From: a virus
Length of the DNA: 64,000 nucleotides
IMG/VR virus record: IMGVR_UViG_3300023184_004591
Coordinates: 31,293-95,292 of that record
Reading direction: 5' to 3' (one strand)
Numbering within the stretch: the first letter of the stretch is position 1; every line of letters starts with the position of its first letter. Below, piece after piece: positions 1 through 64,000 of this stretch. Below the pieces are notes generated by a model, which searched no databases, had not been told where the DNA came from, and was given only the letters and a program-made list of their open reading frames with translations. A program made the position numbers and the translations under genes.

Positions 1-191
1 CCACCTTCTCTAACTCTAAATTCAACGTCCGATAATTTTAAATAGTCTGCCTTTAATACAACTAAACCTTTATACGTTACGGAAAATACGTGTCTATGTA
101 AGTCATAGTAACACATTACTTTTTTACCAATTAAATCGTTAATATTACTTTTTAACAATTCTTCTTGTTCCTCAGTTATTATTATTCTCAT
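1..191 (-). CDS. Hypothetical phage protein (5' part only; runs off the window)
   Basis: Open frame MRIIITEEQEELLKSNINDLIGKKVMCYYDLHRHVFSV...; its ATG overlaps the TGA of the upstream gene (ATGA at 188-191). Not in the supplied ORF track. Confidence 0.75.
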   Translation of the reverse strand, partial: MRIIITEEQEELLKSNINDLIGKKVMCYYDLHRHVFSVTYKGLVVLKADYLKLSDVEFRVREG

Positions 192-700
192 AATCCTCTA
201 AATTCGTTTGGTCCAACAGGAGATCCTATTATTGTTCTATAAAAAGGTTTATACCCTTTATAAGTATGTTTTATATCCGAAGTGACACGACCATCATTAA
301 CCACCGTGTAGTATCTTACAAAACTTTCCGTATCGTAATACCCAATATAATCACCGAATTGAATGTCTATTTCTAAGTCCTCTAAAGTTTTTAAATAAAC
401 GGACATTGTAATATTACCAGGTTCAAACTGATCCATTTTAGTGGAACCTAATAATTTGTTTTCAGGTGCCGCAATCCCCACATACGCATTAAACTCAACA
501 GGGGGTAAAAATTTAATACCATCTTTAACTGTTTCACCATATACGTCGTCAATTTTGGTTTTTATTTTATCAACTCTATAAAGTACACAAGTGTAATTCA
601 TATCACCAATTAACCATTCCTGACCCATCTCAACCTCAAGGTTAAAATCGTTCTCACCAAAAAATTTACCTAGTCTTGTTATAGGAACTCTATTCGCCAT
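188..700 (-). CDS. Putative neck/head-closure protein (T4 gp14-like)
   Basis: Likely start is MANRVPITRLG (ATG at 700), preceded by the TATTTAT motif. The LYRVD..KTKIDDVYGE...F..PVE pattern resembles myovirus head-completion proteins. The longer ORF to 829 overlaps the helicase gene. Confidence 0.5.
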   Translation of the reverse strand: MANRVPITRLGKFFGENDFNLEVEMGQEWLIGDMNYTCVLYRVDKIKTKIDDVYGETVKDGIKFLPPVEFNAYVGIAAPENKLLGSTKMDQFEPGNITMSVYLKTLEDLEIDIQFGDYIGYYDTESFVRYYTVVNDGRVTSDIKHTYKGYKPFYRTIIGSPVGPNEFRGL

Positions 701-758
701 TTTGTCGTATTTATTGATAAATATCTTTTTTATTGTTATTTTTATAAAAAACAAAATT

Positions 759-2528
759 TTGGAAGTTACCCCATCACTAATAGAGCATAAAGCTTTGTCC
801 TTATTGGACTCGTATTCGGGTGCCAACAATCACATATTGTATCTAAAAACAAAAAAAGAAACAAGTAAAAAGTTTTATCCAACAAGAACTCAAGCAGATT
901 ACATTATAAATTATTTTGATACAACACCTAAGGTTGCACGTAAGTGGGTTGATCTTGACACTTATTTCGCAAAGAAGTTTGCTGAAGAAAGATACTTGAT
1001 GGAAACCCCTGAAAAAATTTACATTGAGAAATTATTAGTAGAAAAAGAAAAATCATATCATATTTGGGGTAAGTTTTTTGATAAGGATCCTTTAACAGAA
1101 TTTTGGGTACCTAAATCTTCGTTAATTAAAACTCACAATGTCGAGAAGGTTGAAGTTGATTATTCTAAATATGATCACCGACCACCATTGGAACATCAAA
1201 AAGAGGCGGTAGAAAAATTGGCAGGATCAAGACGATTCATTCTTGCTGATGACATGGGTCTTGGTAAAACAACCGCAACAATTATTGCGGCTTTAGAGAC
1301 AGGTGCAAAAAAAATATTAATTATTTGTCCTGCATCGTTAAAGATAAATTGGCAACGTGAAATTGAAAATTATTCAGATAGACCTGTTTATATTGCAGAG
1401 GGGAAGAAATTTTCAACTGAGTCTGATTTTGTGATTGTAAACTATGATATCCTAAAAAATTTCCACGACATTGACCCAAAAAAGAAAGACGGATCAATAT
1501 TAACACAATCAAACTTTGACCTTGTTATTTTAGATGAGGCACATATGATCTCAAATCCTCAAGCTCAACGAACAAAGATTATAAATCATTTCGTTAAAGA
1601 TATTAAAAGAGTTTGGTTGTTAACTGGAACTCCGATGACTTCTCGCCCAATGAACTATTATAACTTACTGAATATTATTGAATCACCTGTTGCACAGAAT
1701 TGGATGGCTTATGCTATTCGTTATTGTCAAGGTTACCAATTTATGGCAGGTAAAAGAAAAGTTTGGAATGTAACGGGAGCATCTAATTTGGAGGAGTTGA
1801 GAGATCGTACTTCAAAACAGATACTTCGAAGATTAAAAGAAGACGTGTTAGATCTTCCCGATAAAATTATTTCCCCTGTCTACCTTCGTTTGAAATCTAA
1901 AGACTATGAGGAATTAATGGGGGAGTATTATGATTGGTTTGACAATAAAAAAGATGAGTCATCATCTCTTACTGTTCAGTTCTCAAAATTAATGAAAGTA
2001 CGTAAGGTTATTGCAAATGAAAAAACAAAACAGACAATTGAATTTGCTGAGAATATTATTGAACAAGGCAAAAAAGTTATAATCTTCACTAACTTCACTG
2101 ATACTTTACAAACAATCTATAATCATTTTGGAAAACAAGCGGTTTATTTAGATGGTAGTTGTTCCAAACCTCATCGTCAAAATGCGGTTGATGAGTTTCA
2201 AGAGAACGATAAAATTAAAGTATTTGTTGGGAACTTAAAAGCTGCGGGTGTTGGATTAACTTTAACTGCCGCTGAGGTTGTGATTATGAATGACCTATCA
2301 TTTGTTCCCGCCGAACACGCACAGGCCGAAGATAGGGCATATCGTTATGGTCAAAAATCAAACGTACTTGTTTATTATCCATTGTATGAAAATACAATAG
2401 AAGGTGCGGTTTATGATATACTAAATCGTAAAAAAGAAATCATTAGAACCGTTATGGGGGATGAACAACCCGAAAATGTTGGTGATGTTGTTGAGGAAAT
2501 ACTTGGTTTAATTAATAAGAGAAGGTAA
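759..2528 (+). CDS. SNF2-family (SF2) helicase/ATPase
   Basis: Motifs ADDMGLGKT, ICPASL..NW, ILDEAH, LTGTP, AAGVGLTL, QAEDRAYRYGQ. The probable start is the in-frame TTG at 759 after an A-rich tract. Confidence 0.92.
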   Translation: MEVTPSLIEHKALSLLDSYSGANNHILYLKTKKETSKKFYPTRTQADYIINYFDTTPKVARKWVDLDTYFAKKFAEERYLMETPEKIYIEKLLVEKEKSYHIWGKFFDKDPLTEFWVPKSSLIKTHNVEKVEVDYSKYDHRPPLEHQKEAVEKLAGSRRFILADDMGLGKTTATIIAALETGAKKILIICPASLKINWQREIENYSDRPVYIAEGKKFSTESDFVIVNYDILKNFHDIDPKKKDGSILTQSNFDLVILDEAHMISNPQAQRTKIINHFVKDIKRVWLLTGTPMTSRPMNYYNLLNIIESPVAQNWMAYAIRYCQGYQFMAGKRKVWNVTGASNLEELRDRTSKQILRRLKEDVLDLPDKIISPVYLRLKSKDYEELMGEYYDWFDNKKDESSSLTVQFSKLMKVRKVIANEKTKQTIEFAENIIEQGKKVIIFTNFTDTLQTIYNHFGKQAVYLDGSCSKPHRQNAVDEFQENDKIKVFVGNLKAAGVGLTLTAAEVVIMNDLSFVPAEHAQAEDRAYRYGQKSNVLVYYPLYENTIEGAVYDILNRKKEIIRTVMGDEQPENVGDVVEEILGLINKRR

Positions 2529-2559
2529 ATCTTTTTGTTAATGATAATATTTATCATTA

Positions 2560-3648
2560 ATGAAAGTAAGCATCAAACGTACAAATTCAGGACTTGATCC
2601 AAAGTATAACGAGTTAATTCACACCTTTATTAAATTCTTACAAAAGAATTATCAATTAAGGGACAATATTACTATTGAATTTGTTGGTGAGAAAACAGGT
2701 GGAATGTCCACAGGTAGTCATCACCCTGAAAATGGAATCAAAGTTTTAACTGACGGTAGATTAAATCGTGATATAATGAGAACATTAGCTCACGAGTGGG
2801 TTCATGCCTACCAAAGAAATGTTCTTAAAAGAGAACAAGGTCCAAACATTGGTGGTCAGAATGAAGATGAGGCAAATGCTTATGCTGGTCGACTAATCAA
2901 AATGTTTGAAGAAGAATTCCCACAATTTAATGAATTTGTTTTTGAAGGTTTAAAAGGGATTAACAATAAAATTAATCTTATTAATGAACAAATTCTATTA
3001 TCAGAAAAACAAAATATCAAAAAAGATTTTATAATGGAGATGAAAAAAATTGGGATTGAGAAATTACCATACTCCTATTCATCAATGAAACAATTTGTGG
3101 ATCCTGAAACTATGGACATCCATTATAACAAACATTATAAAGGTTATGTTAAAAAATTAAACGACGCACTTGCAAACAAAAAGGGTGATGTTGAATTGGA
3201 AGACATAATTAAAAACATCAGTAAGTACGACACTAAAGTTAGAAATAATGCCGGTGGAGCATTTAACCACGCTTTATTTTGGAAAATGTTAAGTCCGACT
3301 AAACAGAAACCAAGTGGTGAAGTATTTGATAAAATTGTAAAACAATACGGAAATATTAAAAAATTAAAAGATGAATTTAATCAAGTGGCTAAAGATCGAT
3401 TTGGATCAGGATGGACTTGGTTAATTTTAACTAAGAATAATAGATTAAAAATTATTTCTACACCTAATCAAGATAACCCATTAATGAATATTGTTAAAGA
3501 TGGTGGTTATCCATTATTAGGTCTTGATGTGTGGGAACACGCATACTATCTAAAATATCGTAATAAACGTGACGAATATATTAATAATTTTTGGAATCAC
3601 GTTAATTGGGAATTTGTTAACGAACTATATTTGTTAAGAACAAAATAA
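2560..3648 (+). CDS. sod: Fe/Mn superoxide dismutase (Mn-type signature) with an N-terminal zincin-like domain
   Basis: SOD motifs HYNKHYKGYV, NNAGGAFNHALFW, FGSGWTWL, TPNQDNP, LDVWEHAYY. The N-terminal ~130 aa carry TLAHEWVH...EDEANA (HExxH..E). Confidence 0.92.
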   Translation: MKVSIKRTNSGLDPKYNELIHTFIKFLQKNYQLRDNITIEFVGEKTGGMSTGSHHPENGIKVLTDGRLNRDIMRTLAHEWVHAYQRNVLKREQGPNIGGQNEDEANAYAGRLIKMFEEEFPQFNEFVFEGLKGINNKINLINEQILLSEKQNIKKDFIMEMKKIGIEKLPYSYSSMKQFVDPETMDIHYNKHYKGYVKKLNDALANKKGDVELEDIIKNISKYDTKVRNNAGGAFNHALFWKMLSPTKQKPSGEVFDKIVKQYGNIKKLKDEFNQVAKDRFGSGWTWLILTKNNRLKIISTPNQDNPLMNIVKDGGYPLLGLDVWEHAYYLKYRNKRDEYINNFWNHVNWEFVNELYLLRTK

Positions 3649-3673
3649 TAAGATATTTATAAATAAAACTTAT

Positions 3674-4798
3674 ATGTCGATAATTAGCGAACCAGAAAGA
3701 AGTGACCTATACAAAAAAGTGAAACACGTTTTAGGTGCCCCACTTAGAAGTATAGAATTGGAAGAGGAACAAATGGACACTCTTCTTGAATTTTCTATTG
3801 ATGAATATTCACAATACGTACAAGATTGGTTAACTGAATCTCAGTGGACTAATTTATATAACTTAAACATGGACACACAATCATTATCAAAAGCGTTCAC
3901 AACAAGAAGTTTAGATTACGAAACACGATACACTTATGCGTATTCTAAAATTGTAGGTTTACAGGCAGGTGGAGATTCGGTATTGAAAAAAGATTTTATA
4001 CAATTAGTTCCTAATCAACAAATATATGAAATTCCTGAAAATAGAGAATTAAATGAATTGTTATGGTTCACACCAGCAACTTTAAATAGTTCAATGTTTG
4101 GGGCAGGATTTGGATTCGGAGAATTTGGTGGTGGTATCGGTGGTGCGGGTGGATTCGCACAAATGGGTAACATGGCAGGAAGTTATTTTATGATGCCGGC
4201 ATTTGATATGTTATTGAGAATGCAAGAGATAAACATCCAAAAAAGAATTATTTCAGGTGATTTAACTTATAGAGTAACCGCATTACCAGGAGGTAAAAAG
4301 GCAGTTCACTTAATGAACACACCCGGAGGTAAATTTGATTTCGGTAACTCAACTTTAATGAAAGGTAGAGTTTGGTATTGGTACTATGATGTTGGACCTG
4401 AAGATAGAGATGAATGTTTAAAAAACAATCCTGATATTATTAAATTACCTTCTGACGTACCATACGAAAAGGTTAGTTGGGTGGATCTTAATAACCCAGC
4501 ACAAATTTGGGTTAGAAGATGGTTTATTGCTTATTGTAAAGAAACATTAGCGAGAGTAAGAGGTAAGTTTAGTGGTAATCTTAAATCACCTGATGGTGAT
4601 TTAACTATGGATTATGCTGCATTAGCAACCGAAGCAAAAGACGAAAAAACAAAATTGATTGATGAGTTAATTGGTGCCGAAGGTAGACTAACAAGGTTGA
4701 AACCTGAAAAAGTAATGGAACGTGAAGCATTAATTGCTGAGAATTTAAATAAGTCACTTAAGTTTAGGGCAATGCCAAGACAAATATACGTTATTTAA
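3674..4798 (+). CDS. Neck/head-tail adaptor protein (T4 gp13-like)
   Basis: LGAPLRSIELEEEQMD N-terminus and WVRRW..A..KE.L...RGKF.G C-terminus, typical of gp13-like neck proteins; TATTTAT upstream. Confidence 0.75.
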   Translation: MSIISEPERSDLYKKVKHVLGAPLRSIELEEEQMDTLLEFSIDEYSQYVQDWLTESQWTNLYNLNMDTQSLSKAFTTRSLDYETRYTYAYSKIVGLQAGGDSVLKKDFIQLVPNQQIYEIPENRELNELLWFTPATLNSSMFGAGFGFGEFGGGIGGAGGFAQMGNMAGSYFMMPAFDMLLRMQEINIQKRIISGDLTYRVTALPGGKKAVHLMNTPGGKFDFGNSTLMKGRVWYWYYDVGPEDRDECLKNNPDIIKLPSDVPYEKVSWVDLNNPAQIWVRRWFIAYCKETLARVRGKFSGNLKSPDGDLTMDYAALATEAKDEKTKLIDELIGAEGRLTRLKPEKVMEREALIAENLNKSLKFRAMPRQIYVI

Positions 4799-4799
4799 T

Positions 4800-5150
4800 A
4801 TGCCAATAATTAAAGAAATACCAATAAGAAAGACTATAATGAAAGAAAATATTGTCATAGAAGATAATACCAAGTACGATAATTTAATTCTATTTGAAAA
4901 ACATTATACCACAAATGGTGAGGATCTTATTATTGTTAAAACAATTGGTGGATCAGAAATTTTATTAAACTCTGAAACCACCAATCGTGTTATTATAAAA
5001 TCATTGGTTAGTGTTTTAATTAAACCTAACACAGGTAAAATTGATGAGGAGTGGGATGAACTATTGTTAGAAAAAGGGGCTTGTGTCCAATTTCAATTTG
5101 TTCAGGGTAACTGGTATGTGCTTTCGTCCGATGGAATAAAAATTTCCTAA
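4800..5150 (+). CDS. Hypothetical protein, possibly structural
   Basis: 116-aa ORF coupled to the neck gene; beta-rich, ends ...GNWYVLSSDG. Confidence 0.65.
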   Translation: MPIIKEIPIRKTIMKENIVIEDNTKYDNLILFEKHYTTNGEDLIIVKTIGGSEILLNSETTNRVIIKSLVSVLIKPNTGKIDEEWDELLLEKGACVQFQFVQGNWYVLSSDGIKIS

Positions 5151-5746
5151 AGTATTTTAGAACCTTTAGTCATATTATCTTTAGACCATAAAGGTTGTAA
5201 GTTACTATAATGACATAATTTATAGATCTCTTCCTCTGTTTTTGCCGAAGATAATGGAATTATATGGTCAATATGCCAACCATAAAAACTTTTATTATCC
5301 CAAGTCATTCCATCTGTAAATTTACTTTCCAAATATTCTTTTAAAAATTTAATATCACAACCTAAATAATCCACTGACCTATTATTTTTAACATATCCAT
5401 AGTCTCTAAAAATATCTTTTAATCTATTCCTATAATTTGTTTTTAATTTAAACAGAATATCTTCATTATATTTTTTTTTAAAATAGTTTGAGTGATAATC
5501 TCTAACCTTATCTTTATTTTTATTTTTCCATTTTTTTGTATATTCATAAGATATTCCATGATTCTTATCAAGAAAATTTTTTTGAATATCTTTGTATTTT
5601 TTATCGTTATTTAACCTCCAAGTGGTTGAATTTTTATTTTGACAAATCTTACAATTACTTCTTAATTTATCTTTACCATATGAATTTTTATAAAACTCAC
5701 AAACATTTTTTATTTCTTTACACTTACTACAAATTTTTGTTTCCAT
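5147..5746 (-). CDS. HNH homing-endonuclease-like protein
   Basis: N-terminal CxxC...CxxC (KICSKCKE, CKICQ); C-terminal WHIDHIIPL...CHYSNLQPLW..DN..K HNH motif. Confidence 0.85.
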   Translation of the reverse strand: METKICSKCKEIKNVCEFYKNSYGKDKLRSNCKICQNKNSTTWRLNNDKKYKDIQKNFLDKNHGISYEYTKKWKNKNKDKVRDYHSNYFKKKYNEDILFKLKTNYRNRLKDIFRDYGYVKNNRSVDYLGCDIKFLKEYLESKFTDGMTWDNKSFYGWHIDHIIPLSSAKTEEEIYKLCHYSNLQPLWSKDNMTKGSKIL

Positions 5747-5882
5747 AATATTCTCTAACTAATTTTTCTATTATGCGGGAAACCATTATCTTTTCTTCTT
5801 TTATTTTATCATATAAAATTCTATCAAGACTAATGCTAACTTTAACTTTTTTTTCTTCTTTATTTTTTTTAAGTCTTCCCAT
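5727..5882 (-). CDS. Small ribbon-helix-helix-like DNA-binding protein
   Basis: 51 aa MGRLKKNKEEKKVKVSISLDRILYDKIKEEKIMVSRIIEKLVREY, with an alternating beta strand (KVSISLD) then two helices (S..IE). Overlaps the HNH start; TATTTAT at 5887-5893 (minus). Confidence 0.6.
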   Translation of the reverse strand: MGRLKKNKEEKKVKVSISLDRILYDKIKEEKIMVSRIIEKLVREYYGNKNL

Positions 5883-5919
5883 AATAATAAATATATAGTT
5901 TTTTATAAAAATACTACTT

Positions 5920-8853
5920 TTATACGTATTCTTCCCATCCTTCTTCTGCCAATTCATACATATAATTTGGGTCAATACCAACCGATTCCCAAAATTCTAC
6001 TTCACCTTGTTCCATCTTGATTAAGTTTTCATAAACATCATCTTGGTCCGCAGGGCTAAATGGTTTACCGTTAATCAATTTACATTGGTCCGTAGTGTAG
6101 AAACTTCTATCTTCAGGATCCTTAACTAATAAAGTATCTCTAACCTCGTCATCAAACACAATCATCAAAGGTTCAACTCGTTTATTAAAAGTTGCAATAG
6201 CTCTTTGTATATTATATTCACCTAACATCTCAGGGTTATTTTCTAAATCAGATGGTTCAATTCGATAACAATTTAATTGGACAACTGATTCTGTACTAGT
6301 AAGTCGATATGCTAAATCTGTTGGGATTCCTGTATTAGCCTCCTTGTTTTTGGCATCGCTACGAACCCAATTATCTTCAGACCAAGATTTCTCCCAACCA
6401 TTGTTAAGTAAAAACTTTTCTTTCTGTTTATATTCTATATTACTTCTTGAACTATCTGAAAAGAACAAGTCAATTTGTTCTTGTGACCAACCTTTTTTTG
6501 GTTGGTTTACTTTCTGAACATCACCATGAGACGCCTTTGTTCCGTTATTAACATATAAAATCATATCTCCAAGATTTGCTTGTATTCCATCTTTTATAAG
6601 AAGTTCCATGTGGGCCATTCTTGAATTAAGACTACCTGCCTTTGTAGTTTGTTTACTACGTTTGATGTAATCATCAATACTCAATTTAACTTTAGCCTTG
6701 GATGCGATCTCAGCCAAAGGAATTTTTTGGTCAAATATCTTTTGAATGTACTCATAGTACCATTCAATAAATTCTTTTCCCTCACCTCTAAGTAATTGTT
6801 TAACGCCTTTATCCAAAAACTTCTCAATGTATTTTGGCATTTTTTTGGATTTAATACTATTACCCGTTAGTTTAACTTTACCATTGTGTTCCATCGTTGC
6901 GTAGTTCTTACGAGCCAAGTTAATACAAGAATCCCAAGTACCATCACAATCAAGTCCCATCTCACCTTTCATAAAGATATCGTTAAACTCTGCAACATCG
7001 GCATCATAACCACGATATTCTTTACCCTCTTTAACCAACCAATTTTTTCCTTTACCAATATAAACTCTATCATCAACACCACCCTCAGGTAATGAGAAGT
7101 TCATACCATCGGTGTCACACACCAAAGGACTATATCCTCTCTTACTAAAGAAGTTTAACATTTGTCTTAAGTATTGTCTACCTGTACAAGTGATCTGTTC
7201 CCCCATATCAATATCGCCCCACGGAAATACTTGTGGTGCGGATAACGATCCGAAGAACGCATTAATAAAGATCTTAATAGGTAATTGTTTACGGTCATAA
7301 GATGTTGACTTCTTCTTATCGATAGTCTTATATTCCGCAGCCAAATTCTTGTACATAATACGAGAGTTACGGAAGTAAGTTAATAACCCCTTCATTGCTC
7401 CCGTTATATCACACTCAGGGAACACGTCGTGAACTAACTGAATGGATGGGTATAGTGAAGAGTAGTCAAGTTTAAGTACGTCCTTAGAGTACCCTACTTT
7501 TAATAATCGTGATAGACCACCAACAAAACTTCTTCTTTCTTCTTTCTTGGGGATTGCCAAACCATATTTGTATGACCAAGCCAACATTACCATTTTCCAT
7601 AATGTTGCGGTACCCATTGTTGATGCTCTCTCATATGTTGTCGGAACTAAAGATGCTAATAGAAACGTTGCTTGGTTGAACTCGTCATCCACAATCAACG
7701 TTTCCTCAAGGTCATCGTCAAGGTAACGCTCAACTATGTCGTCCCCCGTTGTTTTAAGATAAACATCTCCTCGTCTTACGCATATCTCATCCACCTTTGG
7801 GTCAATACCAACTTTTTTGTATTTACCATTTTCAGTATTTAACCAATACTCATCTTTCTCTGCATACATTGGGCCAATACTTGTGTGGTCAATGTAGATA
7901 CGATCAGGAGCTTCTGCATCAATATACTTGGTAATATATTTCAAACCTGCCTCTTTAATGTTTGAGTTGATTGCTTGTGATCTACGAACTGAATGGATAA
8001 TGTCAATTACATTATAACCCCACATTTGGACTTGATTAAATCTCTCAACCTCATTCGCCAACTTTAACATTGATTCTTTCTGTGAGATTGTCTTCTTAGC
8101 ATTCATTGAGATTGCGATTCTCTTAATATCTAAATTTAGAGCCTTACATCTTTCGAATATCCAAAACCAGTCAAAGTTTGCTGAGTTATAACCCGCAATG
8201 ATTGATGGTTTAAGTTGGTCTATTGTTCTGAAGAATTCCACAATACCTGCTCGTTCCTCATCTTCGTTTGAACATTCGATAACTTTTTGGAATCCTTTAT
8301 TTGTTTTCATTCCAATCATAAAGATACGACCATCCTTAGGTTCTAATGCGGTCGTCTCAAGGTCAAATACAAACCTCGTAATATCATTGTATTCCTCAAA
8401 CCCTTTGAACAATCGTTTCTCTTTTGAGATGAGGTATTGTTCTACAGGTGATACCATTAGGATTTTATCTTTTGCCTTTTCTCCCCATGGATCAATCCCA
8501 CCATCACGGAAGAATTGAGTTAAAGAACGATATCCTTTAATAGATTTAACCATAAAGGTCAACCCTTCTTCTAATCGTTTATTACCATCTGTTCGGAGTT
8601 TTTCTATGAGGATACCATATTTACCCATGGCCTGTTTTTGTAAGGCCTTGGATCCTTCGTAAAAGTTAAGACCACGTAGATCACCAACCCAAGCAAACGC
8701 AATGAGTGAATCCTGTTGTATAATCTTACCTTTACCGGGAACTTCTTTAATTTTGAAAATGTGGTCTGATATATAATCAAACTCTACGGAAACAATATGT
8801 TCCTCAGGATCGTTCCCTTCTAGGAAACTTTTAATTTCTTCTTGTGATATCAT
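5920..8853 (-). CDS. polB: Family B DNA polymerase with 3'-5' exonuclease
   Basis: ExoI FDLET, ExoII GYNSANFDW, motif A LDYSSLYPS, motif B KIFINAFFG, motif C CDTDG. Confidence 0.95.
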   Translation of the reverse strand: MISQEEIKSFLEGNDPEEHIVSVEFDYISDHIFKIKEVPGKGKIIQQDSLIAFAWVGDLRGLNFYEGSKALQKQAMGKYGILIEKLRTDGNKRLEEGLTFMVKSIKGYRSLTQFFRDGGIDPWGEKAKDKILMVSPVEQYLISKEKRLFKGFEEYNDITRFVFDLETTALEPKDGRIFMIGMKTNKGFQKVIECSNEDEERAGIVEFFRTIDQLKPSIIAGYNSANFDWFWIFERCKALNLDIKRIAISMNAKKTISQKESMLKLANEVERFNQVQMWGYNVIDIIHSVRRSQAINSNIKEAGLKYITKYIDAEAPDRIYIDHTSIGPMYAEKDEYWLNTENGKYKKVGIDPKVDEICVRRGDVYLKTTGDDIVERYLDDDLEETLIVDDEFNQATFLLASLVPTTYERASTMGTATLWKMVMLAWSYKYGLAIPKKEERRSFVGGLSRLLKVGYSKDVLKLDYSSLYPSIQLVHDVFPECDITGAMKGLLTYFRNSRIMYKNLAAEYKTIDKKKSTSYDRKQLPIKIFINAFFGSLSAPQVFPWGDIDMGEQITCTGRQYLRQMLNFFSKRGYSPLVCDTDGMNFSLPEGGVDDRVYIGKGKNWLVKEGKEYRGYDADVAEFNDIFMKGEMGLDCDGTWDSCINLARKNYATMEHNGKVKLTGNSIKSKKMPKYIEKFLDKGVKQLLRGEGKEFIEWYYEYIQKIFDQKIPLAEIASKAKVKLSIDDYIKRSKQTTKAGSLNSRMAHMELLIKDGIQANLGDMILYVNNGTKASHGDVQKVNQPKKGWSQEQIDLFFSDSSRSNIEYKQKEKFLLNNGWEKSWSEDNWVRSDAKNKEANTGIPTDLAYRLTSTESVVQLNCYRIEPSDLENNPEMLGEYNIQRAIATFNKRVEPLMIVFDDEVRDTLLVKDPEDRSFYTTDQCKLINGKPFSPADQDDVYENLIKMEQGEVEFWESVGIDPNYMYELAEEGWEEYV

Positions 8854-8913
8854 AATACTTTTTGAGTTGGTTCATTGGCTTTCGTGTACAACGAAATTTA
8901 CCTTACACTCATA

Positions 8914-8942
8914 AGTATATCAAAAAATTAAACTGATGTCAA
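8914..8942 (-). promoter_or_regulatory. Host-type promoter for polB
   Basis: Minus strand reads TTGACA-N17-TATACT, which can also be read as TTG-N20-TATACTTA; ~60 nt upstream of the polB ATG. Confidence 0.65.
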
Positions 8943-8951
8943 CCAAATTTA

Positions 8952-9833
8952 TTAACAAGGAGGATTTAATAATGTGTATTCGGTAATATAACCTGAGTTA
9001 TCAATAACAACCCAATGTAATTCTGATAACGGTGTGACTCCCCCTGTAGTTACAATATAATTTCCTGGTTCAAATCGGTAATTATAATCATAATAATAAC
9101 CAACATATGTACCAACTTGTAATGGTAGATTAGTTAAACCGATAATTCCAGACCAACTAGCTCCCCCATTGTAAGTTTCACATACAACAGTTTCTGAGGA
9201 TAATGCATTAGGTACGGTATCTAAATTGGTGAATGGACCATCTAATGTATATCTATAACCATATTGAAAAGTTACATTATCATATAGACCTGTAGTTGTA
9301 GTTGTTGTTAAATTTTGGGTAGTAGTCGTAGTAATTGGTTCAGGTGTTGGAGTTGGCGGACAACAAGCCCTACAACTAGGACAAGGAGTTGTGGTTGTTG
9401 TGGTTGTTGTCGGGATACTTGCACAACAAGGAAAATCAACAACATAACAAGACTCATATGGAAGATCATCAGCAATGAAACTTTCCTGTACATTAATATA
9501 AAGTTTTTCTCTGATTGGTAAAATTAATGTACCATCCGAATTTCGTAATAAAAATTGACCTTCATATCTACCAACCTTTCTTGTATCATTTGATGTGAAT
9601 TGATAATAAACATAATACTCATACTCAGCATTCGGGTCCATTAATGTTTTCTCAACAAATCCTGCAGGTCTAGTAACAATTCTTGGAATTCCCGTTTCAG
9701 TGTCTACCATAGAAAAGAAGATAGAAGCTTCCTCGATCATTTCCATCATCTTGTTATAATCACTTCTACCGTCCTTAACGACTTGCATCTTTAAAACGGG
9801 CAACGTAGCATTTTTCTTAATGTAAAATTCCAT
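8952..9833 (-). CDS. Structural protein: BppU-like N-domain, Thr/Pro/Cys linker, variable C-domain
   Basis: MEFYIKKNATLP...YYQFTSNDT..VGRYEGQF resembles baseplate upper protein N-domains; poly-Thr/PT linker; TATTTAT upstream. Confidence 0.6.
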   Translation of the reverse strand: MEFYIKKNATLPVLKMQVVKDGRSDYNKMMEMIEEASIFFSMVDTETGIPRIVTRPAGFVEKTLMDPNAEYEYYVYYQFTSNDTRKVGRYEGQFLLRNSDGTLILPIREKLYINVQESFIADDLPYESCYVVDFPCCASIPTTTTTTTTPCPSCRACCPPTPTPEPITTTTTQNLTTTTTTGLYDNVTFQYGYRYTLDGPFTNLDTVPNALSSETVVCETYNGGASWSGIIGLTNLPLQVGTYVGYYYDYNYRFEPGNYIVTTGGVTPLSELHWVVIDNSGYITEYTLLNPPC

Positions 9834-9860
9834 TATTTGATTTTACAATAAATATTGCAA

Positions 9861-12260
9861 TTAACATTCTTTTCTCAATTTACCATCATAAAAATCAAAT
9901 CTATTGTGATCAGTTGGTGTTGAAAGTAATACGGAACCTTTTATATTACCCTTTACAGTTTCTTGATAACAATGGGACATAAGAGTTTGTTCGTATGGCA
10001 TACTAAATTTTGTTTTAAGATAACATTTATAGTTACCTTCTCTTGACATAACTATTGGCCAATTACATAAATAAATTTCACCTGTTGCATATGGAATCCC
10101 ATTGTAAGATTTGATGTGTTTAAATTCTAAATTAGGTGAGTTAGGATCTAAACCATGTTCCGGTAATCTTGGGTTATTTATCCAATGAGATTCCCTAAAA
10201 GATTGTGGGACATTATACCAAGACCATTGTTTAGTATGACTACCATAAAATTCTGTAAAGTTTAACTTTAAAAAATCAAAATTTTCATCCTTAACAATTT
10301 TTAAACTGTTATCAAATATGTTTTTAATTTTTCTAATAAAACCATTATTACAAGTAACTTCAGAACCATTATAAAAAAACATATCGTCCTCAAAAAAATA
10401 ATAATGACTTAAATTATTTTGTTCATCAAAATGTTCCGCAATAAATTGTCTACCACCTGTTATACCAATATTATCCTTTTTAATATGTTCAAAACCATAT
10501 TGATCACATAACTCAACATATCTTTGAGTTGTGGATAAATCAGTTGAATTGTTAAGTAAGTATTTTTTAGTTTTAGTTAAAAATGACTGGTCATATTCTA
10601 ACATAGATTCAATAAGAGTTTCAAATTGTTTTGGGGAATTAAACGTAATTACATATAACCCAATATCGCTACCAACACCGTTAATTTTTATTTTAGTTTC
10701 AACATCAATTGGTTTATCAAATTGAGTTAAATTTTCAAAAAACGGCCAAACTAAACCATTACTTTCAATTTCAAATCTATGAATTAACTCAGGATATTTG
10801 TGACATAAAATAGTGAATAAACATTCGTCGGCACCCATTAAATTATCCTTTAATGTTGATTCCATTATACCATAATATAATGAATTTATATTGTTTATTG
10901 TATCTTTATGACCACCAAAGAATCCTCCTCTAGCAACGTATTTAACAAAATCAGTATTACAATATTTTGCCATACTTTTTCGTTCAAATCCGTGAATCTC
11001 ATCATTGTATTCATATGGGTATGTTATATGAACATATTCTTTACCTAAAGATAACATATAATTTTCTAAATTATCTAAGACTTTTTCTTTAGTAAAATAC
11101 CCACTATCAACTGTATTTGTTAAACCACCATCAATCCAAAAAAAGTATTCAGAATTAAATGGATTAACAATTGAAGAATCATTTAACATAAACATTTTAG
11201 TAAACATCATTGGGTTATAATATTCTAATGATGCCTGAGGAGATTCTCCTAACCAACCAGCAAAATTTTTCCAACTGTCTGTATTACGTATTTCTTGGAT
11301 CTTATCAAAGAAAGGATTCCAAGATTTAAAGTCTTCTAAATTTTTAATAAATATTTTTGTTGGTTTATTCCCTCTTATTTTTAATACCTCTTCCTCTAAA
11401 TCTTTAGGTATCCAAATACACATCTGTACATCTGTTTCTAAAAATTCAAAAAATCTATTTTTATAATATTCAAAATCTCTTTTTGCCCAACCATCAAGAT
11501 TACCTCTACCCATATCCCACAAACCAGTTACCATAGTAACATTTTGTTTTTTATTTTGTGATTCATAAACAGATTCTTTGGGGTATAAGAAATGATCCCC
11601 TCTTTGTTTTAAGTCAATATCGTTTATGTAATTACATTGTTCACAAAAATCATCTAATAATTTTTGAGATTCCTCATAGGTATATTTTTCCCACCAATTG
11701 TTCTCAAATTCAATAATTGGTTTTTGTTTTAAATTTTTTATTGTTTCTGTAAACCCTTTTAACACAAATAAATCTTCAGTTTCCGTATCTATTTTTAAAA
11801 TGTCAATTTTTTCTAAATTATACCTATGGTTAATATTATCAAAAAAATTAGTATTGATATTAGAATTTTCATCATAATTAATTTTAGATAAACCTAAATT
11901 GTAATTTTGGGTACCAACACTGTTTTCTATTTCGTATTGAAATGCACTATCATTAATTGTGAAACCTTTTACTCTATCTGACATTGCAATATTCTCAACC
12001 GTTATATGAGGTTGGTTTGAATATTTTTCATCTAAATATTTATATAGTTCAGGATGAACCTCAAATAATATCGCTCTTTTAATATCCAAAGATTTATTTA
12101 ATTCATCAAAATAAGTCCCACTATTTGCTCCAACATCAACCACAACTAAATCTTTTTTATCTTTTAGTTTTGATATTAATACACCTGTGGCACTATATAT
12201 GTGCATTTTTGAGTGATCATCCCATATTTTAATCTCATTATAATATTTTGTTTTTTCCAT
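9861..12260 (-). CDS. Three-domain fusion: FkbM methyltransferase + HtrL/YibB-type glycosyltransferase + GT-A-like domain
   Basis: VVDVGANSG...IDILKIDTE (FkbM); TMVTGLWDMGR...NPFNSEYFFWIDGG (HtrL/YibB); LYVITFN...GGRQFIAEHF...FFEDD (GT-A). Start placed at MEKTK (12260) rather than 12287. Confidence 0.75.
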   Translation of the reverse strand: MEKTKYYNEIKIWDDHSKMHIYSATGVLISKLKDKKDLVVVDVGANSGTYFDELNKSLDIKRAILFEVHPELYKYLDEKYSNQPHITVENIAMSDRVKGFTINDSAFQYEIENSVGTQNYNLGLSKINYDENSNINTNFFDNINHRYNLEKIDILKIDTETEDLFVLKGFTETIKNLKQKPIIEFENNWWEKYTYEESQKLLDDFCEQCNYINDIDLKQRGDHFLYPKESVYESQNKKQNVTMVTGLWDMGRGNLDGWAKRDFEYYKNRFFEFLETDVQMCIWIPKDLEEEVLKIRGNKPTKIFIKNLEDFKSWNPFFDKIQEIRNTDSWKNFAGWLGESPQASLEYYNPMMFTKMFMLNDSSIVNPFNSEYFFWIDGGLTNTVDSGYFTKEKVLDNLENYMLSLGKEYVHITYPYEYNDEIHGFERKSMAKYCNTDFVKYVARGGFFGGHKDTINNINSLYYGIMESTLKDNLMGADECLFTILCHKYPELIHRFEIESNGLVWPFFENLTQFDKPIDVETKIKINGVGSDIGLYVITFNSPKQFETLIESMLEYDQSFLTKTKKYLLNNSTDLSTTQRYVELCDQYGFEHIKKDNIGITGGRQFIAEHFDEQNNLSHYYFFEDDMFFYNGSEVTCNNGFIRKIKNIFDNSLKIVKDENFDFLKLNFTEFYGSHTKQWSWYNVPQSFRESHWINNPRLPEHGLDPNSPNLEFKHIKSYNGIPYATGEIYLCNWPIVMSREGNYKCYLKTKFSMPYEQTLMSHCYQETVKGNIKGSVLLSTPTDHNRFDFYDGKLRKEC

Positions 12261-12273
12261 ATATTTTGTATTT

Positions 12274-13260
12274 TTATACGTTACCAATATTTATATTTTG
12301 AATATGGGAGAACGATGTTACCACATATTCATTATTGTCTTTATTAGTTTTAAACTTTATTCTAGTTGATTTAGGTAAATCAAATGCTGGGTTAGATTTA
12401 AATGTATGTTCATTACAAATGAATGAAATTTTACTTTCATCCACACTAATAATATTTTTTACAAGTTCAGTAACATCCATTATTTTATCTTCAAAAACAT
12501 CTAACGATCTTCCCTCATCTCTTTGTTCTGCAAAATACCCAAATTTCGCATCAATAATTTCTATTTTTAAGTTAGATAAATCAGTACCATCATAAAAGTA
12601 TTTTGGAATAACTGTATAGTACGGATCCCATTCAAAATGAAACATTTCATATGGTTTAATACTTTCTTTAAAATTATTTGCTTCATGTAACCATGCCTCG
12701 CATGACCATCTTGATCCACCATAATAATCATTAAAAGGGATATTTTTTTGTACGTGTGTTGATTTCGTCCACCAAAAATTACCCCACCACCAATTACCAT
12801 TATTTGTTACACCAACAGTATCGTATTCGTCTAATTGTTTTACACATTTTTCCCAATTATCAATTAAAAAATATTCCAACATTTCAACCCAATTATTAAT
12901 ACCGTCAAATTTTAAATTACTAATTTCTTTTGTGTCAAAATTTTTGTATTTATTAAACACTCCTTTAGTGTGGAAATACAAAATTTTATAATCATCTCGT
13001 AATCTACTTAACTCATCAACTTTTCTCAATGCCATTATACCTTCACCCCAATTTATATCTGTATATTCAACAATATATTTAGGGTACTTAATCATAATAT
13101 CGTCTAACTTATCTTTTAAGGTATTTGTTGTGTCCGTAACAAAAAGATATAATTCGTCCGCAGATTCATATAAACCTGAATCATAAACTCTTTTAATTTG
13201 ATTGGTTAATTTTTCTTCCCAATCATTAATCATAAAACAATATGAAATAACCGCTACCAT
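12274..13260 (-). CDS. Putative glycosyltransferase-like protein with a small C-terminal beta domain
   Basis: ILYFHTKGV...WWGNFWW..S...R...EAW pattern common in viral glycan clusters; C-terminal IIDAKFG...DVT segment is lectin-like. Confidence 0.55.
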   Translation of the reverse strand: MVAVISYCFMINDWEEKLTNQIKRVYDSGLYESADELYLFVTDTTNTLKDKLDDIMIKYPKYIVEYTDINWGEGIMALRKVDELSRLRDDYKILYFHTKGVFNKYKNFDTKEISNLKFDGINNWVEMLEYFLIDNWEKCVKQLDEYDTVGVTNNGNWWWGNFWWTKSTHVQKNIPFNDYYGGSRWSCEAWLHEANNFKESIKPYEMFHFEWDPYYTVIPKYFYDGTDLSNLKIEIIDAKFGYFAEQRDEGRSLDVFEDKIMDVTELVKNIISVDESKISFICNEHTFKSNPAFDLPKSTRIKFKTNKDNNEYVVTSFSHIQNINIGNV

Positions 13261-13263
13261 ATA

Positions 13264-13911
13264 TTACATTTTTTTAAAATAATCCCCAATACTAAATTTG
13301 GTATTGGTATTTATTGATCCTTTATCGTTAGGTATAAATTTATTTATATCAACTAACCTAAAATCTATTGATACTCTAGTTTTACCACTATTATTTAATT
13401 TATTACCGTGAATTTTATTAGCTCCATCAAAAACTAAAATTTCACCATAATTTACACAATACGGATAATAATCACCTTTATCCTCCTTACTTTCACACCA
13501 TATCGTATTTTGTTCGTTAGTGTCCATAAAGGGTAACCAAAAATTAACTTCAGTTATTGAATGATTATATGTCTTATCTTTGTGCCACTCCCCCACGGCA
13601 ACATTACCATCGGATAATTGTACTCTAAATGTTGGAATACTTTGGTATATGATTTCATCATATTCAAAAGTTTCTTTTAAGTGTTTAATTAATTCCAAAT
13701 ATAGAGGTTCTACTTTTTCTTTAAACTTAGTATAGTATTTTTTATGCCAAATTGTAGATTGATCATCTTCTCTCTTAAGTAAATCATAATTTTTTATTAA
13801 GTGAATGTCTTCTAAATCAAATTCATTAATATCTAAAATCTCCCTAATTATTTCCTTAAACGGGAATTTGTTCACATCGTATTGTATTTTATATGGGGTT
13901 GAGAGGTACAT
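13264..13911 (-). CDS. 2OG-Fe(II) dioxygenase (StrG-like)
   Basis: PTFRVQL, WHKD (HxD), NFWLP, HGN...TRVSIDFR. Confidence 0.75.
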   Translation of the reverse strand: MYLSTPYKIQYDVNKFPFKEIIREILDINEFDLEDIHLIKNYDLLKREDDQSTIWHKKYYTKFKEKVEPLYLELIKHLKETFEYDEIIYQSIPTFRVQLSDGNVAVGEWHKDKTYNHSITEVNFWLPFMDTNEQNTIWCESKEDKGDYYPYCVNYGEILVFDGANKIHGNKLNNSGKTRVSIDFRLVDINKFIPNDKGSINTNTKFSIGDYFKKM

Positions 13912-13914
13912 ATT

Positions 13915-15240
13915 TTATTTTTTTATGATCACACTAGTTATACTCCAATCGGGTCTGTTTTGATATATCTCAACCGATAAGATATTCTCATTTAAATAAG
14001 TGATGTCATCTTCAGTTAAATAATCAGATTGTATTTTACCCGTTGATATGAAATTTTTTAACATATCTAATGTTATTGTTTTTGTTGGGTCTCCCCACCC
14101 ACACCAATCCTTTTCAGGCATCAGAGCTTCTAAACTAGTATGTAAGTCCTCAAGTACATATATTCCCCCTGACTTTAATGTTTTAAATAATTTTGACAAT
14201 GTGATTTGTTGATCGTACATTCTATGTGAACCATCATCTAATATAACATCAATTTCATTATATTGGTTTGAGAATGATTCCAACATTTCAGGATTTGATT
14301 GGTCAATATTAATTAACTCAATACGATCTAAATTTTTATCACCTAAGTTTTTTTCACAGAAAGGTAAATTATTATCTAACCCTAAAACTTTTGAATTTTT
14401 AAAATAGTCTCTCCACATTAAAATAGATCCTCCATGATTTACACCGATCTCAACAAATGTTTTAACTTTTTCTTTAATAGGTAAAAATAAATCATCATAA
14501 ATCAATCTTAAATAATTGTGTTCATAATGTTTATCGGTATCATAATATTCTACAATATCAGACAATTTTTCACCATCAGGTATTTCTATATTAAAAATAT
14601 CATAATAACATTTATCAATAGTTCTATTTGGTAACATACCGTAAGAAAAGGCATGAAATATAAAATTTTTATTTATTTTATTTTTATACTCATTCCCATT
14701 TAATACTTTATTTGTAATTAATTTAATATTTGATTTAGAATCAACCATAACATCCATTAAATGCCCAAAACAAGTTTGGTCGTGCCATAATCCCGTTTTA
14801 TAGTATCCAAGTTCATTATTTGGTCCACCCAATAAATTATCACCTAACTCCCACCATTTATTCATTACTTGTTTTGTCCAATCCGAATTTTTCATCAAGA
14901 AAACGCCCGCATTTAATTTACTAGGTCCGTAATCTTCAGTACATATAATATTGTAATCTGGGTCAATAAAATCTTCTATACTATAAGTAAAATCACATAC
15001 TATCGCATCCGCATCTAAAAAAAGAATGTAGTCAGGGTTATATAATTCAAAAACCTCATTAATAAATTTTGGTTTATACCAAGTTGGGGATCTTCCCTCT
15101 AATGCGGTTTTTATTTTATTATCATCAGATTCTAAATGATAAATGTATCCCTTTTCATCACAATATTTTTTATTTATTTCTTTTGTGAATTTACCATAAC
15201 TAAGGTTAGTGGTAAAAAATTGAGCAATAACTATTTTCAT
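13915..15240 (-). CDS. GT34-like glycosyltransferase fused to a class I SAM sugar O-methyltransferase (MycE-like)
   Basis: WYKP...ILFLDADA...LNAGVFL...WHDQT (GT34-like); TDK..HNY..Y, VEIGV, ILDDGSH, YVLEDLH (methyltransferase). Confidence 0.8.
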   Translation of the reverse strand: MKIVIAQFFTTNLSYGKFTKEINKKYCDEKGYIYHLESDDNKIKTALEGRSPTWYKPKFINEVFELYNPDYILFLDADAIVCDFTYSIEDFIDPDYNIICTEDYGPSKLNAGVFLMKNSDWTKQVMNKWWELGDNLLGGPNNELGYYKTGLWHDQTCFGHLMDVMVDSKSNIKLITNKVLNGNEYKNKINKNFIFHAFSYGMLPNRTIDKCYYDIFNIEIPDGEKLSDIVEYYDTDKHYEHNYLRLIYDDLFLPIKEKVKTFVEIGVNHGGSILMWRDYFKNSKVLGLDNNLPFCEKNLGDKNLDRIELINIDQSNPEMLESFSNQYNEIDVILDDGSHRMYDQQITLSKLFKTLKSGGIYVLEDLHTSLEALMPEKDWCGWGDPTKTITLDMLKNFISTGKIQSDYLTEDDITYLNENILSVEIYQNRPDWSITSVIIKK

Positions 15241-15241
15241 A

Positions 15242-16489
15242 TTATAAATTACCTGTTAATCTATCACACCACCCTTTTGATATTGAGTGAGGCCATACAA
15301 CCCAATAGGTTGGTTTATCTGTAGCATTAAATTCTCTCCATACTTTACAATAACCATCAGGATCATTTTTCATCCTATTAATTTCATTAATATCGGCATC
15401 TAATCTATATAACGTTTCATCTTTTGAATTATGGAAGGCAACAACCCAAAAATCATAATCGGGTTCAGGTACACTACCATAATGAACATCAATACAATGT
15501 TTAAATATTGAAGAAAAGGAATCTTTCCATTCTTCTTCTGAACTATATGTATAAGGATTTGGTGGGTATTGTTTATCTAATGTGTATTGTTGTACCGCTC
15601 TTTTTGAGAATAATACACCAGAATATTTTTCATAGTCTTGTACTGTTCTTTCAGTACCTAATCCATAGATACCAAAGTCACTATCAGGAGTTTCACCATC
15701 AACACCTAATAATTGTCTATTTTTTTGGTGACATCTTTCGTTTCGTTTTCCCCAATCTTTATCATCATCCCATTGTTTTGTTCTACCCTTACGAGTATAT
15801 TCGTGCCAAATGACCGTTTTATGTGGGTGGAATAGATCATATCCGTGAGTATATGCTCTTACTGCAATTGAGATTTCTTCTCCATGAAAATAAAACTCAG
15901 GATCATGTTGTACCTCAGTTGAAAATTGACCTAAAGTAAAACAAAAGTGTGCCGAATAAAATCTTGAGGGAATTGGTTCTTTTAATTTATCCCAACCTGG
16001 TATTGTTTCAGGTAAAAAGAAAACACAACCTTCAGGTGTAAATCTATCGAAAGACATTCTCCACGGCTCCTTAACTCTACCTTGTGGGTCATTATCGGGA
16101 TCAAAAGAAGAAACATATCCTGTTAATAAAGGTTTTTTGTATCCTTTCTTTTGTAACTGTTTAATCATTTTAATTAAAGTGTCATCCCAATCCTTTTCAA
16201 ACCTCATATGTGAGTCAATCTGTAAAGTATATTCTTCACCTTCATATACTTGTTGAGTTAAATGTCTTGCCCAACAAACACCTGTCGATTCCGTATATGG
16301 AATATTTAAGATTCTGAATCTATCATCATTTTCATATTCTGACAGATCATCAAAACCATCTTCAGGGTGGAATTGTCTTGCAATACCAAGTCTAATGTTT
16401 TTTGGTTTTTTTGCCTTTTCCAACATATCTTTAATTGTTGGTATTAATTGTGGGTCCCTATAGGACGCAATTTGTACAAATATTCTCAT
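15242..16489 (-). CDS. GT60-family (Skp1-hydroxyproline/polypeptide) N-acetylglucosaminyltransferase
   Basis: IFVQIASYRDP, GVCWARH, LQIDSHMRF (DxH), YFHGEEISIAVRAYTHGYDLFHP, WHEY: the characteristic GT60 motif series. Confidence 0.85.
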   Translation of the reverse strand: MRIFVQIASYRDPQLIPTIKDMLEKAKKPKNIRLGIARQFHPEDGFDDLSEYENDDRFRILNIPYTESTGVCWARHLTQQVYEGEEYTLQIDSHMRFEKDWDDTLIKMIKQLQKKGYKKPLLTGYVSSFDPDNDPQGRVKEPWRMSFDRFTPEGCVFFLPETIPGWDKLKEPIPSRFYSAHFCFTLGQFSTEVQHDPEFYFHGEEISIAVRAYTHGYDLFHPHKTVIWHEYTRKGRTKQWDDDKDWGKRNERCHQKNRQLLGVDGETPDSDFGIYGLGTERTVQDYEKYSGVLFSKRAVQQYTLDKQYPPNPYTYSSEEEWKDSFSSIFKHCIDVHYGSVPEPDYDFWVVAFHNSKDETLYRLDADINEINRMKNDPDGYCKVWREFNATDKPTYWVVWPHSISKGWCDRLTGNL

Positions 16490-16548
16490 ATTTCTTTTTT
16501 AAGAAAAAAATACTGTAAAAAAAAATAAAGAAAACACTTAATTAGTTA

Positions 16549-19500
16549 TCATTTACAAGGGAAAGATACATTACATGATGCACAATTGTTTGTTCCCGAC
16601 CAATCTATCCCAGCACCAACTGCAGTTCCTGTTGATGTTGATATTGTTGTCCAACATTGACTACCTTGAGTAACAATTTGACCCGCAATGGTTCCTACTG
16701 GTAAAATAATTATTCTGTCGGCAAGAACTCCACAACAGTGTGCAACTAACCATTTAACACCACCTGTTGTTGTTGGTGTAATTGTAGGTGTTGGAGTTGG
16801 CGTTGCAGTTTTCGTAGGTGTTGGTGTCGGTGTTGGACATGGGTTTGTAGTCAGACAAGTAGCACAACTACTTCCGTATGATACATTATTCCAAGTTAAT
16901 GTTGCAGGTCCTGCAATTGTACCAGAAATTTGATAACAGTTATTATTAATGTCAGTAACTACGTCACCGATCGCAAATGATGACGGTAAACTAATAATAC
17001 CATCAGGGTCCGCATTACAACAAGGTTTCACAAAGAAGAATGAGTAGGATGTGGTTGGTGTTAGAGTTAATGTTGGTGTTAATGTTGGTGTTGAAGTTCT
17101 CGTTGGTGTTGGTGTTAATGTTTTAGTTAGTGTTGGTGTTGGTGTTGGACATGCAGGGCAGAAAGTACATCCTAAACCATCGATATCATTTCCATATACA
17201 GAACCATTCCATGTTACTGTTGCAGGTCCTATAACAGTTGATGAAACCACATAACAGTTACCGTTTGTTGCTCCAACAACATATAAAATGTCAAGATTCA
17301 CATATATTGCAGGTAAGTAAAGAACCGCAGTGGATCCATCACAACATGATGTTCCTAATCCCCAAGTGTATTCTGTGGTTACCGTTGGTGTATTAGTCGG
17401 TGTTGGTGTTAACGTAGGTGTTGAAGTTCTTGTTGGTGTTAATGTTGGAGTTAACGTAGGGGTTAACGTAGGTGTAGAAGTTCTTGTTGGTGTTAATGTA
17501 GGTGTTAACGTTGGAGTTGAAGTTCTTGTTGGTGTTAATGTTGGGGTTAACGTAGGTGTAGAAGTTCTTGTTGGTGTTAATGTTGGTGTATTAGTCAATG
17601 TCTGAGTCAGCGTTGGTGTTAACGTTGGTGTTAATGTAGGGGTGTTAGTTAAAGTCTGAGTTAATGTAGGTGTTAATGTTGGGGTTGAAGTTCTTGTAGG
17701 GGTTAACGTAGGGGTATTAGTCAATGTCTGAGTTAATGTAGGTGTTAATGTTGGGGTTGAAGTTCTTGTAGGGGTTAACGTAGGGGTATTAGTCAACGTT
17801 GGAGTTAATGTTGGAGTTAACGTAGGTGTATTAGTCAAGGTCTGAGTTAAAGTTTGGGTCAATGTTGGGGTATTAGTCAACGTTGGAGTCAATGTAGGGG
17901 TTGAGGTTCTTGTTGGGGTTAATGTTGGCGTTAACGTAGGGGTGTTAGTTAACGTTTGAGTTAATGTAGGTGTTAATGTTGGTGTACTAGTTAATGTCTG
18001 AGTCAACGTTTGAGTTAACGTAGGTGTATTAGTTAAAGTTTGAGTTAACGTAGGGGTTAACGTAGGTGTGTTGGTTAAAGTTTGGGTCAACGTTGGTGTT
18101 AACGTAGGTGTTGAAGTTCTTGTTGGTGTTAATGTTGGAGTTAATGTTGGTGTATTAGTCAATGTCTGAGTTAATGTTGGTGTTAATGTAGGGGTATTAG
18201 TTAATGTCTGAGTTAACGTTGGTGTCAATGTAGGTGTTGATGTTAACGTTGGTGTCAATGTAGGTGTTGATGTTAATGTTTGAGTCAGGGTTTGAGTAGG
18301 TGTTGGCGTTGGTGTCAATCCTATTGTTGAGGTTAAAGTTTGTGTTAATGTAGGTGTAGGTGTTGAGGTTAAAGTTTGAGTTAATGTAGGTGTATTGGTT
18401 AGAGTTGGTGTTAACGATCTTGTTAATGTTGGGGTATTAGTTAATGTCTGACTTAAAGTCTGAGTCAATGTTGGAGTATTAGTTAAAGTTTGAGTCAATG
18501 TTGGAGTTAACGTTGGTGTGTTAGTTAAAGTTTGAGTCAATGTCTGAGTCAATGTAGGGGTATTGGTTAATGTCTGAGTTAACGTTGGTGTTAATGTAGG
18601 AGTATTAGTTAATGTTTGAGTCAACGTTTGAGTCAATGTAGGGGTTGAAGTTCTTGTTGGTGTTAACGTTGGTGTTAACGTAGGGGTGTTAGTTAACGTT
18701 TGAGTTAATGTTGGAGTTAACGTCGGGGTATTAGTTAATGTCTGAGTTAATGTTTGAGTCAATGTAGGGGTGTTAGTCAATGTTGGAGTTAACGATCCTG
18801 TTAACGTAGGGGTGTTAGTTAACGTTTGAGTTAGAGTTTGTGTTAATGTAGGGGTGTTAGTTAAAGTTTGAGTCAATGTAGGAGTATTAGTCAACGTAGG
18901 CGTTAACGATCTTGTTAATGTTGGAGTATTAGTTAAAGTTTGTGTTAATGTAGGTGTTAATGTTGGTGTGTTAGTTAACGTTTGAGTCAACGTTGGCGTG
19001 TTAGTTAATGTTTGGGTTAATGTAGGGGTTAATGTGGGGGTTGAAGTTAACGTTTGAGTTACCGTTTGAGTTAACGTTGGGGTATTAGTAGGTGTCTCCG
19101 TAGGTGTTGGTGTTGGAGTATTTGTAGTATTTGATGTTCTTGTTAACGTTGGTGTGTTAGTAAGAGTAGGCGTAGGGGTTGAAGTCAACGTTTGTGTTAA
19201 CGTAGGAGTTAAGGTTGGGGTTGAAGTTAACGTTTGTGTTAACGTAGGAGTTAGAGTTGGAGTTGAAGTTAACGTAGGTGTTAATGTTGGAGTTAATGTA
19301 GGGGTGTTAGTCAATGTCTGAGTCAACGTTGGGGTTGAAGTTCTTGTTGGAGTTAATGATCCTGTTAACGTAGGAGTGTTAGTTAAAGTTTGGGTTAATG
19401 TAGGTGTTAGAGTTGGGGTACTGGTTAAAGTTTGAGTTAATGTTGGGGTATTAGTTGAAGTTAACGTAGGGGTATTAGTTAATGTCTGAGTTAAAGTTTG

Positions 19501-20835
19501 AGTCAATGTTGGAGTTAATGTTGGGGTATTAGTCAATGTTTGGGTTAATGTAGGTGTTAGAGTTGGGGTTGAAGTTAACGTAGGTGTTAACGTAGGGGTT
19601 AGAGTAGGTGTTGAAGTTCTTGTTGGTGTTAACGTAGGGGTTAATGTAGGGGTGTTAGTTAAAGTTTGAGTCAACGTTGGTGTTAACGTAGGTGTTAACG
19701 TCGGAGTATTAGTTAATGTCTGAGTCAATGTCTGAGTCAACGTTGGGGTTAACGTAGGGGTATTAGTTAATGTTTGGGTTAACGTAGGGGTTACCGTTCT
19801 TGTTAAAGTAGGGGTATTAGTTAAGGTAGGAGTTACAGTTCTTGTTAACGTAGGGGTATTGGTAGGAGTTGAAGTTCTTGTTGGTGTTACAGTTTGAGTT
19901 AACGTAGGGGTGTTAGTTAATGTTTGGGTTAATGTCGGAGTTAACGTAGGAGTATTTGTTAACGTCGGAGTATTAGTCAATGTCTGAGTTAACGTTTGTG
20001 TTAACGTTGGGGTATTAGTAGGGGTATTGGTAGGCGTTGATGTTAAAGTTTGAGTTAATGTTTGAGTTAACGTAGGTGTATTAGTTGGGGTTGACGTAGG
20101 AGTTAACGTTGGTGTATTGGTAGGTGTTGATGTTAATGTTTGAGTTACCGTTTGAGTTAATGTAGGGGTGTTAGTTAAAGTTTGAGTTAATGTCGGAGTT
20201 AACGTAGGAGTATTTGTTAAAGTTTGTGTTAACGTTGGTGTATTGGTAGGTGTTGATGTTAAAGTTTGAGTTAATGTCTGAGTTAATGTTGGAGTTAAAG
20301 TAGGGGTATTAGTTAGAGTACTAATAGGTGTTGACGTTAATGTTGGTGTTAATGTTGGTATTGGTAAAATACAAGTATTCCCAATACATGGTGATCCATA
20401 ATTTAAAGTAACATTATCTAAATTAATTACATTACTACCACAATAATATACCGTAGAGTATCCAGGAACAAAAACATTCCCAATTACATTTCCAAAACAA
20501 TCAGTGTATGTGAATGATCCCCCACCATCATTATTACAAGAAACCGCAAGACAACAACAAGTACAAGGACCTGTTGCGGTTGGGGTTAATGTTGGCGTAT
20601 GGGTTGGTGTATTAGTTGGAACACATTGGTGATATTGGAATGTTTCACAATTTTGTGAATCAACTATTTTTACTAAAATTGGTGTTGTCTCATCTAATGG
20701 GGATGGAGAATAAAACGTTGTTGTTCCACCACCAAATGTCGTCGCATAATAACAATACGTATTTGTTACATCACACACATAAATATTATATGGAGGCGTT
20801 CCTGTTGATACGGATAATGTTATTTGATACGGCAT
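16549..20835 (-). CDS. Giant mucin-like Thr/Pro-rich virion fibre protein with Cys-rich C-terminal modules
   Basis: 1428 aa: small Cys-containing N-domains, ~1000 aa of [16 protein letters not shown] repeats, then three CC..C[YW]..CxxC..C modules. No signal peptide; TATTTAT upstream. Confidence 0.85.
17375..20360 (-). repeat. Low-complexity coding repeat (Thr-X)n
   Basis: ~3 kb of degenerate 6/12-nt-period repeats, extremely G+T-rich on the + strand, with local exact duplications (30-nt period near 18212-18271; ~72-nt period near 17654-17796). Confidence 0.95.
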
Positions 20836-20912
20836 TTGATAATAAATATCAACACCTATATAAATCCAAAATCTTATTATAAATTATAATTGGTGCCAAT
20901 CATTTAGGGGGA

Positions 20913-22898
20913 TTATGAACAATTATGAATCGCAGTACATTCTGGACAATCAATATATTCTGTAATTGTACCTAAAAATAAGGTTGATGGTCCCGAAGTT
21001 GGTGTACTATTTTCCCAACAAGTCCCACTATCACTATCATAAAAGTATGTCGGTAATCCATTTGATGGAACTAAAACTGTTTGATCTGGTTGCACCCCAC
21101 AACAATCAATTAGTTGAACATAGTTACAAACATTTTGACTGATACAACCATTACAATTATCGTATTGGGATTCCCATACGCTGAAGTTTGTTGTTGGGGT
21201 ATCTGTTGTGATCGAAACACAACTATAACAGTTTCCAACGGAGTCAGTATACCTCCTACCAATTGTGTATGATCCAAATGCAATTTCTGTAATCCCATTT
21301 TCACAACAAGATTCAAATAAATAATAATCAGGACAATTTCCAATATCCATCTGACAACTCTGACAACTATCATATTGGGCTTTAGGTATTATAATTAAAG
21401 GCCAAGTTGGTGTTCCAACTAAAGACCATCCAACAACTTCCCAACAAACACCATTTACATCACCAAATATTGTTCCCGTTGTTGGAACTTGCTCCATGAT
21501 GGCTACCTCAACCTGTAATAGGTCACAACAATTTCTAAGAGTGACATAAGCAAAATCAGGACAAGTATTTGAGTCCACACAATCAATACAATCAGTCGAA
21601 GGCGTTGTTAAAGTTATTTCATAATTTGTTGGTAATTCATATGCTTCCGATATAATAGTCCAACAAATTCCGTCCGAATCAACCCAAACCTCATCTATGG
21701 AGAGATCCAATGTTGTATGTATTACTTCTTGTGAGAAAATACCACAACAAGACTGAACCACCCAAACAGACGGACAATTGTTATTACTAATACAATCTTC
21801 GCAATTAGTATATCCTGTTGTTCCAATCGTAATTGTAGGGGCAGTTACAGGTGCGGATGTGCTTGAGTCAATACTCCAACAGAATCCGTAATCATCAACA
21901 AAATAATCACCAACTGTTAAACCTAATGATCCTGAAACATATTCCAAACCCTTAACACAACAATTTACAATATTAACATTATCAGGACAACGATTACTTG
22001 AAATACAAGATTCACAACTCTCATAGTTACTTACTAATGATCTAACACTATTTGGTGAGGTTGTTCCAGTACTTTCTATCTCCCAACAATTACCATCTGA
22101 ATCACTCCAAAATGACCCTATTGTTAAATTTGTCCCATTAATAATTTCGGTAACGGTTGGTTCACAACAATTTCTTAACAGATAAAATTCACCGTCAGGT
22201 ATTGAACAATTTTTTTCATAATTTAATGTATATGTAAAATTGGCAGGACCCTTTATTACGGAATTATGTGTAACGCTCATGCCAACAACAAAGAACACAT
22301 CACATGAATCGTAATATTGGGTGAAAGTATGTGAGAGATCAAAACATAATGTATTTTTGGCAAACCCGTACCTTGTCGGTGTAATAACTGACGTAAGTGG
22401 TATTCTTCCGGTTACTGATAAATCATGACATTGGTATAAAAATAAACTAATTACAAATGATGGAGGTATTCCACTATTTCTTATATCAAAATAAATGTTA
22501 CCACATAAATGTATTGTGTCTCCCGACCTAATGTCAACAGGGCAAGGTACCCCAACATTTGATATTGACTCAGGTATTGGAGGTACAGTACCTCCTTTAT
22601 ATGGTAAAGGAAAATCCCACGGACAACCATTCCATCCACAACCTTTACTAGCACCAACATATAATGAAGAAAATTTTGCAGAAGACGACGAAGGTGTGAA
22701 ATACCCCGAATTTGACGCAATTAACGTATTTTCCGTTGAGCACCCACCAATAAGTGATGCGACTTGAGATAACGTAGCTTTATATGATGATCCTGCAGGG
22801 TTTTGTGATGTGTCCCCCGTAATCACTATGTGTAGTATATCATCAAGTGATATACTTGGGGCTAATGTTCTATCTGTTAGTCTTTGGTAATTCGGCAT
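20913..22898 (-). CDS. Fibre-like protein with six tandem ~70-aa six-Cys modules
   Basis: N-terminus MPNYQRLTDRT...DDILHIV...SYKATLSQV; six CC-x-C[WY]-x-CxxC-x-C repeats between ~22185 and 20913. Confidence 0.8.
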   Translation of the reverse strand: MPNYQRLTDRTLAPSISLDDILHIVITGDTSQNPAGSSYKATLSQVASLIGGCSTENTLIASNSGYFTPSSSSAKFSSLYVGASKGCGWNGCPWDFPLPYKGGTVPPIPESISNVGVPCPVDIRSGDTIHLCGNIYFDIRNSGIPPSFVISLFLYQCHDLSVTGRIPLTSVITPTRYGFAKNTLCFDLSHTFTQYYDSCDVFFVVGMSVTHNSVIKGPANFTYTLNYEKNCSIPDGEFYLLRNCCEPTVTEIINGTNLTIGSFWSDSDGNCWEIESTGTTSPNSVRSLVSNYESCESCISSNRCPDNVNIVNCCVKGLEYVSGSLGLTVGDYFVDDYGFCWSIDSSTSAPVTAPTITIGTTGYTNCEDCISNNNCPSVWVVQSCCGIFSQEVIHTTLDLSIDEVWVDSDGICWTIISEAYELPTNYEITLTTPSTDCIDCVDSNTCPDFAYVTLRNCCDLLQVEVAIMEQVPTTGTIFGDVNGVCWEVVGWSLVGTPTWPLIIIPKAQYDSCQSCQMDIGNCPDYYLFESCCENGITEIAFGSYTIGRRYTDSVGNCYSCVSITTDTPTTNFSVWESQYDNCNGCISQNVCNYVQLIDCCGVQPDQTVLVPSNGLPTYFYDSDSGTCWENSTPTSGPSTLFLGTITEYIDCPECTAIHNCS

Positions 22899-22929
22899 CC
22901 TCTTTTAGTTATAAATATTTAAGATGTCA

Positions 22930-23235
22930 TTATTGATCCTCGAAAAGATAAATATTTGCATCCATAAAAAGAAATCCTTCCCCAGATTGGAATAATTTAC
23001 TTTTTGATTCACCACAATTTAATATGAAAAATTCTTCACAACCATAGACATCAATTATTTTAATTCCTATTGCAGGAACGTTATTAAATTGGGAGGGTAT
23101 GTTTAATGTTATTGATGGTGGTATTGGGGTGTTTATGTACGCTAAAACCGCACATTGATTTCCGTACACATCACAGACATATATAACATAAGGTAAGGTT
23201 GCACCTGTAATACTATCAATTTGTAATACTAACAT
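22930..23235 (-). CDS. Small adaptor-like structural protein
   Basis: Paralogous to the mucin N-domain (PY.IYVCDV....C...IKI.D...CE.F); C-terminal KLFQSGEGFLFMDANIYLFE tail. Confidence 0.75.
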   Translation of the reverse strand: MLVLQIDSITGATLPYVIYVCDVYGNQCAVLAYINTPIPPSITLNIPSQFNNVPAIGIKIIDVYGCEEFFILNCGESKSKLFQSGEGFLFMDANIYLFEDQ

Positions 23236-23295
23236 ATACCATAAATACTTACGTTAACTCAAATTGAAAACCTAAATAGGATATTTAAAGTTTAC

Positions 23296-23643
23296 TTATA
23301 CTATTCCCAATAATTCTATATATTTGTTGTATAAAAAATCATTTGAATCAAGTAAGTTACTTGTAAATTCTGTTCTGTTTAAAATAATATTTTTATATTG
23401 GTCATCATATGAAAATAATGATAGACTCATTTCATCCCAATTATTACAATTTAAGGGTAATTCTGAGTTAGTTTGAGTTTTAAAAGTTTCGGATGTCATC
23501 ATAGATAAAACATCGATTAATAACGTTTTAACTATTAAGTCATCCATTTTTTCAATATCAACTCTCATGGTCGAACTTTTATTTATTGTGATCCCGTTTT
23601 GATAAAGGGTTATTACTAATATATTCCAATCTGTATAATTCAT
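23296..23643 (-). CDS. Hypothetical protein
   Basis: 115-aa ORF 1 nt downstream of the large fibre gene. Confidence 0.65.
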   Translation of the reverse strand: MNYTDWNILVITLYQNGITINKSSTMRVDIEKMDDLIVKTLLIDVLSMMTSETFKTQTNSELPLNCNNWDEMSLSLFSYDDQYKNIILNRTEFTSNLLDSNDFLYNKYIELLGIV

Positions 23644-23644
23644 A

Positions 23645-26600
23645 TTAATTATTTTTTAAAACCATTACTGTTAATGTACCTTGTTTTATTGACCCACCAA
23701 TACCACTAACAGAGGCGGAAGACCCCGAAACATAAACGGCATCCACTTCAATTGTATGTGAACCCGCAGCTAAAGTAAGTATTACTGAAGTATTCCAATT
23801 GGCAACCCAGTTCGTAACGTTAGCAAGTGCCGCTGCCGTTGGGTTGTCAGCATATATTCTTTGATATCCACCTGAGGCTAATACCGCACCATCAACTAAA
23901 ATTGCAACATCTAATGCTGAACCACCTGTTGAAGTTGTTGCGAGCGTATTAACACCACCATTTGTCTGTATGTAAACCATTGTTTGTCCCGAAACTGTGA
24001 TTGTTGTCGATAAACCTGGAATTAAAGTCAATGCGGTTGTTGCACTTGTAAGATTTAATTGGGAGGTACCCGTAACCATTATACCTGATTGACCTAAAGT
24101 TAAAGAACTTCCATTACCTGTGTAAGTACCTGAAAAAGAACCAAAGAACCCAACTGATGAGGTTACAGTTCCTGACATAGTTGTTGTACCGTCATCTTTT
24201 ACTTTGAAGACCTCAGTACCACTATTATTTTTTAATGTTAATTGGTCTATAGTAGTTGCACTTGCACTTACACTTTGTTGTACTCTTAAATTATCAAATT
24301 GTAAATTTTGTGATGCTGCGGTAGAGTAATTGAAGAATACTCCAAATACACTCATAAGTGTTGAGGTGTATGTACTATCAACCGCAGAACCTATTAACGT
24401 ACTTGTTGTTGTTGGATCACCCCATGCAGATGCTCCGTCATCTCTAAAATAATACGACCAAGTATTTGTTGATGGTGTGTATACAATTCTAGCACTGACA
24501 TAATTTGTGTTACCTGAGAAAAGTCCACCAGTAATAATATCTGTTTGAGTTCCCGCAAGACCATTATTATATTTAACAAGTTTCCAATTTCGTGTACCTG
24601 TTGTACCATAGACTAATGCGTAACCACTACCCGCACTTTGTAAGTTAGTATTTGATCCTACCAATACTACCGCTCCTGCGTATGAGGAAGCTCCAAATCC
24701 TGCAAATATTGACGCTCTATTAGTCCTTAAATTGAAAGTCCATTCAATTGTAGATAATGAGTTATTACTTGATAATGTTGGGTTAAATGGTGAACCAAAT
24801 CCTGAAAGAGGAACTGTTGTATAAGATTGTCCAGCAGTACCTCCATTAGCAATATTCAAATAGTTAGTTACTATTGTGGCATTTCCTGTACCTGTATTTG
24901 TATTTGTATATGTTAGGGATGGTGTTCCTCCTGGAGATAAGGTTACTCTACCATAATCATCAATAAATGGTGTTGAGACAGATGGGGTTGGTGGTACATT
25001 TGGAGAAACTAAAGTTAATGTTGAGGCACTTACAGTTGTTGCGGTAACTGACTTCATTGAAGTATTTCCTGTCACAGTTAAATCTCCATTAACTGTCATT
25101 CCTGTTACACTATTAATTGTTGCGGTTAAATCAGGTTGACCATTATTTTGTTTAACCGTAAAAATATTATTATTGTATGTGAATCCTGTCACATATGTGT
25201 TAGGATCTATTGGTAAATTGTTATAAGTTGTTGCTGAAATTGTATTTGCCGTTAAACCACTTTGGAAAATAGTTCCCCCTGTCATAGTTCCCCCACTTAA
25301 TGGAAGATATTTTCCGGTAACATTATCAGGTAAATTGTTATAAGTTGTTGCTGAAATTGTATTTGCGGTTAAACTTTGCACTGAGGTATTTCCTGTCACA
25401 GTTAAATCTCCATTAACTGTCATTCCTGTTACACTATTAATTGTTGTGGTTAAGTCAGGTTGACCATTATTTTGTTTAACCGTAAAGACATTATCACCAT
25501 ACGTAAACCCTGTCACATATGTGTTAGGATCTATTGGTAAATTGTTATAAGTTGTTGCTGAAATTACATCACTTGTAATGGATGATGCACTGTATATATC
25601 ATTACCACCCATGTTAATGTCTCCCACCATTGGTCTTGACCCATCAACTAAAAGGTACTGTGTATGGTCATCCGCACTTAAACCTAATAAGTTACCGTGA
25701 GTTGCAGATGCGTTAACACCTCCAGCCTTAAATCCAACAATAGGTCTTATATCTTCTATTTGGTAAATGTTTGACCCTCCTTGTCGGACGTATATGCTTG
25801 CAATTTCAGTTACTGAATCACTAAAATATGTTGGGGGTAATGGTAATAACGCATTTTCTGCCTGTATTAAAGTTGGATATTGATTTTGACCTAACACTAA
25901 AAAGTACTGTTCATTTACTGCATCACCAACAACATACAATGTATGTTTTGTGAACGCACTAATTGATAATGGAGAAATAGTTCCACTATTGTCATCATAA
26001 CCTACAACTACTTGAGTTGTTGCAGATGTTGACCATCCTGTACCACCATCTCTATAATACATTGTAAATGTAATTCCATTACCACCATCAGGGAAAAATT
26101 CGTTTGTGGAATAATAATAATCCCCACCAGTTACATCTATATTATATGGTGTTATATTTTCCGTAACAATTGATCCTTTTGAATAAATTGGTCCAATACC
26201 GTTTCTAAATAAATTACTATATTGGTTAGATGTATGGTTCGCATTTAAAGGACTGGCATCAATTAAAACAATATCGGTGGAGTTTGTTACAACTCTACCT
26301 AAAACAATATTATAAACTGAATTAGGTCTTAAACCTGAATTAGATAAAATTCCATTGTTATTAATAAATAAATACTGATTACTATTTTGTGGTAACTCTT
26401 TTAGAGTATCACTCCAATCAAAACGTTTAATAACACCATTGTTAATTATACTTTCTAAATAACCATAACCTTCAGATACACTAATTGTGGTTCCACTAAC
26501 TATTGTAATAATACCACCCTCAAGAACACCCATTGTACCACCTTCAAAAAGAAGTGTGGATAAATCAGTGTGTGTACCATCTTTAAATGTTACAGAAAGT

Positions 26601-27649
26601 TTTCTTGTTATATCCAATTCACCATCCGTATGGTCTAAGAAAGACCAATACACATCTTCTGAAACATTAAATATTTTTTGGTGACTTAAACTACCTTGTA
26701 TTGTTCCTTGAGTTCCAGAATGATCAACTGATAAATCATAAGTTAACGAATCTATAATACTAACACCATCAATATCAAATGTTGAGGGTCCACCAATATT
26801 CATTACTCTAAAACCAATATCCCAATTTGAAATATTTACACTAGATACAATTAAATTTGCATTATCTTCTATTTTAAACGCAATTGATCCAGAAGTATTA
26901 TCTCCAATACAATTACCACTACTATAACTAATTTGAGACCCAATACCTTGACAAAAATTCGCAATCGTTGGGACACCTGTTGGCTCATTAAAATGGTTTT
27001 CTAATGACGCAAATGCGGTATAAGTAGGGCTGTTGGCAATAACGTAAACACCATAGGTGTACGATCCATTTAAGTCAATGTACTCACCAAAAAATTCTGT
27101 GTTTGCAATTGATGATGTAACACTAATTTGAACGTCATTGTCATACATTGATACTTTATGTGCCAAAGCAAACCCATCTAAGTCGTCACACGCAATACCA
27201 ACACCTGAGGTGGCACCACTAATAGTTAAAAATGATATTTGACCCGTATCGCCTAATCTAAAAATAATGTTTGATGGATTATCAGGTGTTATTACAACAG
27301 AATTAATGTCCACACCAACAATACTAACATACGGTTTGTTTGATAAGTTAATTGGTGGTTCAACATAAACACCTGACCCCACTTGAATTGAATATCTATT
27401 TGTAAACGATGGTCCTGATATTGATTGGACTGCATCATATAAAGATGTAAAATCTACATCCCCACCTTTACCAACTTTAATTACATTTTCTACAAATGTA
27501 TTATCTAATACATAATTTTTTAAATCATCTATTTTAGTTTCACTTGTAGTTCCTGTTGGATTTATGTAACTAACAAAAGGTACTATATCGGTGGCAGTAT
27601 AACCTGATTTACCGACATATGGAAGTTGTGATATTTTTACGTCTGACAT
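23645..27649 (-). CDS. Large tail-fibre/spike-like protein
   Basis: N-terminal MSDVKISQLP; KVGKGGDVDFTSLYDAV beta-helix start; HGNLLGLSADDHTQYL motif; internal ISATTYNNLP repeats; lectin-like and C-terminal jelly-roll-like domains. Confidence 0.75.
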   Translation of the reverse strand: MSDVKISQLPYVGKSGYTATDIVPFVSYINPTGTTSETKIDDLKNYVLDNTFVENVIKVGKGGDVDFTSLYDAVQSISGPSFTNRYSIQVGSGVYVEPPINLSNKPYVSIVGVDINSVVITPDNPSNIIFRLGDTGQISFLTISGATSGVGIACDDLDGFALAHKVSMYDNDVQISVTSSIANTEFFGEYIDLNGSYTYGVYVIANSPTYTAFASLENHFNEPTGVPTIANFCQGIGSQISYSSGNCIGDNTSGSIAFKIEDNANLIVSSVNISNWDIGFRVMNIGGPSTFDIDGVSIIDSLTYDLSVDHSGTQGTIQGSLSHQKIFNVSEDVYWSFLDHTDGELDITRKLSVTFKDGTHTDLSTLLFEGGTMGVLEGGIITIVSGTTISVSEGYGYLESIINNGVIKRFDWSDTLKELPQNSNQYLFINNNGILSNSGLRPNSVYNIVLGRVVTNSTDIVLIDASPLNANHTSNQYSNLFRNGIGPIYSKGSIVTENITPYNIDVTGGDYYYSTNEFFPDGGNGITFTMYYRDGGTGWSTSATTQVVVGYDDNSGTISPLSISAFTKHTLYVVGDAVNEQYFLVLGQNQYPTLIQAENALLPLPPTYFSDSVTEIASIYVRQGGSNIYQIEDIRPIVGFKAGGVNASATHGNLLGLSADDHTQYLLVDGSRPMVGDINMGGNDIYSASSITSDVISATTYNNLPIDPNTYVTGFTYGDNVFTVKQNNGQPDLTTTINSVTGMTVNGDLTVTGNTSVQSLTANTISATTYNNLPDNVTGKYLPLSGGTMTGGTIFQSGLTANTISATTYNNLPIDPNTYVTGFTYNNNIFTVKQNNGQPDLTATINSVTGMTVNGDLTVTGNTSMKSVTATTVSASTLTLVSPNVPPTPSVSTPFIDDYGRVTLSPGGTPSLTYTNTNTGTGNATIVTNYLNIANGGTAGQSYTTVPLSGFGSPFNPTLSSNNSLSTIEWTFNLRTNRASIFAGFGASSYAGAVVLVGSNTNLQSAGSGYALVYGTTGTRNWKLVKYNNGLAGTQTDIITGGLFSGNTNYVSARIVYTPSTNTWSYYFRDDGASAWGDPTTTSTLIGSAVDSTYTSTLMSVFGVFFNYSTAASQNLQFDNLRVQQSVSASATTIDQLTLKNNSGTEVFKVKDDGTTTMSGTVTSSVGFFGSFSGTYTGNGSSLTLGQSGIMVTGTSQLNLTSATTALTLIPGLSTTITVSGQTMVYIQTNGGVNTLATTSTGGSALDVAILVDGAVLASGGYQRIYADNPTAAALANVTNWVANWNTSVILTLAAGSHTIEVDAVYVSGSSASVSGIGGSIKQGTLTVMVLKNN
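25062..25565. repeat. Intragenic direct repeat (~180 bp x2, offset 324 bp)
   Basis: 25062-25241 is nearly identical to 25386-25565, with a partial third copy near 25329-25373. Confidence 0.85.
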
Positions 27650-27674
27650 TATCTTTTTTTATTTATAAATACTT

Positions 27675-27944
27675 TTATTCTACGATTATGTAGGCACCAT
27701 TTTCAGAAATTAATCGGTTTCCAAACTCATCGGTTATAACAGGTATACAAGGGACATTTAATATACACGTTTTATCATAAAACGGAATGTAAATTGTATA
27801 CGATCCACGATAGTCCTCACTTATATAATTATATGGTAATGTTACGGTTCCAAGATCAATTACATTACCGTAACAATCGGTATGTATGATTTCGGATTGT
27901 TGTCCGATATAATTGTTTGTTAATATTTGTAAAACTGAACTCAT
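27675..27944 (-). CDS. Small adaptor-like structural protein
   Basis: Paralogous to the N-domain of 28605..30488 (I...NY.G...VI.LG.VTLP...G.YTI); C-terminal ITDEFGNRLISENGAYIIVE tail. Confidence 0.75.
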   Translation of the reverse strand: MSSVLQILTNNYIGQQSEIIHTDCYGNVIDLGTVTLPYNYISEDYRGSYTIYIPFYDKTCILNVPCIPVITDEFGNRLISENGAYIIVE

Positions 27945-28582
27945 TAATAAGTTTTATTTAATGTAAATATCTCTGAATAAATTGAGTTTCCTGCATTGTT
28001 AGTGTTCCACTGAGCGGTGATGACAAGTGTATTATCTATTGTAGTATCAAAAGTTGTATCGTTTACTACACTAAAATTTACTCCTTCAAAGTTAAGACCT
28101 GAATTCTTAGTATAAGCGAATAATCCTCCCGATACTATTGATCCTACTGTTGCCACCCCTATTCGTCTTACAGTAAAATTAACATCTAGTTTCCAATGTT
28201 TATTTGTGGCGGTCTCCATCGCCATTACTCCTGTATCTGCTAACAATATGCCTGAAACAGTTTTAATTCTAATATGTAAAGTAGCGGCACCAACACAAGA
28301 TATATGTCCTATTAATACTCCATGAAAACTATCACCAACACTGAACCCATTTTCAGGAATTGTAATAGATCCTACACCATTATTTATTAATGTCGACTCA
28401 ACGGTTGTGGCACTTACCGCAACGCTGGTTCCTGTTTGACTAAATAACCCATAAACTATTGGCAGGGGTGATAATGTAGATTGTTTTATTTTATATGTGG
28501 TTCCCGAATACTCAACAACAAACTCAGAGTTTGCAGTTACTGCGGTTAATTCGGGTAATGAGGATATTGGTAAATCTGGCAT
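27944..28582 (-). CDS. Short fibre/decoration protein
   Basis: N-terminal MPDLPISSLPE...TTYKIK followed by a single beta-sandwich; TATTTAT upstream. Confidence 0.7.
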   Translation of the reverse strand: MPDLPISSLPELTAVTANSEFVVEYSGTTYKIKQSTLSPLPIVYGLFSQTGTSVAVSATTVESTLINNGVGSITIPENGFSVGDSFHGVLIGHISCVGAATLHIRIKTVSGILLADTGVMAMETATNKHWKLDVNFTVRRIGVATVGSIVSGGLFAYTKNSGLNFEGVNFSVVNDTTFDTTIDNTLVITAQWNTNNAGNSIYSEIFTLNKTY

Positions 28583-28604
28583 TTCTTTTTATTTTATAAA
28601 TAGT

Positions 28605-30488
28605 TTATGTTATCATAATCTTTGATCCATCTGCCTGTAGAACAAAGAATCCATCGGATTGTAATAAATAGTTTATTATATTTGTCGGTGTTGGTGTTAA
28701 TGTCGGTGTTAAAGTAGGTGTGTTAGTTAAGGTCTGAGTCAATGTCTGAGTTAACGTTGGTGTTAAGGTAGGCGTTAATGTTGGAGTTGAAGTTCTTGTT
28801 GGTGTTAACGTCTGAGTTAATGTTGGTGTCGGTGTTGAAGTTGGTGGGTTAAGAGGATCTATCAACTCAACGTATAGTAAATCATTATCACCAATACTTT
28901 GTGTTAAATTATAAATGTAAGTACTTGGTGGTGTTCCTGTGAAACCACTTATTAAGATTCCGTTTTCGTAAACATTAACTGTGTGGTTAGTACCACCTGT
29001 AACACTTATGATTAAGTAATCACCAGGAACGTTAGTATATAAGAATCCATTTCCACTTGTGTTTTGTAAAATTGGGTAATAGAAGTTAAATACCGCACTA
29101 AAATTACCACCTATTGAGGTTATCACTGAACCATCGGTATCGTAATTACTAACTAAGAAGTTTCTATATGGTGTTGGTGTAGGTGTTGGGGTTAAGGTTG
29201 AGGTTGGTGTAGGTGTTGGTGGATAACATGCATCTGTACAAATTACATACCCTGGTTCACCTGTTAAATCATATCCAGTTGGTACTTCAGGTATTAATGA
29301 TAAAACTTCAAAAGTATAACCACGATTTTCAGGGTTATTATAAAAATACCCAATAGTTAAAGGGGTTAATGATTTAACGTTAAATGTCCCAACGTTTGAA
29401 CAACCACCACCATAACAACCATACCCTGTTACTTCATAATAATATATTATTTGGGTTGAGGTTGGGGTAACTGTCGGTGTTGGGGTTGAGGTTAATGTTG
29501 GTGTTAATGTCGGTGTTAATGTTGGGGTTAATGTTGGTGTTAATGTTGGTGTTGACGTTAAAGTAGGTGTCGGAGTTAAAGTTGGTGTTGGTGTTGGTGT
29601 GTTTGTTATATAAACTATTTCATATGTGAAATCACAGTTCAATGTTGTTGGTGTTGGTGTTGACGTTAACGTTTGTGTTAACGTAGGTGTGTTAGTTGAC
29701 GTTAACGTTTGTGTTAATGTTTGTGTTAACGTAGGTGTGTTAGTTGGTGTTTGTGTTAATCCTGGTGTTTTTGTATGTGTTGGTGTTTGTGTACGTGTAG
29801 GTGTCACGGTTTGAGTTAACGTTTGTGTTAATGTTGGCGTTAATGTTGGTGTTTGTGTACGTGTAGGTGTCACGGTTTGAGTTAACGTTTGTGTTAATGT
29901 TGGCGTTAATGTTGGTGTTTGCGTAGGTGTTGCCGTTAACGTAGGCGTTGGTGTTAATGTTGCCGTTAATGTTAATGTTGGAGTTTGGGTAATAATACAA
30001 TAACCACTTGTTGTAGTTTGTGTTGGTCTTGGTGTTCTAGTTGGTTTTGGTGTTTTACTTGGTGAAGGACAACCACATGGATCCGTACACGTCGGATGAG
30101 GTGTGGATGTTACCGTTTGAGTTACCGTTTGAGTTACAGTAATTGTTGGTGTTGGTATACAAACATATCTTGTTTCAGTTGGTGTAACTGTTGGTGTTGG
30201 TGTAGCAGTCGGTGTTTTTGTTAATGTTGGTGTTGGTGTTGGTGTCGGAGTAGGTCTGACAACATTTAATATGTTTGGGCAATCATTATCAACACATTGA
30301 TCATTTAATACCAATATGGTGTAAGTACCATAAATTTCTCTTTGTGGATCAAGTAAAGATGGGTTAAATGTACATGGAAGTGTTACATTCCCCAAGTTAA
30401 TTACAACATTATCGTTGTCAGGTTTAAATAATATATTTGCAACCTCACCATCGTAATTAAAACTTTTTATTATTATGCTTTGACTCAT
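28605..30488 (-). CDS. Second mucin-like Thr/Pro-rich structural protein
   Basis: Several TPT/TQT tracts separated by small Cys domains; exact 66-nt tandem duplication at 29778-29909; C-terminal YLLQSDGFFVLQADGSKIMIT tail. Confidence 0.8.
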   Translation of the reverse strand: MSQSIIIKSFNYDGEVANILFKPDNDNVVINLGNVTLPCTFNPSLLDPQREIYGTYTILVLNDQCVDNDCPNILNVVRPTPTPTPTPTLTKTPTATPTPTVTPTETRYVCIPTPTITVTQTVTQTVTSTPHPTCTDPCGCPSPSKTPKPTRTPRPTQTTTSGYCIITQTPTLTLTATLTPTPTLTATPTQTPTLTPTLTQTLTQTVTPTRTQTPTLTPTLTQTLTQTVTPTRTQTPTHTKTPGLTQTPTNTPTLTQTLTQTLTSTNTPTLTQTLTSTPTPTTLNCDFTYEIVYITNTPTPTPTLTPTPTLTSTPTLTPTLTPTLTPTLTPTLTSTPTPTVTPTSTQIIYYYEVTGYGCYGGGCSNVGTFNVKSLTPLTIGYFYNNPENRGYTFEVLSLIPEVPTGYDLTGEPGYVICTDACYPPTPTPTSTLTPTPTPTPYRNFLVSNYDTDGSVITSIGGNFSAVFNFYYPILQNTSGNGFLYTNVPGDYLIISVTGGTNHTVNVYENGILISGFTGTPPSTYIYNLTQSIGDNDLLYVELIDPLNPPTSTPTPTLTQTLTPTRTSTPTLTPTLTPTLTQTLTQTLTNTPTLTPTLTPTPTNIINYLLQSDGFFVLQADGSKIMIT

Positions 30489-30490
30489 CC

Positions 30491-33364
30491 TTAAAATGTT
30501 TTTTCAACGGCCAAACAAATTTCACCATTTTCATTTATTAATCTTCTCATATCCGTAAAACTGATATAAGCGTGACCTTGTTGGCCCCACGATTTACCCC
30601 AACTATTTTTAATTCTAAACTGTTGTTTTTTTGTGTCAACACCATTAATAACATATGCGTGTCCACCAGCGAGTCTACCTGAAATACTAATTAAACCATT
30701 TCTATCAGGGTAGAACATACCATTGTACCAATTAGTACCAACAACAACAGGACCTACGTTTAATATTGTTGAAACCAAAACGTTCAAATCAAATGTCCAT
30801 AAATAAGATCCTATTTTCCCTGTATTTTTAAGATACTTGGCGGCTCCTCTAACAGATGTCCCATCGTAATTTTCACCTACCCATTCATCAATTTTTTGGG
30901 CCTCTGTGTAAATTAAACTTGGGGGAATAATTGGTGCGATCCCACCATGTTTTACAGGACCATCTTCAATCCAATGAGCCCAAGCGTATCCAACACATTG
31001 TGGTGTATTTCCTTGATTACCCCACCATTCATTATCATCCCAATTTCTAATAGTTAATGGTGTGATAGTTCTTGGTAGTTTATCTTCAATTAAATATTTT
31101 TTATCTCTTTCATCAGGAATATAATTTCTACCTAATTGGAATTCATCCCCAACAGGTTCATCATTAACTACTTGATATGTAAAATCATTAACCTCACAAG
31201 ATAATACATCACAATCAGGACAATCATAATCAAACATATCAAAAGTACCTTTCAATACTTTGAAATTATGTTTAACCTCAGCTGATGACAATGGTGTAAC
31301 ATACATTCTAAATTGAGATATGCCACCTTCAAATGTTCCACCAAAATTTTGTTCCAATAGAATATTTGTTTTCATTCCTGCAAATGTTGTTCCACTAAGA
31401 ATATTCTCAGGAAATAATTCAGGATCTTGAATGTAATTGTTATAAGGATAAGTAGTTGATGAAAAAGTTAAGTTCTCATGTAGTCCTTGAGTTCCTCCAC
31501 CCCACGAAATGTTGAATGGTACCCCAAGTTGTCTTTCTTTATCTGTATTAAGTGCTCTTGGAATAATTTCTTCAAAGTCTTCAATAGTGTAGAACGGTTT
31601 ACCATTAACGTAGATTCTTAATCTACCCATTCTATATTTTTTGTCATCCAACCATTTTTGATTTAGATTAACAAGTTCTATCATTTCAGGTTCCTTTTTA
31701 CCATTAGTAATCGGAACGGTAATTAATTTTACTGTGTCGTTTGCAAGTGAATCAAGATACTCACGTTTAGTAATATCATCTAACCCACCTCTATATTTTA
31801 AATCACAAGTATCTAAATAGGTATACCTACTCCACACAACATTAATGTTAACCCATTTCTCCACATCAAAGAATGGAGCACATTTATCAATACAATAATC
31901 GTATATACCATTTGGTGAACAATATTCAGTTATAGTATAACCTGTTACATAAGTTTGACCAGTCACACAAGTTCCTGATGTTTGACAATCACCGGTAATT
32001 TTCAATACTTTAACTCCAATCTTTGGATTCTTAGGGTCTCCACATAATTTTAATGAGAACGCATTTGATAAAGAATCAAACAATGGATCTTTTTCACAAG
32101 TTTCTTCTATTGAAGTATATCCCGTTGGTGAACAAGTTACACAATCATAACAAGTCTCACACGCCGTACAACTTGGTGTACACACAGGTGGTAATAAACA
32201 ATGTTCCCCACTTTTGGTTGGGGTAAATGATGGTGTTGGTGTTGGAGTACAATAACAACCTTGTTCTACTGTTGGGGTAGGTGTTGGTGTTGGAGTAACA
32301 AAAACGGTAGGACAATTATGTGTTTGACATTCCCACCCACATATATCACATTCTTCTTTACCGCATCCACACCCACAAGTTAATTTTTTTTCTTTATCAC
32401 CACCACATAAATCACAACCATAATTAACATGATAATCATGTTTATTATCAACAGATCTTGGTGGGTAAACGTAAATACATCTACTATTATGTGTATATGT
32501 GTTACAACACGCACAAGTTTCAACAGTTGTTAAACCAGATGTAACTCTTGTATACCCTGTAAAACAATTTGGTGAACCATCAGCATGATGATAAAATTTA
32601 TTCTCAGCTCTTGTCCCAAAATAAAAAAATATATTTTTATTGTTAGGATATATTTCATTTAATGTTGTCTCATCAGGATCCGGAAAATATTGGTCAAACA
32701 ATCTAGGTTTGATAACCATTTCAACAGACCAACCTTTATTCATTCTCTCAGGAAAAATGTCGTAGTCATAACCAAACAATTTATAAAACCCTTGATAGAA
32801 ACCACCATATAATTCGTGGTACTTTCCAAACGTCGGATCTGTTTTACTAACAACCTCATATAAAGTTGTTTTTGGTATTCCCGAAAATCTATGATTAGTC
32901 TCAGTATAACCCGTAACTTGAAACATTTTTAATCTTCTGTCAAAATGTAATCTATCAAATTTTATACTATCATCATATAAACCATTTGTAAAATATATTG
33001 TTTCTCCCGACATTTTGGTAACTAAACCATTGTCTATCCCCGTTAAACCAATATCACAAGCCGTTGACGATGAAAAACAAGTTAAATCTAAATTTTTTGG
33101 GTTATAATAGTTTTGAGAAACAAAAACATTATTAAAGTTATAATTCTTATATGTTAACGTTAGGTCTTGGGCACTTAATGGATCACTTATGTTAAAATTA
33201 ATTGGTAGTCGATTACCATATGTTTGAGCAATTAAAAATGGGGAAAAAATAACCTCTTGATTATAATCCCTTTCATCAGAAGTCAAAGACATATCCATAC
33301 TATCGGACTCAAGATTTATCTTGTACTTCTTATAAACATATTGATTAATATTTTGTTCCGCCAT
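30491..33364 (-). CDS. Cys-rich LamG-like structural protein with a C-terminal papain-like (C1A) protease
   Basis: LamG-like segments (WSVEMVIKP, LRIYVNG, GGISQFRMY) around a Cys/TP insert; C-terminal QGNTPQCVGYAW, GGHAY, IKNSWGKSWG. Confidence 0.8.
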   Translation of the reverse strand: MAEQNINQYVYKKYKINLESDSMDMSLTSDERDYNQEVIFSPFLIAQTYGNRLPINFNISDPLSAQDLTLTYKNYNFNNVFVSQNYYNPKNLDLTCFSSSTACDIGLTGIDNGLVTKMSGETIYFTNGLYDDSIKFDRLHFDRRLKMFQVTGYTETNHRFSGIPKTTLYEVVSKTDPTFGKYHELYGGFYQGFYKLFGYDYDIFPERMNKGWSVEMVIKPRLFDQYFPDPDETTLNEIYPNNKNIFFYFGTRAENKFYHHADGSPNCFTGYTRVTSGLTTVETCACCNTYTHNSRCIYVYPPRSVDNKHDYHVNYGCDLCGGDKEKKLTCGCGCGKEECDICGWECQTHNCPTVFVTPTPTPTPTVEQGCYCTPTPTPSFTPTKSGEHCLLPPVCTPSCTACETCYDCVTCSPTGYTSIEETCEKDPLFDSLSNAFSLKLCGDPKNPKIGVKVLKITGDCQTSGTCVTGQTYVTGYTITEYCSPNGIYDYCIDKCAPFFDVEKWVNINVVWSRYTYLDTCDLKYRGGLDDITKREYLDSLANDTVKLITVPITNGKKEPEMIELVNLNQKWLDDKKYRMGRLRIYVNGKPFYTIEDFEEIIPRALNTDKERQLGVPFNISWGGGTQGLHENLTFSSTTYPYNNYIQDPELFPENILSGTTFAGMKTNILLEQNFGGTFEGGISQFRMYVTPLSSAEVKHNFKVLKGTFDMFDYDCPDCDVLSCEVNDFTYQVVNDEPVGDEFQLGRNYIPDERDKKYLIEDKLPRTITPLTIRNWDDNEWWGNQGNTPQCVGYAWAHWIEDGPVKHGGIAPIIPPSLIYTEAQKIDEWVGENYDGTSVRGAAKYLKNTGKIGSYLWTFDLNVLVSTILNVGPVVVGTNWYNGMFYPDRNGLISISGRLAGGHAYVINGVDTKKQQFRIKNSWGKSWGQQGHAYISFTDMRRLINENGEICLAVEKTF

Positions 33365-33375
33365 TCTTTTTATTA

Positions 33376-33402
33376 ATAAATACCATAAATGAAAGTATTT
33401 AT
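33376..33402. promoter_or_regulatory. Back-to-back candidate late promoters (TATTTAT on each strand)
   Basis: ATAAATA at 33376-33382 (serves 33364, minus) and TATTTAT at 33396-33402 (serves 33419, plus). Confidence 0.6.
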
Positions 33403-33418
33403 ATTAAAAAAAGTTTTT

Positions 33419-34570
33419 ATGATTAACTTTAATACAGAATATTTCAAAAAACCATATTATTTCTTTTTGAAGGACAAAGGAGATAAAATGTCTTTGTATT
33501 ACTCAGTTTCGGAAAATTTAAACGAGGCCAAACAAATTGATAGTAAAATGGATTTTGATAAATTACACGAAAAAAATATTAAAACTTTTATTAGTACCAT
33601 TTTATCCGAAAATAAAAAAATGAGCACAGGTGAGATTACAGGTCGTTTAAAGAAGTATAAGGAAGGTATTACTAGAGAATTTAAAGAAACAAAATTATTA
33701 ATTAAAATTATTTTGTCTTCTGCAAAACAATATTTAAAAGACAAAAATTTTGAATTATCAAAAGAAGAGAAAGATTTCATTAAAGATCAATCTGGGGACA
33801 TCGCTAAATTAATCCCATTAATTGTTTTACAATTATTACCGGGGTCCACATTGGCAACACCATTTATAATTGAATTTGGAAAAAAATTAGGAATTAAATT
33901 GAATAGTAAAATTCCTGAAAAATATAAAGAAAAAGAAACAGAGATTGATAGTGAGTTGGCAGAATTTGTTGATTCAGATGGGACATTGTTAGGGTCTAAT
34001 ATTCCAATGTTAGACCAACAAATGCACCCACACAAAACATTAGACCAAACCGTTAAAATGGCAAGGGCAAATCAATGGCCTTATTACAAACGTTATTATG
34101 GTGAGTCCGAAGAAGATAAATCTGATAAATTATTAGATGAGGTAGACCAATCAGAATCATTTGGTTTTGAAGAAACTGAAGATGTTTCAACATACGACGA
34201 AGCCGATGAAATATTCAAAGACGAATTGGGTGTTGAGGACGATATGGAACGTGAAGAAAGAGTTAAACGTTTAGGTTTTGATAGAAACTTAGACAAACAA
34301 CTTAAGAACGAAAAGAAAAGAGGGATGTGTAGAAATTGTTTCACTAAAAGACGATTGTCTGAATTAGAAAAACAAAAAATGACAGATCTTATTGATGAAA
34401 TATTAGTAAAGAAAAAGAAAAAATCTAACGATGTGGTACCTAAAGATGACTCTGAAGATTCTCCCGTTAGTAAAATATTAATTAAGAATATTGAGTCAAT
34501 TAAAAAAATTGCAGAAAAAGAAGGTATTAGTATAAATAAATTAATCAAACATTTAAAAGAAGGTGAATAA
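33419..34570 (+). CDS. Acidic hypothetical protein with a LETM1-like segment
   Basis: Start MINFNTEY follows TATTTAT (33396-33402). Contains LSKEEKDFIKDQSGDIAKLIPLIVLQLLPGSTLATPFII. Confidence 0.7.
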   Translation: MINFNTEYFKKPYYFFLKDKGDKMSLYYSVSENLNEAKQIDSKMDFDKLHEKNIKTFISTILSENKKMSTGEITGRLKKYKEGITREFKETKLLIKIILSSAKQYLKDKNFELSKEEKDFIKDQSGDIAKLIPLIVLQLLPGSTLATPFIIEFGKKLGIKLNSKIPEKYKEKETEIDSELAEFVDSDGTLLGSNIPMLDQQMHPHKTLDQTVKMARANQWPYYKRYYGESEEDKSDKLLDEVDQSESFGFEETEDVSTYDEADEIFKDELGVEDDMEREERVKRLGFDRNLDKQLKNEKKRGMCRNCFTKRRLSELEKQKMTDLIDEILVKKKKKSNDVVPKDDSEDSPVSKILIKNIESIKKIAEKEGISINKLIKHLKEGE

Positions 34571-35033
34571 AAATTTATATGGTAAAATGATTTCATTACC
34601 GAAAGAAATTACCGAATACTTAGGTAAGTGTTTTGATTATGTACCTAATTCAGATCCGTCTATTGAAGGTCATAAACGTAATATTGATTTACGTGATAAA
34701 GGCCATGTTTCTTATCAACAATTAGGTAGAATGAAAAATTGGTTTGATAATTATGATGGAGATGGTACTGACGCACCTTTTATACTAAATGGTGGGGAAT
34801 ACGTAAAGAATTGGACTAACGATACAATTACTCAATTAAGAAAGGGTGATGAACAAAATACTGAGATACATAGAGATTATATGCCATCTGACGTTAATCA
34901 AGATTTAATTGACGATATGGGTTGGTTGGCAGATATGAATAGACCATCAAAAGAACATAGTTCAGTTAATGATGATTTAAAAATAACAGAAGCCTTAATA
35001 AGGATAAACGACATAATGAAAAAAATAATTTAA
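34563..35033 (+). CDS. Hypothetical protein
   Basis: 156-aa ORF (GTG start) in a tightly coupled operon. Confidence 0.7.
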   Translation: MNKNLYGKMISLPKEITEYLGKCFDYVPNSDPSIEGHKRNIDLRDKGHVSYQQLGRMKNWFDNYDGDGTDAPFILNGGEYVKNWTNDTITQLRKGDEQNTEIHRDYMPSDVNQDLIDDMGWLADMNRPSKEHSSVNDDLKITEALIRINDIMKKII

Positions 35034-35034
35034 T

Positions 35035-35322
35035 ATGGCAACAAGTGAAAGATTAGATTTTAGTCAACCTAATAATGAATTAGGTCAAATTGCTGAACAA
35101 CAAAGACAAAAGTTAATCCCTAAAAACGATTACAAATCGGTTAACCCTTATTCGTCAACCAATAAAGATGCAATGTCCGATGGTGACGAGTTTGGTAAAG
35201 GTACCGGAGTATTCTTAGATACCGCAAATGGTGGTTCATCTGTAGATACTATTGAGCGTATTAGTGAGATAAAGATTAATGAATATCAAAAAAACAAACC
35301 TTACACAACTCCGTCCGCATAA
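35035..35322 (+). CDS. Hypothetical protein
   Basis: 95-aa coupled ORF with DA.SDGDE.GKGT. Confidence 0.7.
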   Translation: MATSERLDFSQPNNELGQIAEQQRQKLIPKNDYKSVNPYSSTNKDAMSDGDEFGKGTGVFLDTANGGSSVDTIERISEIKINEYQKNKPYTTPSA

Positions 35323-35726
35323 TGAAACTTTACAATACATTAAAAGGTCTTATCGTTGAAGTAGCTTCAATTGAATCCGTTGTTGATGCTATTAAAAAAA
35401 AGAGACGTGTTGTAATTTATTATAGTGGTGATGAACCAGGAGGTAATGGTTTAAGAACGATTGAACCTGTTTGTTTTGGGTATAGTAAGAAAGGTAATCC
35501 TGTTTTACGAGCTTGGGATATGGAAGGTGCGTCACATAGGGCATACTTAGGTGAGAAACCTTTACCAAGTTGGAGAATGTTTAGAATAGACAAAGTTCAA
35601 TTTATAAGACCAACGGCAGAGACATTTAATGAACCAAGACCAAACTATAATCCTAACGGAGATAAAAGTATGACTAAAGTTATTATTAACGCAGTCTTTG
35701 ATAACACTGAAGAAAATTTAGCTTAA
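35322..35726 (+). CDS. Stand-alone WYL-domain protein
   Basis: AIKKKRRVVIYY...RTIEP..G...VLRAW...WRMFRIDKV. Confidence 0.8.
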   Translation: MKLYNTLKGLIVEVASIESVVDAIKKKRRVVIYYSGDEPGGNGLRTIEPVCFGYSKKGNPVLRAWDMEGASHRAYLGEKPLPSWRMFRIDKVQFIRPTAETFNEPRPNYNPNGDKSMTKVIINAVFDNTEENLA

Positions 35727-35727
35727 T

Positions 35728-36327
35728 ATGAATTCAGAACAAGATTTAATACAAAAATTAATGATCTCAAAAAAGATCATGGAAAAACACAATGATATGG
35801 GTAGAAATGGTATCCAATCAACAGGTGGTATGTCAGCACCAATGGTGGAAGATTACCAACCTATACAAGCAAGTTATAATTTACCACAAGAATTTTTATC
35901 AGAACAAGAAGTCGCAAAACCAATTAATAATGGGCCAATGACATCTGATAGAATTTTAGGATCTAAATTACCTGACGAAATTAAAAAATTAATGATGGAA
36001 CATCCAATCCAACAACCTACAATGGGGGCGGGTTCTGGGACATTGTCAAATGAGTTAGTTGAAAAAGCAAGTAGATTGATGAATACAAATGCTAAAGGAG
36101 AAATATTAGAGAACAAACAACCACAAAGACAACAACAACCACAATCTAACGTTGGTGTTGACGCAAATGTAATTAGAGACATCGTAAGAGAAACTGTGGA
36201 GAGTGTCCTGAGAGAAAATGGTTTATTAACTGAATCTGAAACTAAAAGTAATGAAGTTTTTAAATTTAGAGTTGGTCAACATATTTTTGAAGGTAAGTTA
36301 GTAAGAGTCAAAAAAATTGCAAAATAA
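35728..36327 (+). CDS. Hypothetical protein
   Basis: 199 aa; SKLPDEIKKLMMEHPI and C-terminal FRVGQHIFEGK. Confidence 0.7.
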   Translation: MNSEQDLIQKLMISKKIMEKHNDMGRNGIQSTGGMSAPMVEDYQPIQASYNLPQEFLSEQEVAKPINNGPMTSDRILGSKLPDEIKKLMMEHPIQQPTMGAGSGTLSNELVEKASRLMNTNAKGEILENKQPQRQQQPQSNVGVDANVIRDIVRETVESVLRENGLLTESETKSNEVFKFRVGQHIFEGKLVRVKKIAK

Positions 36328-36348
36328 TTTAATTTAAAATAAATAAGG

Positions 36349-36380
36349 AACCTCAATCTATGATTGGGGTTTTTTTGTTT
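36349..36380 (+). terminator. Intrinsic terminator
   Basis: AACCTCAATC-TAT-GATTGGGGTT hairpin followed by a T-run, after the 33419-36327 operon. Confidence 0.8.
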
Positions 36381-36386
36381 ATTGGG

Positions 36387-36417
36387 TTGATATTTCCGTA
36401 GATTTAGATTACATTTC
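36387..36417 (+). promoter_or_regulatory. Bacteroidota-like -33/-7 promoter
   Basis: TTG-N20-TACATTTC directly after the terminator and 17 nt before the GT gene. Confidence 0.5.
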
Positions 36418-36433
36418 TATTATTATTAGAACT

Positions 36434-37648
36434 ATGGAAAAAATTAATGTATTAGTATTACCTTCAGACACCTCAGGTGTGGGTAAATTTAGATCGGTAG
36501 ATCCGCACGTAAAATTACAAAATCTATACCCTAACGACTTTCATGTCGATATAGATTACACACCTAACATTCAAGACGAAAATTATTGGAAAAAATATAA
36601 TATTGTTCACTTCCATAGAAATATTGGACAGGACTACGATTCATGTCCAATGTTGATTGAAAAATTAAAAGGAATGGGTATCATTGTTATTGGTGATATT
36701 GATGATTATTGGTTACCAACAAAGGAACACCCTATTCATCAATTAATCGTACAAAATAAATTACACGAAAAGATTGTTAAAAATTTAAAAGTTTGTTCAT
36801 ATGTAATTACAACTACGGAAATTTTTGCAAATGAAATACGTAAATTTAATAAGAACGTAGTTGTGTTTCCAAATGCTATTGACCCAAATGAATCTCAGTT
36901 TAAAGAACCAACATTACCATCAGATAAAATTAGAGTTGGTTGGTTAGGAGGATCTTCCCATTTACACGATTTAAAATTAATTGATGGTACCGTTTCTAAA
37001 TTATCTTCATTACAAGATAAGTTACAATTTTATGTTTGTGGATTTGACACTCGTGGTCATGTTACAGAAATAAATCAACAAACGGGAGAAAAAACTCAAA
37101 GACCAATTAAACCTGAAGAAACAGTTTGGTTAAAGTATGAAAAAATATTCACTAACGACTATAAAATTGTAACACCAAAGTATAAAGAATTTTTAAGTAA
37201 ATTTGAGGACACAGAATATATTGGATCCGAAAATGAAAATTACGTTAGAGTTTGGACAAAACCAGTAACATCTTATGCTAAAAATTATTCTAAATTTGAT
37301 ATTTCATTAGCACCTATACAAAATCATATTTTTAATAGAATGAAATCTCAATTAAAAGTTATTGAGGCAGGGTTTTACAAAAAAGCTTTAATTGCATCAA
37401 ATGTTGGTCCTTATACAATTGATTTAAAACACGCACTTAAAAATGGTGAATTTACAGATGGGAATGCTTTATTAGTGGACAACGCAAGAAACCATAGTGA
37501 TTGGGCAAAAAATATTAAGAAGTTGGTTGACAATCCAAGTATGATTGTGGATCTTGGTGAAAGACTATATGAAACCGTGAAAGACAAATATGACCTTAAT
37601 CAAGTTACTAAAACAAGATCTGAATTTTACAAATCTTTAATTAAATAA
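36434..37648 (+). CDS. GT-B (GT4-like) glycosyltransferase
   Basis: DIDDYW, FPNAID, VGWLGGSSH..DL, DISLAP...FNRMKSQLKVIEAG...ASNVGPY. Confidence 0.85.
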   Translation: MEKINVLVLPSDTSGVGKFRSVDPHVKLQNLYPNDFHVDIDYTPNIQDENYWKKYNIVHFHRNIGQDYDSCPMLIEKLKGMGIIVIGDIDDYWLPTKEHPIHQLIVQNKLHEKIVKNLKVCSYVITTTEIFANEIRKFNKNVVVFPNAIDPNESQFKEPTLPSDKIRVGWLGGSSHLHDLKLIDGTVSKLSSLQDKLQFYVCGFDTRGHVTEINQQTGEKTQRPIKPEETVWLKYEKIFTNDYKIVTPKYKEFLSKFEDTEYIGSENENYVRVWTKPVTSYAKNYSKFDISLAPIQNHIFNRMKSQLKVIEAGFYKKALIASNVGPYTIDLKHALKNGEFTDGNALLVDNARNHSDWAKNIKKLVDNPSMIVDLGERLYETVKDKYDLNQVTKTRSEFYKSLIK

Positions 37649-37649
37649 T

Positions 37650-38102
37650 ATGTCTAATAAAAAAGGAATAGTAGGTTTTACCGCAGGTAACTTTGATTTA
37701 TTACATCCTGGCTACATTTATACATTTGAAACTGCAAAAGAACACTGTGATTATTTTATGGTGTTTCTTCAAAGAGATCCTTCTGAGACACGATTTACTA
37801 AATACAAACCTGTTGTCCCATTATATGAAAGACACAAAACATTAATGTCAATAAAATACATTGATGAGGTTGTAACATATCAAACTGAAGATGATTTACT
37901 AAAATTGATTGAATTTTTTAAACCTGATGTGAGAATTTTAGGAGACGATTATATTGGTAAACGATTCACTGGAGATCATATACCAATGGAAATTATTTAC
38001 ACTACAAGATCACATAATTGGTCAACAACAAAAATTAAAGACTTAATTACAATACAAACTTTAAAACAAAATCCTGAAATTATTAAACAAATTGAATTAT
38101 GA
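37650..38102 (+). CDS. Cytidylyltransferase (TagD-like)
   Basis: AGNFDLLHPGY, ER...L..IKYIDEV, LGDDY, RSHNWSTT. Confidence 0.85.
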   Translation: MSNKKGIVGFTAGNFDLLHPGYIYTFETAKEHCDYFMVFLQRDPSETRFTKYKPVVPLYERHKTLMSIKYIDEVVTYQTEDDLLKLIEFFKPDVRILGDDYIGKRFTGDHIPMEIIYTTRSHNWSTTKIKDLITIQTLKQNPEIIKQIEL

Positions 38103-38815
38103 TAAACATCCCAATTACAAAAATTTTATTCCTCGACATTGAAACTGTAGGGATAACTAAAGATTACGATTCTTGCGTAAAACAATATCCAAGATTGTCA
38201 GAACAATTCGACAAATATTTCGATTGGTTCTTAAAAAGATTTCCTGAAGACGAAGGACTGTGTCCTAGAACCGAGCTTAAGGATTACATCTTTAAAAAAC
38301 GAACGGCATTGGTTCCTGAATTTGCAAAAATAGTTTGTGTTAGTGTTGCATTTGTTATGGACAACAATGAAATTAAAAAACAAACATTTTCAAATGATAA
38401 TGAGGGTGAACTATTAAAAGATTTACAAACGTTATTAAATCGTTGTGGTAAATTGGATTTTTATTTATGTGGTCACAATTTAAAAAACTTTGATATTCCA
38501 ATGATTGCAAAACGAATGATCATTAATGGATTAAAACCTTCTTCAATTCTACCATCATACGATACAAAGCCTTGGGAAGTTAAAGCAATTGATACAAAGG
38601 ATGTGTGGCAATACGGAGCATATACCGCAATTGGTTCATTAGATTTAATGTGTTCTTGTTTGGATATACCAACACCAAAAGGTGGGGATGTAACAGGAGA
38701 CAAAGTTCATGATTGTTATTGGAACAAAGGTATGTTAAAAGAAATTGGTGAGTACTGTGAAAGAGATGTTGATGTATTAATTGACGCAATAATTAAACTA
38801 AAACAATTAAAATAA
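38099..38815 (+). CDS. PolB-like 3'-5' exonuclease
   Basis: FLDIET, GHNLKNFDIP, YCERDV. Confidence 0.85.
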   Translation: MINIPITKILFLDIETVGITKDYDSCVKQYPRLSEQFDKYFDWFLKRFPEDEGLCPRTELKDYIFKKRTALVPEFAKIVCVSVAFVMDNNEIKKQTFSNDNEGELLKDLQTLLNRCGKLDFYLCGHNLKNFDIPMIAKRMIINGLKPSSILPSYDTKPWEVKAIDTKDVWQYGAYTAIGSLDLMCSCLDIPTPKGGDVTGDKVHDCYWNKGMLKEIGEYCERDVDVLIDAIIKLKQLK

Positions 38816-39396
38816 TGGATGACGTTGAGAGATTGATAAAACAATTAGAAGAATTAGATTCAATGTTCGGTGAGGACATGAATGAAATGAATTATGATGA
38901 AATTATAGATAAACATGGTTTTGATCTTTTTGAACTTGAAAAAGAAATGGAGAGTTATCAACCAACAATGAAATTAGAATTCTCATCAAAAAAATATGAC
39001 CCTAACTTTGCATACCCAACTGATTCAGGTATGGATTTATATTCAATGGAATCAATGATTATTGAACCATTTGGTAGAATATTAGCTCCAACAGGAGTTC
39101 ATTTTGATGTTCCTGAAAATTATGAAATTCAAATTAGATCAAAAAGTGGTTTAGCACTTAATCAAGGTTTAATGGTATTAAACTCACCAGGAACCGTAGA
39201 TCAAGGATACACAGGCGAAATTAAGGTTATATTGTTTAACACAACAAATAGTCCTGTTGAAATAAAAGAAGGTCAAAAAATTGCACAAGCGGTTGTTTGT
39301 CCCGTAGTTTGTGGAAAATGGTTAAACTTAATTAAAGTTGATACAATAAAAAATAAAGATAGATCAGATAATGGTTTTGGATCAACAGGTATATAA
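38815..39396 (+). CDS. dut: dUTPase
   Basis: SGMDL, RSKSGLA, GTVDQGYTGEI, IAQ, R..GFGSTG. Confidence 0.95.
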   Translation: MDDVERLIKQLEELDSMFGEDMNEMNYDEIIDKHGFDLFELEKEMESYQPTMKLEFSSKKYDPNFAYPTDSGMDLYSMESMIIEPFGRILAPTGVHFDVPENYEIQIRSKSGLALNQGLMVLNSPGTVDQGYTGEIKVILFNTTNSPVEIKEGQKIAQAVVCPVVCGKWLNLIKVDTIKNKDRSDNGFGSTGI

Positions 39397-39397
39397 T

Positions 39398-39964
39398 ATG
39401 GAACAAAAAATATTAAAACAGGTTATGAGACCTAAAGGGACTCATTTAGAAAACGAATTAAGACGTTTTTGTAGAGAAGCAAAAGAAATAATCGGAGATT
39501 CTCCTACCATCGTTGAATTAGGATCATACATGGGTGAAAGCAGTTTAATTTTTGCCGAAGAATTCCCTAACGGAAAAATATATTGTGTGGATAGCTGGGA
39601 GGGCGGATTTGATAATTCAGATACTTGTAGTGGGGATGACTATAATGATGTTGAAAATCAATTTAATATACGAACAAGTTTGGTGAACAACATTACTAAA
39701 ATAAAGGGTTTATCAACTAGTGTAGGTTTTGAATGTGATTTAGTTTATATCGATGCTTGTCATAAATATGAATGTGTTAAAAATGATATAATTCATTGGT
39801 CTCCTTTTGTTAAAAAAGTAATATCTGGACATGATTACTATGAAGATATTGATTTCTGTAATCGACACCCACATATAAAAGGGGTAAAAATTGCAATTGA
39901 AGAAATGTTAGGTTTACCTGACAAACAATATACCGATGGGTCTTGGTTAATAGTAAAAAAATGA
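39398..39964 (+). CDS. Class I SAM methyltransferase (Methyltransf_24-like)
   Basis: VELGSYMGES, CVDSW, YIDACHKYECVKND, SGHDY; start MEQK at 39398. Confidence 0.8.
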   Translation: MEQKILKQVMRPKGTHLENELRRFCREAKEIIGDSPTIVELGSYMGESSLIFAEEFPNGKIYCVDSWEGGFDNSDTCSGDDYNDVENQFNIRTSLVNNITKIKGLSTSVGFECDLVYIDACHKYECVKNDIIHWSPFVKKVISGHDYYEDIDFCNRHPHIKGVKIAIEEMLGLPDKQYTDGSWLIVKK

Positions 39965-40662
39965 AAATAGGAGTTTGTTTAATAATTAAAGATGAAAATG
40001 AATATGTGGATGAATGGTTGTCCCACTATAGAAAATTAGGTGCGGATAAATTTTTCATTTATGATAATAATAGTTCAACCCCAATTAATGTGGTATCAGA
40101 AGATGTTGATGTTATTTTATGGAACGATGAAAAATTTGGATCTCAAAATAATGCATATTTAGATTGTTGCAATAAAAATAAAGATTTTGATTATATTGGT
40201 TTTTTTGATACTGATGAATTTTATATTTCAAATACAATGAATATAAAAGAAGATATAAATAATTTAACTAATAAATTTGGGAACTTTAGTGGTTTTGGAA
40301 TTTACTGGAGAATGTATGGTAAAACAAATCCATACTATATGGAAAGAAATCCAACTGAAGAATACACCCAATATTTTAATAATGACCACATTAAGAGTTT
40401 CATAGACCCCAAAACAATCAATCGTTTTCCTGACCCTCATTTTCCTTCGATAAATGGTAGGTATATAGATGAATTAGGTCGTACAGTTGTTTCGCCGATT
40501 GGTCAACACACAAGTGAAACAATATGGTTAAAACATATATGGACAAGAAGTTTATCCGAATTTGAATCTAAAATTAAAAGGGGGGACGTAAATAGAGTGA
40601 TAAGAATTATAAATAAAAATGACTTTTTTGTTTATAATGACAAATGCGTAATATCTGACTAA
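39961..40662 (+). CDS. GT-A glycosyltransferase (GT92/GT2-like)
   Basis: CLIIKDENEYVDEWL.H...FFIYDNNS, Q..AY..C, FFDTDEF; start MKIG at 39961. Confidence 0.8.
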   Translation: MKIGVCLIIKDENEYVDEWLSHYRKLGADKFFIYDNNSSTPINVVSEDVDVILWNDEKFGSQNNAYLDCCNKNKDFDYIGFFDTDEFYISNTMNIKEDINNLTNKFGNFSGFGIYWRMYGKTNPYYMERNPTEEYTQYFNNDHIKSFIDPKTINRFPDPHFPSINGRYIDELGRTVVSPIGQHTSETIWLKHIWTRSLSEFESKIKRGDVNRVIRIINKNDFFVYNDKCVISD

Positions 40663-40664
40663 TA

Positions 40665-42170
40665 ATGATAACAATAATATACTCAACACATAAAGACGAA
40701 ACCTATAATAACAAATTTAAACAACATTTGTTACAAACCGTAGGATTAAATGACGTACAGATTTTAGAATTTGTTAATCATAATCAATACTCATTATCCC
40801 AAGTTTATAACAGTGGTATCACACAATCAATTTACGATATTGTTGTATGTTGCCATAATGACATTAAACTTGAAAAAAATTGGGGTAAAAAATTATTAGA
40901 GGATTTTTCTAATAACCCCGAATTCGGTATAATTGGAAAAGCGGGATCTTGTTATTTTCCTGAGTCAGGTGTGTATTGGGAGAAAATGTCTCAAACTATG
41001 GTAGGTCAAGTTTATCATCATCCTGAGGACCAAAAAAAATGGTTAAACAAATACTCACCTAAGTTACCATTCTTAATACCCGTTGTGACAATTGATGGTT
41101 TATTTATGTCTTTTGATAAAACAAAATGTAAACATTTCTTTGATGAAACAATTGGTAAGTTCCACTTTTATGACCATCTTTTTTGTTTACCAAATTATTT
41201 GGATGGAGTTAAAATTGGTGTTACCTCATCTTTTGAAATAACACATCAATCTATTGGTCAACCTAATCAAGAATTTTGGGAAAGCAAAGATAAGTTTATC
41301 GAGAAGTGGGGAAAAAATTTACCACTAGATCTAAAACCGTCATTTGTTTATGCCCCTGAAATAAAAAGAAAACATTTTAAAAAATTTGGTAAGGTTGCAA
41401 TTATAATACCAACCAAAGGTAATGTGGAAATGTTAAAAGAGTGTGTGGATTCTTTCTATCAATATTGCGATAAAGATAGTTATGATATTTTTGTTGCGGA
41501 CACAGGATCAACCGATGAGGAAAAAAATTGGATTAAAGAAAATATTAATAACATAACCTTAATTGAATACGATTATTATAATTTTGCTAAAATTAATAAC
41601 AATGTTGTAAAAAATTTACCTAATAATGTTTATGAGTTTTTATTATTTTCAAATAATGATATTAAAATACTAAATGATGTTATTAGTGGTATGTTATCTG
41701 TTTTTGAAACAAACAGATTAACGGGAACAGTTGGTTGTAGATTACATTATGGGGATAACACAATACAACATGATGGTGTGTTTATGTATATTAGACAATC
41801 AAATAGTATAATAGGTGTTGATCATATTAATTTAAAAAATTACTACAATTACTCAAATAGTACAAAAGAAGTTTTTGGTAATACAGGTGGTTTAATGATG
41901 GTAAGAAAACTTGTGTTTGAAAATAACAATATGTTTAATGAAAATTATATATCCTGTTTTGAAGATGTTGAGTTTAATCTTATTTTAAATTCAATTGGAT
42001 TAAAAAATTATATTTGTGGAGAATGTGTTGCCTATCACTATGAATCAACAACTAGAAATGAAGATCCCAAAAATTTAGTTAAATTACAATATGATTATTT
42101 TACAAATTTAATTCCTTCAGTTAAAAAAAATATAGAAAAGATAAAACATAAATTTGTCTCCATTAAATAA
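40665..42170 (+). CDS. Two-domain GT2-like glycosyltransferase
   Basis: N-domain YNSG...CCHNDI...IDGLF...FHFYD; C-domain VAIIIPT, VADTGS, NFAKINN, FSNND, FEDVE. Confidence 0.85.
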   Translation: MITIIYSTHKDETYNNKFKQHLLQTVGLNDVQILEFVNHNQYSLSQVYNSGITQSIYDIVVCCHNDIKLEKNWGKKLLEDFSNNPEFGIIGKAGSCYFPESGVYWEKMSQTMVGQVYHHPEDQKKWLNKYSPKLPFLIPVVTIDGLFMSFDKTKCKHFFDETIGKFHFYDHLFCLPNYLDGVKIGVTSSFEITHQSIGQPNQEFWESKDKFIEKWGKNLPLDLKPSFVYAPEIKRKHFKKFGKVAIIIPTKGNVEMLKECVDSFYQYCDKDSYDIFVADTGSTDEEKNWIKENINNITLIEYDYYNFAKINNNVVKNLPNNVYEFLLFSNNDIKILNDVISGMLSVFETNRLTGTVGCRLHYGDNTIQHDGVFMYIRQSNSIIGVDHINLKNYYNYSNSTKEVFGNTGGLMMVRKLVFENNNMFNENYISCFEDVEFNLILNSIGLKNYICGECVAYHYESTTRNEDPKNLVKLQYDYFTNLIPSVKKNIEKIKHKFVSIK

Positions 42171-42172
42171 AC

Positions 42173-42802
42173 ATGATATTATCTAACAGTAGAAAATTCA
42201 TTTTCATTAAAACAAGGAAATGTGGGGGAACTTCAATCCAAAATACGTTATTACCATTTTGTAATAATCAAGATTTTGTAACACTTGGTTTTAATAATTT
42301 AATTACAAAAAGTATCTCCCCAATAGAGGAATTTTCTGAATTAAGTGATGTTAGAAAAAAATTTAAAATTAACACTGATGAATATTATAAGTTTGGTTTT
42401 GTTAGAAATCCTTATTCAATAACTTTATCAAGATTTTTTTATCAAATTAAACAAAAAAGAATTACATTAAAACCAAAAAAAGAAGATTTTAATCTATGGG
42501 CAAAAAACGAATATTTTGTTAACGGTAAGGATTTTAATTATAAAGGAGATATGTTTAGTAGATTTTTATTTAATTTTAAAAATGAACCTATCGTTGATTT
42601 TATTGGCAAACTTGAAAACGTAGAATCTGATTTTTTAATAGTTAAAAATAAATTAAATTTAAATTCTAATATCATATTAAAAAACAATAATAAATCAAAT
42701 TTTAATAATGTACATTATAGTGACTGGATGTCAGATGAAACAATAGATTTAGTTAAAAAATTCTTCCCATTTGAACTTTCATATTTTAACTACGAGTTTT
42801 AA
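42173..42802 (+). CDS. Sulfotransferase (Sulfotransfer_2-like)
   Basis: FIFIKTRKCGGTSI (5'-PSB), FGFVRNPY...LS (3'-PB), DFIGKLEN, FNYEF C-terminus. Confidence 0.8.
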   Translation: MILSNSRKFIFIKTRKCGGTSIQNTLLPFCNNQDFVTLGFNNLITKSISPIEEFSELSDVRKKFKINTDEYYKFGFVRNPYSITLSRFFYQIKQKRITLKPKKEDFNLWAKNEYFVNGKDFNYKGDMFSRFLFNFKNEPIVDFIGKLENVESDFLIVKNKLNLNSNIILKNNNKSNFNNVHYSDWMSDETIDLVKKFFPFELSYFNYEF

Positions 42803-42852
42803 ATGTTTATTATTTTTAAGTTGGTTTTATATTTAAGTTAAATAGAAAACTT

Positions 42853-43599
42853 ATGACAAGTAGAAAAAAACCAATTTTAAAAGACGAAACAACGTCAACT
42901 ACTCAACCACAAATTTCAAGAAAAGAGTTAATCAACTCAGTAATCAAAAGAAAACAAAAAAGTAAATTTTTATCCGATAATCAAAAAGACTATTACGATA
43001 TTTTAATTAACAATCAAATTACAATTTGTTCAGGACCGGCAGGTGTTGGTAAAAGTTACATTTCAATGAAAGCAGCAGTAGATTTATTAATGGATCCAAA
43101 CAATTCCTATGAAAAAATTATTATTGTTAGACCCGCAGTTGAAGCTGAAGAAAAATTAGGATCTCTTCCAGGAAATTTGGAAGAAAAATTAGATCCATAT
43201 ATTTTTCCATCTTATTACTTACTTAATAAAATAATCGGTAAAGAAGCGAGAGAAAAATTAAAAGAGTATGAGGTAATCGAAGTGTTTGCTTTAGCGTACA
43301 TGAGAGGAATGAATATTGACAATTCGATTTTAATTTTTGAGGAAGGACAGAACGCAACACCAAATCAAATGAAATTATTATTAACAAGGATTGGATTCAA
43401 TAGTAAATTTTTTATATCAGGAGATTTAGAACAAACGGATCGTTATAAGGATAAAAAACAATCAGGACTTTACGATGCATTACAAAGATTCAGTGGTATA
43501 CCAGATATTGGTATATATGATTTTAAAAATGCCAAAAATGTTAGAAACCCATTAATTAGTAAAATTTTAGTTAAGTACGATGAAGAAAATAGGGATTGA
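42853..43599 (+). CDS. phoH: PhoH-family ATPase
   Basis: GPAGVGKS, RPAVE, LPG..EEK..PY, AYMRG, EEGQN, LTRIG, GD..Q.D. Confidence 0.95.
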   Translation: MTSRKKPILKDETTSTTQPQISRKELINSVIKRKQKSKFLSDNQKDYYDILINNQITICSGPAGVGKSYISMKAAVDLLMDPNNSYEKIIIVRPAVEAEEKLGSLPGNLEEKLDPYIFPSYYLLNKIIGKEAREKLKEYEVIEVFALAYMRGMNIDNSILIFEEGQNATPNQMKLLLTRIGFNSKFFISGDLEQTDRYKDKKQSGLYDALQRFSGIPDIGIYDFKNAKNVRNPLISKILVKYDEENRD

Positions 43600-44257
43600 A
43601 ATTAATGGTGTGTTAAGAGACACTATTAGTAAATTTACTGAATTATATGAAAAACATTTAGTTGATATCCATTTGAATGAGTCTACGGATAAAACGTATG
43701 AAATTGAATTTTCGGGTGATACCGATGAGGTTATTGAATTCAATGAAAATGTGGTAGTTAATAATTTTGTCTATAAAATTTTAAGTCCTGTCACATCATT
43801 AGATTTAGGGTCACATTTTTCATTCCCATCTAAAGATGAACTATATTCATTTATGTATGAAGAATATACAATGGAGTTATTTGGTCACGCACCTTCAACT
43901 GAAATGTTAACTTTTAATATCCTAAACGATATCTATTATAACTTAAGAGATACTTATGACTTAATGATTGTTTCAGATGAAATTGGTAGATCAAAACCAT
44001 CGTCACTATTTTTTTTATCTAAATTTGGTTGTTTACTTGAAAAAGTATTTTTTTATAGTGAAGTAACAAAAAATAATATGTGGAATGACGTAGACATTTT
44101 ACTTACGTCGAATCCTGACTTACTATTAAATAAACCCGATAATAAGATTGTTATAAAATTTGTTACGGACTATAATAAACACATCAAATCAGATTATGAA
44201 ATTTTATCTCTATCTGATTTGGAATTAACAATTAAAAAAATAGAGGAAAATGTTTAA
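43580..44257 (+). CDS. HAD-like 5'-nucleotidase homologue with degenerate motif I
   Basis: KIGIEINGVLRD aligns with the IGIDxDGV motif of phage 5'(3')-deoxyribonucleotidases. Confidence 0.55.
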   Translation: MKKIGIEINGVLRDTISKFTELYEKHLVDIHLNESTDKTYEIEFSGDTDEVIEFNENVVVNNFVYKILSPVTSLDLGSHFSFPSKDELYSFMYEEYTMELFGHAPSTEMLTFNILNDIYYNLRDTYDLMIVSDEIGRSKPSSLFFLSKFGCLLEKVFFYSEVTKNNMWNDVDILLTSNPDLLLNKPDNKIVIKFVTDYNKHIKSDYEILSLSDLELTIKKIEENV

Positions 44258-44504
44258 CGTATTTGGAGAAAATTATTACATAGATTTAGATAAGATTGAA
44301 GAGTTTGTTCAATATAGTGGTACTAGCGGGGAAACTAACATTCATGTCGTTAAATATGAATCAGTAAAGGCTATGGTTGATACAATATTAACCGAAATAA
44401 ATGAGGTGGATGAAAACTTAGGGATGAAAACAAATGAAGTTACTATTCCTTTTAAGATTGCATTTAATACACTTTTAATAAAAAAAATAATAAATAAAAT
44501 ATGA
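44250..44504 (+). CDS. Hypothetical protein
   Basis: 84-aa coupled ORF (YYIDLD...KYE...FKIAFNTL). Confidence 0.7.
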   Translation: MFNVFGENYYIDLDKIEEFVQYSGTSGETNIHVVKYESVKAMVDTILTEINEVDENLGMKTNEVTIPFKIAFNTLLIKKIINKI

Positions 44505-45208
44505 ACCAAGAAGAAATTTTAAACACTCCTCAAGTTAAAAGGGAAACAATGAGTGATATTGCAAAAAAATACCCTACAGATAAAGATTTTACTCACAATT
44601 ACTTTAATTTGGTTTACGAAAAATATTTTTCACCAATTAGAGATGAGGTTAAAAAGTTTTGTGAAATTGGTGTTGGTGGTTTTTGGGAAGAAGCCGGATG
44701 GGTACCAGGTAATTCATTACGAGTGTTTGACGAATATTTTCCAAATGCTGAAATATTAGGTTTAGACATAAATTCTTTTAATTTAACTAGTCAAGGTAAA
44801 GTTGTGGTTGATTATATTGACCAGTCTAAAAAAGAACTTGTGGATGAGTATTCGTCAAAAATATCTGAGTATGATATTATTCTTGATGATGGATCCCATG
44901 TAATGTATGATCAACAAATTACAATGGCCACATTTTTTAGATCACTTAAAAGTGATGGTATATTTGTGATGGAAGATCTACATAGTAGTCCTGAAGTTAG
45001 AATTCCAGAAAAAAATGCAATATGGGGATGGGGTGACCCAACTAAAATAACAACATTAGAAATGTTAGAAAGTTTCAAAAATACAGGTAAAATAATTTCT
45101 GATTATTTATCGGATGAAGAAAAACTTTATTTAGAAAATAACATTAAATCAATTGAGATTTTTTATTTGGCTCCAACAAGTATTACATCAATAATATATA
45201 AAAAATAA
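44501..45208 (+). CDS. Class I SAM sugar O-methyltransferase (MycE-like)
   Basis: TDK..HNY...Y, CEIGV, ILDDGSH, MEDLH; paralogue of the C-domain of 13915..15240. Confidence 0.8.
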   Translation: MNQEEILNTPQVKRETMSDIAKKYPTDKDFTHNYFNLVYEKYFSPIRDEVKKFCEIGVGGFWEEAGWVPGNSLRVFDEYFPNAEILGLDINSFNLTSQGKVVVDYIDQSKKELVDEYSSKISEYDIILDDGSHVMYDQQITMATFFRSLKSDGIFVMEDLHSSPEVRIPEKNAIWGWGDPTKITTLEMLESFKNTGKIISDYLSDEEKLYLENNIKSIEIFYLAPTSITSIIYKK

Positions 45209-45225
45209 TAAATAAAATATAACAC

Positions 45226-46287
45226 ATGAACCAAGAACAAATTTTAAAGCTAGAACAATCCATTCAGAAAATGAGGGAAAAAAAGTCAAGAATTTATTTT
45301 ATAGTACAGGACACTAAAGGAAATGCAAAAGCGTCAATACGTTACATTTATGAAATGGCCATGTCACTAAAAAATAACGGATTTAATTCCATAATACTAC
45401 ATGAAACTCCTGAATACTTTGGTGTAACAGATTGGTTAGGTGAAGAATATATGACCAATTTAGAACATAGATCTATTGAGGGTACAAATTTAGAGATCTC
45501 ACCTGAGGATCTAATTGTTATTCCTGAGATTTATGGATTTATAATGGATCAAATCACTAAATTACCTTGTGGCAAAATCGTATTATCACAATCATACGAT
45601 TATATTTTTGAGACCTTACAACCTGGACAAACGTGGAGTCAACTTGGGTTTAACAAATGTATTACAACGTCTGAAAAACAAAAAGAATTAATTGCAACAA
45701 CAATGAGAAGTATCTCTATTGATGTAATTGAACCGACTATTTCAGAAATATTTGAAAAACAAAAGTTTCCACCTAAAACAATCATTGGTGTACACACAAG
45801 AGACCATAGAGATACGGTTAATTTAATTAAAACTTTTTACGCTAAATTCCCACAGTACAGATGGATCACTTTTAGAGATTTAAGAGGACTATCTCAGGTT
45901 GAATTTACAAATGCAATGAAAGAAAGTTTTGCGTCGGTTTGGATTGACAACATTAGTTCATACGGTACATTCCCACTTGAATCTATGAAAATGGGAGTAC
46001 CTGTAATTGGATTAGTTCCTAACATGACACCAGAGTGGATGAACGAAGAAAACGGTATTTGGATTAATAATCAAAATATGATTGTAGATGTAGTAGCCGA
46101 TTTTATTCAAAATTGGTTAGAGGATAACATAAATCCTAAAATGTATGAAGAAATGGATTTAACCATTAATAAACTCCCTACAAAAGAAAAGTTTGAATCA
46201 GAAGTTGTTGAATTATTTGCAAAAATGATCGATATGAGAGCAGATTCTTTTGAGGCACAATTAACTAAATTTGAAATAACTGAATAA
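45226..46287 (+). CDS. GT-B-like glycosyltransferase
   Basis: DLIVIPE, VWID..SSYGTFPLESMKMGVPVIG. Confidence 0.7.
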   Translation: MNQEQILKLEQSIQKMREKKSRIYFIVQDTKGNAKASIRYIYEMAMSLKNNGFNSIILHETPEYFGVTDWLGEEYMTNLEHRSIEGTNLEISPEDLIVIPEIYGFIMDQITKLPCGKIVLSQSYDYIFETLQPGQTWSQLGFNKCITTSEKQKELIATTMRSISIDVIEPTISEIFEKQKFPPKTIIGVHTRDHRDTVNLIKTFYAKFPQYRWITFRDLRGLSQVEFTNAMKESFASVWIDNISSYGTFPLESMKMGVPVIGLVPNMTPEWMNEENGIWINNQNMIVDVVADFIQNWLEDNINPKMYEEMDLTINKLPTKEKFESEVVELFAKMIDMRADSFEAQLTKFEITE

Positions 46288-46288
46288 C

Positions 46289-47095
46289 ATGGAAAATAAT
46301 AAAACAATTTCGGTAATATTACCAATTAAAACTGCTAGGTCCGCAGACTTTGAGGACTTTTTTGATAGATGTATCAAATCAATAAAAAATCAAGGTGAAA
46401 CCGTAAGTGAATTAGTTATCGTTTATTGTGATGAATCTCTTTTGGAAACACAAATTAAGTCTTATGACTTTGATGGTTTAAACGTTAAATTTGATGTTTG
46501 GACTGAAGAACCTAATTTCGCAAATCAAGTTAATAGAGGTGTTGAAATATCAACTTCTAACTGGGTTTCATTAATTGAGTTTGATGATGAGTACTCAAAC
46601 ATATGGTTTAAAAACTCACAGACATATATGGAGATTTATCCTGATATTGACGCATTTTTACCAATCGTTGTTGATGTTAATGATAAAGGTGTATTTGTTG
46701 GATTCACAAACGAAGCTACATTTGCAGCAAATTTCACACAAGAACTTGGTTATTTAACTAATGAAACATTACAAATGTACCAAAATTTCCAAATTGCCGG
46801 AATGGTTATTAAAAAAGAAACATTCTTGGAGTATGGTAAATTTAAATCTAACATTAAATTAACATTTGGTTATGAGTTCTTTTTACGTATGACTCACGCA
46901 TCAATTAAATTTATGACTATCCCTAAAATTGGATACAAACATATGAACTTAAGAGAAGGTTCTATTTTTTGGAATTACAAAAATGGTGAAAATAGATTAA
47001 GTGAGGATGAGGCTAAATTTTGGATCGAGTCAGCAAAGAAAGAATATTTTTATATTGCACAAAGGGACATAAAATATGAACCACAAGAAGTTTGA
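46289..47095 (+). CDS. GT2-like glycosyltransferase
   Basis: ISVILPI, QVNRG, LIEFDD, YEFFLR. Confidence 0.75.
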   Translation: MENNKTISVILPIKTARSADFEDFFDRCIKSIKNQGETVSELVIVYCDESLLETQIKSYDFDGLNVKFDVWTEEPNFANQVNRGVEISTSNWVSLIEFDDEYSNIWFKNSQTYMEIYPDIDAFLPIVVDVNDKGVFVGFTNEATFAANFTQELGYLTNETLQMYQNFQIAGMVIKKETFLEYGKFKSNIKLTFGYEFFLRMTHASIKFMTIPKIGYKHMNLREGSIFWNYKNGENRLSEDEAKFWIESAKKEYFYIAQRDIKYEPQEV

Positions 47096-47844
47096 TGACC
47101 GAAAATGTCAATTTATCGAACGAAGAGAATGAAAAGAAAAAGAAGGGAAGAAAACCCACAGTAAATAATTATTTTGACGTAAGAGAAGAAGATGCGGTTA
47201 GGGCCTACCTAATCGCAGAATCTTTTGATGAGAAGAACAAAATTTATAATGAGTTTTTAAAACACCCCTTAGATAAAATGATATCGTCAATTATTAGACG
47301 ATATAAATTATACAGAAAGGACATGGACTTTGAGGAGATCCATATGGATACTCATTCATTTTTAATGACTAAAATAGATAAATTTAAACCGGCTAAAGAG
47401 AAGAAAGCATATTCTTATTTTGGTACTATCTGTAAAAATTATCTAATGGGTCAAATTTTAAAAGACCAAAAAGAAATGAACAGAAAAATATCTTATGAAG
47501 ATATTTCGGGTGATGTTCATAATATGCCAGATATGATTTATTATATCGATAATGAAGATGTAAGTTCTGAAGAAATTATTAAAAAATTTTTAAATGAACT
47601 TAAAGATAATATGAATGAACCAAATATTTCCGAACAAGAAATAAAATTAGGTGAGGCATTAACTGATATTTTCACGAATTATAGTGCAATTTTTCAGGAA
47701 ACATCAAATAATAATAAATTTAATAAAAACATTATCCTGTTTGAATTGAGGGAAATGACCAATTTAAGTACAAAAGAAATACGTAATTCACTAAAACGAT
47801 ATAAAAAAATATACTTTCATATCGTAAATGAATTATTAAAATAA
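47092..47844 (+). CDS. Phage sigma factor (T4 gp55-like, late transcription)
   Basis: NYF...E.A...Y, KIDKFKP...KAYSYFGTICKNYL corresponds to the sigma region 2 of gp55-like proteins. Confidence 0.7.
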   Translation: MMTENVNLSNEENEKKKKGRKPTVNNYFDVREEDAVRAYLIAESFDEKNKIYNEFLKHPLDKMISSIIRRYKLYRKDMDFEEIHMDTHSFLMTKIDKFKPAKEKKAYSYFGTICKNYLMGQILKDQKEMNRKISYEDISGDVHNMPDMIYYIDNEDVSSEEIIKKFLNELKDNMNEPNISEQEIKLGEALTDIFTNYSAIFQETSNNNKFNKNIILFELREMTNLSTKEIRNSLKRYKKIYFHIVNELLK

Positions 47845-47864
47845 AATAAAAAATACTTATAGGT

Positions 47865-48239
47865 ATGGGAAGACCAACAAAAAAGGAAATTAATCTAAGT
47901 AAGGAATCAATGTTATCTTTAATGCAAGAGATCTATAATGAACTTGTGGAACAAAGAAACACCGCCATTAGAATACAAAACAAGATGTTGACAATGATGA
48001 AAGAGCCAGAAGATATGACTCTTATTGGTCCTGTTATTGAAAAACAACAAAAGATTATTAACGACTGCGTTGATAAAAAATTATCTCTTTCAAAGTTACA
48101 AGCTCAAATTTGGCAAAAATCTCAGGAAAAACAAGATGATAATTTCACACTATCTGATTTGGATCTTGATGATGACACATTTAAAAGTTTAATTGATAAG
48201 GACACCTCAACAGATAATAGTTATAAATTAAATAAATAA
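47865..48239 (+). CDS. Hypothetical coiled-coil protein
   Basis: 124-aa ORF; TACTTAT variant motif upstream. Confidence 0.7.
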   Translation: MGRPTKKEINLSKESMLSLMQEIYNELVEQRNTAIRIQNKMLTMMKEPEDMTLIGPVIEKQQKIINDCVDKKLSLSKLQAQIWQKSQEKQDDNFTLSDLDLDDDTFKSLIDKDTSTDNSYKLNK

Positions 48240-50146
48240 TGGCACAGGATACTGAAGATGGTTTTAATGACGTAGAAAAAAAAACAACTATACTTAAAAA
48301 GTACAAAAAGGTTAATAGTGATATTGAAGATCTACGAAAAAAAGCTGGAAAAACTTTAGAAAAGAAAAAATCTCAAGTTTCCACACAACTTTCTGATGCC
48401 AAAAAATTAAAGAACAAATATCAAAAAGAAATTAAAACCCAATTTGATAAATTATTAGATTTAAATTTCTTATCTCTTGGGGCAGGTAAAAGTAGTCAAG
48501 GATACCTTAAAAAAACTTTTACAAAAGCAATTAAAGAAATTACACCTAAATTAGATGATATAATATTAGAGTTAATGTTAGCTGCGGTGGGTTGTTCTCA
48601 AGATCAAGAATTTACCCCACAAACGATTTATATTAGAGTTAAGTCAGTTGATCTACTTAACACATTGAAAGAGGATCCTGCAACAGATGTGGGGAAATTA
48701 CTTTATGAGAAAAACGATATACAATATATCAATTTTCCATTTTCAATGAATAAAGAATTATATAACAGAACTCAAAATATTAATCAACCATTTAGTGTTC
48801 CGGCATCGGGACAAAGTTATAAAGGAACATCGGGTCAAGAATTGTTTGATATAACATATGTTGAATCTTATGTTGACCCAACATCTCTACAAACAATACA
48901 GGGTAGTTTTTTTAAGGTGGATTTAAAGAATAGAATGAGTACAAATAAAGTCTCTGAATTTTTAAAAGATTACTTCACTACAATAAAACTTTTTGATGAA
49001 ACTAACTTCTTTGCTAATTTAATGAATCAATTAACTGGGGCAGTTTCAATTAAAAAAGGGGACGGTAATGCAGATTTAGAAGATCTACAAAAAATACTAT
49101 TAATCATACAAAGAATATTAGGACTATGTTTTGATAACACTAAAGAGATTGATGTGTCGGGTATTGCAAAATTGTCCGAAAATGATAATGTTGATGAATC
49201 TTTCTTTGAGTTTACAGATATTGATTTACGATTTATTGATTCAAAAGTTTCTGACATAAAAATGGGGGTTGTTGAATTTGAAGAATGTGATACGGTTAAG
49301 TTACCTGTTGATTCGGATAGTATAACAAACGCATTAAATAATTTAGTTTTTGTTGATGGTAAAAATAATTCAAATAGTATAGATGATGCCTCTAACTTAA
49401 CTGATGTTTTAACTAAAAACCCAGGGTGGTTTCCTTTAGAAATAAATATTGATTTATCATTCCTAAAGGAATTTCCAAAAGCAATGGTGTCAACAGTACT
49501 ATCACCTAAAGTGGTTTTACCATTGATGATAACAACAAAATCATTAGGTCAAAATTTGGATTTACAGGTTAGTTCATTTATGGATTTTGCGAAAAATCTT
49601 AAATCATTCTTTATAAAATTTGCCTCAAGGGTCGGGGAACTTTTTGTTAAAATTTTATTTGATATCATTAAAAAAGACATTTTAGCTTTAGTACAATCTG
49701 TAAATTTAGATGTGATTAGGGGATTAAATAATAAAAAATTAAATATAATTTTATCTTTATCTGAGTTAGTTATTGCTATTGCTAAAGTTATAAAAAATTT
49801 CAGAGAATGTAAAAGTGTAATTGATGACTTACTAAACGCATTAAAAATTGCATCCAAAGGATTTAATGGGGATATCCCATTACCATTACTATTAACATCA
49901 AAACTTTTAAGTGGTTATTCTTCTGATAGAGCATTTTTAAATGTTATTGCAAATTTTGAAGAACTGGGGTTACCTACGGGTACCATGCCCGATGGAAGTC
50001 CTAACCTAATGTTAGCATCGATGAAAGCATTATTAGATGGTTCGGACCAAGAAAACGCATCAAATGGTAAATCACAAATTGCAATATACCCACTAAGTAT
50101 AACCCCAATCGGTCAAACAACACCAATAGTTTGTTATGGTAAATAA
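48239..50146 (+). CDS. Hypothetical protein, probably baseplate/tail-associated
   Basis: 635-aa ORF in the operon leading to the gp5-like gene. Confidence 0.65.
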   Translation: MAQDTEDGFNDVEKKTTILKKYKKVNSDIEDLRKKAGKTLEKKKSQVSTQLSDAKKLKNKYQKEIKTQFDKLLDLNFLSLGAGKSSQGYLKKTFTKAIKEITPKLDDIILELMLAAVGCSQDQEFTPQTIYIRVKSVDLLNTLKEDPATDVGKLLYEKNDIQYINFPFSMNKELYNRTQNINQPFSVPASGQSYKGTSGQELFDITYVESYVDPTSLQTIQGSFFKVDLKNRMSTNKVSEFLKDYFTTIKLFDETNFFANLMNQLTGAVSIKKGDGNADLEDLQKILLIIQRILGLCFDNTKEIDVSGIAKLSENDNVDESFFEFTDIDLRFIDSKVSDIKMGVVEFEECDTVKLPVDSDSITNALNNLVFVDGKNNSNSIDDASNLTDVLTKNPGWFPLEINIDLSFLKEFPKAMVSTVLSPKVVLPLMITTKSLGQNLDLQVSSFMDFAKNLKSFFIKFASRVGELFVKILFDIIKKDILALVQSVNLDVIRGLNNKKLNIILSLSELVIAIAKVIKNFRECKSVIDDLLNALKIASKGFNGDIPLPLLLTSKLLSGYSSDRAFLNVIANFEELGLPTGTMPDGSPNLMLASMKALLDGSDQENASNGKSQIAIYPLSITPIGQTTPIVCYGK

Positions 50147-50157
50147 AATATAAAAAA

Positions 50158-50376
50158 ATGGATAATAAAGTAGAATCACAACAAGTTGTGGAAATAATTA
50201 AAGAACATAAAGTTAGACCTAATAAAGATCTAATTTTGGCTATGGAATTTATTAAAAAAGATTTTGAATTAACAAAAGAAAGTTTAATTAAAATGACAAG
50301 TCATTTAGATAAATTAGAATTAACATACAATACACTATTAAAAGAATATCAAACAAGAAATGTGGTTCAAAAATAA
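50158..50376 (+). CDS. Hypothetical small coiled-coil protein
   Basis: 72-aa ORF overlapping the next start. Confidence 0.65.
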   Translation: MDNKVESQQVVEIIKEHKVRPNKDLILAMEFIKKDFELTKESLIKMTSHLDKLELTYNTLLKEYQTRNVVQK

Positions 50377-51913
50377 AAATTTATTTCCGGGTTATGTAAA
50401 AGATAATAAAGATCCAATGATGTTAGGTAGGGTACGAGTTGTACCTACCCTTGAAAGATATGAGGATTCTTTACCTGAAGATTGGAATGAGGAAAATGAC
50501 AAGTGGACGGCAAAAGATCCATTTATATTTTTACCATTGTTACCATACTACATTAATCAGGTCCCAAAAGAGAATGAATATGTTAACTTAATTTATTATG
50601 ACAATCGTGAAAGATTGGATGCAAATAAATTTTACATTCAAGGTCCAATAACAAGACCTCAAAATAACCACAAAGAAGATTGGAAAAACTCTCAGTCCAT
50701 GATGGCAACTGGGGAATTTTTTAAACCTGCAAATGAATTAAGAGATCGTAAAACAGGAATAACTGATCCAAAAATTTATGGTATATATCCTGAACCAGGT
50801 GACAACGCAATATTAGGTAGAGGAACCGCAGATGTTGTTGTAAAAGAAAATGATGTGTTAATACGAGCAGGTAAATTAGATCCACTTAAATCTTCAAGTG
50901 CCGATTTTAATATACCCGTACCAAATGATAAAAGATCATTTTTACAAATATCAACATTTGGTTTGGAGAAAATTAAAGGTGAACCAAAAATAGTAACCGA
51001 ATACATCAAAGAAAGTAGACAAGTTAAAAATTTGGTTGAGTGGGAAATAACGAATCTTGCAACAACGGGGACAACATTTGATGGTAGTATTAAATTATAT
51101 AGTTTAATTCCGGTACCAGAAACTTTATCTAATAAAATTTTCCTTACTTCTGATTTAGATAGTTATAAAGGAACAACTTTATATGAACTAAATTTTACAG
51201 GAAAAACTTCTGATCAGGCTTTAACAATAATAAATGATTTTATTAAAGGTGTTAATATTGGTAAAATAAATATTGACGGATATATTTCATACCCATCACA
51301 AGATGGATCAAAATTAGAAAATCAATTCCCATTTGTTTTTACACCAACAAAAAGTAATACTGAAATATTCTTAGGTGCTAATATTGATACCCCAAGTGGT
51401 TTAACTGAATTTAATAATATTGTAAATTTTTATTCAAAAACTAAATTATCACCACAAAATAAAGAGTATGGGTTTGGTCTTGTTTGGATACAAGACGTAT
51501 TAGGTGAACAAGCTGAAGCCAAGATAACTAAAGTTGCAAATGATTCATTTGTTGCTAGCCCAACATCGTATGGTGTGATGGGAGGTGACTTTCTTTATTT
51601 ATTATCACATAAGTCAGTTATCCCAAGTAAAGGAACCCCAATTGATTTGAAAAATACATTATATGGTATTGATCAACCAACATTAGTTGATTCAATTTAT
51701 GGAAAAACAAATTCAATGGTTAGAGGTGAAGAATTAATGTCATTCTTAAACCTAATCGTTCAATTTATGATTGGTCACGTACATCCATTTCCAGGTCTTG
51801 CTCCGATACAGGAATATCCATCAATACCTGATGGTCCTTCATCAAAAAAGATCTTAGAGATACTTAATAACGCTCAAAATACAATCCTTAATCAAAATAT
51901 TAGAATTAATTGA
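50360..51913 (+). CDS. Baseplate hub/central spike (gp5/VgrG-like OB-fold)
   Basis: G.V.DNKDPMMLGRVRV...LPLLP...VPKENEYV OB-fold; C-terminal VRGEEL...HVHP metal-binding tip motif. Confidence 0.7.
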   Translation: MWFKNKNLFPGYVKDNKDPMMLGRVRVVPTLERYEDSLPEDWNEENDKWTAKDPFIFLPLLPYYINQVPKENEYVNLIYYDNRERLDANKFYIQGPITRPQNNHKEDWKNSQSMMATGEFFKPANELRDRKTGITDPKIYGIYPEPGDNAILGRGTADVVVKENDVLIRAGKLDPLKSSSADFNIPVPNDKRSFLQISTFGLEKIKGEPKIVTEYIKESRQVKNLVEWEITNLATTGTTFDGSIKLYSLIPVPETLSNKIFLTSDLDSYKGTTLYELNFTGKTSDQALTIINDFIKGVNIGKINIDGYISYPSQDGSKLENQFPFVFTPTKSNTEIFLGANIDTPSGLTEFNNIVNFYSKTKLSPQNKEYGFGLVWIQDVLGEQAEAKITKVANDSFVASPTSYGVMGGDFLYLLSHKSVIPSKGTPIDLKNTLYGIDQPTLVDSIYGKTNSMVRGEELMSFLNLIVQFMIGHVHPFPGLAPIQEYPSIPDGPSSKKILEILNNAQNTILNQNIRIN

Positions 51914-51933
51914 TATTTATATTAAAAACGTAA

Positions 51934-53394
51934 ATGTCAATAAATAATTCATATTTCAGTAGGAATAATACTTTAATATCTAATAGCTTTGTTAATTCAG
52001 GGAGAAATCCTGTTACCGAATTATTTTATGGTGATGGAAGTCTTGTGAACCCAATCGGATTCACACGTTTTATCTTTGATTTAGATCTTACTTTATTAAA
52101 AGAAAAATATCAAAATGGTATTATAAGTGAGGGGTGTAATTCAGACACAACTCATACTTTAAGGATGACTAATACAAGTTATTTTGATAAAGAATTGTTA
52201 AATACTTCAACATCTCAAGGTAGACTAAGAGCAACATCTTTTGATTTAATTTTATTTAGAATTCCTTATGTGAATTTTGATGAAAATCAACCTCAAATTT
52301 GGGACGAGGGAGTTGGTTATGATTATTATGATCAAGTAACAGGAATACCAAGTGATAAGAACTATTCCGATAGACCTTCAAATTGGTCAGCAACAACAAC
52401 AATTACAGATTGGCAACAAGCAGGAATTTATAATAATAAAAATACAGGTTCATTTAATTATAATCAATTAGAAATTGTTGCAACACAACATTTTGAATTT
52501 GGTGATGAGAACATAGAGTTTGATATGACAAGTGAAATTAACTCTATTTTAGATGGTACATTAATCAACACCACAGGATGGGGTATTGCTTACTTACCTC
52601 AAGTTGAAAACTTAACTGGTACGACGGGTAATTACTCTGTTGGGTTCTTTACACGACACACTCAAACCTTCTATGAGCCATTTTTAGAGACTAATTACAA
52701 TGATGTTATTGAAGATGATAGAAATTCATTCTCATTAGGTAAAATTAACAAATTATACTTATACATTTTTGAAGATGGGGATTTTCAAAACTTAGACAAC
52801 AATCCTTTAGTTACAATTAGTGATCAATCGGGAACTCCAATACCGGGTCTTGTAAATATGTCATCTTGTCAAGTCACAAAGGGTGTATATGAGATAACAA
52901 TTCCACCATTACTTGGATATAAAACCCCATGTATCTTTACGGATACTTGGTCTGACATTTCATTAAATGGTTTTTCATTACCTAATGTGATTAATGAATT
53001 TGCAATTTACCCATTAAAAAAATCTATTCAAATTGGGACGACAACTAATGATCCTGCGGTATATGGTTTTGATTATTATGGGATTAAACAAGACGAAAAA
53101 ATATTAAATACTGACATTAGAAAAGTTGGTGTTATAATCAAAAAGGCATATACAACCAACCAACAATTACCAAAAATTGAGGGTCAATATAGGGTATATG
53201 TTAGAGAAGGTCAAACCGAAGTTCAAGTTCAGGATTGGACCAAACTTAATAGAACTCCAAATGAGTACTATTTTATATTTGATACAAGGGATAAGATCCC
53301 AAATGAATACTACATTGACTTAAAAGTAATATCAAGTGGGGAGGTCAACACTTATAAACGACAAATAAAATTCCAAATAGTTAATAAGAAGTAA
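51934..53394 (+). CDS. Putative virion structural protein
   Basis: 486 aa with WDEGVGYDY and FFTRHTQTFYEPFLE; TATTTAT upstream. Confidence 0.65.
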   Translation: MSINNSYFSRNNTLISNSFVNSGRNPVTELFYGDGSLVNPIGFTRFIFDLDLTLLKEKYQNGIISEGCNSDTTHTLRMTNTSYFDKELLNTSTSQGRLRATSFDLILFRIPYVNFDENQPQIWDEGVGYDYYDQVTGIPSDKNYSDRPSNWSATTTITDWQQAGIYNNKNTGSFNYNQLEIVATQHFEFGDENIEFDMTSEINSILDGTLINTTGWGIAYLPQVENLTGTTGNYSVGFFTRHTQTFYEPFLETNYNDVIEDDRNSFSLGKINKLYLYIFEDGDFQNLDNNPLVTISDQSGTPIPGLVNMSSCQVTKGVYEITIPPLLGYKTPCIFTDTWSDISLNGFSLPNVINEFAIYPLKKSIQIGTTTNDPAVYGFDYYGIKQDEKILNTDIRKVGVIIKKAYTTNQQLPKIEGQYRVYVREGQTEVQVQDWTKLNRTPNEYYFIFDTRDKIPNEYYIDLKVISSGEVNTYKRQIKFQIVNKK

Positions 53395-53428
53395 ATCTAT
53401 TTGATATTTATAAATAAAAAAAATAATT

Positions 53429-56400
53429 ATGGGATCAGATAATCAAAATTTTTCAGGATGGAGCGGTAGCACCTTCGATATAACAAAACTAAACTTTAGT
53501 GGAAGAACAAAAAGTGAGACCACAAAAAGTCCACGAATTGTTACAGGACCTGTGGATATCACAAAAGATAGACCTAAAAAATCTACTATCACACCAGGTG
53601 TTAAACAAATGCCTATAGCAAAAGTTAAATCAGAAACAATTTTTGATGCAACAAAAGCATCAAAATTAGGTAGACCATCTATGTTAAGCTCGGCACCTTT
53701 AGAATCAAATAATTTACCATTTACCGCAGGAACAGTTGATACAAGTTTCCCATATGGGGTTGATACAGGTTTTAACGGTGAGGTTTATGTATCTAAAGTA
53801 CAATCAGATGGTAAAATATTAATTGGTGGTGATTTTACTAATTACAACTACAACGGATACAATTATTACTCACCATATTTAATTAGATTAAATTCTGACG
53901 GTTCTCCTGATTTTGACTTTGCATATACGTATCATGCCGATGACGCTGGTTGGATGATAAACGGTGGGGTAAGAACCATTGATATTCAGTCTGATGGTAA
54001 AATATTAATCGGTGGTGGATTTGACGCTTATTCTGGCGGGACATACTATTATTCATCAGGAATTATGAGATTTAATTCTGACGGAACATTTGACAATACA
54101 TTATTTGTTGGTGATGGTTTTAATGATGAGGTATTAAAAATTATAGTACAACCTGATGGTAAAATATTAGTGGTAGGTATATTTTTTCAATATAACAACA
54201 CTGATAATTGGAGGATTATTAGATTAAATTCTAATGGAACTCCTGATTCAAGTTTTATTACGGGGGATGGTATTGATTTTGATGATTATGGAATTGTTTA
54301 TGATATGATATTACAACCTGATGGTAAAATTATCTTAGGTGGTGATTTCTATAATTATAATGGAGTTGAATCTGACTACATTGTTAGACTTAATTCAAAT
54401 GGTTCATACGATAACACATTTGTAACGGGTGCAGGTTTTAATGATACAGTTAGTTCATTAGCATTACAGTCCGATGGTAAAATTATTGTTGGAGGTGATT
54501 TTAATTATTATAATAACATAGACTTATATAGTGGTTATATTGTTAGATTAGGTGTTAACGGTGAAATGGATACAAGATTTGGTTATGGTCTTGACAATAC
54601 CGTTTATTCCTTGACAATCCAATCTGACGATAAGATATTAGTTGGTGGGAGCTTTGGTGATTTTTATCCTTATGATTTTGGTACAATTAATATTGATAAT
54701 CTTGTTAGATTCCAATCTGATTGTACACTTGATTTAAGTTTTGTATTTGACAGTGGTGTTTATAATGGGAGTGTTCTTTCTATAACATTAGATTCTGATG
54801 ATAGAATTTATGTTGGTGGTAGTTTCTATGAGGACGGTTCTCCGTGGTTATTAAACCGTTTTGGTAGATTAAACAACTCAATATTAGAATATCCTTATGT
54901 TTATACGGTTGAAGCTTGTACTCAACCTTTAGTGGACGAAACAATAACTTATGTGATTGGTTCAATGACTGAATTAAATCCTTTTATAACATATAGTTTA
55001 CAAAGTATTCAAAATCCTTCAATAACAGTTTGTGGTTTTTTAACTGACACATACCCATCTAACGTTATTGAGTACACTGCCGTTAACACATATTACGATT
55101 GTGAAGAAGCTTATAAATCAAATAATAAATTAGTAATTGTTGAGGATGGTATAACAGGTCAACAATCTCCGTGGGTTGTTGATAACAAATATGAGGTAGG
55201 TGACATTTTTTATATTAATCAAGTAATTGATGAATTCACTAGATTTTTTGTTAAATTTGCCGCAAAAATAATTGAAATTACTCCTTGGTCGGAATATGAC
55301 GGATTCTTTGGTGATATTTGGGATTACTTACCCCCATCAAATTATGTTCCTTATGCGTCAGTTAATGATGCGATAGAGGCGAATGGACTTATTTATGAGG
55401 CATATGCTTGTTCAGTACCCGCAAATTTTTATCCTTTAATTCATAAAGCATATTATGACTATACAACAATATTAATACCAATTGAAAATAGTCCTGTTAA
55501 CGTTATTAGTAATTATTTACCAATAGGTCCTTATGAATTTATTTCAGGCGGAACTCCAGAAATATTTAGCACAATTGAAATTGCGGATGGTGAATCTTGT
55601 GATTTAGGTTTAACTAAAATAGCACCTGAAGGCGTATTAAATCAAAATTTCCTTAACACAGGATTTGATGGGAATTTAGTTTACACAATGGTGGAACAAC
55701 CTGACGGTAAGATATTAGTTGGGGGTAATTTCAGTGATTATCTTGAAGTACCGGTTGGTAATTTTATGAGAATAAATCCTGATGGAAGTTTAGACGAGAC
55801 ATTCTACTTGGGTCAATTCAATAGTTATATTAGAGCTATTGCTTTACAACCTGATGGTAAAATATTGGTTGGTGGTAATTTCACAAATTATGACGGATAT
55901 AACGCTGGACGTATAATTAGATTAAATTCTGATGGAACTATCGATTCAGGATTTACTTTTAATACTGAATTTAACGGTATTGTTAGAGCAATCGTCATTC
56001 AAAGAGACGGTAAAATTGTTGTGGGTGGATCATTTGATTATTATTATGACTTTTATTGCCCACAAATTGTTAGATTAAATTCTAATGGTTCACCTGACTT
56101 TACATTTGATATGGGAGACGGTTTTGATGGTGATGAAGTGTATACAATTATAATTGGTGATACAAAAGAAACTTTTTGGTCAGGTAGTGGAAATGTCCCA
56201 ACAACATATACTGAAGATTTAATTGTTGGTGGTAGATTTACTTATTATAAAGGAACCAATAACATAGGTGGTATTGTTAAATTATCTTCAACAGGGGATA
56301 TATTACCTGATTTTGGTAATGGTTTTAATCAAGACACAGGAGGAACACCAAGAGTAAATAGAATTGTTAAACAACCTGATGGTAAGTTAATAGTTGTTGG

Positions 56401-58528
56401 TGGTTCTAATAATGGAAATGACTTGGTCGACTATAATGGAATATGTATTCCTCAAAATATGGTTAGATTAGTTGGTGATGGTGATGGAGGTTATCAAATT
56501 GATAACACATTTATACCATATCCTGGTGGTGAATCAGGAGACTGCGGACCTGATTATGACGCAGGTTTTGATGGCGCTGTATTATCAGTCGCATTATTAC
56601 CAAACGGTAAATATATGGTCGGAGGACAGTTCGGTAAGTTTGAATGGGATGAAAACCTAGAAGAGGTTGATGTACCGTATTTAGTTAGATTAAATTCTGA
56701 CGGTAGTTTAGACGAAACTTTTACATTCACAATAAATGATAACTACGTTAATAATGTTTTATTATTATCATCAGGAAGATTATTAGTGGGAGGTTGGTTT
56801 AATACTCCTCAGGATTTAATGTTAGAATTATTTATTGGTGAAGAATATGTATTACGTTCATTTGACACTTGTGATGGTTTAACATCAAATATTTTCTTAC
56901 CAACAGGTTATAAACCCGAATATGTGGAAGGGTCGTTAGAAAACGTAACCGAATTACCATATTCACCAATTTCAATTATTGGTTTAAATATAGTTTATCA
57001 AAATGTTAGTGGTGACGATGATAGTAATTTCTTTATTGAATTACCGTTAGATTTTGATGTTAATTTCTTAGGGGTAAATTATACTTCAGTAAATGTTGGG
57101 ACAAACTCATATTTAACATTTGGTGGTGGGTCTGATAATTACGGTATTGACCCATTACCTGAAGATATCCCAAATGAAACAGGTTTACCAGGTGTGTATC
57201 TATCAACAAGAAACAATGATGGTACTTGTTTAGATTCATCATTAGTAACATTATATACAGGTACTACAGATGGTGGTAACACAACAATAATTAGATTTGA
57301 GGGAAATCACGAAAATTCAACTGACTTTCCTTATGAGACTAATTTAATTTACAACTTTAAATTTTATAAAGACCAATCAAATTACTTCGATATTATTATT
57401 GAGCAAAATGACGTTTTCTGTAATGATGACCCTACGGGTGGTGTTAGTGACGGTATCAATACAACTTGGGTTTCATCATTTGATAGTTCATCTGAAAAGT
57501 CATATAGAATAAGTGGGAGTGTTGCAAAACCAATCAAAGCAAACCTTAATAATAGAGCGGTAGTATGTGGTACTATTGGTGATGTAATAACTACACCACA
57601 ATTAAATGGTGGTCCAATTGGTGGTAGTATGTACTTTGATGGTGTTAATGACACTATGGTTCAAATTAATAATGATGGAGGACAATTTGGATTTGGTGGA
57701 CCAGGTCTATGGGATTTTACAATCGAGTGGTTCCAATATTGGGAAGGCGGTACAACTAACGCAAGACCGTTCTCAATTGCGACTTATAGTGTTGGGGATG
57801 GTGATGTACTACAAATATCATTTGAGGGGGACGGTCTTCTTTGGGTTAGTGGTAATACCGCTAGTTTAAATATCAACTTAAATGATATACAAAATAAATG
57901 GGTTCATTTTGCAATAACAAGATACTATAATGGTTTAAATCATTTGTGGTGTGTCTATGTTGATGGTGTACGAGTTATAACAGATTGGACAAATGATACT
58001 ATTTTAACAAATACATTACCATTAGTGATTGGTAATCAAACTAATAATGACGGTAAATTCCAAGGATATATTACAAACTTTAGAGTTAATAACCAATCGG
58101 CAATCTACTCAGGACCAACCATAACGGTTCCAACACAACCATTAACTTGTGATAATAATGTAATATTGTTAATAAATTCAAACGATGCTGATAATTTATA
58201 TAAAGATATTTGTGGAGGACAAACTACATCAAATACTGGAGTTACTTGGTCAAATTTAACACCATTTGTAAATACACTTGATTTCTCATTATTCACTGCA
58301 ACTGATTTTACAAGTTATAACACTTGTAATGATTGTTTGAATACTGATATATATCAAGTATCTCTATATGTTAGAAACTTTTTATCAATAAAAAATAATG
58401 AGACTTTACCTAATTTTGTGTCATATAATACTATGACATTATCTGACATTCAGAAGGTACAATCATTTGGTCCAATATTCACAACTCTTGGTCCTGAGTC
58501 TTACGAAATACTAAACTATAATTTATAA
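53429..58528 (+). CDS. Delta-60-repeat (DUF5122-like) double beta-propeller + LamG-like protein
   Basis: Two sets of seven Q[SP]DGKI(L/I)xGG...RLNSDG repeats; C-terminal DFTIEWF...WVHFAITR...YVDG...GYITNFR LamG-like domain; no signal peptide. Confidence 0.85.
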   Translation: MGSDNQNFSGWSGSTFDITKLNFSGRTKSETTKSPRIVTGPVDITKDRPKKSTITPGVKQMPIAKVKSETIFDATKASKLGRPSMLSSAPLESNNLPFTAGTVDTSFPYGVDTGFNGEVYVSKVQSDGKILIGGDFTNYNYNGYNYYSPYLIRLNSDGSPDFDFAYTYHADDAGWMINGGVRTIDIQSDGKILIGGGFDAYSGGTYYYSSGIMRFNSDGTFDNTLFVGDGFNDEVLKIIVQPDGKILVVGIFFQYNNTDNWRIIRLNSNGTPDSSFITGDGIDFDDYGIVYDMILQPDGKIILGGDFYNYNGVESDYIVRLNSNGSYDNTFVTGAGFNDTVSSLALQSDGKIIVGGDFNYYNNIDLYSGYIVRLGVNGEMDTRFGYGLDNTVYSLTIQSDDKILVGGSFGDFYPYDFGTINIDNLVRFQSDCTLDLSFVFDSGVYNGSVLSITLDSDDRIYVGGSFYEDGSPWLLNRFGRLNNSILEYPYVYTVEACTQPLVDETITYVIGSMTELNPFITYSLQSIQNPSITVCGFLTDTYPSNVIEYTAVNTYYDCEEAYKSNNKLVIVEDGITGQQSPWVVDNKYEVGDIFYINQVIDEFTRFFVKFAAKIIEITPWSEYDGFFGDIWDYLPPSNYVPYASVNDAIEANGLIYEAYACSVPANFYPLIHKAYYDYTTILIPIENSPVNVISNYLPIGPYEFISGGTPEIFSTIEIADGESCDLGLTKIAPEGVLNQNFLNTGFDGNLVYTMVEQPDGKILVGGNFSDYLEVPVGNFMRINPDGSLDETFYLGQFNSYIRAIALQPDGKILVGGNFTNYDGYNAGRIIRLNSDGTIDSGFTFNTEFNGIVRAIVIQRDGKIVVGGSFDYYYDFYCPQIVRLNSNGSPDFTFDMGDGFDGDEVYTIIIGDTKETFWSGSGNVPTTYTEDLIVGGRFTYYKGTNNIGGIVKLSSTGDILPDFGNGFNQDTGGTPRVNRIVKQPDGKLIVVGGSNNGNDLVDYNGICIPQNMVRLVGDGDGGYQIDNTFIPYPGGESGDCGPDYDAGFDGAVLSVALLPNGKYMVGGQFGKFEWDENLEEVDVPYLVRLNSDGSLDETFTFTINDNYVNNVLLLSSGRLLVGGWFNTPQDLMLELFIGEEYVLRSFDTCDGLTSNIFLPTGYKPEYVEGSLENVTELPYSPISIIGLNIVYQNVSGDDDSNFFIELPLDFDVNFLGVNYTSVNVGTNSYLTFGGGSDNYGIDPLPEDIPNETGLPGVYLSTRNNDGTCLDSSLVTLYTGTTDGGNTTIIRFEGNHENSTDFPYETNLIYNFKFYKDQSNYFDIIIEQNDVFCNDDPTGGVSDGINTTWVSSFDSSSEKSYRISGSVAKPIKANLNNRAVVCGTIGDVITTPQLNGGPIGGSMYFDGVNDTMVQINNDGGQFGFGGPGLWDFTIEWFQYWEGGTTNARPFSIATYSVGDGDVLQISFEGDGLLWVSGNTASLNINLNDIQNKWVHFAITRYYNGLNHLWCVYVDGVRVITDWTNDTILTNTLPLVIGNQTNNDGKFQGYITNFRVNNQSAIYSGPTITVPTQPLTCDNNVILLINSNDADNLYKDICGGQTTSNTGVTWSNLTPFVNTLDFSLFTATDFTSYNTCNDCLNTDIYQVSLYVRNFLSIKNNETLPNFVSYNTMTLSDIQKVQSFGPIFTTLGPESYEILNYNL

Positions 58529-58534
58529 AAAATC

Positions 58535-58762
58535 ATGATAACACCAATTTTATTCTTCAATAATCCAGAACAAGCTGAAGCCCCATTATCTGCGAATACT
58601 GAAACTGTTATTTGTTATACTTGTCTTTCGGACATTAATAATGGTAATGCATATTATTACACAAATACGGTACCACACCCAACCTACACCAATGAATTTG
58701 GTAAAGCGGTAGTACAATTAGATATGGTCACATTAGGAGGACCTAATGGATTAAATAATTAA
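58535..58762 (+). CDS. Small hypothetical protein
   Basis: 75 aa with PHPTYTN.FG.AVVQL...LGG.NGLN. Confidence 0.7.
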   Translation: MITPILFFNNPEQAEAPLSANTETVICYTCLSDINNGNAYYYTNTVPHPTYTNEFGKAVVQLDMVTLGGPNGLNN

Positions 58763-58765
58763 TTT

Positions 58766-59248
58766 ATGAAAAAAATTATTAAACTAAATGAATCGGACAT
58801 TACCAATTTGGTAAAAAAGGTTCTTAATGAACAAAAAGGTGGTCGTTATATGTTCTTCTCAAATTTAGAACAAATGAGAAGACAATGTGATCTATTATTA
58901 GATTTAGATGAATCTATGGTTGAGGAGATTCTTGGGAATGGTCACGATTGGGCTCAAGATCATATCTCCGAAGCAAAGAACAATATGGATCAGGTATTTG
59001 ATTTCCTTATGAATGAAACCAAAAAAGACGGTATGGAGTTATCAATGAATATTGACGATAAAGATATGGTTATGTCGGAAGGTAGAAAAAAAACAGGAAC
59101 TAAACTTTGTGCTCGTGGTAAATCAGCCGCAAAATCTAAATTTGACGTATACCCAAGTGCTTACGCTAATGGTTATGCGGTACAAGTATGTAAAGGAACA
59201 AAACCTGGTTTAGACGGTAAGAAAAGATGCTCTTCACCATACTGTTAA
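58766..59248 (+). CDS. Hypothetical protein with an N-terminal KIIKLNESD..VLNE leader
   Basis: Leader, a helical middle region (HDWAQDHI) and a basic Cys tail (LCARGK...PSAYANG...CKG). Confidence 0.75.
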   Translation: MKKIIKLNESDITNLVKKVLNEQKGGRYMFFSNLEQMRRQCDLLLDLDESMVEEILGNGHDWAQDHISEAKNNMDQVFDFLMNETKKDGMELSMNIDDKDMVMSEGRKKTGTKLCARGKSAAKSKFDVYPSAYANGYAVQVCKGTKPGLDGKKRCSSPYC

Positions 59249-59318
59249 TTTTTTTTTAAAAATATTTTTTTTATTAGGATAATTTCTATATATTTGTAGA
59301 TACAAACATTATGGAAAT

Positions 59319-59747
59319 ATGAAAAAAAAAATAAAAAGATTTTTTAGTAGATTAAAACTTAAATTGTACATTTGGTCAAAAAATTCTTCAAGGATTATAC
59401 CTACATATCAGGAAGAAGGCCCAACGTATGAAAAGACTTGTTTTAAAATTTGTCTCAAAATAATACATCACTCTGATACTGAATTTATGATTGCCCCAAT
59501 GTCGGATAAACGTTATCTTAAAAATGATCAGATGGGAATCTTTATTACGATGACAGAACGTAGAGTGGAGATTACGAATCACGTATACAACTACAACGTT
59601 AAATTAACTGAAAGAGATTGGCAACGTCTGACATACATATTTGATACTGAAACTGATAAAAGACGACTTAGTTATGAAAGTGAGATTAATTCACAAATTA
59701 CTAACTCTCTACACAACATATTAGAAAGAGTTTCTAATCTCGATTAA
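59319..59747 (+). CDS. Hypothetical protein
   Basis: 142-aa ORF preceded by TATATTTG (59289-59296), an exact match to the Bacteroidota -7 consensus TAnnTTTG. Confidence 0.7.
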   Translation: MKKKIKRFFSRLKLKLYIWSKNSSRIIPTYQEEGPTYEKTCFKICLKIIHHSDTEFMIAPMSDKRYLKNDQMGIFITMTERRVEITNHVYNYNVKLTERDWQRLTYIFDTETDKRRLSYESEINSQITNSLHNILERVSNLD

Positions 59748-60443
59748 AATTTTACCAATTAAGGAATCTACGGATTCCTTTTTTGTTTTATACGATGTCA
59801 TAATTGGTTTTTGACCTTTACCTGTTTGTGTATCTTTTTTCTCGGCTTTTCTTTTTTGTTGACAAGCCCCTCTTTTTTCCGAATCTGACATTTTTCCCGC
59901 AACTCCCGCTGCTCTACATTTTGGATATGCCTTGTCTGTGGCGTCGTGTCTCCCACAAGGTGGATGCTTACCATCAACTTTCTTGCAAATGTTCACCCAA
60001 GGACCATTTGGTTGTGTGGACCCTTTTGGTTTCTTCTTTATTCCAAACCAAACCCCTAAATCTTCCATTAAAGTATCATCTGTTATTTCAACCCATTCAT
60101 TTACAGGAACTATTGTTAATTTTCTACCAGGTGTTTGATTAATATTGTTACCATCATCATCACTATAGGTTGAGTTAGGGTGGTTTTTTATATAATCACT
60201 AACTTTTTTTGCTTTAGATTCTATTTTTTTGATTTGTTTTTTTGTCTCATCCATAGATCCATCATAACTATCAAATTCTAACATTGGACTATCGTATTTT
60301 GAAACAGGAATTGTGAATGGTTGCATATCGATTTTTTTAAATAACCGAACACCAGGTTGTAATGGTGCAACATATGAACCTCTACCTCCACCATCGGAAG
60401 TTGCTTCAGATAAAATTTTCTTTATTAATTGATTTAAATCCAT
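59721..60443 (-). CDS. Hypothetical basic Cys-containing protein
   Basis: Likely start MDLNQLIKKILSEA (60443) after TATTTAT; EDLGVWFG...WVNIC...PCGR...YPKCR. Confidence 0.7.
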   Translation of the reverse strand: MDLNQLIKKILSEATSDGGGRGSYVAPLQPGVRLFKKIDMQPFTIPVSKYDSPMLEFDSYDGSMDETKKQIKKIESKAKKVSDYIKNHPNSTYSDDDGNNINQTPGRKLTIVPVNEWVEITDDTLMEDLGVWFGIKKKPKGSTQPNGPWVNICKKVDGKHPPCGRHDATDKAYPKCRAAGVAGKMSDSEKRGACQQKRKAEKKDTQTGKGQKPIMTSYKTKKESVDSLIGKILIEIRNSF

Positions 60444-60480
60444 AATTTGTCTACTATTATAAATATCAACACAATAGAAA

Positions 60481-60711
60481 ATGGAAGAACAACAGAATGA
60501 ATTATTTGGTAACCTATTTGGTACCATCAATTTACTAAGTGAAGAACATTTAGATGCAATCCTTATGTCCATGAATAAGGATCTCGCTTTATATTATTTA
60601 GTTGAGTCAGTTAAGTCGGCACATAAACGTGGGTCATTTACAATAGGTGAATCTGAAGTGATTTCTAAAGCAATAAGAACTTTATCAAAACAAGAAAATG
60701 TAACAGAATAA
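60481..60711 (+). CDS. Hypothetical protein
   Basis: 76-aa ORF (LFGTIN...E.EVISKAIR.L). Confidence 0.65.
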   Translation: MEEQQNELFGNLFGTINLLSEEHLDAILMSMNKDLALYYLVESVKSAHKRGSFTIGESEVISKAIRTLSKQENVTE

Positions 60712-60712
60712 T

Positions 60713-62014
60713 TTATCTAATTATCTTTTTCATTGTACCATCTTCGTATACCTCAAAAATAAATCCTTTAGTATCTGATTGGATTTCTTGACCAAGTAAA
60801 TTTACGTATTTTACTATTTTCTTAATTGATATTGTATTATCTAATGAAATAGGTCCGTAGTATTTAAAATTACCGTCATAATCAAATTGTTTTAACATAT
60901 AATAATTTATCAGTAAATCATCAAAAGAATCCATAAAACTATAATAACTAGTTGTGTTACTATTACCTGACGCAGTTTTATACCCAATCGGAATCCATTT
61001 TTCACCATCAGTACTTCTTTGAATTTCAAAGTAATCTGAATTACTTTCGGATGCGGTCACCCATTTTAATACATTATATGTTTGGTATTTATCACCGTCA
61101 AAATATAATAGTTCTATAGGTAGTGGAACATTATTCACAAATCCTACTTGGAACCAATTAAACCCAATTACATCATCACTAATTAATGTGTAATCTAAAT
61201 CTGACGATCCGTTTATTGAGTTATGAGTCCCTGATATCACCCAAGTTGTGTTAGATGGTCCATTATTTTTAATCATTCTTGTTAATGTTCTGTCCGTAAT
61301 GTTAGTTAAATTATTTGCTCTTAAAGTTGTTGTAAATTTTTTAGTATTAAGAGATCCACCATAACTATCAGGAGTAATACTCCAATATCCATCAACTACA
61401 TAATCATCAATTAACTGATTATCGGAAGATGTTACAGGTAAACCATTATGATCGTTACCCATACTTGGTAATCCTGAAATATATTCTCCAATCAAATAAC
61501 CACCTGACGTTGATTCAGTATAGTTAATTATGATGTTTCTATTGTAGGATGAAGTTCCTATTGGAAAAATTCCACTTGATTGTGTGGAGTTAGTATTATT
61601 AAACCACCTTTTAAGTTGACCTGTAACTGTACCGTCAGTCCAATTTAGGATCCCAATATTTGATGAATTGTATCCAACTTCAATTAAACTTGAATTAGAC
61701 ACAACTCCTGTAATCATGTTTAATTCATTAGTAAATGTCACAGGTGTTGATATAATAAATCCGTTAGAATTATTTAAAGTTCCTTTATAAAAGGATGTTT
61801 GACTACCACTGATAGTTTGTTGGTTAGAACCAATAAAAATCCATCTACCCCCTACGTTTGTGGATGATACGTTATTGTAGTCGGTATTACTCAACACTAA
61901 ATAAGGATCATTACTTGATACAATGTTTACCCCACCTGTTGTTTTAAATGTTGCGTTTTGAGATACCCCTATAAAGTTTACCATTAAGAATAGTAAAAAT
62001 ATTATTTTTTTCAT
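60713..62014 (-). CDS. Bacteroidota-type secreted protein with a T9SS-like C-terminus
   Basis: Sec signal MKKIIFLLFLMVNFIGVS-Q; PLPIELLYF...W.TASE.NSDYFEIQRSTDG Ig domain; KIVKYVNLLGQ...YEDGTMKKII terminus. Confidence 0.75.
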   Translation of the reverse strand: MKKIIFLLFLMVNFIGVSQNATFKTTGGVNIVSSNDPYLVLSNTDYNNVSSTNVGGRWIFIGSNQQTISGSQTSFYKGTLNNSNGFIISTPVTFTNELNMITGVVSNSSLIEVGYNSSNIGILNWTDGTVTGQLKRWFNNTNSTQSSGIFPIGTSSYNRNIIINYTESTSGGYLIGEYISGLPSMGNDHNGLPVTSSDNQLIDDYVVDGYWSITPDSYGGSLNTKKFTTTLRANNLTNITDRTLTRMIKNNGPSNTTWVISGTHNSINGSSDLDYTLISDDVIGFNWFQVGFVNNVPLPIELLYFDGDKYQTYNVLKWVTASESNSDYFEIQRSTDGEKWIPIGYKTASGNSNTTSYYSFMDSFDDLLINYYMLKQFDYDGNFKYYGPISLDNTISIKKIVKYVNLLGQEIQSDTKGFIFEVYEDGTMKKIIR

Positions 62015-62024
62015 TACTATAAAT

Positions 62025-63533
62025 TTATTTAGTTATTGTCAAAACAGTAAGGGAACCTTGACAAACTCCAGCTGCTGCCCCACCAATTGTTGGGTTATCC
62101 ACATTAGATTCTGATCTTCGATTACCTCTAACATCAATCGTATGACTACCCGCACTTAATGTTACCATTGTTGTTATAGACCACGGACCATACCCCCATA
62201 AAGAAATTGTCCCATAATTTTGTGCAGTAACTGCTTGAGTTGCACCATTTAAAACTACACCATCTACATAAACACCTATTTGTGAATTGACATTTCTATT
62301 TGTTGTTGCCGAGTTATCATAAATACAACCGTGAGTCGTTACAAAATAAACGTGATTAGCATCTGAGGTAAAAGTAGTTGTAAGTCCGGTTATAGTTACC
62401 ATTGTTGTTGTTGTGGGAGTTATGGTTGCCGTTTGATTAACTGTTGTCCCAGCTTGTGTTAGTGTACTCCATGATGTGACACCTGAACCATTAGTTTGTA
62501 AAAATTGACCTGAAGTACCTGCCGAATTAGGTAATGTTAATGTTAAATTAGCTCCCGTTAAATCCCCACTTTGTATTGCGGTGTAGTATGTGGGAGTTGT
62601 TCCTGATTCTTTCATTCTAACATAACCATCTGTAGAAACGTTTCCCGCTTCAGTTACTGAGAAAACCGCAGTTGAAGAACCGTTAGGAGTTACCTCAAAT
62701 TGTTGTGACCCATTAGCATCAGCGTCTAATGCAACTCTAACGTCTGTGTTTGAGTTTATTCTTAAAATTCCGCTAGTACCTCCGTTAATACCAGAACCAT
62801 TTATATCTTGTCCATTCACATTTATGTCACCACCTAATGTTCCATTTCCATCTATGTTATAATTTGCGGTTGTTTGTTGGGAAGTTCCATTTTGTATGTA
62901 ATTACCATTACCTGATGGTATATCAGCAGAAACTAAAGTTCTAAATGTTGGTGAACCTGCAGAACCTGTTGTTGGACCAGCAAATACCGTATTTGCCGAC
63001 TGATTAGCCAATGTACCCGTTAATGTTCCTGATGTGGTAATAGGTGAATTAGAAACCGTTATTATAGATGGTAAAGATAAACCAACTGACGTAACACTAC
63101 CCCCACTATTATTATCCGTACTATTAACCGTAAAGTTAGGGTAAGTTCCCGTTACTGTTGTTGATCCACCACCTGTTAATGTAACAGTTTGATCAGGACT
63201 TGTGTTTGTAATCGTATTACTTGCAACACTAATACCTGTACCTGCAGTATACGAGGCCTCAGTTCCAGACGCCAATCTAACCCATGTGGATCCATCATAA
63301 AAATAAAAACCTGATGTACCATTTGTTTGATAAACTAATAATCCACTTGCGGGTGAGGAAATTGAACTCCTTTCAGATTGTAACATTCTAGGTATTAATA
63401 TACCTTGTGATGTTGATTTAACATCCAATATTGCTGAAGAATTTGGGGAACTCCCATCTGTGTTAATTCCCACACCTTGTGATAATACTGTGGTGGAAAT
63501 TAATAACGTTAAAAACAATAATAATTTTTTCAT
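62025..63533 (-). CDS. Bacteroidota-type secreted fibre/adhesin-like protein
   Basis: Sec signal MKKLLLFLTLLISTTVLS-Q, then GVGINT..PNSSAILDVKSTSQGILIPRM...PASGLLVYQT...GFYFYDGSTW; fibre-like repeats; C-terminal beta sandwich. Confidence 0.75.
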   Translation of the reverse strand: MKKLLLFLTLLISTTVLSQGVGINTDGSSPNSSAILDVKSTSQGILIPRMLQSERSSISSPASGLLVYQTNGTSGFYFYDGSTWVRLASGTEASYTAGTGISVASNTITNTSPDQTVTLTGGGSTTVTGTYPNFTVNSTDNNSGGSVTSVGLSLPSIITVSNSPITTSGTLTGTLANQSANTVFAGPTTGSAGSPTFRTLVSADIPSGNGNYIQNGTSQQTTANYNIDGNGTLGGDINVNGQDINGSGINGGTSGILRINSNTDVRVALDADANGSQQFEVTPNGSSTAVFSVTEAGNVSTDGYVRMKESGTTPTYYTAIQSGDLTGANLTLTLPNSAGTSGQFLQTNGSGVTSWSTLTQAGTTVNQTATITPTTTTMVTITGLTTTFTSDANHVYFVTTHGCIYDNSATTNRNVNSQIGVYVDGVVLNGATQAVTAQNYGTISLWGYGPWSITTMVTLSAGSHTIDVRGNRRSESNVDNPTIGGAAAGVCQGSLTVLTITK

Positions 63534-63644
63534 AACCAATCTTTTTTATAAATATACTTATGTCACATATTAAAGACGAACGTATGTAATAAAAATACCC
63601 TTAATTTATGTATTTTAACATTATTAATTAGCAAAACATATAAA

Positions 63645-63676
63645 ACAAAAAAAGGAGACAATAAATTGTCTCCTTT
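63645..63676 (-). terminator. Intrinsic terminator after the major capsid gene
   Basis: Perfect 12-bp inverted repeat AAAGGAGACAAT / ATTGTCTCCTTT (63651-63676) followed by a T-run on the minus strand. Confidence 0.85.
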
Positions 63677-63697
63677 CTCTTATTCGGTATTAATTGA

Positions 63698-64000
63698 TTA
63701 TCTCAATTCTCTCAAGTCAAATGTTCTAACTCCATCAACTGTGATACGTCCGTAGAAACGGTTGTTAACCATTTTCTTAGCGTATCTTGTCATTATACCT
63801 TTGATAGGTGTAAAGTTGAATGGATTGTACATTGTAGGTGTCAATTGTAGAGGTACGTACGGTGCGTAGATGTAACCTGTGTCTAACAATGATGTTCCTT
63901 TGTGTCCTACTAACACTGTGTTAGCTGGGAAGTAAGGGTCACGGTAAACTTGGTAACGTCCTGCAAGAGTACCAACTCTTTCAATACCCATGTTATACTG
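63698..64000 (-). CDS. Major capsid protein, T4 gp23-like (C-terminal part)
   Basis: GTL.GRYQVY.DPY, GYIYAPYVPL, P.NF.PIKGIMTRYA; frame is open to the window edge. Confidence 0.9.
   Translation of the reverse strand, partial: QYNMGIERVGTLAGRYQVYRDPYFPANTVLVGHKGTSLLDTGYIYAPYVPLQLTPTMYNPFNFTPIKGIMTRYAKKMVNNRFYGRITVDGVRTFDLRELR

Follow-up and report, generated by a model that had tools for sequence, protein, structure and literature searches.

Glycosylation of phage particles has been considered rare and, to our knowledge, has been documented for just a few cultured phages, namely mycobacteriophages and, in the form of stained bands, XacN1. The former systems, which reportedly belong to actinobacteriophage siphoviruses and use other glycosyltransferase (GT) families with capsid and tail tube proteins as acceptors, contain, as far as we know, neither a GT60 enzyme nor a giant Thr-X fiber nor a hypervariable cassette bracketed by conserved enzymes. 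Likewise, we know of no GT60 initiator or Thr-X repeat described in giant viruses, which differ from the phage studied here in infecting eukaryotes, and the glycans of PBCV-1 are N-linked. Mycobacteriophages resemble our proposal in that phage GTs decorate the phage's own virion proteins, as the citing papers relate it (Freeman et al. 2023, Cell Host Microbe, cited in PMC12582341 and PMC12894461), while PBCV-1 with its capsid glycans and mimivirus with its fibrils resemble it in their soluble multidomain GT/methyltransferase proteins and cytoplasmic virion glycans (PBCV-1 as cited in PMC5852040). Virions of the Xanthomonas jumbo phage XacN1 show at least two Schiff-positive glycoprotein bands, which the study assigned to no particular protein and did not connect with ORF334; its authors put forward the idea that transferases encoded by the phage glycosylate the virion (PMC5852040). 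ORF334 is a GT60 homologue that was not recognized as such in that paper (PMC5852040).

The characterized members of family GT60 are polypeptide α-GlcNAc-transferases that act on Skp1 hydroxyproline or on Thr of Trypanosoma cruzi mucins (PMC6939170, PMC3769586). Our literature search found no dedicated study of GT60 in phages or of Thr-rich phage O-glycosylation. Here, we describe a locus in which a GT60 gene directly follows the gene of a giant Thr-rich protein. It lies in a stretch of 64,000 nucleotides (the window) from a 95-kb, ~32% complete record, a fragment of an uncultured jumbo phage.

Results

Every ORF of the island was present at the coordinates in Table 1, all on the minus strand, where the island closes a block of tail/fiber genes. 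As the first-pass annotation had reported, the GT60 gene (P0002) starts 59 nt downstream of the P0001 stop codon on the same strand. The genes P0002 to P0006 overlap or are spaced by 1 to 27 nt, and their products are soluble, with no hydrophobic segment in any, which supports the earlier description of soluble enzymes in a tight, codirectional gene row. Phage-encoded soluble GTs thus adjoin structural genes. A megablast search of the 24-kb region against cultured phages gave no match. Promoter and terminator scans of this region gave no more matches in total than shuffled sequences. The one promoter-like site, which precedes the DNA polymerase gene, is thus a lead only; the transcription unit containing the island possibly ends there.

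Table 1. Coordinates of the features discussed, with the observations on which each description is based
Feature	Coordinates	Strand	Description	Basis
Promoter match	8914..8942	-	sigma-70-like, TTGACA-17-TATACT, 11/12, TG	consensus match; 98-nt gap before DNA polymerase gene
P0007	8952..9833	-	293 aa; poly-Thr/PT tracts, residues 142-181	conserved N-terminal ~140 aa
P0006	9861..12287	-	FkbM (residues ~51-220), HtrL_YibB (~249-503), GT-A-like (~540-795)	Pfam, model
P0005	12274..13260	-	328 aa; DUF8361-like lead	variable cassette
P0004	13264..13911	-	PhyH-family Fe(II)/2-oxoglutarate dioxygenase	close relatives; HxD...H by eye; variable cassette
P0003	13915..15240	-	GT34-like (residues ~26-182), SAM methyltransferase (~262-389)	variable cassette
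P0002	15242..16489	-	GT60/PF11397 glycosyltransferase	PF11397 E 5.1e-73; phrog_24687 E 3.6e-168
P0001	16549..20835	-	1428-aa fiber-like protein, proposed main acceptor	composition, Cys modules, conserved N-terminus
P0008	20913..22898	-	661-aa fiber-like protein	repeated Cys-rich modules of the type in the P0001 C-terminus
101-aa ORF	22930..23235	-	adaptor-like	in other loci, Thr-X proteins carry a relative as their fused N-terminal domain
P0010	28605..30488	-	627 aa; small globular domains separated by seven Thr-X/PT tracts; another acceptor candidate	phrog_15511
P0011	30491..33364	-	957 aa; short PT tracts, residues ~356-385	phrog_16701 E 1.5e-56

An HMM search bore out the assignment of P0002 to PF11397/GT60 (247 bits; cut-off, 21). 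The best-matching stretch covers profile positions 95 to 349 of 352 and a second one the N-terminus, a two-part pattern that recurs in the relatives of P0002; no other Pfam family was matched, including the GT2/GT27 catalytic model and the ricin lectin domain. The DxH motif (D92-S-H94) is kept in 35/35 sequences (P0002 and 34 divergent relatives), and an alignment of 40 sequences shows no variation at D92, H94, and H229. DxH is a metal-binding motif and, as in GT27, is accompanied by a distal His. With the AF2 model of P0002 (pLDDT 95.4) as the query, ranks 1 to ~33 in Foldseek were all GT27 polypeptide GalNAc-transferases (E 1.6e-10), and VIA-align 2 over 48,161 chains gave GalNAc-T1 at Z 21.2 and TgGalNAc-T3 at Z 19.5, compared with Z 17.0 for the next GT-A family. 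The suggested kinship of GT60 with the GT27 mucin initiators is therefore supported at the level of the fold. Although the catalytic domain finds its best structural match in these animal and Toxoplasma enzymes and shares DxH and the distal His with them, identity is only 10 to 15% (rmsd 3.7 Å over 278 residues for the best match), and P0002 is cytoplasmic rather than Golgi-lumenal and lacks the ricin lectin match. With the protist GT60 enzymes (Gnt1 of Dictyostelium and Toxoplasma, pp-α-GlcNAcT of T. cruzi), P0002 has HMM membership, DxH, and the GT-A fold in common; it is soluble like Gnt1 and adjoins a Thr-rich repetitive protein like the T. cruzi mucin enzyme. In contrast to them, it is phage encoded, carries an extra, beta-rich C-terminal domain of ~90 residues (residues ~326 to 415 in the AF2 model), and has no conserved prolyl hydroxylase partner. 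We propose that P0002 is an initiating polypeptide HexNAc-transferase.

The upstream neighbor, P0001, is composed of an N-terminal anchor domain (residues 1 to 156), a Thr-X repeat (residues ~159 to 1154), and a C-terminus of three Cys-rich modules separated by PT linkers; its N- and C-terminal parts had no Pfam match at E ≤ 1. The repeat of about 1,000 residues noticed at first reading is real, with strict alternation and 978 residues in T-X runs. It is made up of T (49%), L (18%), P (15%), Q (6%), and N (5%); its charged residues are limited to 17 Arg and a single Glu, Lys and Asp being absent. The repeat is far above chance (~0 matches in a reversed-pattern control). The underlying DNA consists of degenerate repeats with periods of 42 and 126 nt that are only 60 to 80% matched, and recent slippage was rejected as their origin. 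In related loci, the N-terminal domain is kept in the gene upstream of GT60, while total length ranges from 98 to 1526 aa; orthologues in phages with a 94%-identical GT60 have just 175 aa and a 28-residue tract. Judged only by its position and its shared modules, P0001 would be a virion protein. The extended bottle-brush of 250 to 300 nm envisaged for its repeat is speculative, and this length is doubtful: with its many Leu residues, the T-X alternation might instead fold into a beta shaft, which would be several-fold shorter. Strict alternation with 18% Leu would fit an amphipathic beta structure, a poor substrate once folded.

The Thr/Pro tracts annotated in P0007, P0010, and P0011 all proved real in translated sequence and composition. 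P0007, possibly a second acceptor, occupies a conserved position, flanked by the genes for the HtrL protein and for DNA polymerase; it has a homologue in nearly all related loci (122 to 784 aa, often with T tracts). Neither P0007 nor the 101-aa ORF gave a Pfam match at E ≤ 1. The C-terminus of P0011 is a papain-like peptidase (Peptidase_C1, E 1.2e-5).

Among the enzymes downstream of GT60, the fusion of GT34 and methyltransferase was confirmed in P0003, which matches PF05637 (GT34; E 3.3e-13, 50.4 bits, cut-off 23) partially, over profile positions 134 to 209 of 238, as well as phrog_21658 (E 1e-22); its methyltransferase region gave weak matches to RMNT_CmcI and Methyltransf_24. P0004, annotated as a 2OG oxygenase, can be placed in the PhyH family of dioxygenases through its close relatives, which are named ectoine-hydroxylase-related/PhyH and one of which (P0318, 69% identical) matches PF05721 at 26.7 bits, but P0004 itself has no direct Pfam match. 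Homologues of P0004 were sought in 80 related loci, and none was detected. Since this sole oxygenase is PhyH/ectoine-hydroxylase-like, a prolyl 4-hydroxylase partner of the PhyA type was rejected, and since it is not conserved either, a Skp1-like hydroxyproline route is ruled out as the conserved mechanism. For P0005, the label “GT-like” did not hold up: the protein has no Pfam or PDB sequence match, even as a profile. Its homologues are found in some related loci, and its DUF8361-like relatives occur in Nucleocytoviricota, a likeness to giant viruses, as is the mimivirus R699 structure among the matches of P0006.

P0006 is the FkbM-HtrL-GT fusion originally described, with an FkbM methyltransferase domain (E 1.8e-8), a match of residues 249 to 503 to PF09612 HtrL_YibB (E 1e-19, 71.6 bits, cut-off 24.1), and a C-terminal GT-A-like domain with invariant E632-D633-D634. 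The top matches of its model are LH3, LARGE1, K4CP, COLGALT1, R699, and PmHS2, and several of these act on protein-linked glycans (LH3, COLGALT1, LARGE1). The two-GT-A architecture is matched best by the tandem GT-A enzymes LARGE1, K4CP, PmHS2, and LH3/COLGALT1 (E 5e-12 to 1e-8), with low TM-scores (~0.2) because the domain arrangement differs, and without sequence-level membership; a polymerase activity of P0006 would be pure conjecture. Almost all related loci have the HtrL protein, whose HtrL and GT-A unit is the conserved terminus of the island.

Gene order was compared across 64 nonredundant IMG/VR loci. They show a fixed succession of fiber genes, GT60, cassette, HtrL protein, a conserved protein prone to Thr tracts, and DNA polymerase. 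The suspected synteny between GT60 and Thr repeats was recovered: the gene directly upstream of GT60 contains a T-X tract of at least 20 residues in 38/60 loci and has no tract in 22/60, and such a tract is present in the second gene upstream in 15/43 and in each of the first two enzyme genes downstream in 0/64. As these phage loci share ancestry, the counts do not represent independent events. The cassette between GT60 and HtrL comprises 0 to 8 genes and is hypervariable, its 306 proteins falling into 94 sequence clusters. These are enzymes of glycan metabolism and include GT25, GT10, GT11, GT34, GT2, GT31, and PLOD-type GTs along with carbamoyl-, amino-, acetyl-, and methyltransferases, an epimerase, and a nucleotidyltransferase. 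No flippase, polymerase, initiating phosphoglycosyl transferase, or ligase was among the 25 families listed for the 94 cassette representatives (34 matched).

PF11397 was found in 12/41 viral records that bear Thr-X tracts and in 2/8 of those at least 90% complete (raw, uncalibrated counts). The expected pairing of GT clusters with Thr-rich proteins stood in one direction, in that every GT60 record tested has tracts, and failed in the other, with Thr-X proteins but no GT60 in 29/41 records and in 6/8 near-complete ones. Tracts were absent within 10 kb of GT60 in L084 and L085, and 5/5 GT60 records without a tract inside 10 kb carry tracts elsewhere. A search started from P0256, a more distant GT60 protein, yielded only two viral loci; both lack S/T/P tracts inside 10 kb, and one of the two records has tracts elsewhere. 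A locus whose GT60 is 40% identical (L165) has (TP)n proteins on both flanks.

The GT60 homologues of XacN1, Xoo-sp13, and Stenotrophomonas CM1/RAS14 are 43 to 48% identical to P0002 (XacN1, 46%). Xoo-sp13 and XacN1 resemble the present locus in having GT60 near the DNA polymerase and a giant baseplate-adjacent protein (~3250 and 3313 aa, respectively), ~8 kb from GT60, with tracts of 93% and 80% S/T/P over 30 residues, near the C-terminus in Xoo-sp13. The group differs in that the gene adjoining GT60 encodes a carbamoyltransferase, with no Thr-repeat gene immediately before it, and in lacking a giant Thr-X repeat. Taken together, GT60 homologues form >7000 clusters (90% identity), not necessarily all of them phage genes, and many bacterial phyla commonly carry such homologues on their chromosomes. 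In bacterial genomes, S/T/P-tract proteins were encoded by 23/387 ORFs within ±3 genes of GT60 compared with 2/367 farther away (Fisher p 1.7e-5), a link seen in 12/34 GT60 clusters (60% identity). Examples are VgrG spikes, whose assembly takes place in the cytoplasm; their (TP)n-tailed genes, with the repeat at the C-terminus, adjoin GT60 in Paraburkholderia and Ralstonia. A linkage of GT60 genes to Thr/Ser/Pro-tract proteins that recurs in divergent phages and bacteria is thus supported.

Discussion

Read from its genes alone, the island more plausibly than otherwise encodes a cytoplasmic protein O-glycosylation system directed at appendages of the phage itself that bear Thr(-Pro) tracts and that it probably sugar-coats; this interpretation is partly supported, as a form of the virion glycosylation already known. 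Gene content, families and folds, solubility, gene order, cassette hypervariability, and the statistical link to tract genes are observed here, whereas the acceptor, the sugars, the sequence of reactions, the presence in virions, and the function are inferred. In our proposal, the fiber genes and the enzyme row would be expressed together late in infection. The soluble GT60 would place a first HexNAc, by family precedent α-GlcNAc from host UDP-GlcNAc, on Thr hydroxyls of unfolded or extended Thr-X tracts, foremost in P0001 and also in P0010, P0007, and the shorter tracts of P0011 and tail proteins. The conserved two-GT-A HtrL protein might then lengthen the chain, and the lineage-specific cassette, here the GT34-methyltransferase, the PhyH dioxygenase, P0005, and the FkbM domain, might add and cap residues. 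Methyl decoration of the glycan and the roles suggested at first reading would be conjecture.

One alternative is that phage proteins are glycosylated while the Thr-X repeat is not the (main) acceptor but a trimeric beta shaft or spacer, the sugars being attached to short PT linkers, capsid/tail proteins, or hydroxylated residues. The almost uncharged, strict alternation of Thr with hydrophobic residues, including 18% Leu here and V, I, or M at X in related phages, would suit such a shaft; moreover, tracts are frequent without GT60, and the 175-aa orthologues show that the giant repeat is dispensable for the enzyme. However, the same TPTLTPT vocabulary also forms linkers of variable length in the P0001 C-terminus, P0010, and P0011, which fits an extended spacer better, and the irregularly spaced Pro residues (15%) disfavor extensive regular strands. 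Extended peptides of this kind, rich in Thr and Pro, are substrates of GT60 and GT27 enzymes (PMC3769586). The PhyH dioxygenase and the PLOD-type GT of some cassettes hint at hydroxylation followed by glycosylation, yet the dioxygenase is not conserved. On balance, we regard a nonacceptor role of the repeat as unlikely.

It is distinctly unlikely that the neighborhood of fiber genes is incidental and that the targets are glycoconjugates of the host (LPS/LOS, capsule, S-layer, or glycoproteins), remodeled during infection to block superinfection or to keep progeny from sticking to debris. Clusters for LPS/LOS and O-antigen typically contain HtrL_YibB, GT25, GT10/GT11, GT2, and FkbM, the cassette matches O-antigen loci in its hypervariability, and GT60 homologues are common in bacteria of many phyla. 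Against this, the characterized GT60 acceptors are polypeptides only, and the fold of P0002 is closest to GT27; the families listed include no phosphoglycosyl transferase, flippase, polymerase, or ligase; all island enzymes are soluble; the link to S/T/P-tract genes holds in bacteria, too; and it is the XacN1 virions themselves that stain as glycoprotein. Glycosylation of phage DNA, as a hypermodified base protecting against restriction, would have a precedent in DNA-modifying phage glucosyltransferases, a known class (as cited in PMC5852040), and the island abuts a DNA polymerase gene. This explanation is highly improbable, given that nucleic acid is not a known substrate of any GT60 enzyme and that a cassette of fucosyl-, galactosyl-, carbamoyl-, and methyltransferases goes far beyond DNA modifications of one or two sugars. 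A PF00303 (thymidylate synthase/hydroxymethylase) search found no such gene in the 95-kb record, weak evidence as the record is only ~32% complete.

If the phage does glycosylate its own appendages, a bolder generalization may be ventured, which we hold tentatively and with more doubt than confidence. One lineage of freshwater jumbo phages, a very abundant one, might carry a “glycan serotype” locus for its own fibers, in which GT60 and a two-GT-A extender bracket a freely swapped cassette, with a Thr-X stalk of tens to >1300 residues among near-identical phages; GT60/(TP)n pairs might also decorate VgrG, the spike of bacterial contractile injection systems, and mucin-type O-glycosylation of phage-tail-like machines in the cytoplasm would be a general, unrecognized prokaryotic and viral trait under diversifying selection. 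Cultured models exist in XacN1 and Xoo-sp13, whose GT60 genes go with S/T/P-tract proteins, and in VgrG-(TP)n beside GT60. Should the island work in the proposed way, a large and environmentally abundant group of jumbo phages would make mucin-like, strain-specific sugar coats on their fibers with an enzyme family whose biochemistry has so far been studied in protists alone. This would bear on adsorption, host range, the stability and adhesion of particles in water, and glycan-binding defenses, as well as on the evolutionary origin of mucin-type O-glycosylation.

Organization of the GT60 island

The window spans positions 31293-95292 of one viral record, which is 95,292 bp long and has about 30% G+C; CheckV puts the completeness of this record at about 32%, and it is therefore a fragment of a jumbo phage genome of roughly 300 kb. 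Every gene from window position 33364 down to 5920 lies on the minus strand. The gene for the GT60 glycosyltransferase P0002 starts 59 nt downstream of that for the fibre-like Thr-X repeat protein P0001 and heads a row of genes (P0002 to P0007) in which neighbors overlap or are 1 to 27 nt apart. The row ends with the 293-aa Thr-tract protein P0007 and is followed, across a 98-nt gap with a sigma-70-like site inside it, by a family B DNA polymerase gene. None of the proteins P0002 to P0006 has a hydrophobic segment. Across all 95 kb of the record, the only proteins with strong Thr/Pro tracts belong to the minus-strand tail/fibre block, namely, P0001, P0007, P0010, P0011, and a 1113-aa protein encoded upstream of the window. 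In P0011, a Cys-rich, PT-linked middle precedes a papain-like cysteine peptidase at the C terminus (phrog_16701, E 1.5e-56); the protein is conserved in many related loci, where it borders the fibre block on the upstream side.

Features of the window and of related loci (window coordinates unless a locus is named)
Feature	Coordinates	Strand	Description
P0001	16549-20835	minus	Thr-X repeat protein, 1428 aa, three parts
P0002		minus	GT60
P0003		minus	GT34 + methyltransferase
P0004		minus	dioxygenase by relatives
P0005		minus	without assignable family
P0006		minus	FkbM + HtrL_YibB + further domain
P0007		minus	poly-Thr/PT tracts
P0011	30491-33364	minus	fibre-block protein with peptidase
Superoxide dismutase	2560-3648	plus	Fe/Mn type, 362 aa
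GT	36434-37648	plus	phrog_7162
Methyltransferase	39371-39964	plus	Methyltransf_24
GT	39943-40662	plus	GT92/GT2-like
GT-A protein	40665-42170	plus	two GT-A domains
Sulfotransferase	42173-42802	plus	Sulfotransfer_2
GT	46289-47095	plus	GT2
P0001 orthologue, long	L004:3021-7601		1526 aa
P0001 orthologue, short	L005:5150-5677		175 aa
P0001 orthologue, short	L006:690-1217		175 aa
Type VI secretion VgrG	L282:13072-15558		Paraburkholderia ferrariae, three genes from GT60
Type VI secretion VgrG	L262:10267-13128		Ralstonia sp., three genes from GT60
Type VI secretion VgrG	L241:11897-14383		Paraherbaspirillum soli, three genes from GT60

Away from this island, a second set of glycan enzymes occupies 36434-47095 on the plus strand, interleaved with a PolB-exonuclease-like gene, a dUTPase, and PhoH. 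Its enzymes, among them a sulfotransferase, which is unusual in a phage, may feed the same glycan as the island or a second one. The superoxide dismutase is the C-terminal half of its protein (Sod_Fe_N, E 3e-20; Sod_Fe_C, E 2.5e-39), preceded by about 160 N-terminal residues without assignment.

The GT60 enzyme and its companions

An HMM search bore out the assignment of P0002 to GT60 made in the first-pass annotation (PF11397, E 5.1e-73; phrog_24687, E 3.6e-168). Its DxH motif (D92-x-H94) is kept in all 34 divergent relatives, which are at most 45% identical to one another, and none of D92, H94, and H229 varies across an alignment of 40 sequences. A PDB sequence search found no GT60 structure. 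AF2 modelled P0002 with confidence (pLDDT 95.4), and roughly the first 33 ranks of a Foldseek search against the PDB are all GT27 polypeptide GalNAc-transferases (E 1.6e-10). The kinship to GT27 that had also been claimed thus holds at the level of the fold: in an independent all-against-representatives alignment, GalNAc-T1 scores Z 21.2 over 278 residues with an rmsd of 3.7 A, and the GalNAc-T3 of Toxoplasma scores Z 19.5, whereas the next GT-A enzyme reaches only 17.0. Characterized GT60 enzymes use either Skp1 hydroxyproline or Thr of Trypanosoma cruzi mucins as the acceptor of alpha-GlcNAc (PMC6939170, PMC3769586). Past the Pfam domain, residues ~326 to 415 of P0002 form a confidently modelled beta-rich C-terminal domain, kept in full-length relatives, which by analogy with the GT27 lectin domain could be an acceptor-binding module.

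Further along the row, P0006 is modelled with two well-predicted domains, HtrL (residues 250 to 520) and a C-terminal domain (540 to 795) that carries an invariant EDD; the best matches of the model are the tandem GT-A enzymes LH3, LARGE1, K4CP, COLGALT1, mimivirus R699, and PmHS2. P0004, initially described as a 2OG oxygenase, yields no direct Pfam match; judged by its relatives, it belongs to the PhyH-type 2-oxoglutarate dioxygenases. It is no prolyl 4-hydroxylase.

The Thr-X repeat protein

P0001 comprises an N-terminal domain (residues 1 to 156), a Thr-X region (~159 to 1154) whose unbroken T-X runs total 978 residues, and three Cys-rich modules, connected through PT linkers, that resemble repeated modules of the next gene product, P0008. 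The Thr-X region consists of 49% T, 18% L, 15% P, 6% Q, and 5% N; it contains 17 Arg and a single Glu but neither Lys nor Asp. Its DNA repeats, with periods of 42 and 126 nt and 60 to 80% matches, are old and degenerate. In related loci, the N-terminal domain is often present in the gene upstream of GT60, which varies from 98 to 1526 aa. It is common to long forms (P0001 itself and the L004 protein), with tracts of about 1000 residues, and to short ones with a 28-residue tract, whose GT60 is 94% identical. Since orthologues of 175 to 1526 aa thus occur in phages with 94 to 95% identical GT60, stalk length is extremely labile. With its unusually high Leu content and strict alternation, the repeat may form a folded beta shaft, in which case the stalk length of 250 to 300 nm proposed earlier is an upper bound only; by our own estimate, it could be several-fold shorter, as in triple beta-helices. 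We infer a virion location for both P0001 and P0007.

Conserved gene order around a variable cassette

Environmental data are extremely rich in GT60 homologues of the P0002 type: the matches comprise more than 7321 clusters at the 90% identity level and 4780 representatives at 50% identity, some of the latter with two to four GT60 domains. Among the closest of these representatives, P0133, P0135, P0139, and others are 1600 to 2460 aa long and carry as many as four GT60 domains in tandem. Close relatives are encoded on 381 IMG/VR stretches, the best 80 of which (75 to 95% identical, contigs up to 272 kb) were compared for synteny. The genes follow one another in the same order throughout: fibre genes that vary, then GT60, a variable cassette of enzyme genes, the HtrL/GT-A protein, a P0007 homologue, and DNA polymerase. 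Among 64 non-redundant loci, a T-X tract of at least 20 residues is present in the gene directly upstream of GT60 in 38 of 60 cases and in the second gene upstream in 15 of 43, and in neither of the first two enzyme genes downstream (0/64 each). The cassette holds 0 to 8 genes, and its 306 proteins make up 94 clusters with Pfam domains of glycosyltransferases (GT25, GT34, GT10, GT11, GT2, GT31, and PLOD type), FkbM, carbamoyltransferase, DegT aminotransferase, nucleotidyltransferase, epimerase, acetyltransferases, and HAD hydrolases.

GT60 and Thr tracts in viruses and bacteria

The co-occurrence of GT60 and Thr tracts anticipated in the first-pass annotation proved to be one-sided. GT60 phages always carry tracts in the records tested: five of these lack a tract within 10 kb, and all five have T-X tracts elsewhere; a reversed-pattern control gave one match in one of the five and none in the other four. 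Conversely, when IMG/VR was scanned with a pattern of ten alternating Thr codons, PF11397 was present in only 12 of 41 tract-bearing records, in 9 of the 17 of at least 100 kb, and in only 2 of the 8 that are at least 90% complete; these counts are uncalibrated, and shared ancestry inflates them. Tracts therefore do not need GT60. The pairing recurs in independent phage lineages. On a 229-kb record (L165), a GT60 of 40% identity is flanked by two (TP)n proteins, by adaptor-like ORFs, and by a Cys-module fibre. In the cultured Xanthomonas phages Xoo-sp13 and XacN1, a giant protein (~3250 and 3313 aa, respectively) adjoining baseplate wedge genes ~8 kb from GT60 has S/T/P-rich tracts (93% and 80% S/T/P over 30 residues), located near the C terminus in Xoo-sp13.

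At least 566 GTDB genome loci from many phyla also encode GT60 relatives. Here, S/T/P-tract proteins are enriched within three genes of GT60 (23/387 ORFs versus 2/367 farther out; odds ratio 11.5, p 1.7e-5), a proximity seen in 12 of the 34 clusters that GT60 forms at 60% identity. VgrG spikes (Phage_GPD, gp5 C-terminal, and OB domains) with a C-terminal (TP)n tail of ~40 to 140 residues are the tract proteins in Paraburkholderia, Ralstonia, and Paraherbaspirillum; VgrG is a phage-tail-like protein assembled in the cytoplasm. Among cellular genomes, the best matches of the phage GT60 (L216 to L223; 58 to 67% identity) come from Saprospiraceae, Lewinellaceae, Cytophagaceae, and other Bacteroidota MAGs, some on 230- to 610-kb contigs and adjoining S/T/P-tract proteins, one with a T9SS sorting domain. 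They may hint at the host phylum or be phage contigs binned into MAGs.

Possible targets of the enzymes

Virus-encoded virion glycosylation as such is already known. At least two Schiff-positive bands were reported among XacN1 virion proteins, and their glycosylation by the phage's own enzymes was proposed (PMC5852040); the general idea is therefore already published. ORF334, one of the two glycosyltransferases listed in that study (PMC5852040), is the GT60 homologue that our search recovered. Unpublished so far are the identity of the enzyme as GT60, its Thr-tract partner, and the architecture of the cassette.

Enzymes of these kinds might instead remodel host glycans, which we regard as unlikely, or glycosylate DNA, for which we see hardly any chance, as both fit the enzyme families and their contexts more poorly than does a phage-encoded cytoplasmic O-glycosylation system for the Thr(-Pro) tracts of appendage proteins. 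Such an O-glycosylation system is the best reading and a reasonably probable one. In it, GT60 would start the sugar chain on the tracts, the HtrL/GT-A protein would extend it, and the variable cassette would finish it; the content of the cassette, judged from its gene families, reads as the signature of a glycan that differs in structure from phage to phage.

Follow-up and report, generated by a model that had tools for sequence, protein, structure and literature searches.

Adjacent adaptor and fibre genes of an uncultured phage suggest a peptide-to-trimer docking joint

Three adaptor genes, each followed by a fibre gene

The stretch of DNA analysed here (the window, 64,000 nt, whose numbering is used throughout) is part of the 95,292-bp genome of an uncultured phage whose DNA polymerase has relatives that are ~23% identical at most. 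On its minus strand lie three pairs of adaptor and fibre genes, in which the adaptor stop is separated from the fibre start by 22, 25 and 31 nt (pairs 1, 2 and 3, respectively). The genes, together with the C-terminal tails (plugs) and fibre start modules (sockets) described below, are as follows.

30491..33364, minus strand: 957-aa protein with a papain-like (C1) peptidase C-terminus
28605..30488, minus strand: adaptor 1 (627 aa; ORF and translation), N-domain of class A at about residues 1-75
28608-28673, minus strand: plug 1, the last 22 residues of adaptor 1 (leave-window-out profile, E 1.4e-10)
27944..28582, minus strand: fibre 1 (212 aa), socket type 1 (about residues 1-40) and then a lectin-like beta-sandwich head
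27675..27944, minus strand: adaptor 2 (89 aa), N-domain of class A directly joined to plug type 2
27678-27743, minus strand: plug 2, the last ~22 residues of adaptor 2 (profile E 5.1e-7)
23645..27649, minus strand: fibre 2 (1334 aa), socket type 2 and then a long fibre with repeated segments
27515-27649, minus strand: socket type 2 of fibre 2 (start-module profile)
22930..23235, minus strand: adaptor 3 (101 aa), N-domain of class B (beta-sandwich, residues 1-74), short linker and plug type 3
22933-22998, minus strand: plug 3, the last ~22 residues of adaptor 3 (profile E 9.2e-11)
20913..22898, minus strand: fibre 3 (661 aa), socket type 3 and then six Cys-rich repeats
22758-22898, minus strand: socket type 3 of fibre 3 (start-module profile)
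16549..20835, minus strand: mucin-like protein (1428 aa), N-domain of class B, ~1000 residues of Thr-X repeats and fused Cys-rich end domains

The three tails and three fibre starts (28582, 27649 and 22898) on which the original prediction was built all lie where it placed them. Adaptor 1 carries long Thr/Pro-rich linkers and two small globular inserts in its middle part and ends in a type 1 plug, while the start codon of adaptor 2 shares one base with the stop of fibre 1. The 1428-aa mucin-like protein combines the anchor and stalk of the adaptors with a head that is fused rather than docked. The 957-aa protein directly precedes class-A adaptors in this genome and in relatives, a position that makes it a possible carrier of the adaptors.

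The adaptor N-domains had been proposed to be paralogous in pairs, and this holds: those of the 89-aa and 627-aa adaptors are 33% identical over 60 aa (E 1e-4), and that of the 101-aa adaptor is 36% identical over 67 aa to that of the 1428-aa mucin-like protein (E 4e-7). Sequence comparison detects no similarity between classes A and B. A Pfam search with adaptors 1-3 gave no match and PHROGs a single one, the unnamed phrog_15511 on the Thr/Pro-rich linker of adaptor 1; Foldseek on the model of adaptor 3 returned generic Ig/FN3/CBM-like beta-sandwich matches alone for its N-domain.

A periodic C-terminal plug and an N-terminal socket

The plug consists of ~22 residues that form three short hydrophobic strands and two acidic/Gly turns placed 8 residues apart: two or three hydrophobic residues lead into an acidic/Gly turn, the unit is repeated with a period of 8 residues, and a last hydrophobic strand follows. 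Profiles built from the tails of other contigs alone, with the window excluded, recover exactly three tails among the 625 frames of at least 40 aa in the whole genome, the next best matches having E values of 0.88 and 1.9; each of the three is the extreme C-terminus of its protein. The claimed relationship between the three tails is thus borne out. In 14 homologues of adaptor 3 the tail is conserved, with K80, F88, Y96 and F98 invariant and a preceding linker of variable length, and the AF2 model of this adaptor (pLDDT 78.9) has short strands at residues 79-82, 87-89 and 95-97. Selection on the plug acts at the level of the protein: synonymous changes in its codons equal or outnumber amino-acid changes, as in the comparison of the window with its relative L150 (7 against 2).

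The socket, a conserved start module, occupies the first ~40-45 residues of the fibres. The original prediction saw a related N-terminal motif in all three; types 1 and 2 do align well, but type 3 has only the layout in common with them and its homology is weak, since hhalign of socket types 1, 2 and 4 against type 3 gives an unconvincing E value of 0.009 and a probability of 5%. The I-S-x-L-P module, which belongs to no curated family, was defined as one that starts at residue 1 and has an arm I-S-x-L-P, a beta-hairpin ending in G-T-T-x-K and unrelated distal parts; fibres 1 and 2 have this organization and align with relatives that include L154 and L116. With start-module profiles, three fibres and no others are recovered from the genome; because these profiles contain the window's own rows, the informative point is that there is no fourth copy. 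Among 1.84 billion proteins, the socket profile matches 293 cluster representatives at E <= 0.001, nearly all from residue 1 onward and in proteins of 34 to 1928 aa; the socket is a portable N-terminal module. With the L154 socket as query, a word-indexed protein search yielded only 6 matches, and the broad socket alignment used as query recovered the same clade and no others. From residue ~20-45 onward, the head of fibre 1 is common to 66 loci; its fold matches, to legume-lectin and TNF-like lectin, are weak, with none at E <= 0.001.

Neither Pfam nor PHROGs, searched with all genes of the block and with the carriers from cultured phages, has a family to which the plug or the socket belongs. 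No match came from sequence searches of the PDB with the fibres and both socket profiles, or from a megablast of the block against cultured phages; a search for related loci with the 89-aa adaptor alone found no relatives; and the literature, searched for plug and socket and also for the socket motif in string form, yielded no relevant paper.

Tail and start types co-vary and are exchanged together

Among relatives in IMG/VR, the type of the tail matches the type of the next gene's start in 53 of 54 classifiable distinct adjacent pairs, a count of pairs from related phages rather than of independent events and one to which the window, L070, L161 and L190 were added after the class patterns had missed them.

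Type 1 end, type 1 start: 4 pairs
Type 1 end, type 2 start: 1 pair (L150)
Type 2 end, type 2 start: 6 pairs
Type 3 end, type 3 start: 22 pairs
Type 4 end, type 4 start: 4 pairs
C5 (larger connector) end, S5 start: 8 pairs
C6 (larger connector) end, S6 start: 9 pairs

Since L150 naturally carries a type 1 tail before a type 2 start, a strict type code between tails and starts is not supported.

The combinatorial mounting that had been proposed can be seen directly, for tail and start pass together between adaptor and head contexts. L101 and L141 combine adaptor 3's class-B N-domain with a type 1 plug, and type 1 sockets come next. Between L103 and L116 the adaptor N-domain is 46% identical (E 2e-26) and the fibre head 50% identical (E 2e-29), yet the joint differs, plug and socket being of type 3 in one and type 4 in the other. 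Type 1 plugs are carried by class A, class B and a beta-propeller protein, and type 4 plugs by classes A and B. One tail type is found on adaptors of 190 to 648 aa, and fibres of 177 to 1296 aa begin with one and the same start module, while the lectin-like head of fibre 1 stands behind start type 1 here and type 3 in L001, L003 and L043. Where the tail is truncated in L071, fibre 3 is absent; L093 has two plugs and two type 3 sockets.

A model of one plug on a fibre trimer

The original prediction held that the adaptor tail docks a trimer of the next fibre, and co-variation, natural swaps and a model of the complex, in which the binding is predicted, all speak for it. In this model, a 49-residue C-terminal piece of adaptor 1 (shallow alignment, 5 rows) supplied the one tail peptide and cognate fibre 1 the three other chains, a 3:1 stoichiometry chosen beforehand. 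The model passes, with an ipSAE of 0.61 (runs 0.61, 0.60 and 0.68), whereas none of the three controls scores above 0.01; the ipSAE mark is attained by 58 of 80 solved complexes and by 2 of 110 mismatched pairs. The runs share at least 93% of contacts, and partner pLDDT is at least 83.

The interface is confined to residues 27-49 of the 49-residue piece, which include the plug, and to the same fibre residues in all three copies (1-7, 9, 22, 24 and 27-29); plug strands 29-31, 36-39 and 46-48 contact fibre copies 3, 1 and 2, respectively. Residues 1-44 of fibre 1 have a pLDDT of ~40 when the monomer is modelled, and the whole fibre reaches 90 when three chains and the plug are modelled together. 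Neither the fibre nor the socket has a solved structure similar in sequence, which makes it unlikely that the predictor reproduced a known one.

Plug and socket neighbours in cultured phages

Cultured phages were sampled by socket similarity, with leads from tblastn searches with sockets of 45-70 residues, which are insensitive. Their plugs score weakly with the profile from the window's own clade (best E 0.011-0.016), and a two-unit motif, [STQCAM][ED]x[GDN] twice at a distance of 8 residues, was therefore used. It has 10 matches in 881 frames (81,932 residues), all 10 at most 700 nt from the socket gene and on its strand; 5 of them are closer still, ending 3-30 nt upstream of that gene or beginning 41 nt downstream of it. 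The two motifs adjoin and co-vary in many other genomes, as the prediction required, and also adjoin in cultured phages of unrelated families. With the predicted interaction and this adjacency, the two tests by which the original prediction was to stand or fall both turned out positive.

The carriers differ: in Erythrobacter R6L a gpJ-like tail-tip protein (PF13550), in Cronobacter S13 an Ig-domain protein encoded between wac and gene 13, in DSL-LC05 a 52-aa protein, and in Proteus phage 10 and Erwinia pEa_SNUABM_48 short DUF7941 virion proteins whose genes directly precede that of a collagen-like socket fibre. Some phages have the motif in the downstream neighbour or at an N-terminus, and no clear plug was seen in Serratia 2050HW, Erwinia Hena2, Escherichia AV124 or Flavobacterium Lillamyvirus.

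Comparison with known fibre connections

The nearest known principle is the pair of branching domain and docking peptide of Klebsiella podophages, where deletion of a 29-residue peptide removes RBP2 from KP32-type virions (PMC6872550, 2019; PMC13352976, 2026). There, too, a short conserved terminal peptide docks one RBP on another in a modular manner that leaves the heads exchangeable. In the KP32-type pair, however, it is the incoming trimeric RBP that carries the peptide (~29 aa), at its N-terminus, and the primary RBP provides the folded T4 gp10-like domain to which this peptide binds, whereas here the peptide would be the monomeric C-terminal three strands of the carrier and the folded trimeric N-module would belong to the incoming fibre. 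Pfam and PHROGs revealed no sequence or family relation to the KP32-type pair, and the adaptors are without a T4 gp10-like branching domain; with neither this domain nor an N-terminal docking peptide on a secondary RBP, the locus was not assigned to that system.

In Ackermannviridae, TSP1-4 of CBA120, and likewise the G7C/RaK2-type complexes, are RBPs from neighbouring genes hung on one another via N-terminal modules (PMC11414711, PMC10253068). They resemble the present pairs in that separately encoded neighbouring pieces are joined via N-terminal modules, but have folded N-terminal domains on both sides and neither an 8-residue-periodic peptide nor mucin-like stalks. The DUF7941 proteins gp22/gp23 of Goslar (Chimalliviridae) are virion anchors near the peripheral baseplate, with proposed host-recognition domains on flexible filaments; the preprint describes these filaments as head-to-tail oligomers and describes neither plug nor socket (10.64898/2026.04.21.720040). 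The likeness is that DUF7941 proteins carry the plug in the two jumbo phages named above (Proteus phage 10 and pEa_SNUABM_48). The domain, N-terminal and globular (PF25613), is found in those two carriers only, a Pfam search with the window's adaptors having given no match.

PAAR caps are folded monomers of ~100 residues that sit, with internal pseudo-three-fold symmetry, on the beta-helix tip of the trimeric gp5/VgrG spike. A pseudo-three-fold monomer on a trimer axis is the common element, as an analogy of geometry only: here a 22-residue peptide is predicted to lie on N-terminal arms and hairpins, and the two are not homologous. Identification of the adaptors as Tfa-, gp38- or gp57-like chaperones was rejected, no chaperone match having been found in Pfam or PHROGs and the adaptors lying upstream of the fibres.

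Proposed mechanism and alternative explanations

We consider it likely, at a probability of roughly 70%, that the adaptors end in a plug that docks onto the trimeric start of the next-encoded fibre and so forms a virion-anchored, modular joint. Each adaptor would be anchored in the virion, probably by its ~75-residue beta-sandwich N-domain, from which a linker (none to ~500 Thr/Pro-rich residues) would lead to the plug. The next-encoded fibre would trimerise and its first ~40 residues would form the socket, made of an N-terminal arm (I-S-x-L-P or L-T-D-R) and a beta-hairpin ending in G-T-T-x-K or G-S-S-Y-K. As in the predicted complex, a single plug monomer would enter on the three-fold axis with pseudo-three-fold symmetry, at one plug to three fibre chains in the virion, and its three strands would each pair with one of these chains, at the arm and hairpin. 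Plug and socket would evolve and recombine as one ~230-nt cassette across the gene boundary, so that heads, stalk lengths and anchors could be exchanged independently.

The order that the first 44 residues of fibre 1 gain in the model of trimer and plug would also be expected if the plug were a transient assembly aid, which nucleates or registers N-terminal trimerisation of the fibre and is absent as a joint from the mature virion, and tiny carriers such as that of DSL-LC05 resemble helpers more than anchors. Such a role seems improbable, given that most carriers are virion-type proteins (the R6L gpJ-like tip, DUF7941 and Ig-domain proteins), that long mucin-like stalks make sense only as tethers, and that gp015 and gp016 of Cellulophaga phi13:1 are both, per record annotation, found in virions by MS. 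Known fibre chaperones, moreover, are usually encoded downstream of the fibre, whereas the adaptors lie upstream.

With only ~25 nt between plug and socket, some co-inheritance is to be expected, and it is conceivable, though again improbable, that the two are linked only genetically and that each binds another partner, such as baseplate, capsid or host glycan. The counted pairs are phylogenetically related, and one part does occur without the other: plug-bearing adaptors have no nearby socket in L120, L123 and L126 (fragment records), sockets have no upstream plug in L148, L188, L204, L229 and L096, and plug-like tails precede a mucin-like gene in L207 and L232. Yet the recombination breakpoints that distinguish L103 from L116 fall inside both genes, just outside the cassette, and not at the gene boundary; the motif pair adjoins in unrelated phage families, with unrelated carriers and in other gene orders; and the complex model passes its controls. 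A conserved T-A-T-T-T-A-T box in the spacers would fit a nucleic-acid signal at the junction (a promoter or translational-coupling element) with the peptide motifs as by-products, but plug and socket codons vary mostly synonymously while the residues are kept, and the peptide motif recurs in GC-rich phages with different DNA, so that we regard this explanation as very improbable.

Implications for fibre architecture

Receptor-binding fibres set host range, and the placement of their separately encoded pieces is known for few model systems. The docking joint favoured here is small, with 22 residues in the plug and ~40 in the socket, recognisable from sequence and outside curated families, and is apparently common to myo-, sipho- and jumbo phages of Bacteroidota and Proteobacteria. 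In the present phage, the arrangement suggests small lectin-like trimers tethered non-covalently on long, probably glycosylated, mucin-like stalks. Such a joint would explain why fibre genes often begin with one short module, would permit annotation of many 'hypothetical' small genes beside fibre genes, and gives a testable rule for deriving fibre architecture from genomes, for which the cultured carriers allow direct tests.

More tentatively, and at somewhat less than even odds, the peptide and the I-S-x-L-P / L-T-D-R trimeric N-module may be a widespread portable connector of tailed phages, used on tail tips, baseplate filaments, neck-region proteins and mucin-like stalks, with types orthogonal enough to place several fibres at defined sites. 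If so, fibre architecture would be readable from gene order and termini alone, and the cassette would be a ready handle for swapping receptor-binding heads.

Organization of the adaptor–fibre gene block

All three adaptor–fibre pairs of the window are encoded in a single minus-strand block of nine ORFs (33364 to 16549).

Genes of the block, in order of transcription
30491–33364, minus strand: 957-aa protein with a papain-like C-terminus (C1 peptidase); first
28605–30488, minus strand: adaptor 1, 627 aa; second
Minus strand: fibre 1, 212 aa; third
Minus strand: adaptor 2, 89 aa; fourth
Minus strand: fibre 2, 1334 aa; fifth
23296–23643, minus strand: 115-aa ORF without a family match, between fibre 2 and adaptor 3
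Minus strand: adaptor 3, 101 aa; seventh
Minus strand: fibre 3, 661 aa; eighth
16549–20835, minus strand: mucin-like protein, 1428 aa; last

Translation of these ORFs places every adaptor tail and fibre start of the original prediction where it had been proposed: each adaptor ends in a plug of about 22 residues, with three hydrophobic strands and two acidic/glycine turns, and 22, 25 and 31 nt separate its stop codon from the start of the next fibre gene in pairs 1, 2 and 3, respectively, whose product opens with a module of about 40–45 residues, the socket. The paralogy claimed for the N-terminal domains also holds, with class A common to adaptors 1 and 2 (alignment A6) and class B to adaptor 3 and the mucin-like protein. 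In an AlphaFold2 model of adaptor 3 (pLDDT 78.9), residues 1–74 form a β-sandwich followed by three short strands that correspond to the tail; fold searches with this model returned generic Ig/FN3/CBM-like matches only. Fibre 1 is also modelled as a β-sandwich, whose best matches are weak (none at E ≤ 0.001) and belong to lectin and TNF-like lectin folds; its residues 1–44 are unstructured when modelled as a monomer.

Several features of the block concern its context. A 730–957-aa protein is encoded directly upstream of the class-A adaptor in the window and three relatives (L151, L152 and L153); its C-terminal part is a papain-like C1 peptidase in two of them, the window and L153. The adaptors may attach to it, the baseplate and the capsid being further candidate partners of the class-A and class-B N-domains. 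Judged by position, the 115-aa ORF would fit a fibre assembly helper. A conserved T-A-T-T-T-A-T box, a candidate late promoter, occurs in the short gaps that separate the stop codon of the plug gene from the start of the socket gene (28583–28607, 27650–27677 and 22899–22932, as well as L147, L141 and L101).

The phage and its relatives

The window makes up the right-hand 64 kb of one AT-rich virus record of 95,292 bp, whose genes include those for a family-B DNA polymerase, PhoH, an SNF2 helicase and numerous glycosyltransferases and methyltransferases. No close cultured phage was found by megablast; the closest polymerases, from Salinibacter and Nostoc phages, are only ~23% identical, and the relatives are uncultured IMG/VR contigs. 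Because adjoining genes carry SprB-like "GGTxPY" repeats and sockets are matched in Flavobacterium and Cellulophaga phages, there is a hint of a Bacteroidota host.

Plugs and sockets as conserved peptides

Plug profiles built from the tails of other contigs only, and scanned against 625 frames covering the whole genome, recovered the three window tails at E values of 1.4e-10, 5.1e-7 and 9.2e-11, the next-best matches lying at about 0.9–1.9; the whole genome contains exactly three start modules. Across 14 homologues of adaptor 3, four residues of the tail are invariant and three nearly so, and the preceding linker varies in length. Synonymous changes in the codons of the conserved peptides equal or exceed replacements, and selection therefore acts on the peptides. 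The tail/start pattern is in excess of chance. A 116-aa ORF at 4800–5150 (plus strand) has a weak plug-like end (profile E 0.88) and no socket gene downstream; this resemblance is probably fortuitous.

Co-variation and natural exchange of connector types

In about 240 loci surrounding homologues of fibre 1, adaptor 3, the fibre 2 start and the class-A N-domain, the C-terminal end of each upstream gene and the start of the next gene were assigned to types. Four pairs missed by the class patterns (in the window, L070, L161 and L190) were assigned by hand from the listing.

Distinct upstream–downstream pairs by connector type (not counts of independent events, because of the kinship of the phages and the short distance on the DNA between the two parts)
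Type 1 followed by type 1: 4
Type 1 followed by type 2: 1 (L150)
Type 2 followed by type 2: 6
Type 3 followed by type 3: 22
Type 4 followed by type 4: 4
C5, a larger end domain, followed by fibre start S5: 8 (loci L180, L185, L203, L216, L240, L252, L134)
C6, a larger end domain, followed by fibre start S6: 9 (loci L190, L194, L210, L212, L213, L231, L238, L243)

The larger ends C5 and C6 are also borne by class-A, and rarely class-B, N-domains; as each always precedes its own distinct fibre start, the adaptor system has more kinds of connector than the peptide plug. Plug-bearing adaptors with no socket nearby come from fragmentary records (L120, L123 and L126), sockets stand without an upstream plug in L148, L188, L204, L229 and L096, and in L207 and L232 the gene that comes after a plug-like tail is mucin-like.

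The informative cases for co-variation are natural swaps. In L101 and L141, a class-B N-domain is joined to a type-1 plug, with a type-1 socket next; L103 and L116, which are 46% identical in the N-domain and 50% in the fibre head, have both plug and socket switched (type 3 versus type 4); and in L001, L003, L004 and L043 the head of fibre 1 stands behind a type-3 socket, with a type-3 adaptor upstream. Overall, type-1 plugs are carried by class A, class B and a β-propeller protein, and type-4 plugs by classes A and B. In these exchanges the mosaic boundaries therefore fall within the adaptor gene as well as the fibre gene, on either side of a ~230-nt cassette that straddles the junction between them. 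In L093, two plugs are accompanied by two type-3 sockets; in L071, adaptor 3 is shortened to 79 aa (2692–2925) without a tail, fibre 3 is absent and the mucin-like gene follows directly, so that plug and fibre appear to have been lost together, unless this is an assembly artefact. The idea that different heads can be mounted on short or long stalks agrees with the size ranges, one plug type occurring on adaptors of 190–648 aa and one socket type on fibres of 177–1296 aa.

Predicted structure of the plug–socket complex

Three full-length copies of fibre 1 (alignment A3) were modelled together with a C-terminal piece of adaptor 1 of about 30–49 residues (alignment A4). The cognate complex scored interface (ipSAE) values of 0.61, 0.60 and 0.68, and the strongest of three controls scored 0.01. 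Of the solved complexes, 58 of 80 attain the mark concerned, as do 2 of 110 mismatched pairs; this calibration is rough here because of our own alignment and the multi-copy set-up. Contact agreement between runs was at least 93%, with a partner pLDDT of at least 83. Since PDB sequence searches found no solved structure resembling fibre or socket, this result is unlikely to reflect recall of a known complex.

The model contacts are identical on all three fibre chains (residues 1–7, 9, 22, 24 and 27–29) and comprise the N-terminal arm, with its conserved I, S and L, and a hairpin. In the lowest-error contacts, plug strand 1 pairs with chain 3, strand 2 with chain 1 and strand 3 with chain 2, matching the three hydrophobic triplets originally noted in the tails with one plug strand per fibre chain. 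A monomeric, pseudo-three-fold symmetric plug peptide would thus be held inside a trimeric socket.

Occurrence in distant and cultured phages

In a more distant IMG/VR phage (L154, L155), an unrelated 89-aa protein has a plug that ends 4 nt upstream of a socket fibre. Leads to cultured phages came from tblastn with socket peptides, and 15 loci were fetched. A scan of 881 frames (81,932 residues) for the plain plug motif, [STQCAM][ED]x[GDN] twice, exactly 8 residues apart, gave 10 matches, every one within a real gene that shares the strand of the socket gene and less than 700 nt away from the latter, a zone that makes up roughly one eighth of the motif search space.

Plug-like motifs near socket genes of cultured phages
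Cronobacter S13 (L169, KC954775.1 68753–73884): 515-aa Ig-domain protein, encoded between wac and gene 13, with its plug ending 4 nt upstream of the fibre
Citrobacter Ci1 (L175): same arrangement as S13, recognised by eye
Erythrobacter R6L: C-terminus of a gpJ-like tail-tip protein (PF13550), 3 nt before the fibre
Proteus phage 10 and Erwinia pEa_SNUABM_48: short DUF7941 proteins upstream of collagen-like socket fibres
DSL-LC05: 52-aa protein, two genes upstream
Cellulophaga phi13:1 (L166, KC821625.1 3992–6948): plug-like motif at the N-terminus of gp016, the structural protein encoded next
Aeromonas AS2 and ZPAH14: downstream neighbour, at its end
Roseobacter CRP-4: upstream neighbour, at its N-terminus and internally

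In the T4-like Straboviridae S13 and Ci1, the Ig-domain plug carrier and its socket fibre are both encoded in the interval from wac (fibritin) to neck gene 13, which suggests that the fibre is mounted on the neck or collar. In phi13:1, gp015, a structural protein confirmed by mass spectrometry according to its record, begins with a type-3-like socket, and the gp016 paralogue gp017 has no plug-like motif; here the joint seems to have its plug at the N-terminus. No clear plug was found in the fetched loci of Serratia 2050HW, Erwinia Hena2, Escherichia AV124 and Flavobacterium Lillamyvirus, the last of which has just the socket hairpin, at an internal position. In an exhaustive search of 1.84 billion proteins, the socket profile matched at least 293 cluster representatives at E ≤ 0.001, a lower bound given that the profile spans 43 positions; nearly all align from residue 1, in proteins of 34–1928 aa.

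A probable connector for modular virion fibres

Modular docking of receptor-binding proteins is already established, Ackermannviridae and RaK2-type complexes being among the examples (PMC11414711, PMC10253068), and a preprint on phage Goslar (10.64898/2026.04.21.720040) places DUF7941 filaments at the peripheral baseplate and does not describe the plug–socket joint. The principle is therefore known. No Pfam or PHROG family covering plug or socket was found and the literature searched contains none of the motif strings; the connector itself appears undescribed, as do the predicted geometry of a monomer within a trimer and the placement on mucin-like stalks.

In summary, the pairing of adaptor tails with fibre starts is confirmed, and co-variation, natural swaps, adjacency across families and one passing complex model make it likely, with a probability of about 0.7, that each plug docks into the socket of the next fibre. 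Very long Thr-X/Thr-Pro linkers (16549–20835 and 28605–30488, both minus strand) adjoin a large set of clustered genes for glycosyltransferases and methyltransferases (9861–16489 and 36434–47095); if this cluster is a phage-encoded O-glycosylation system, the plug-bearing stalks would be glycosylated.
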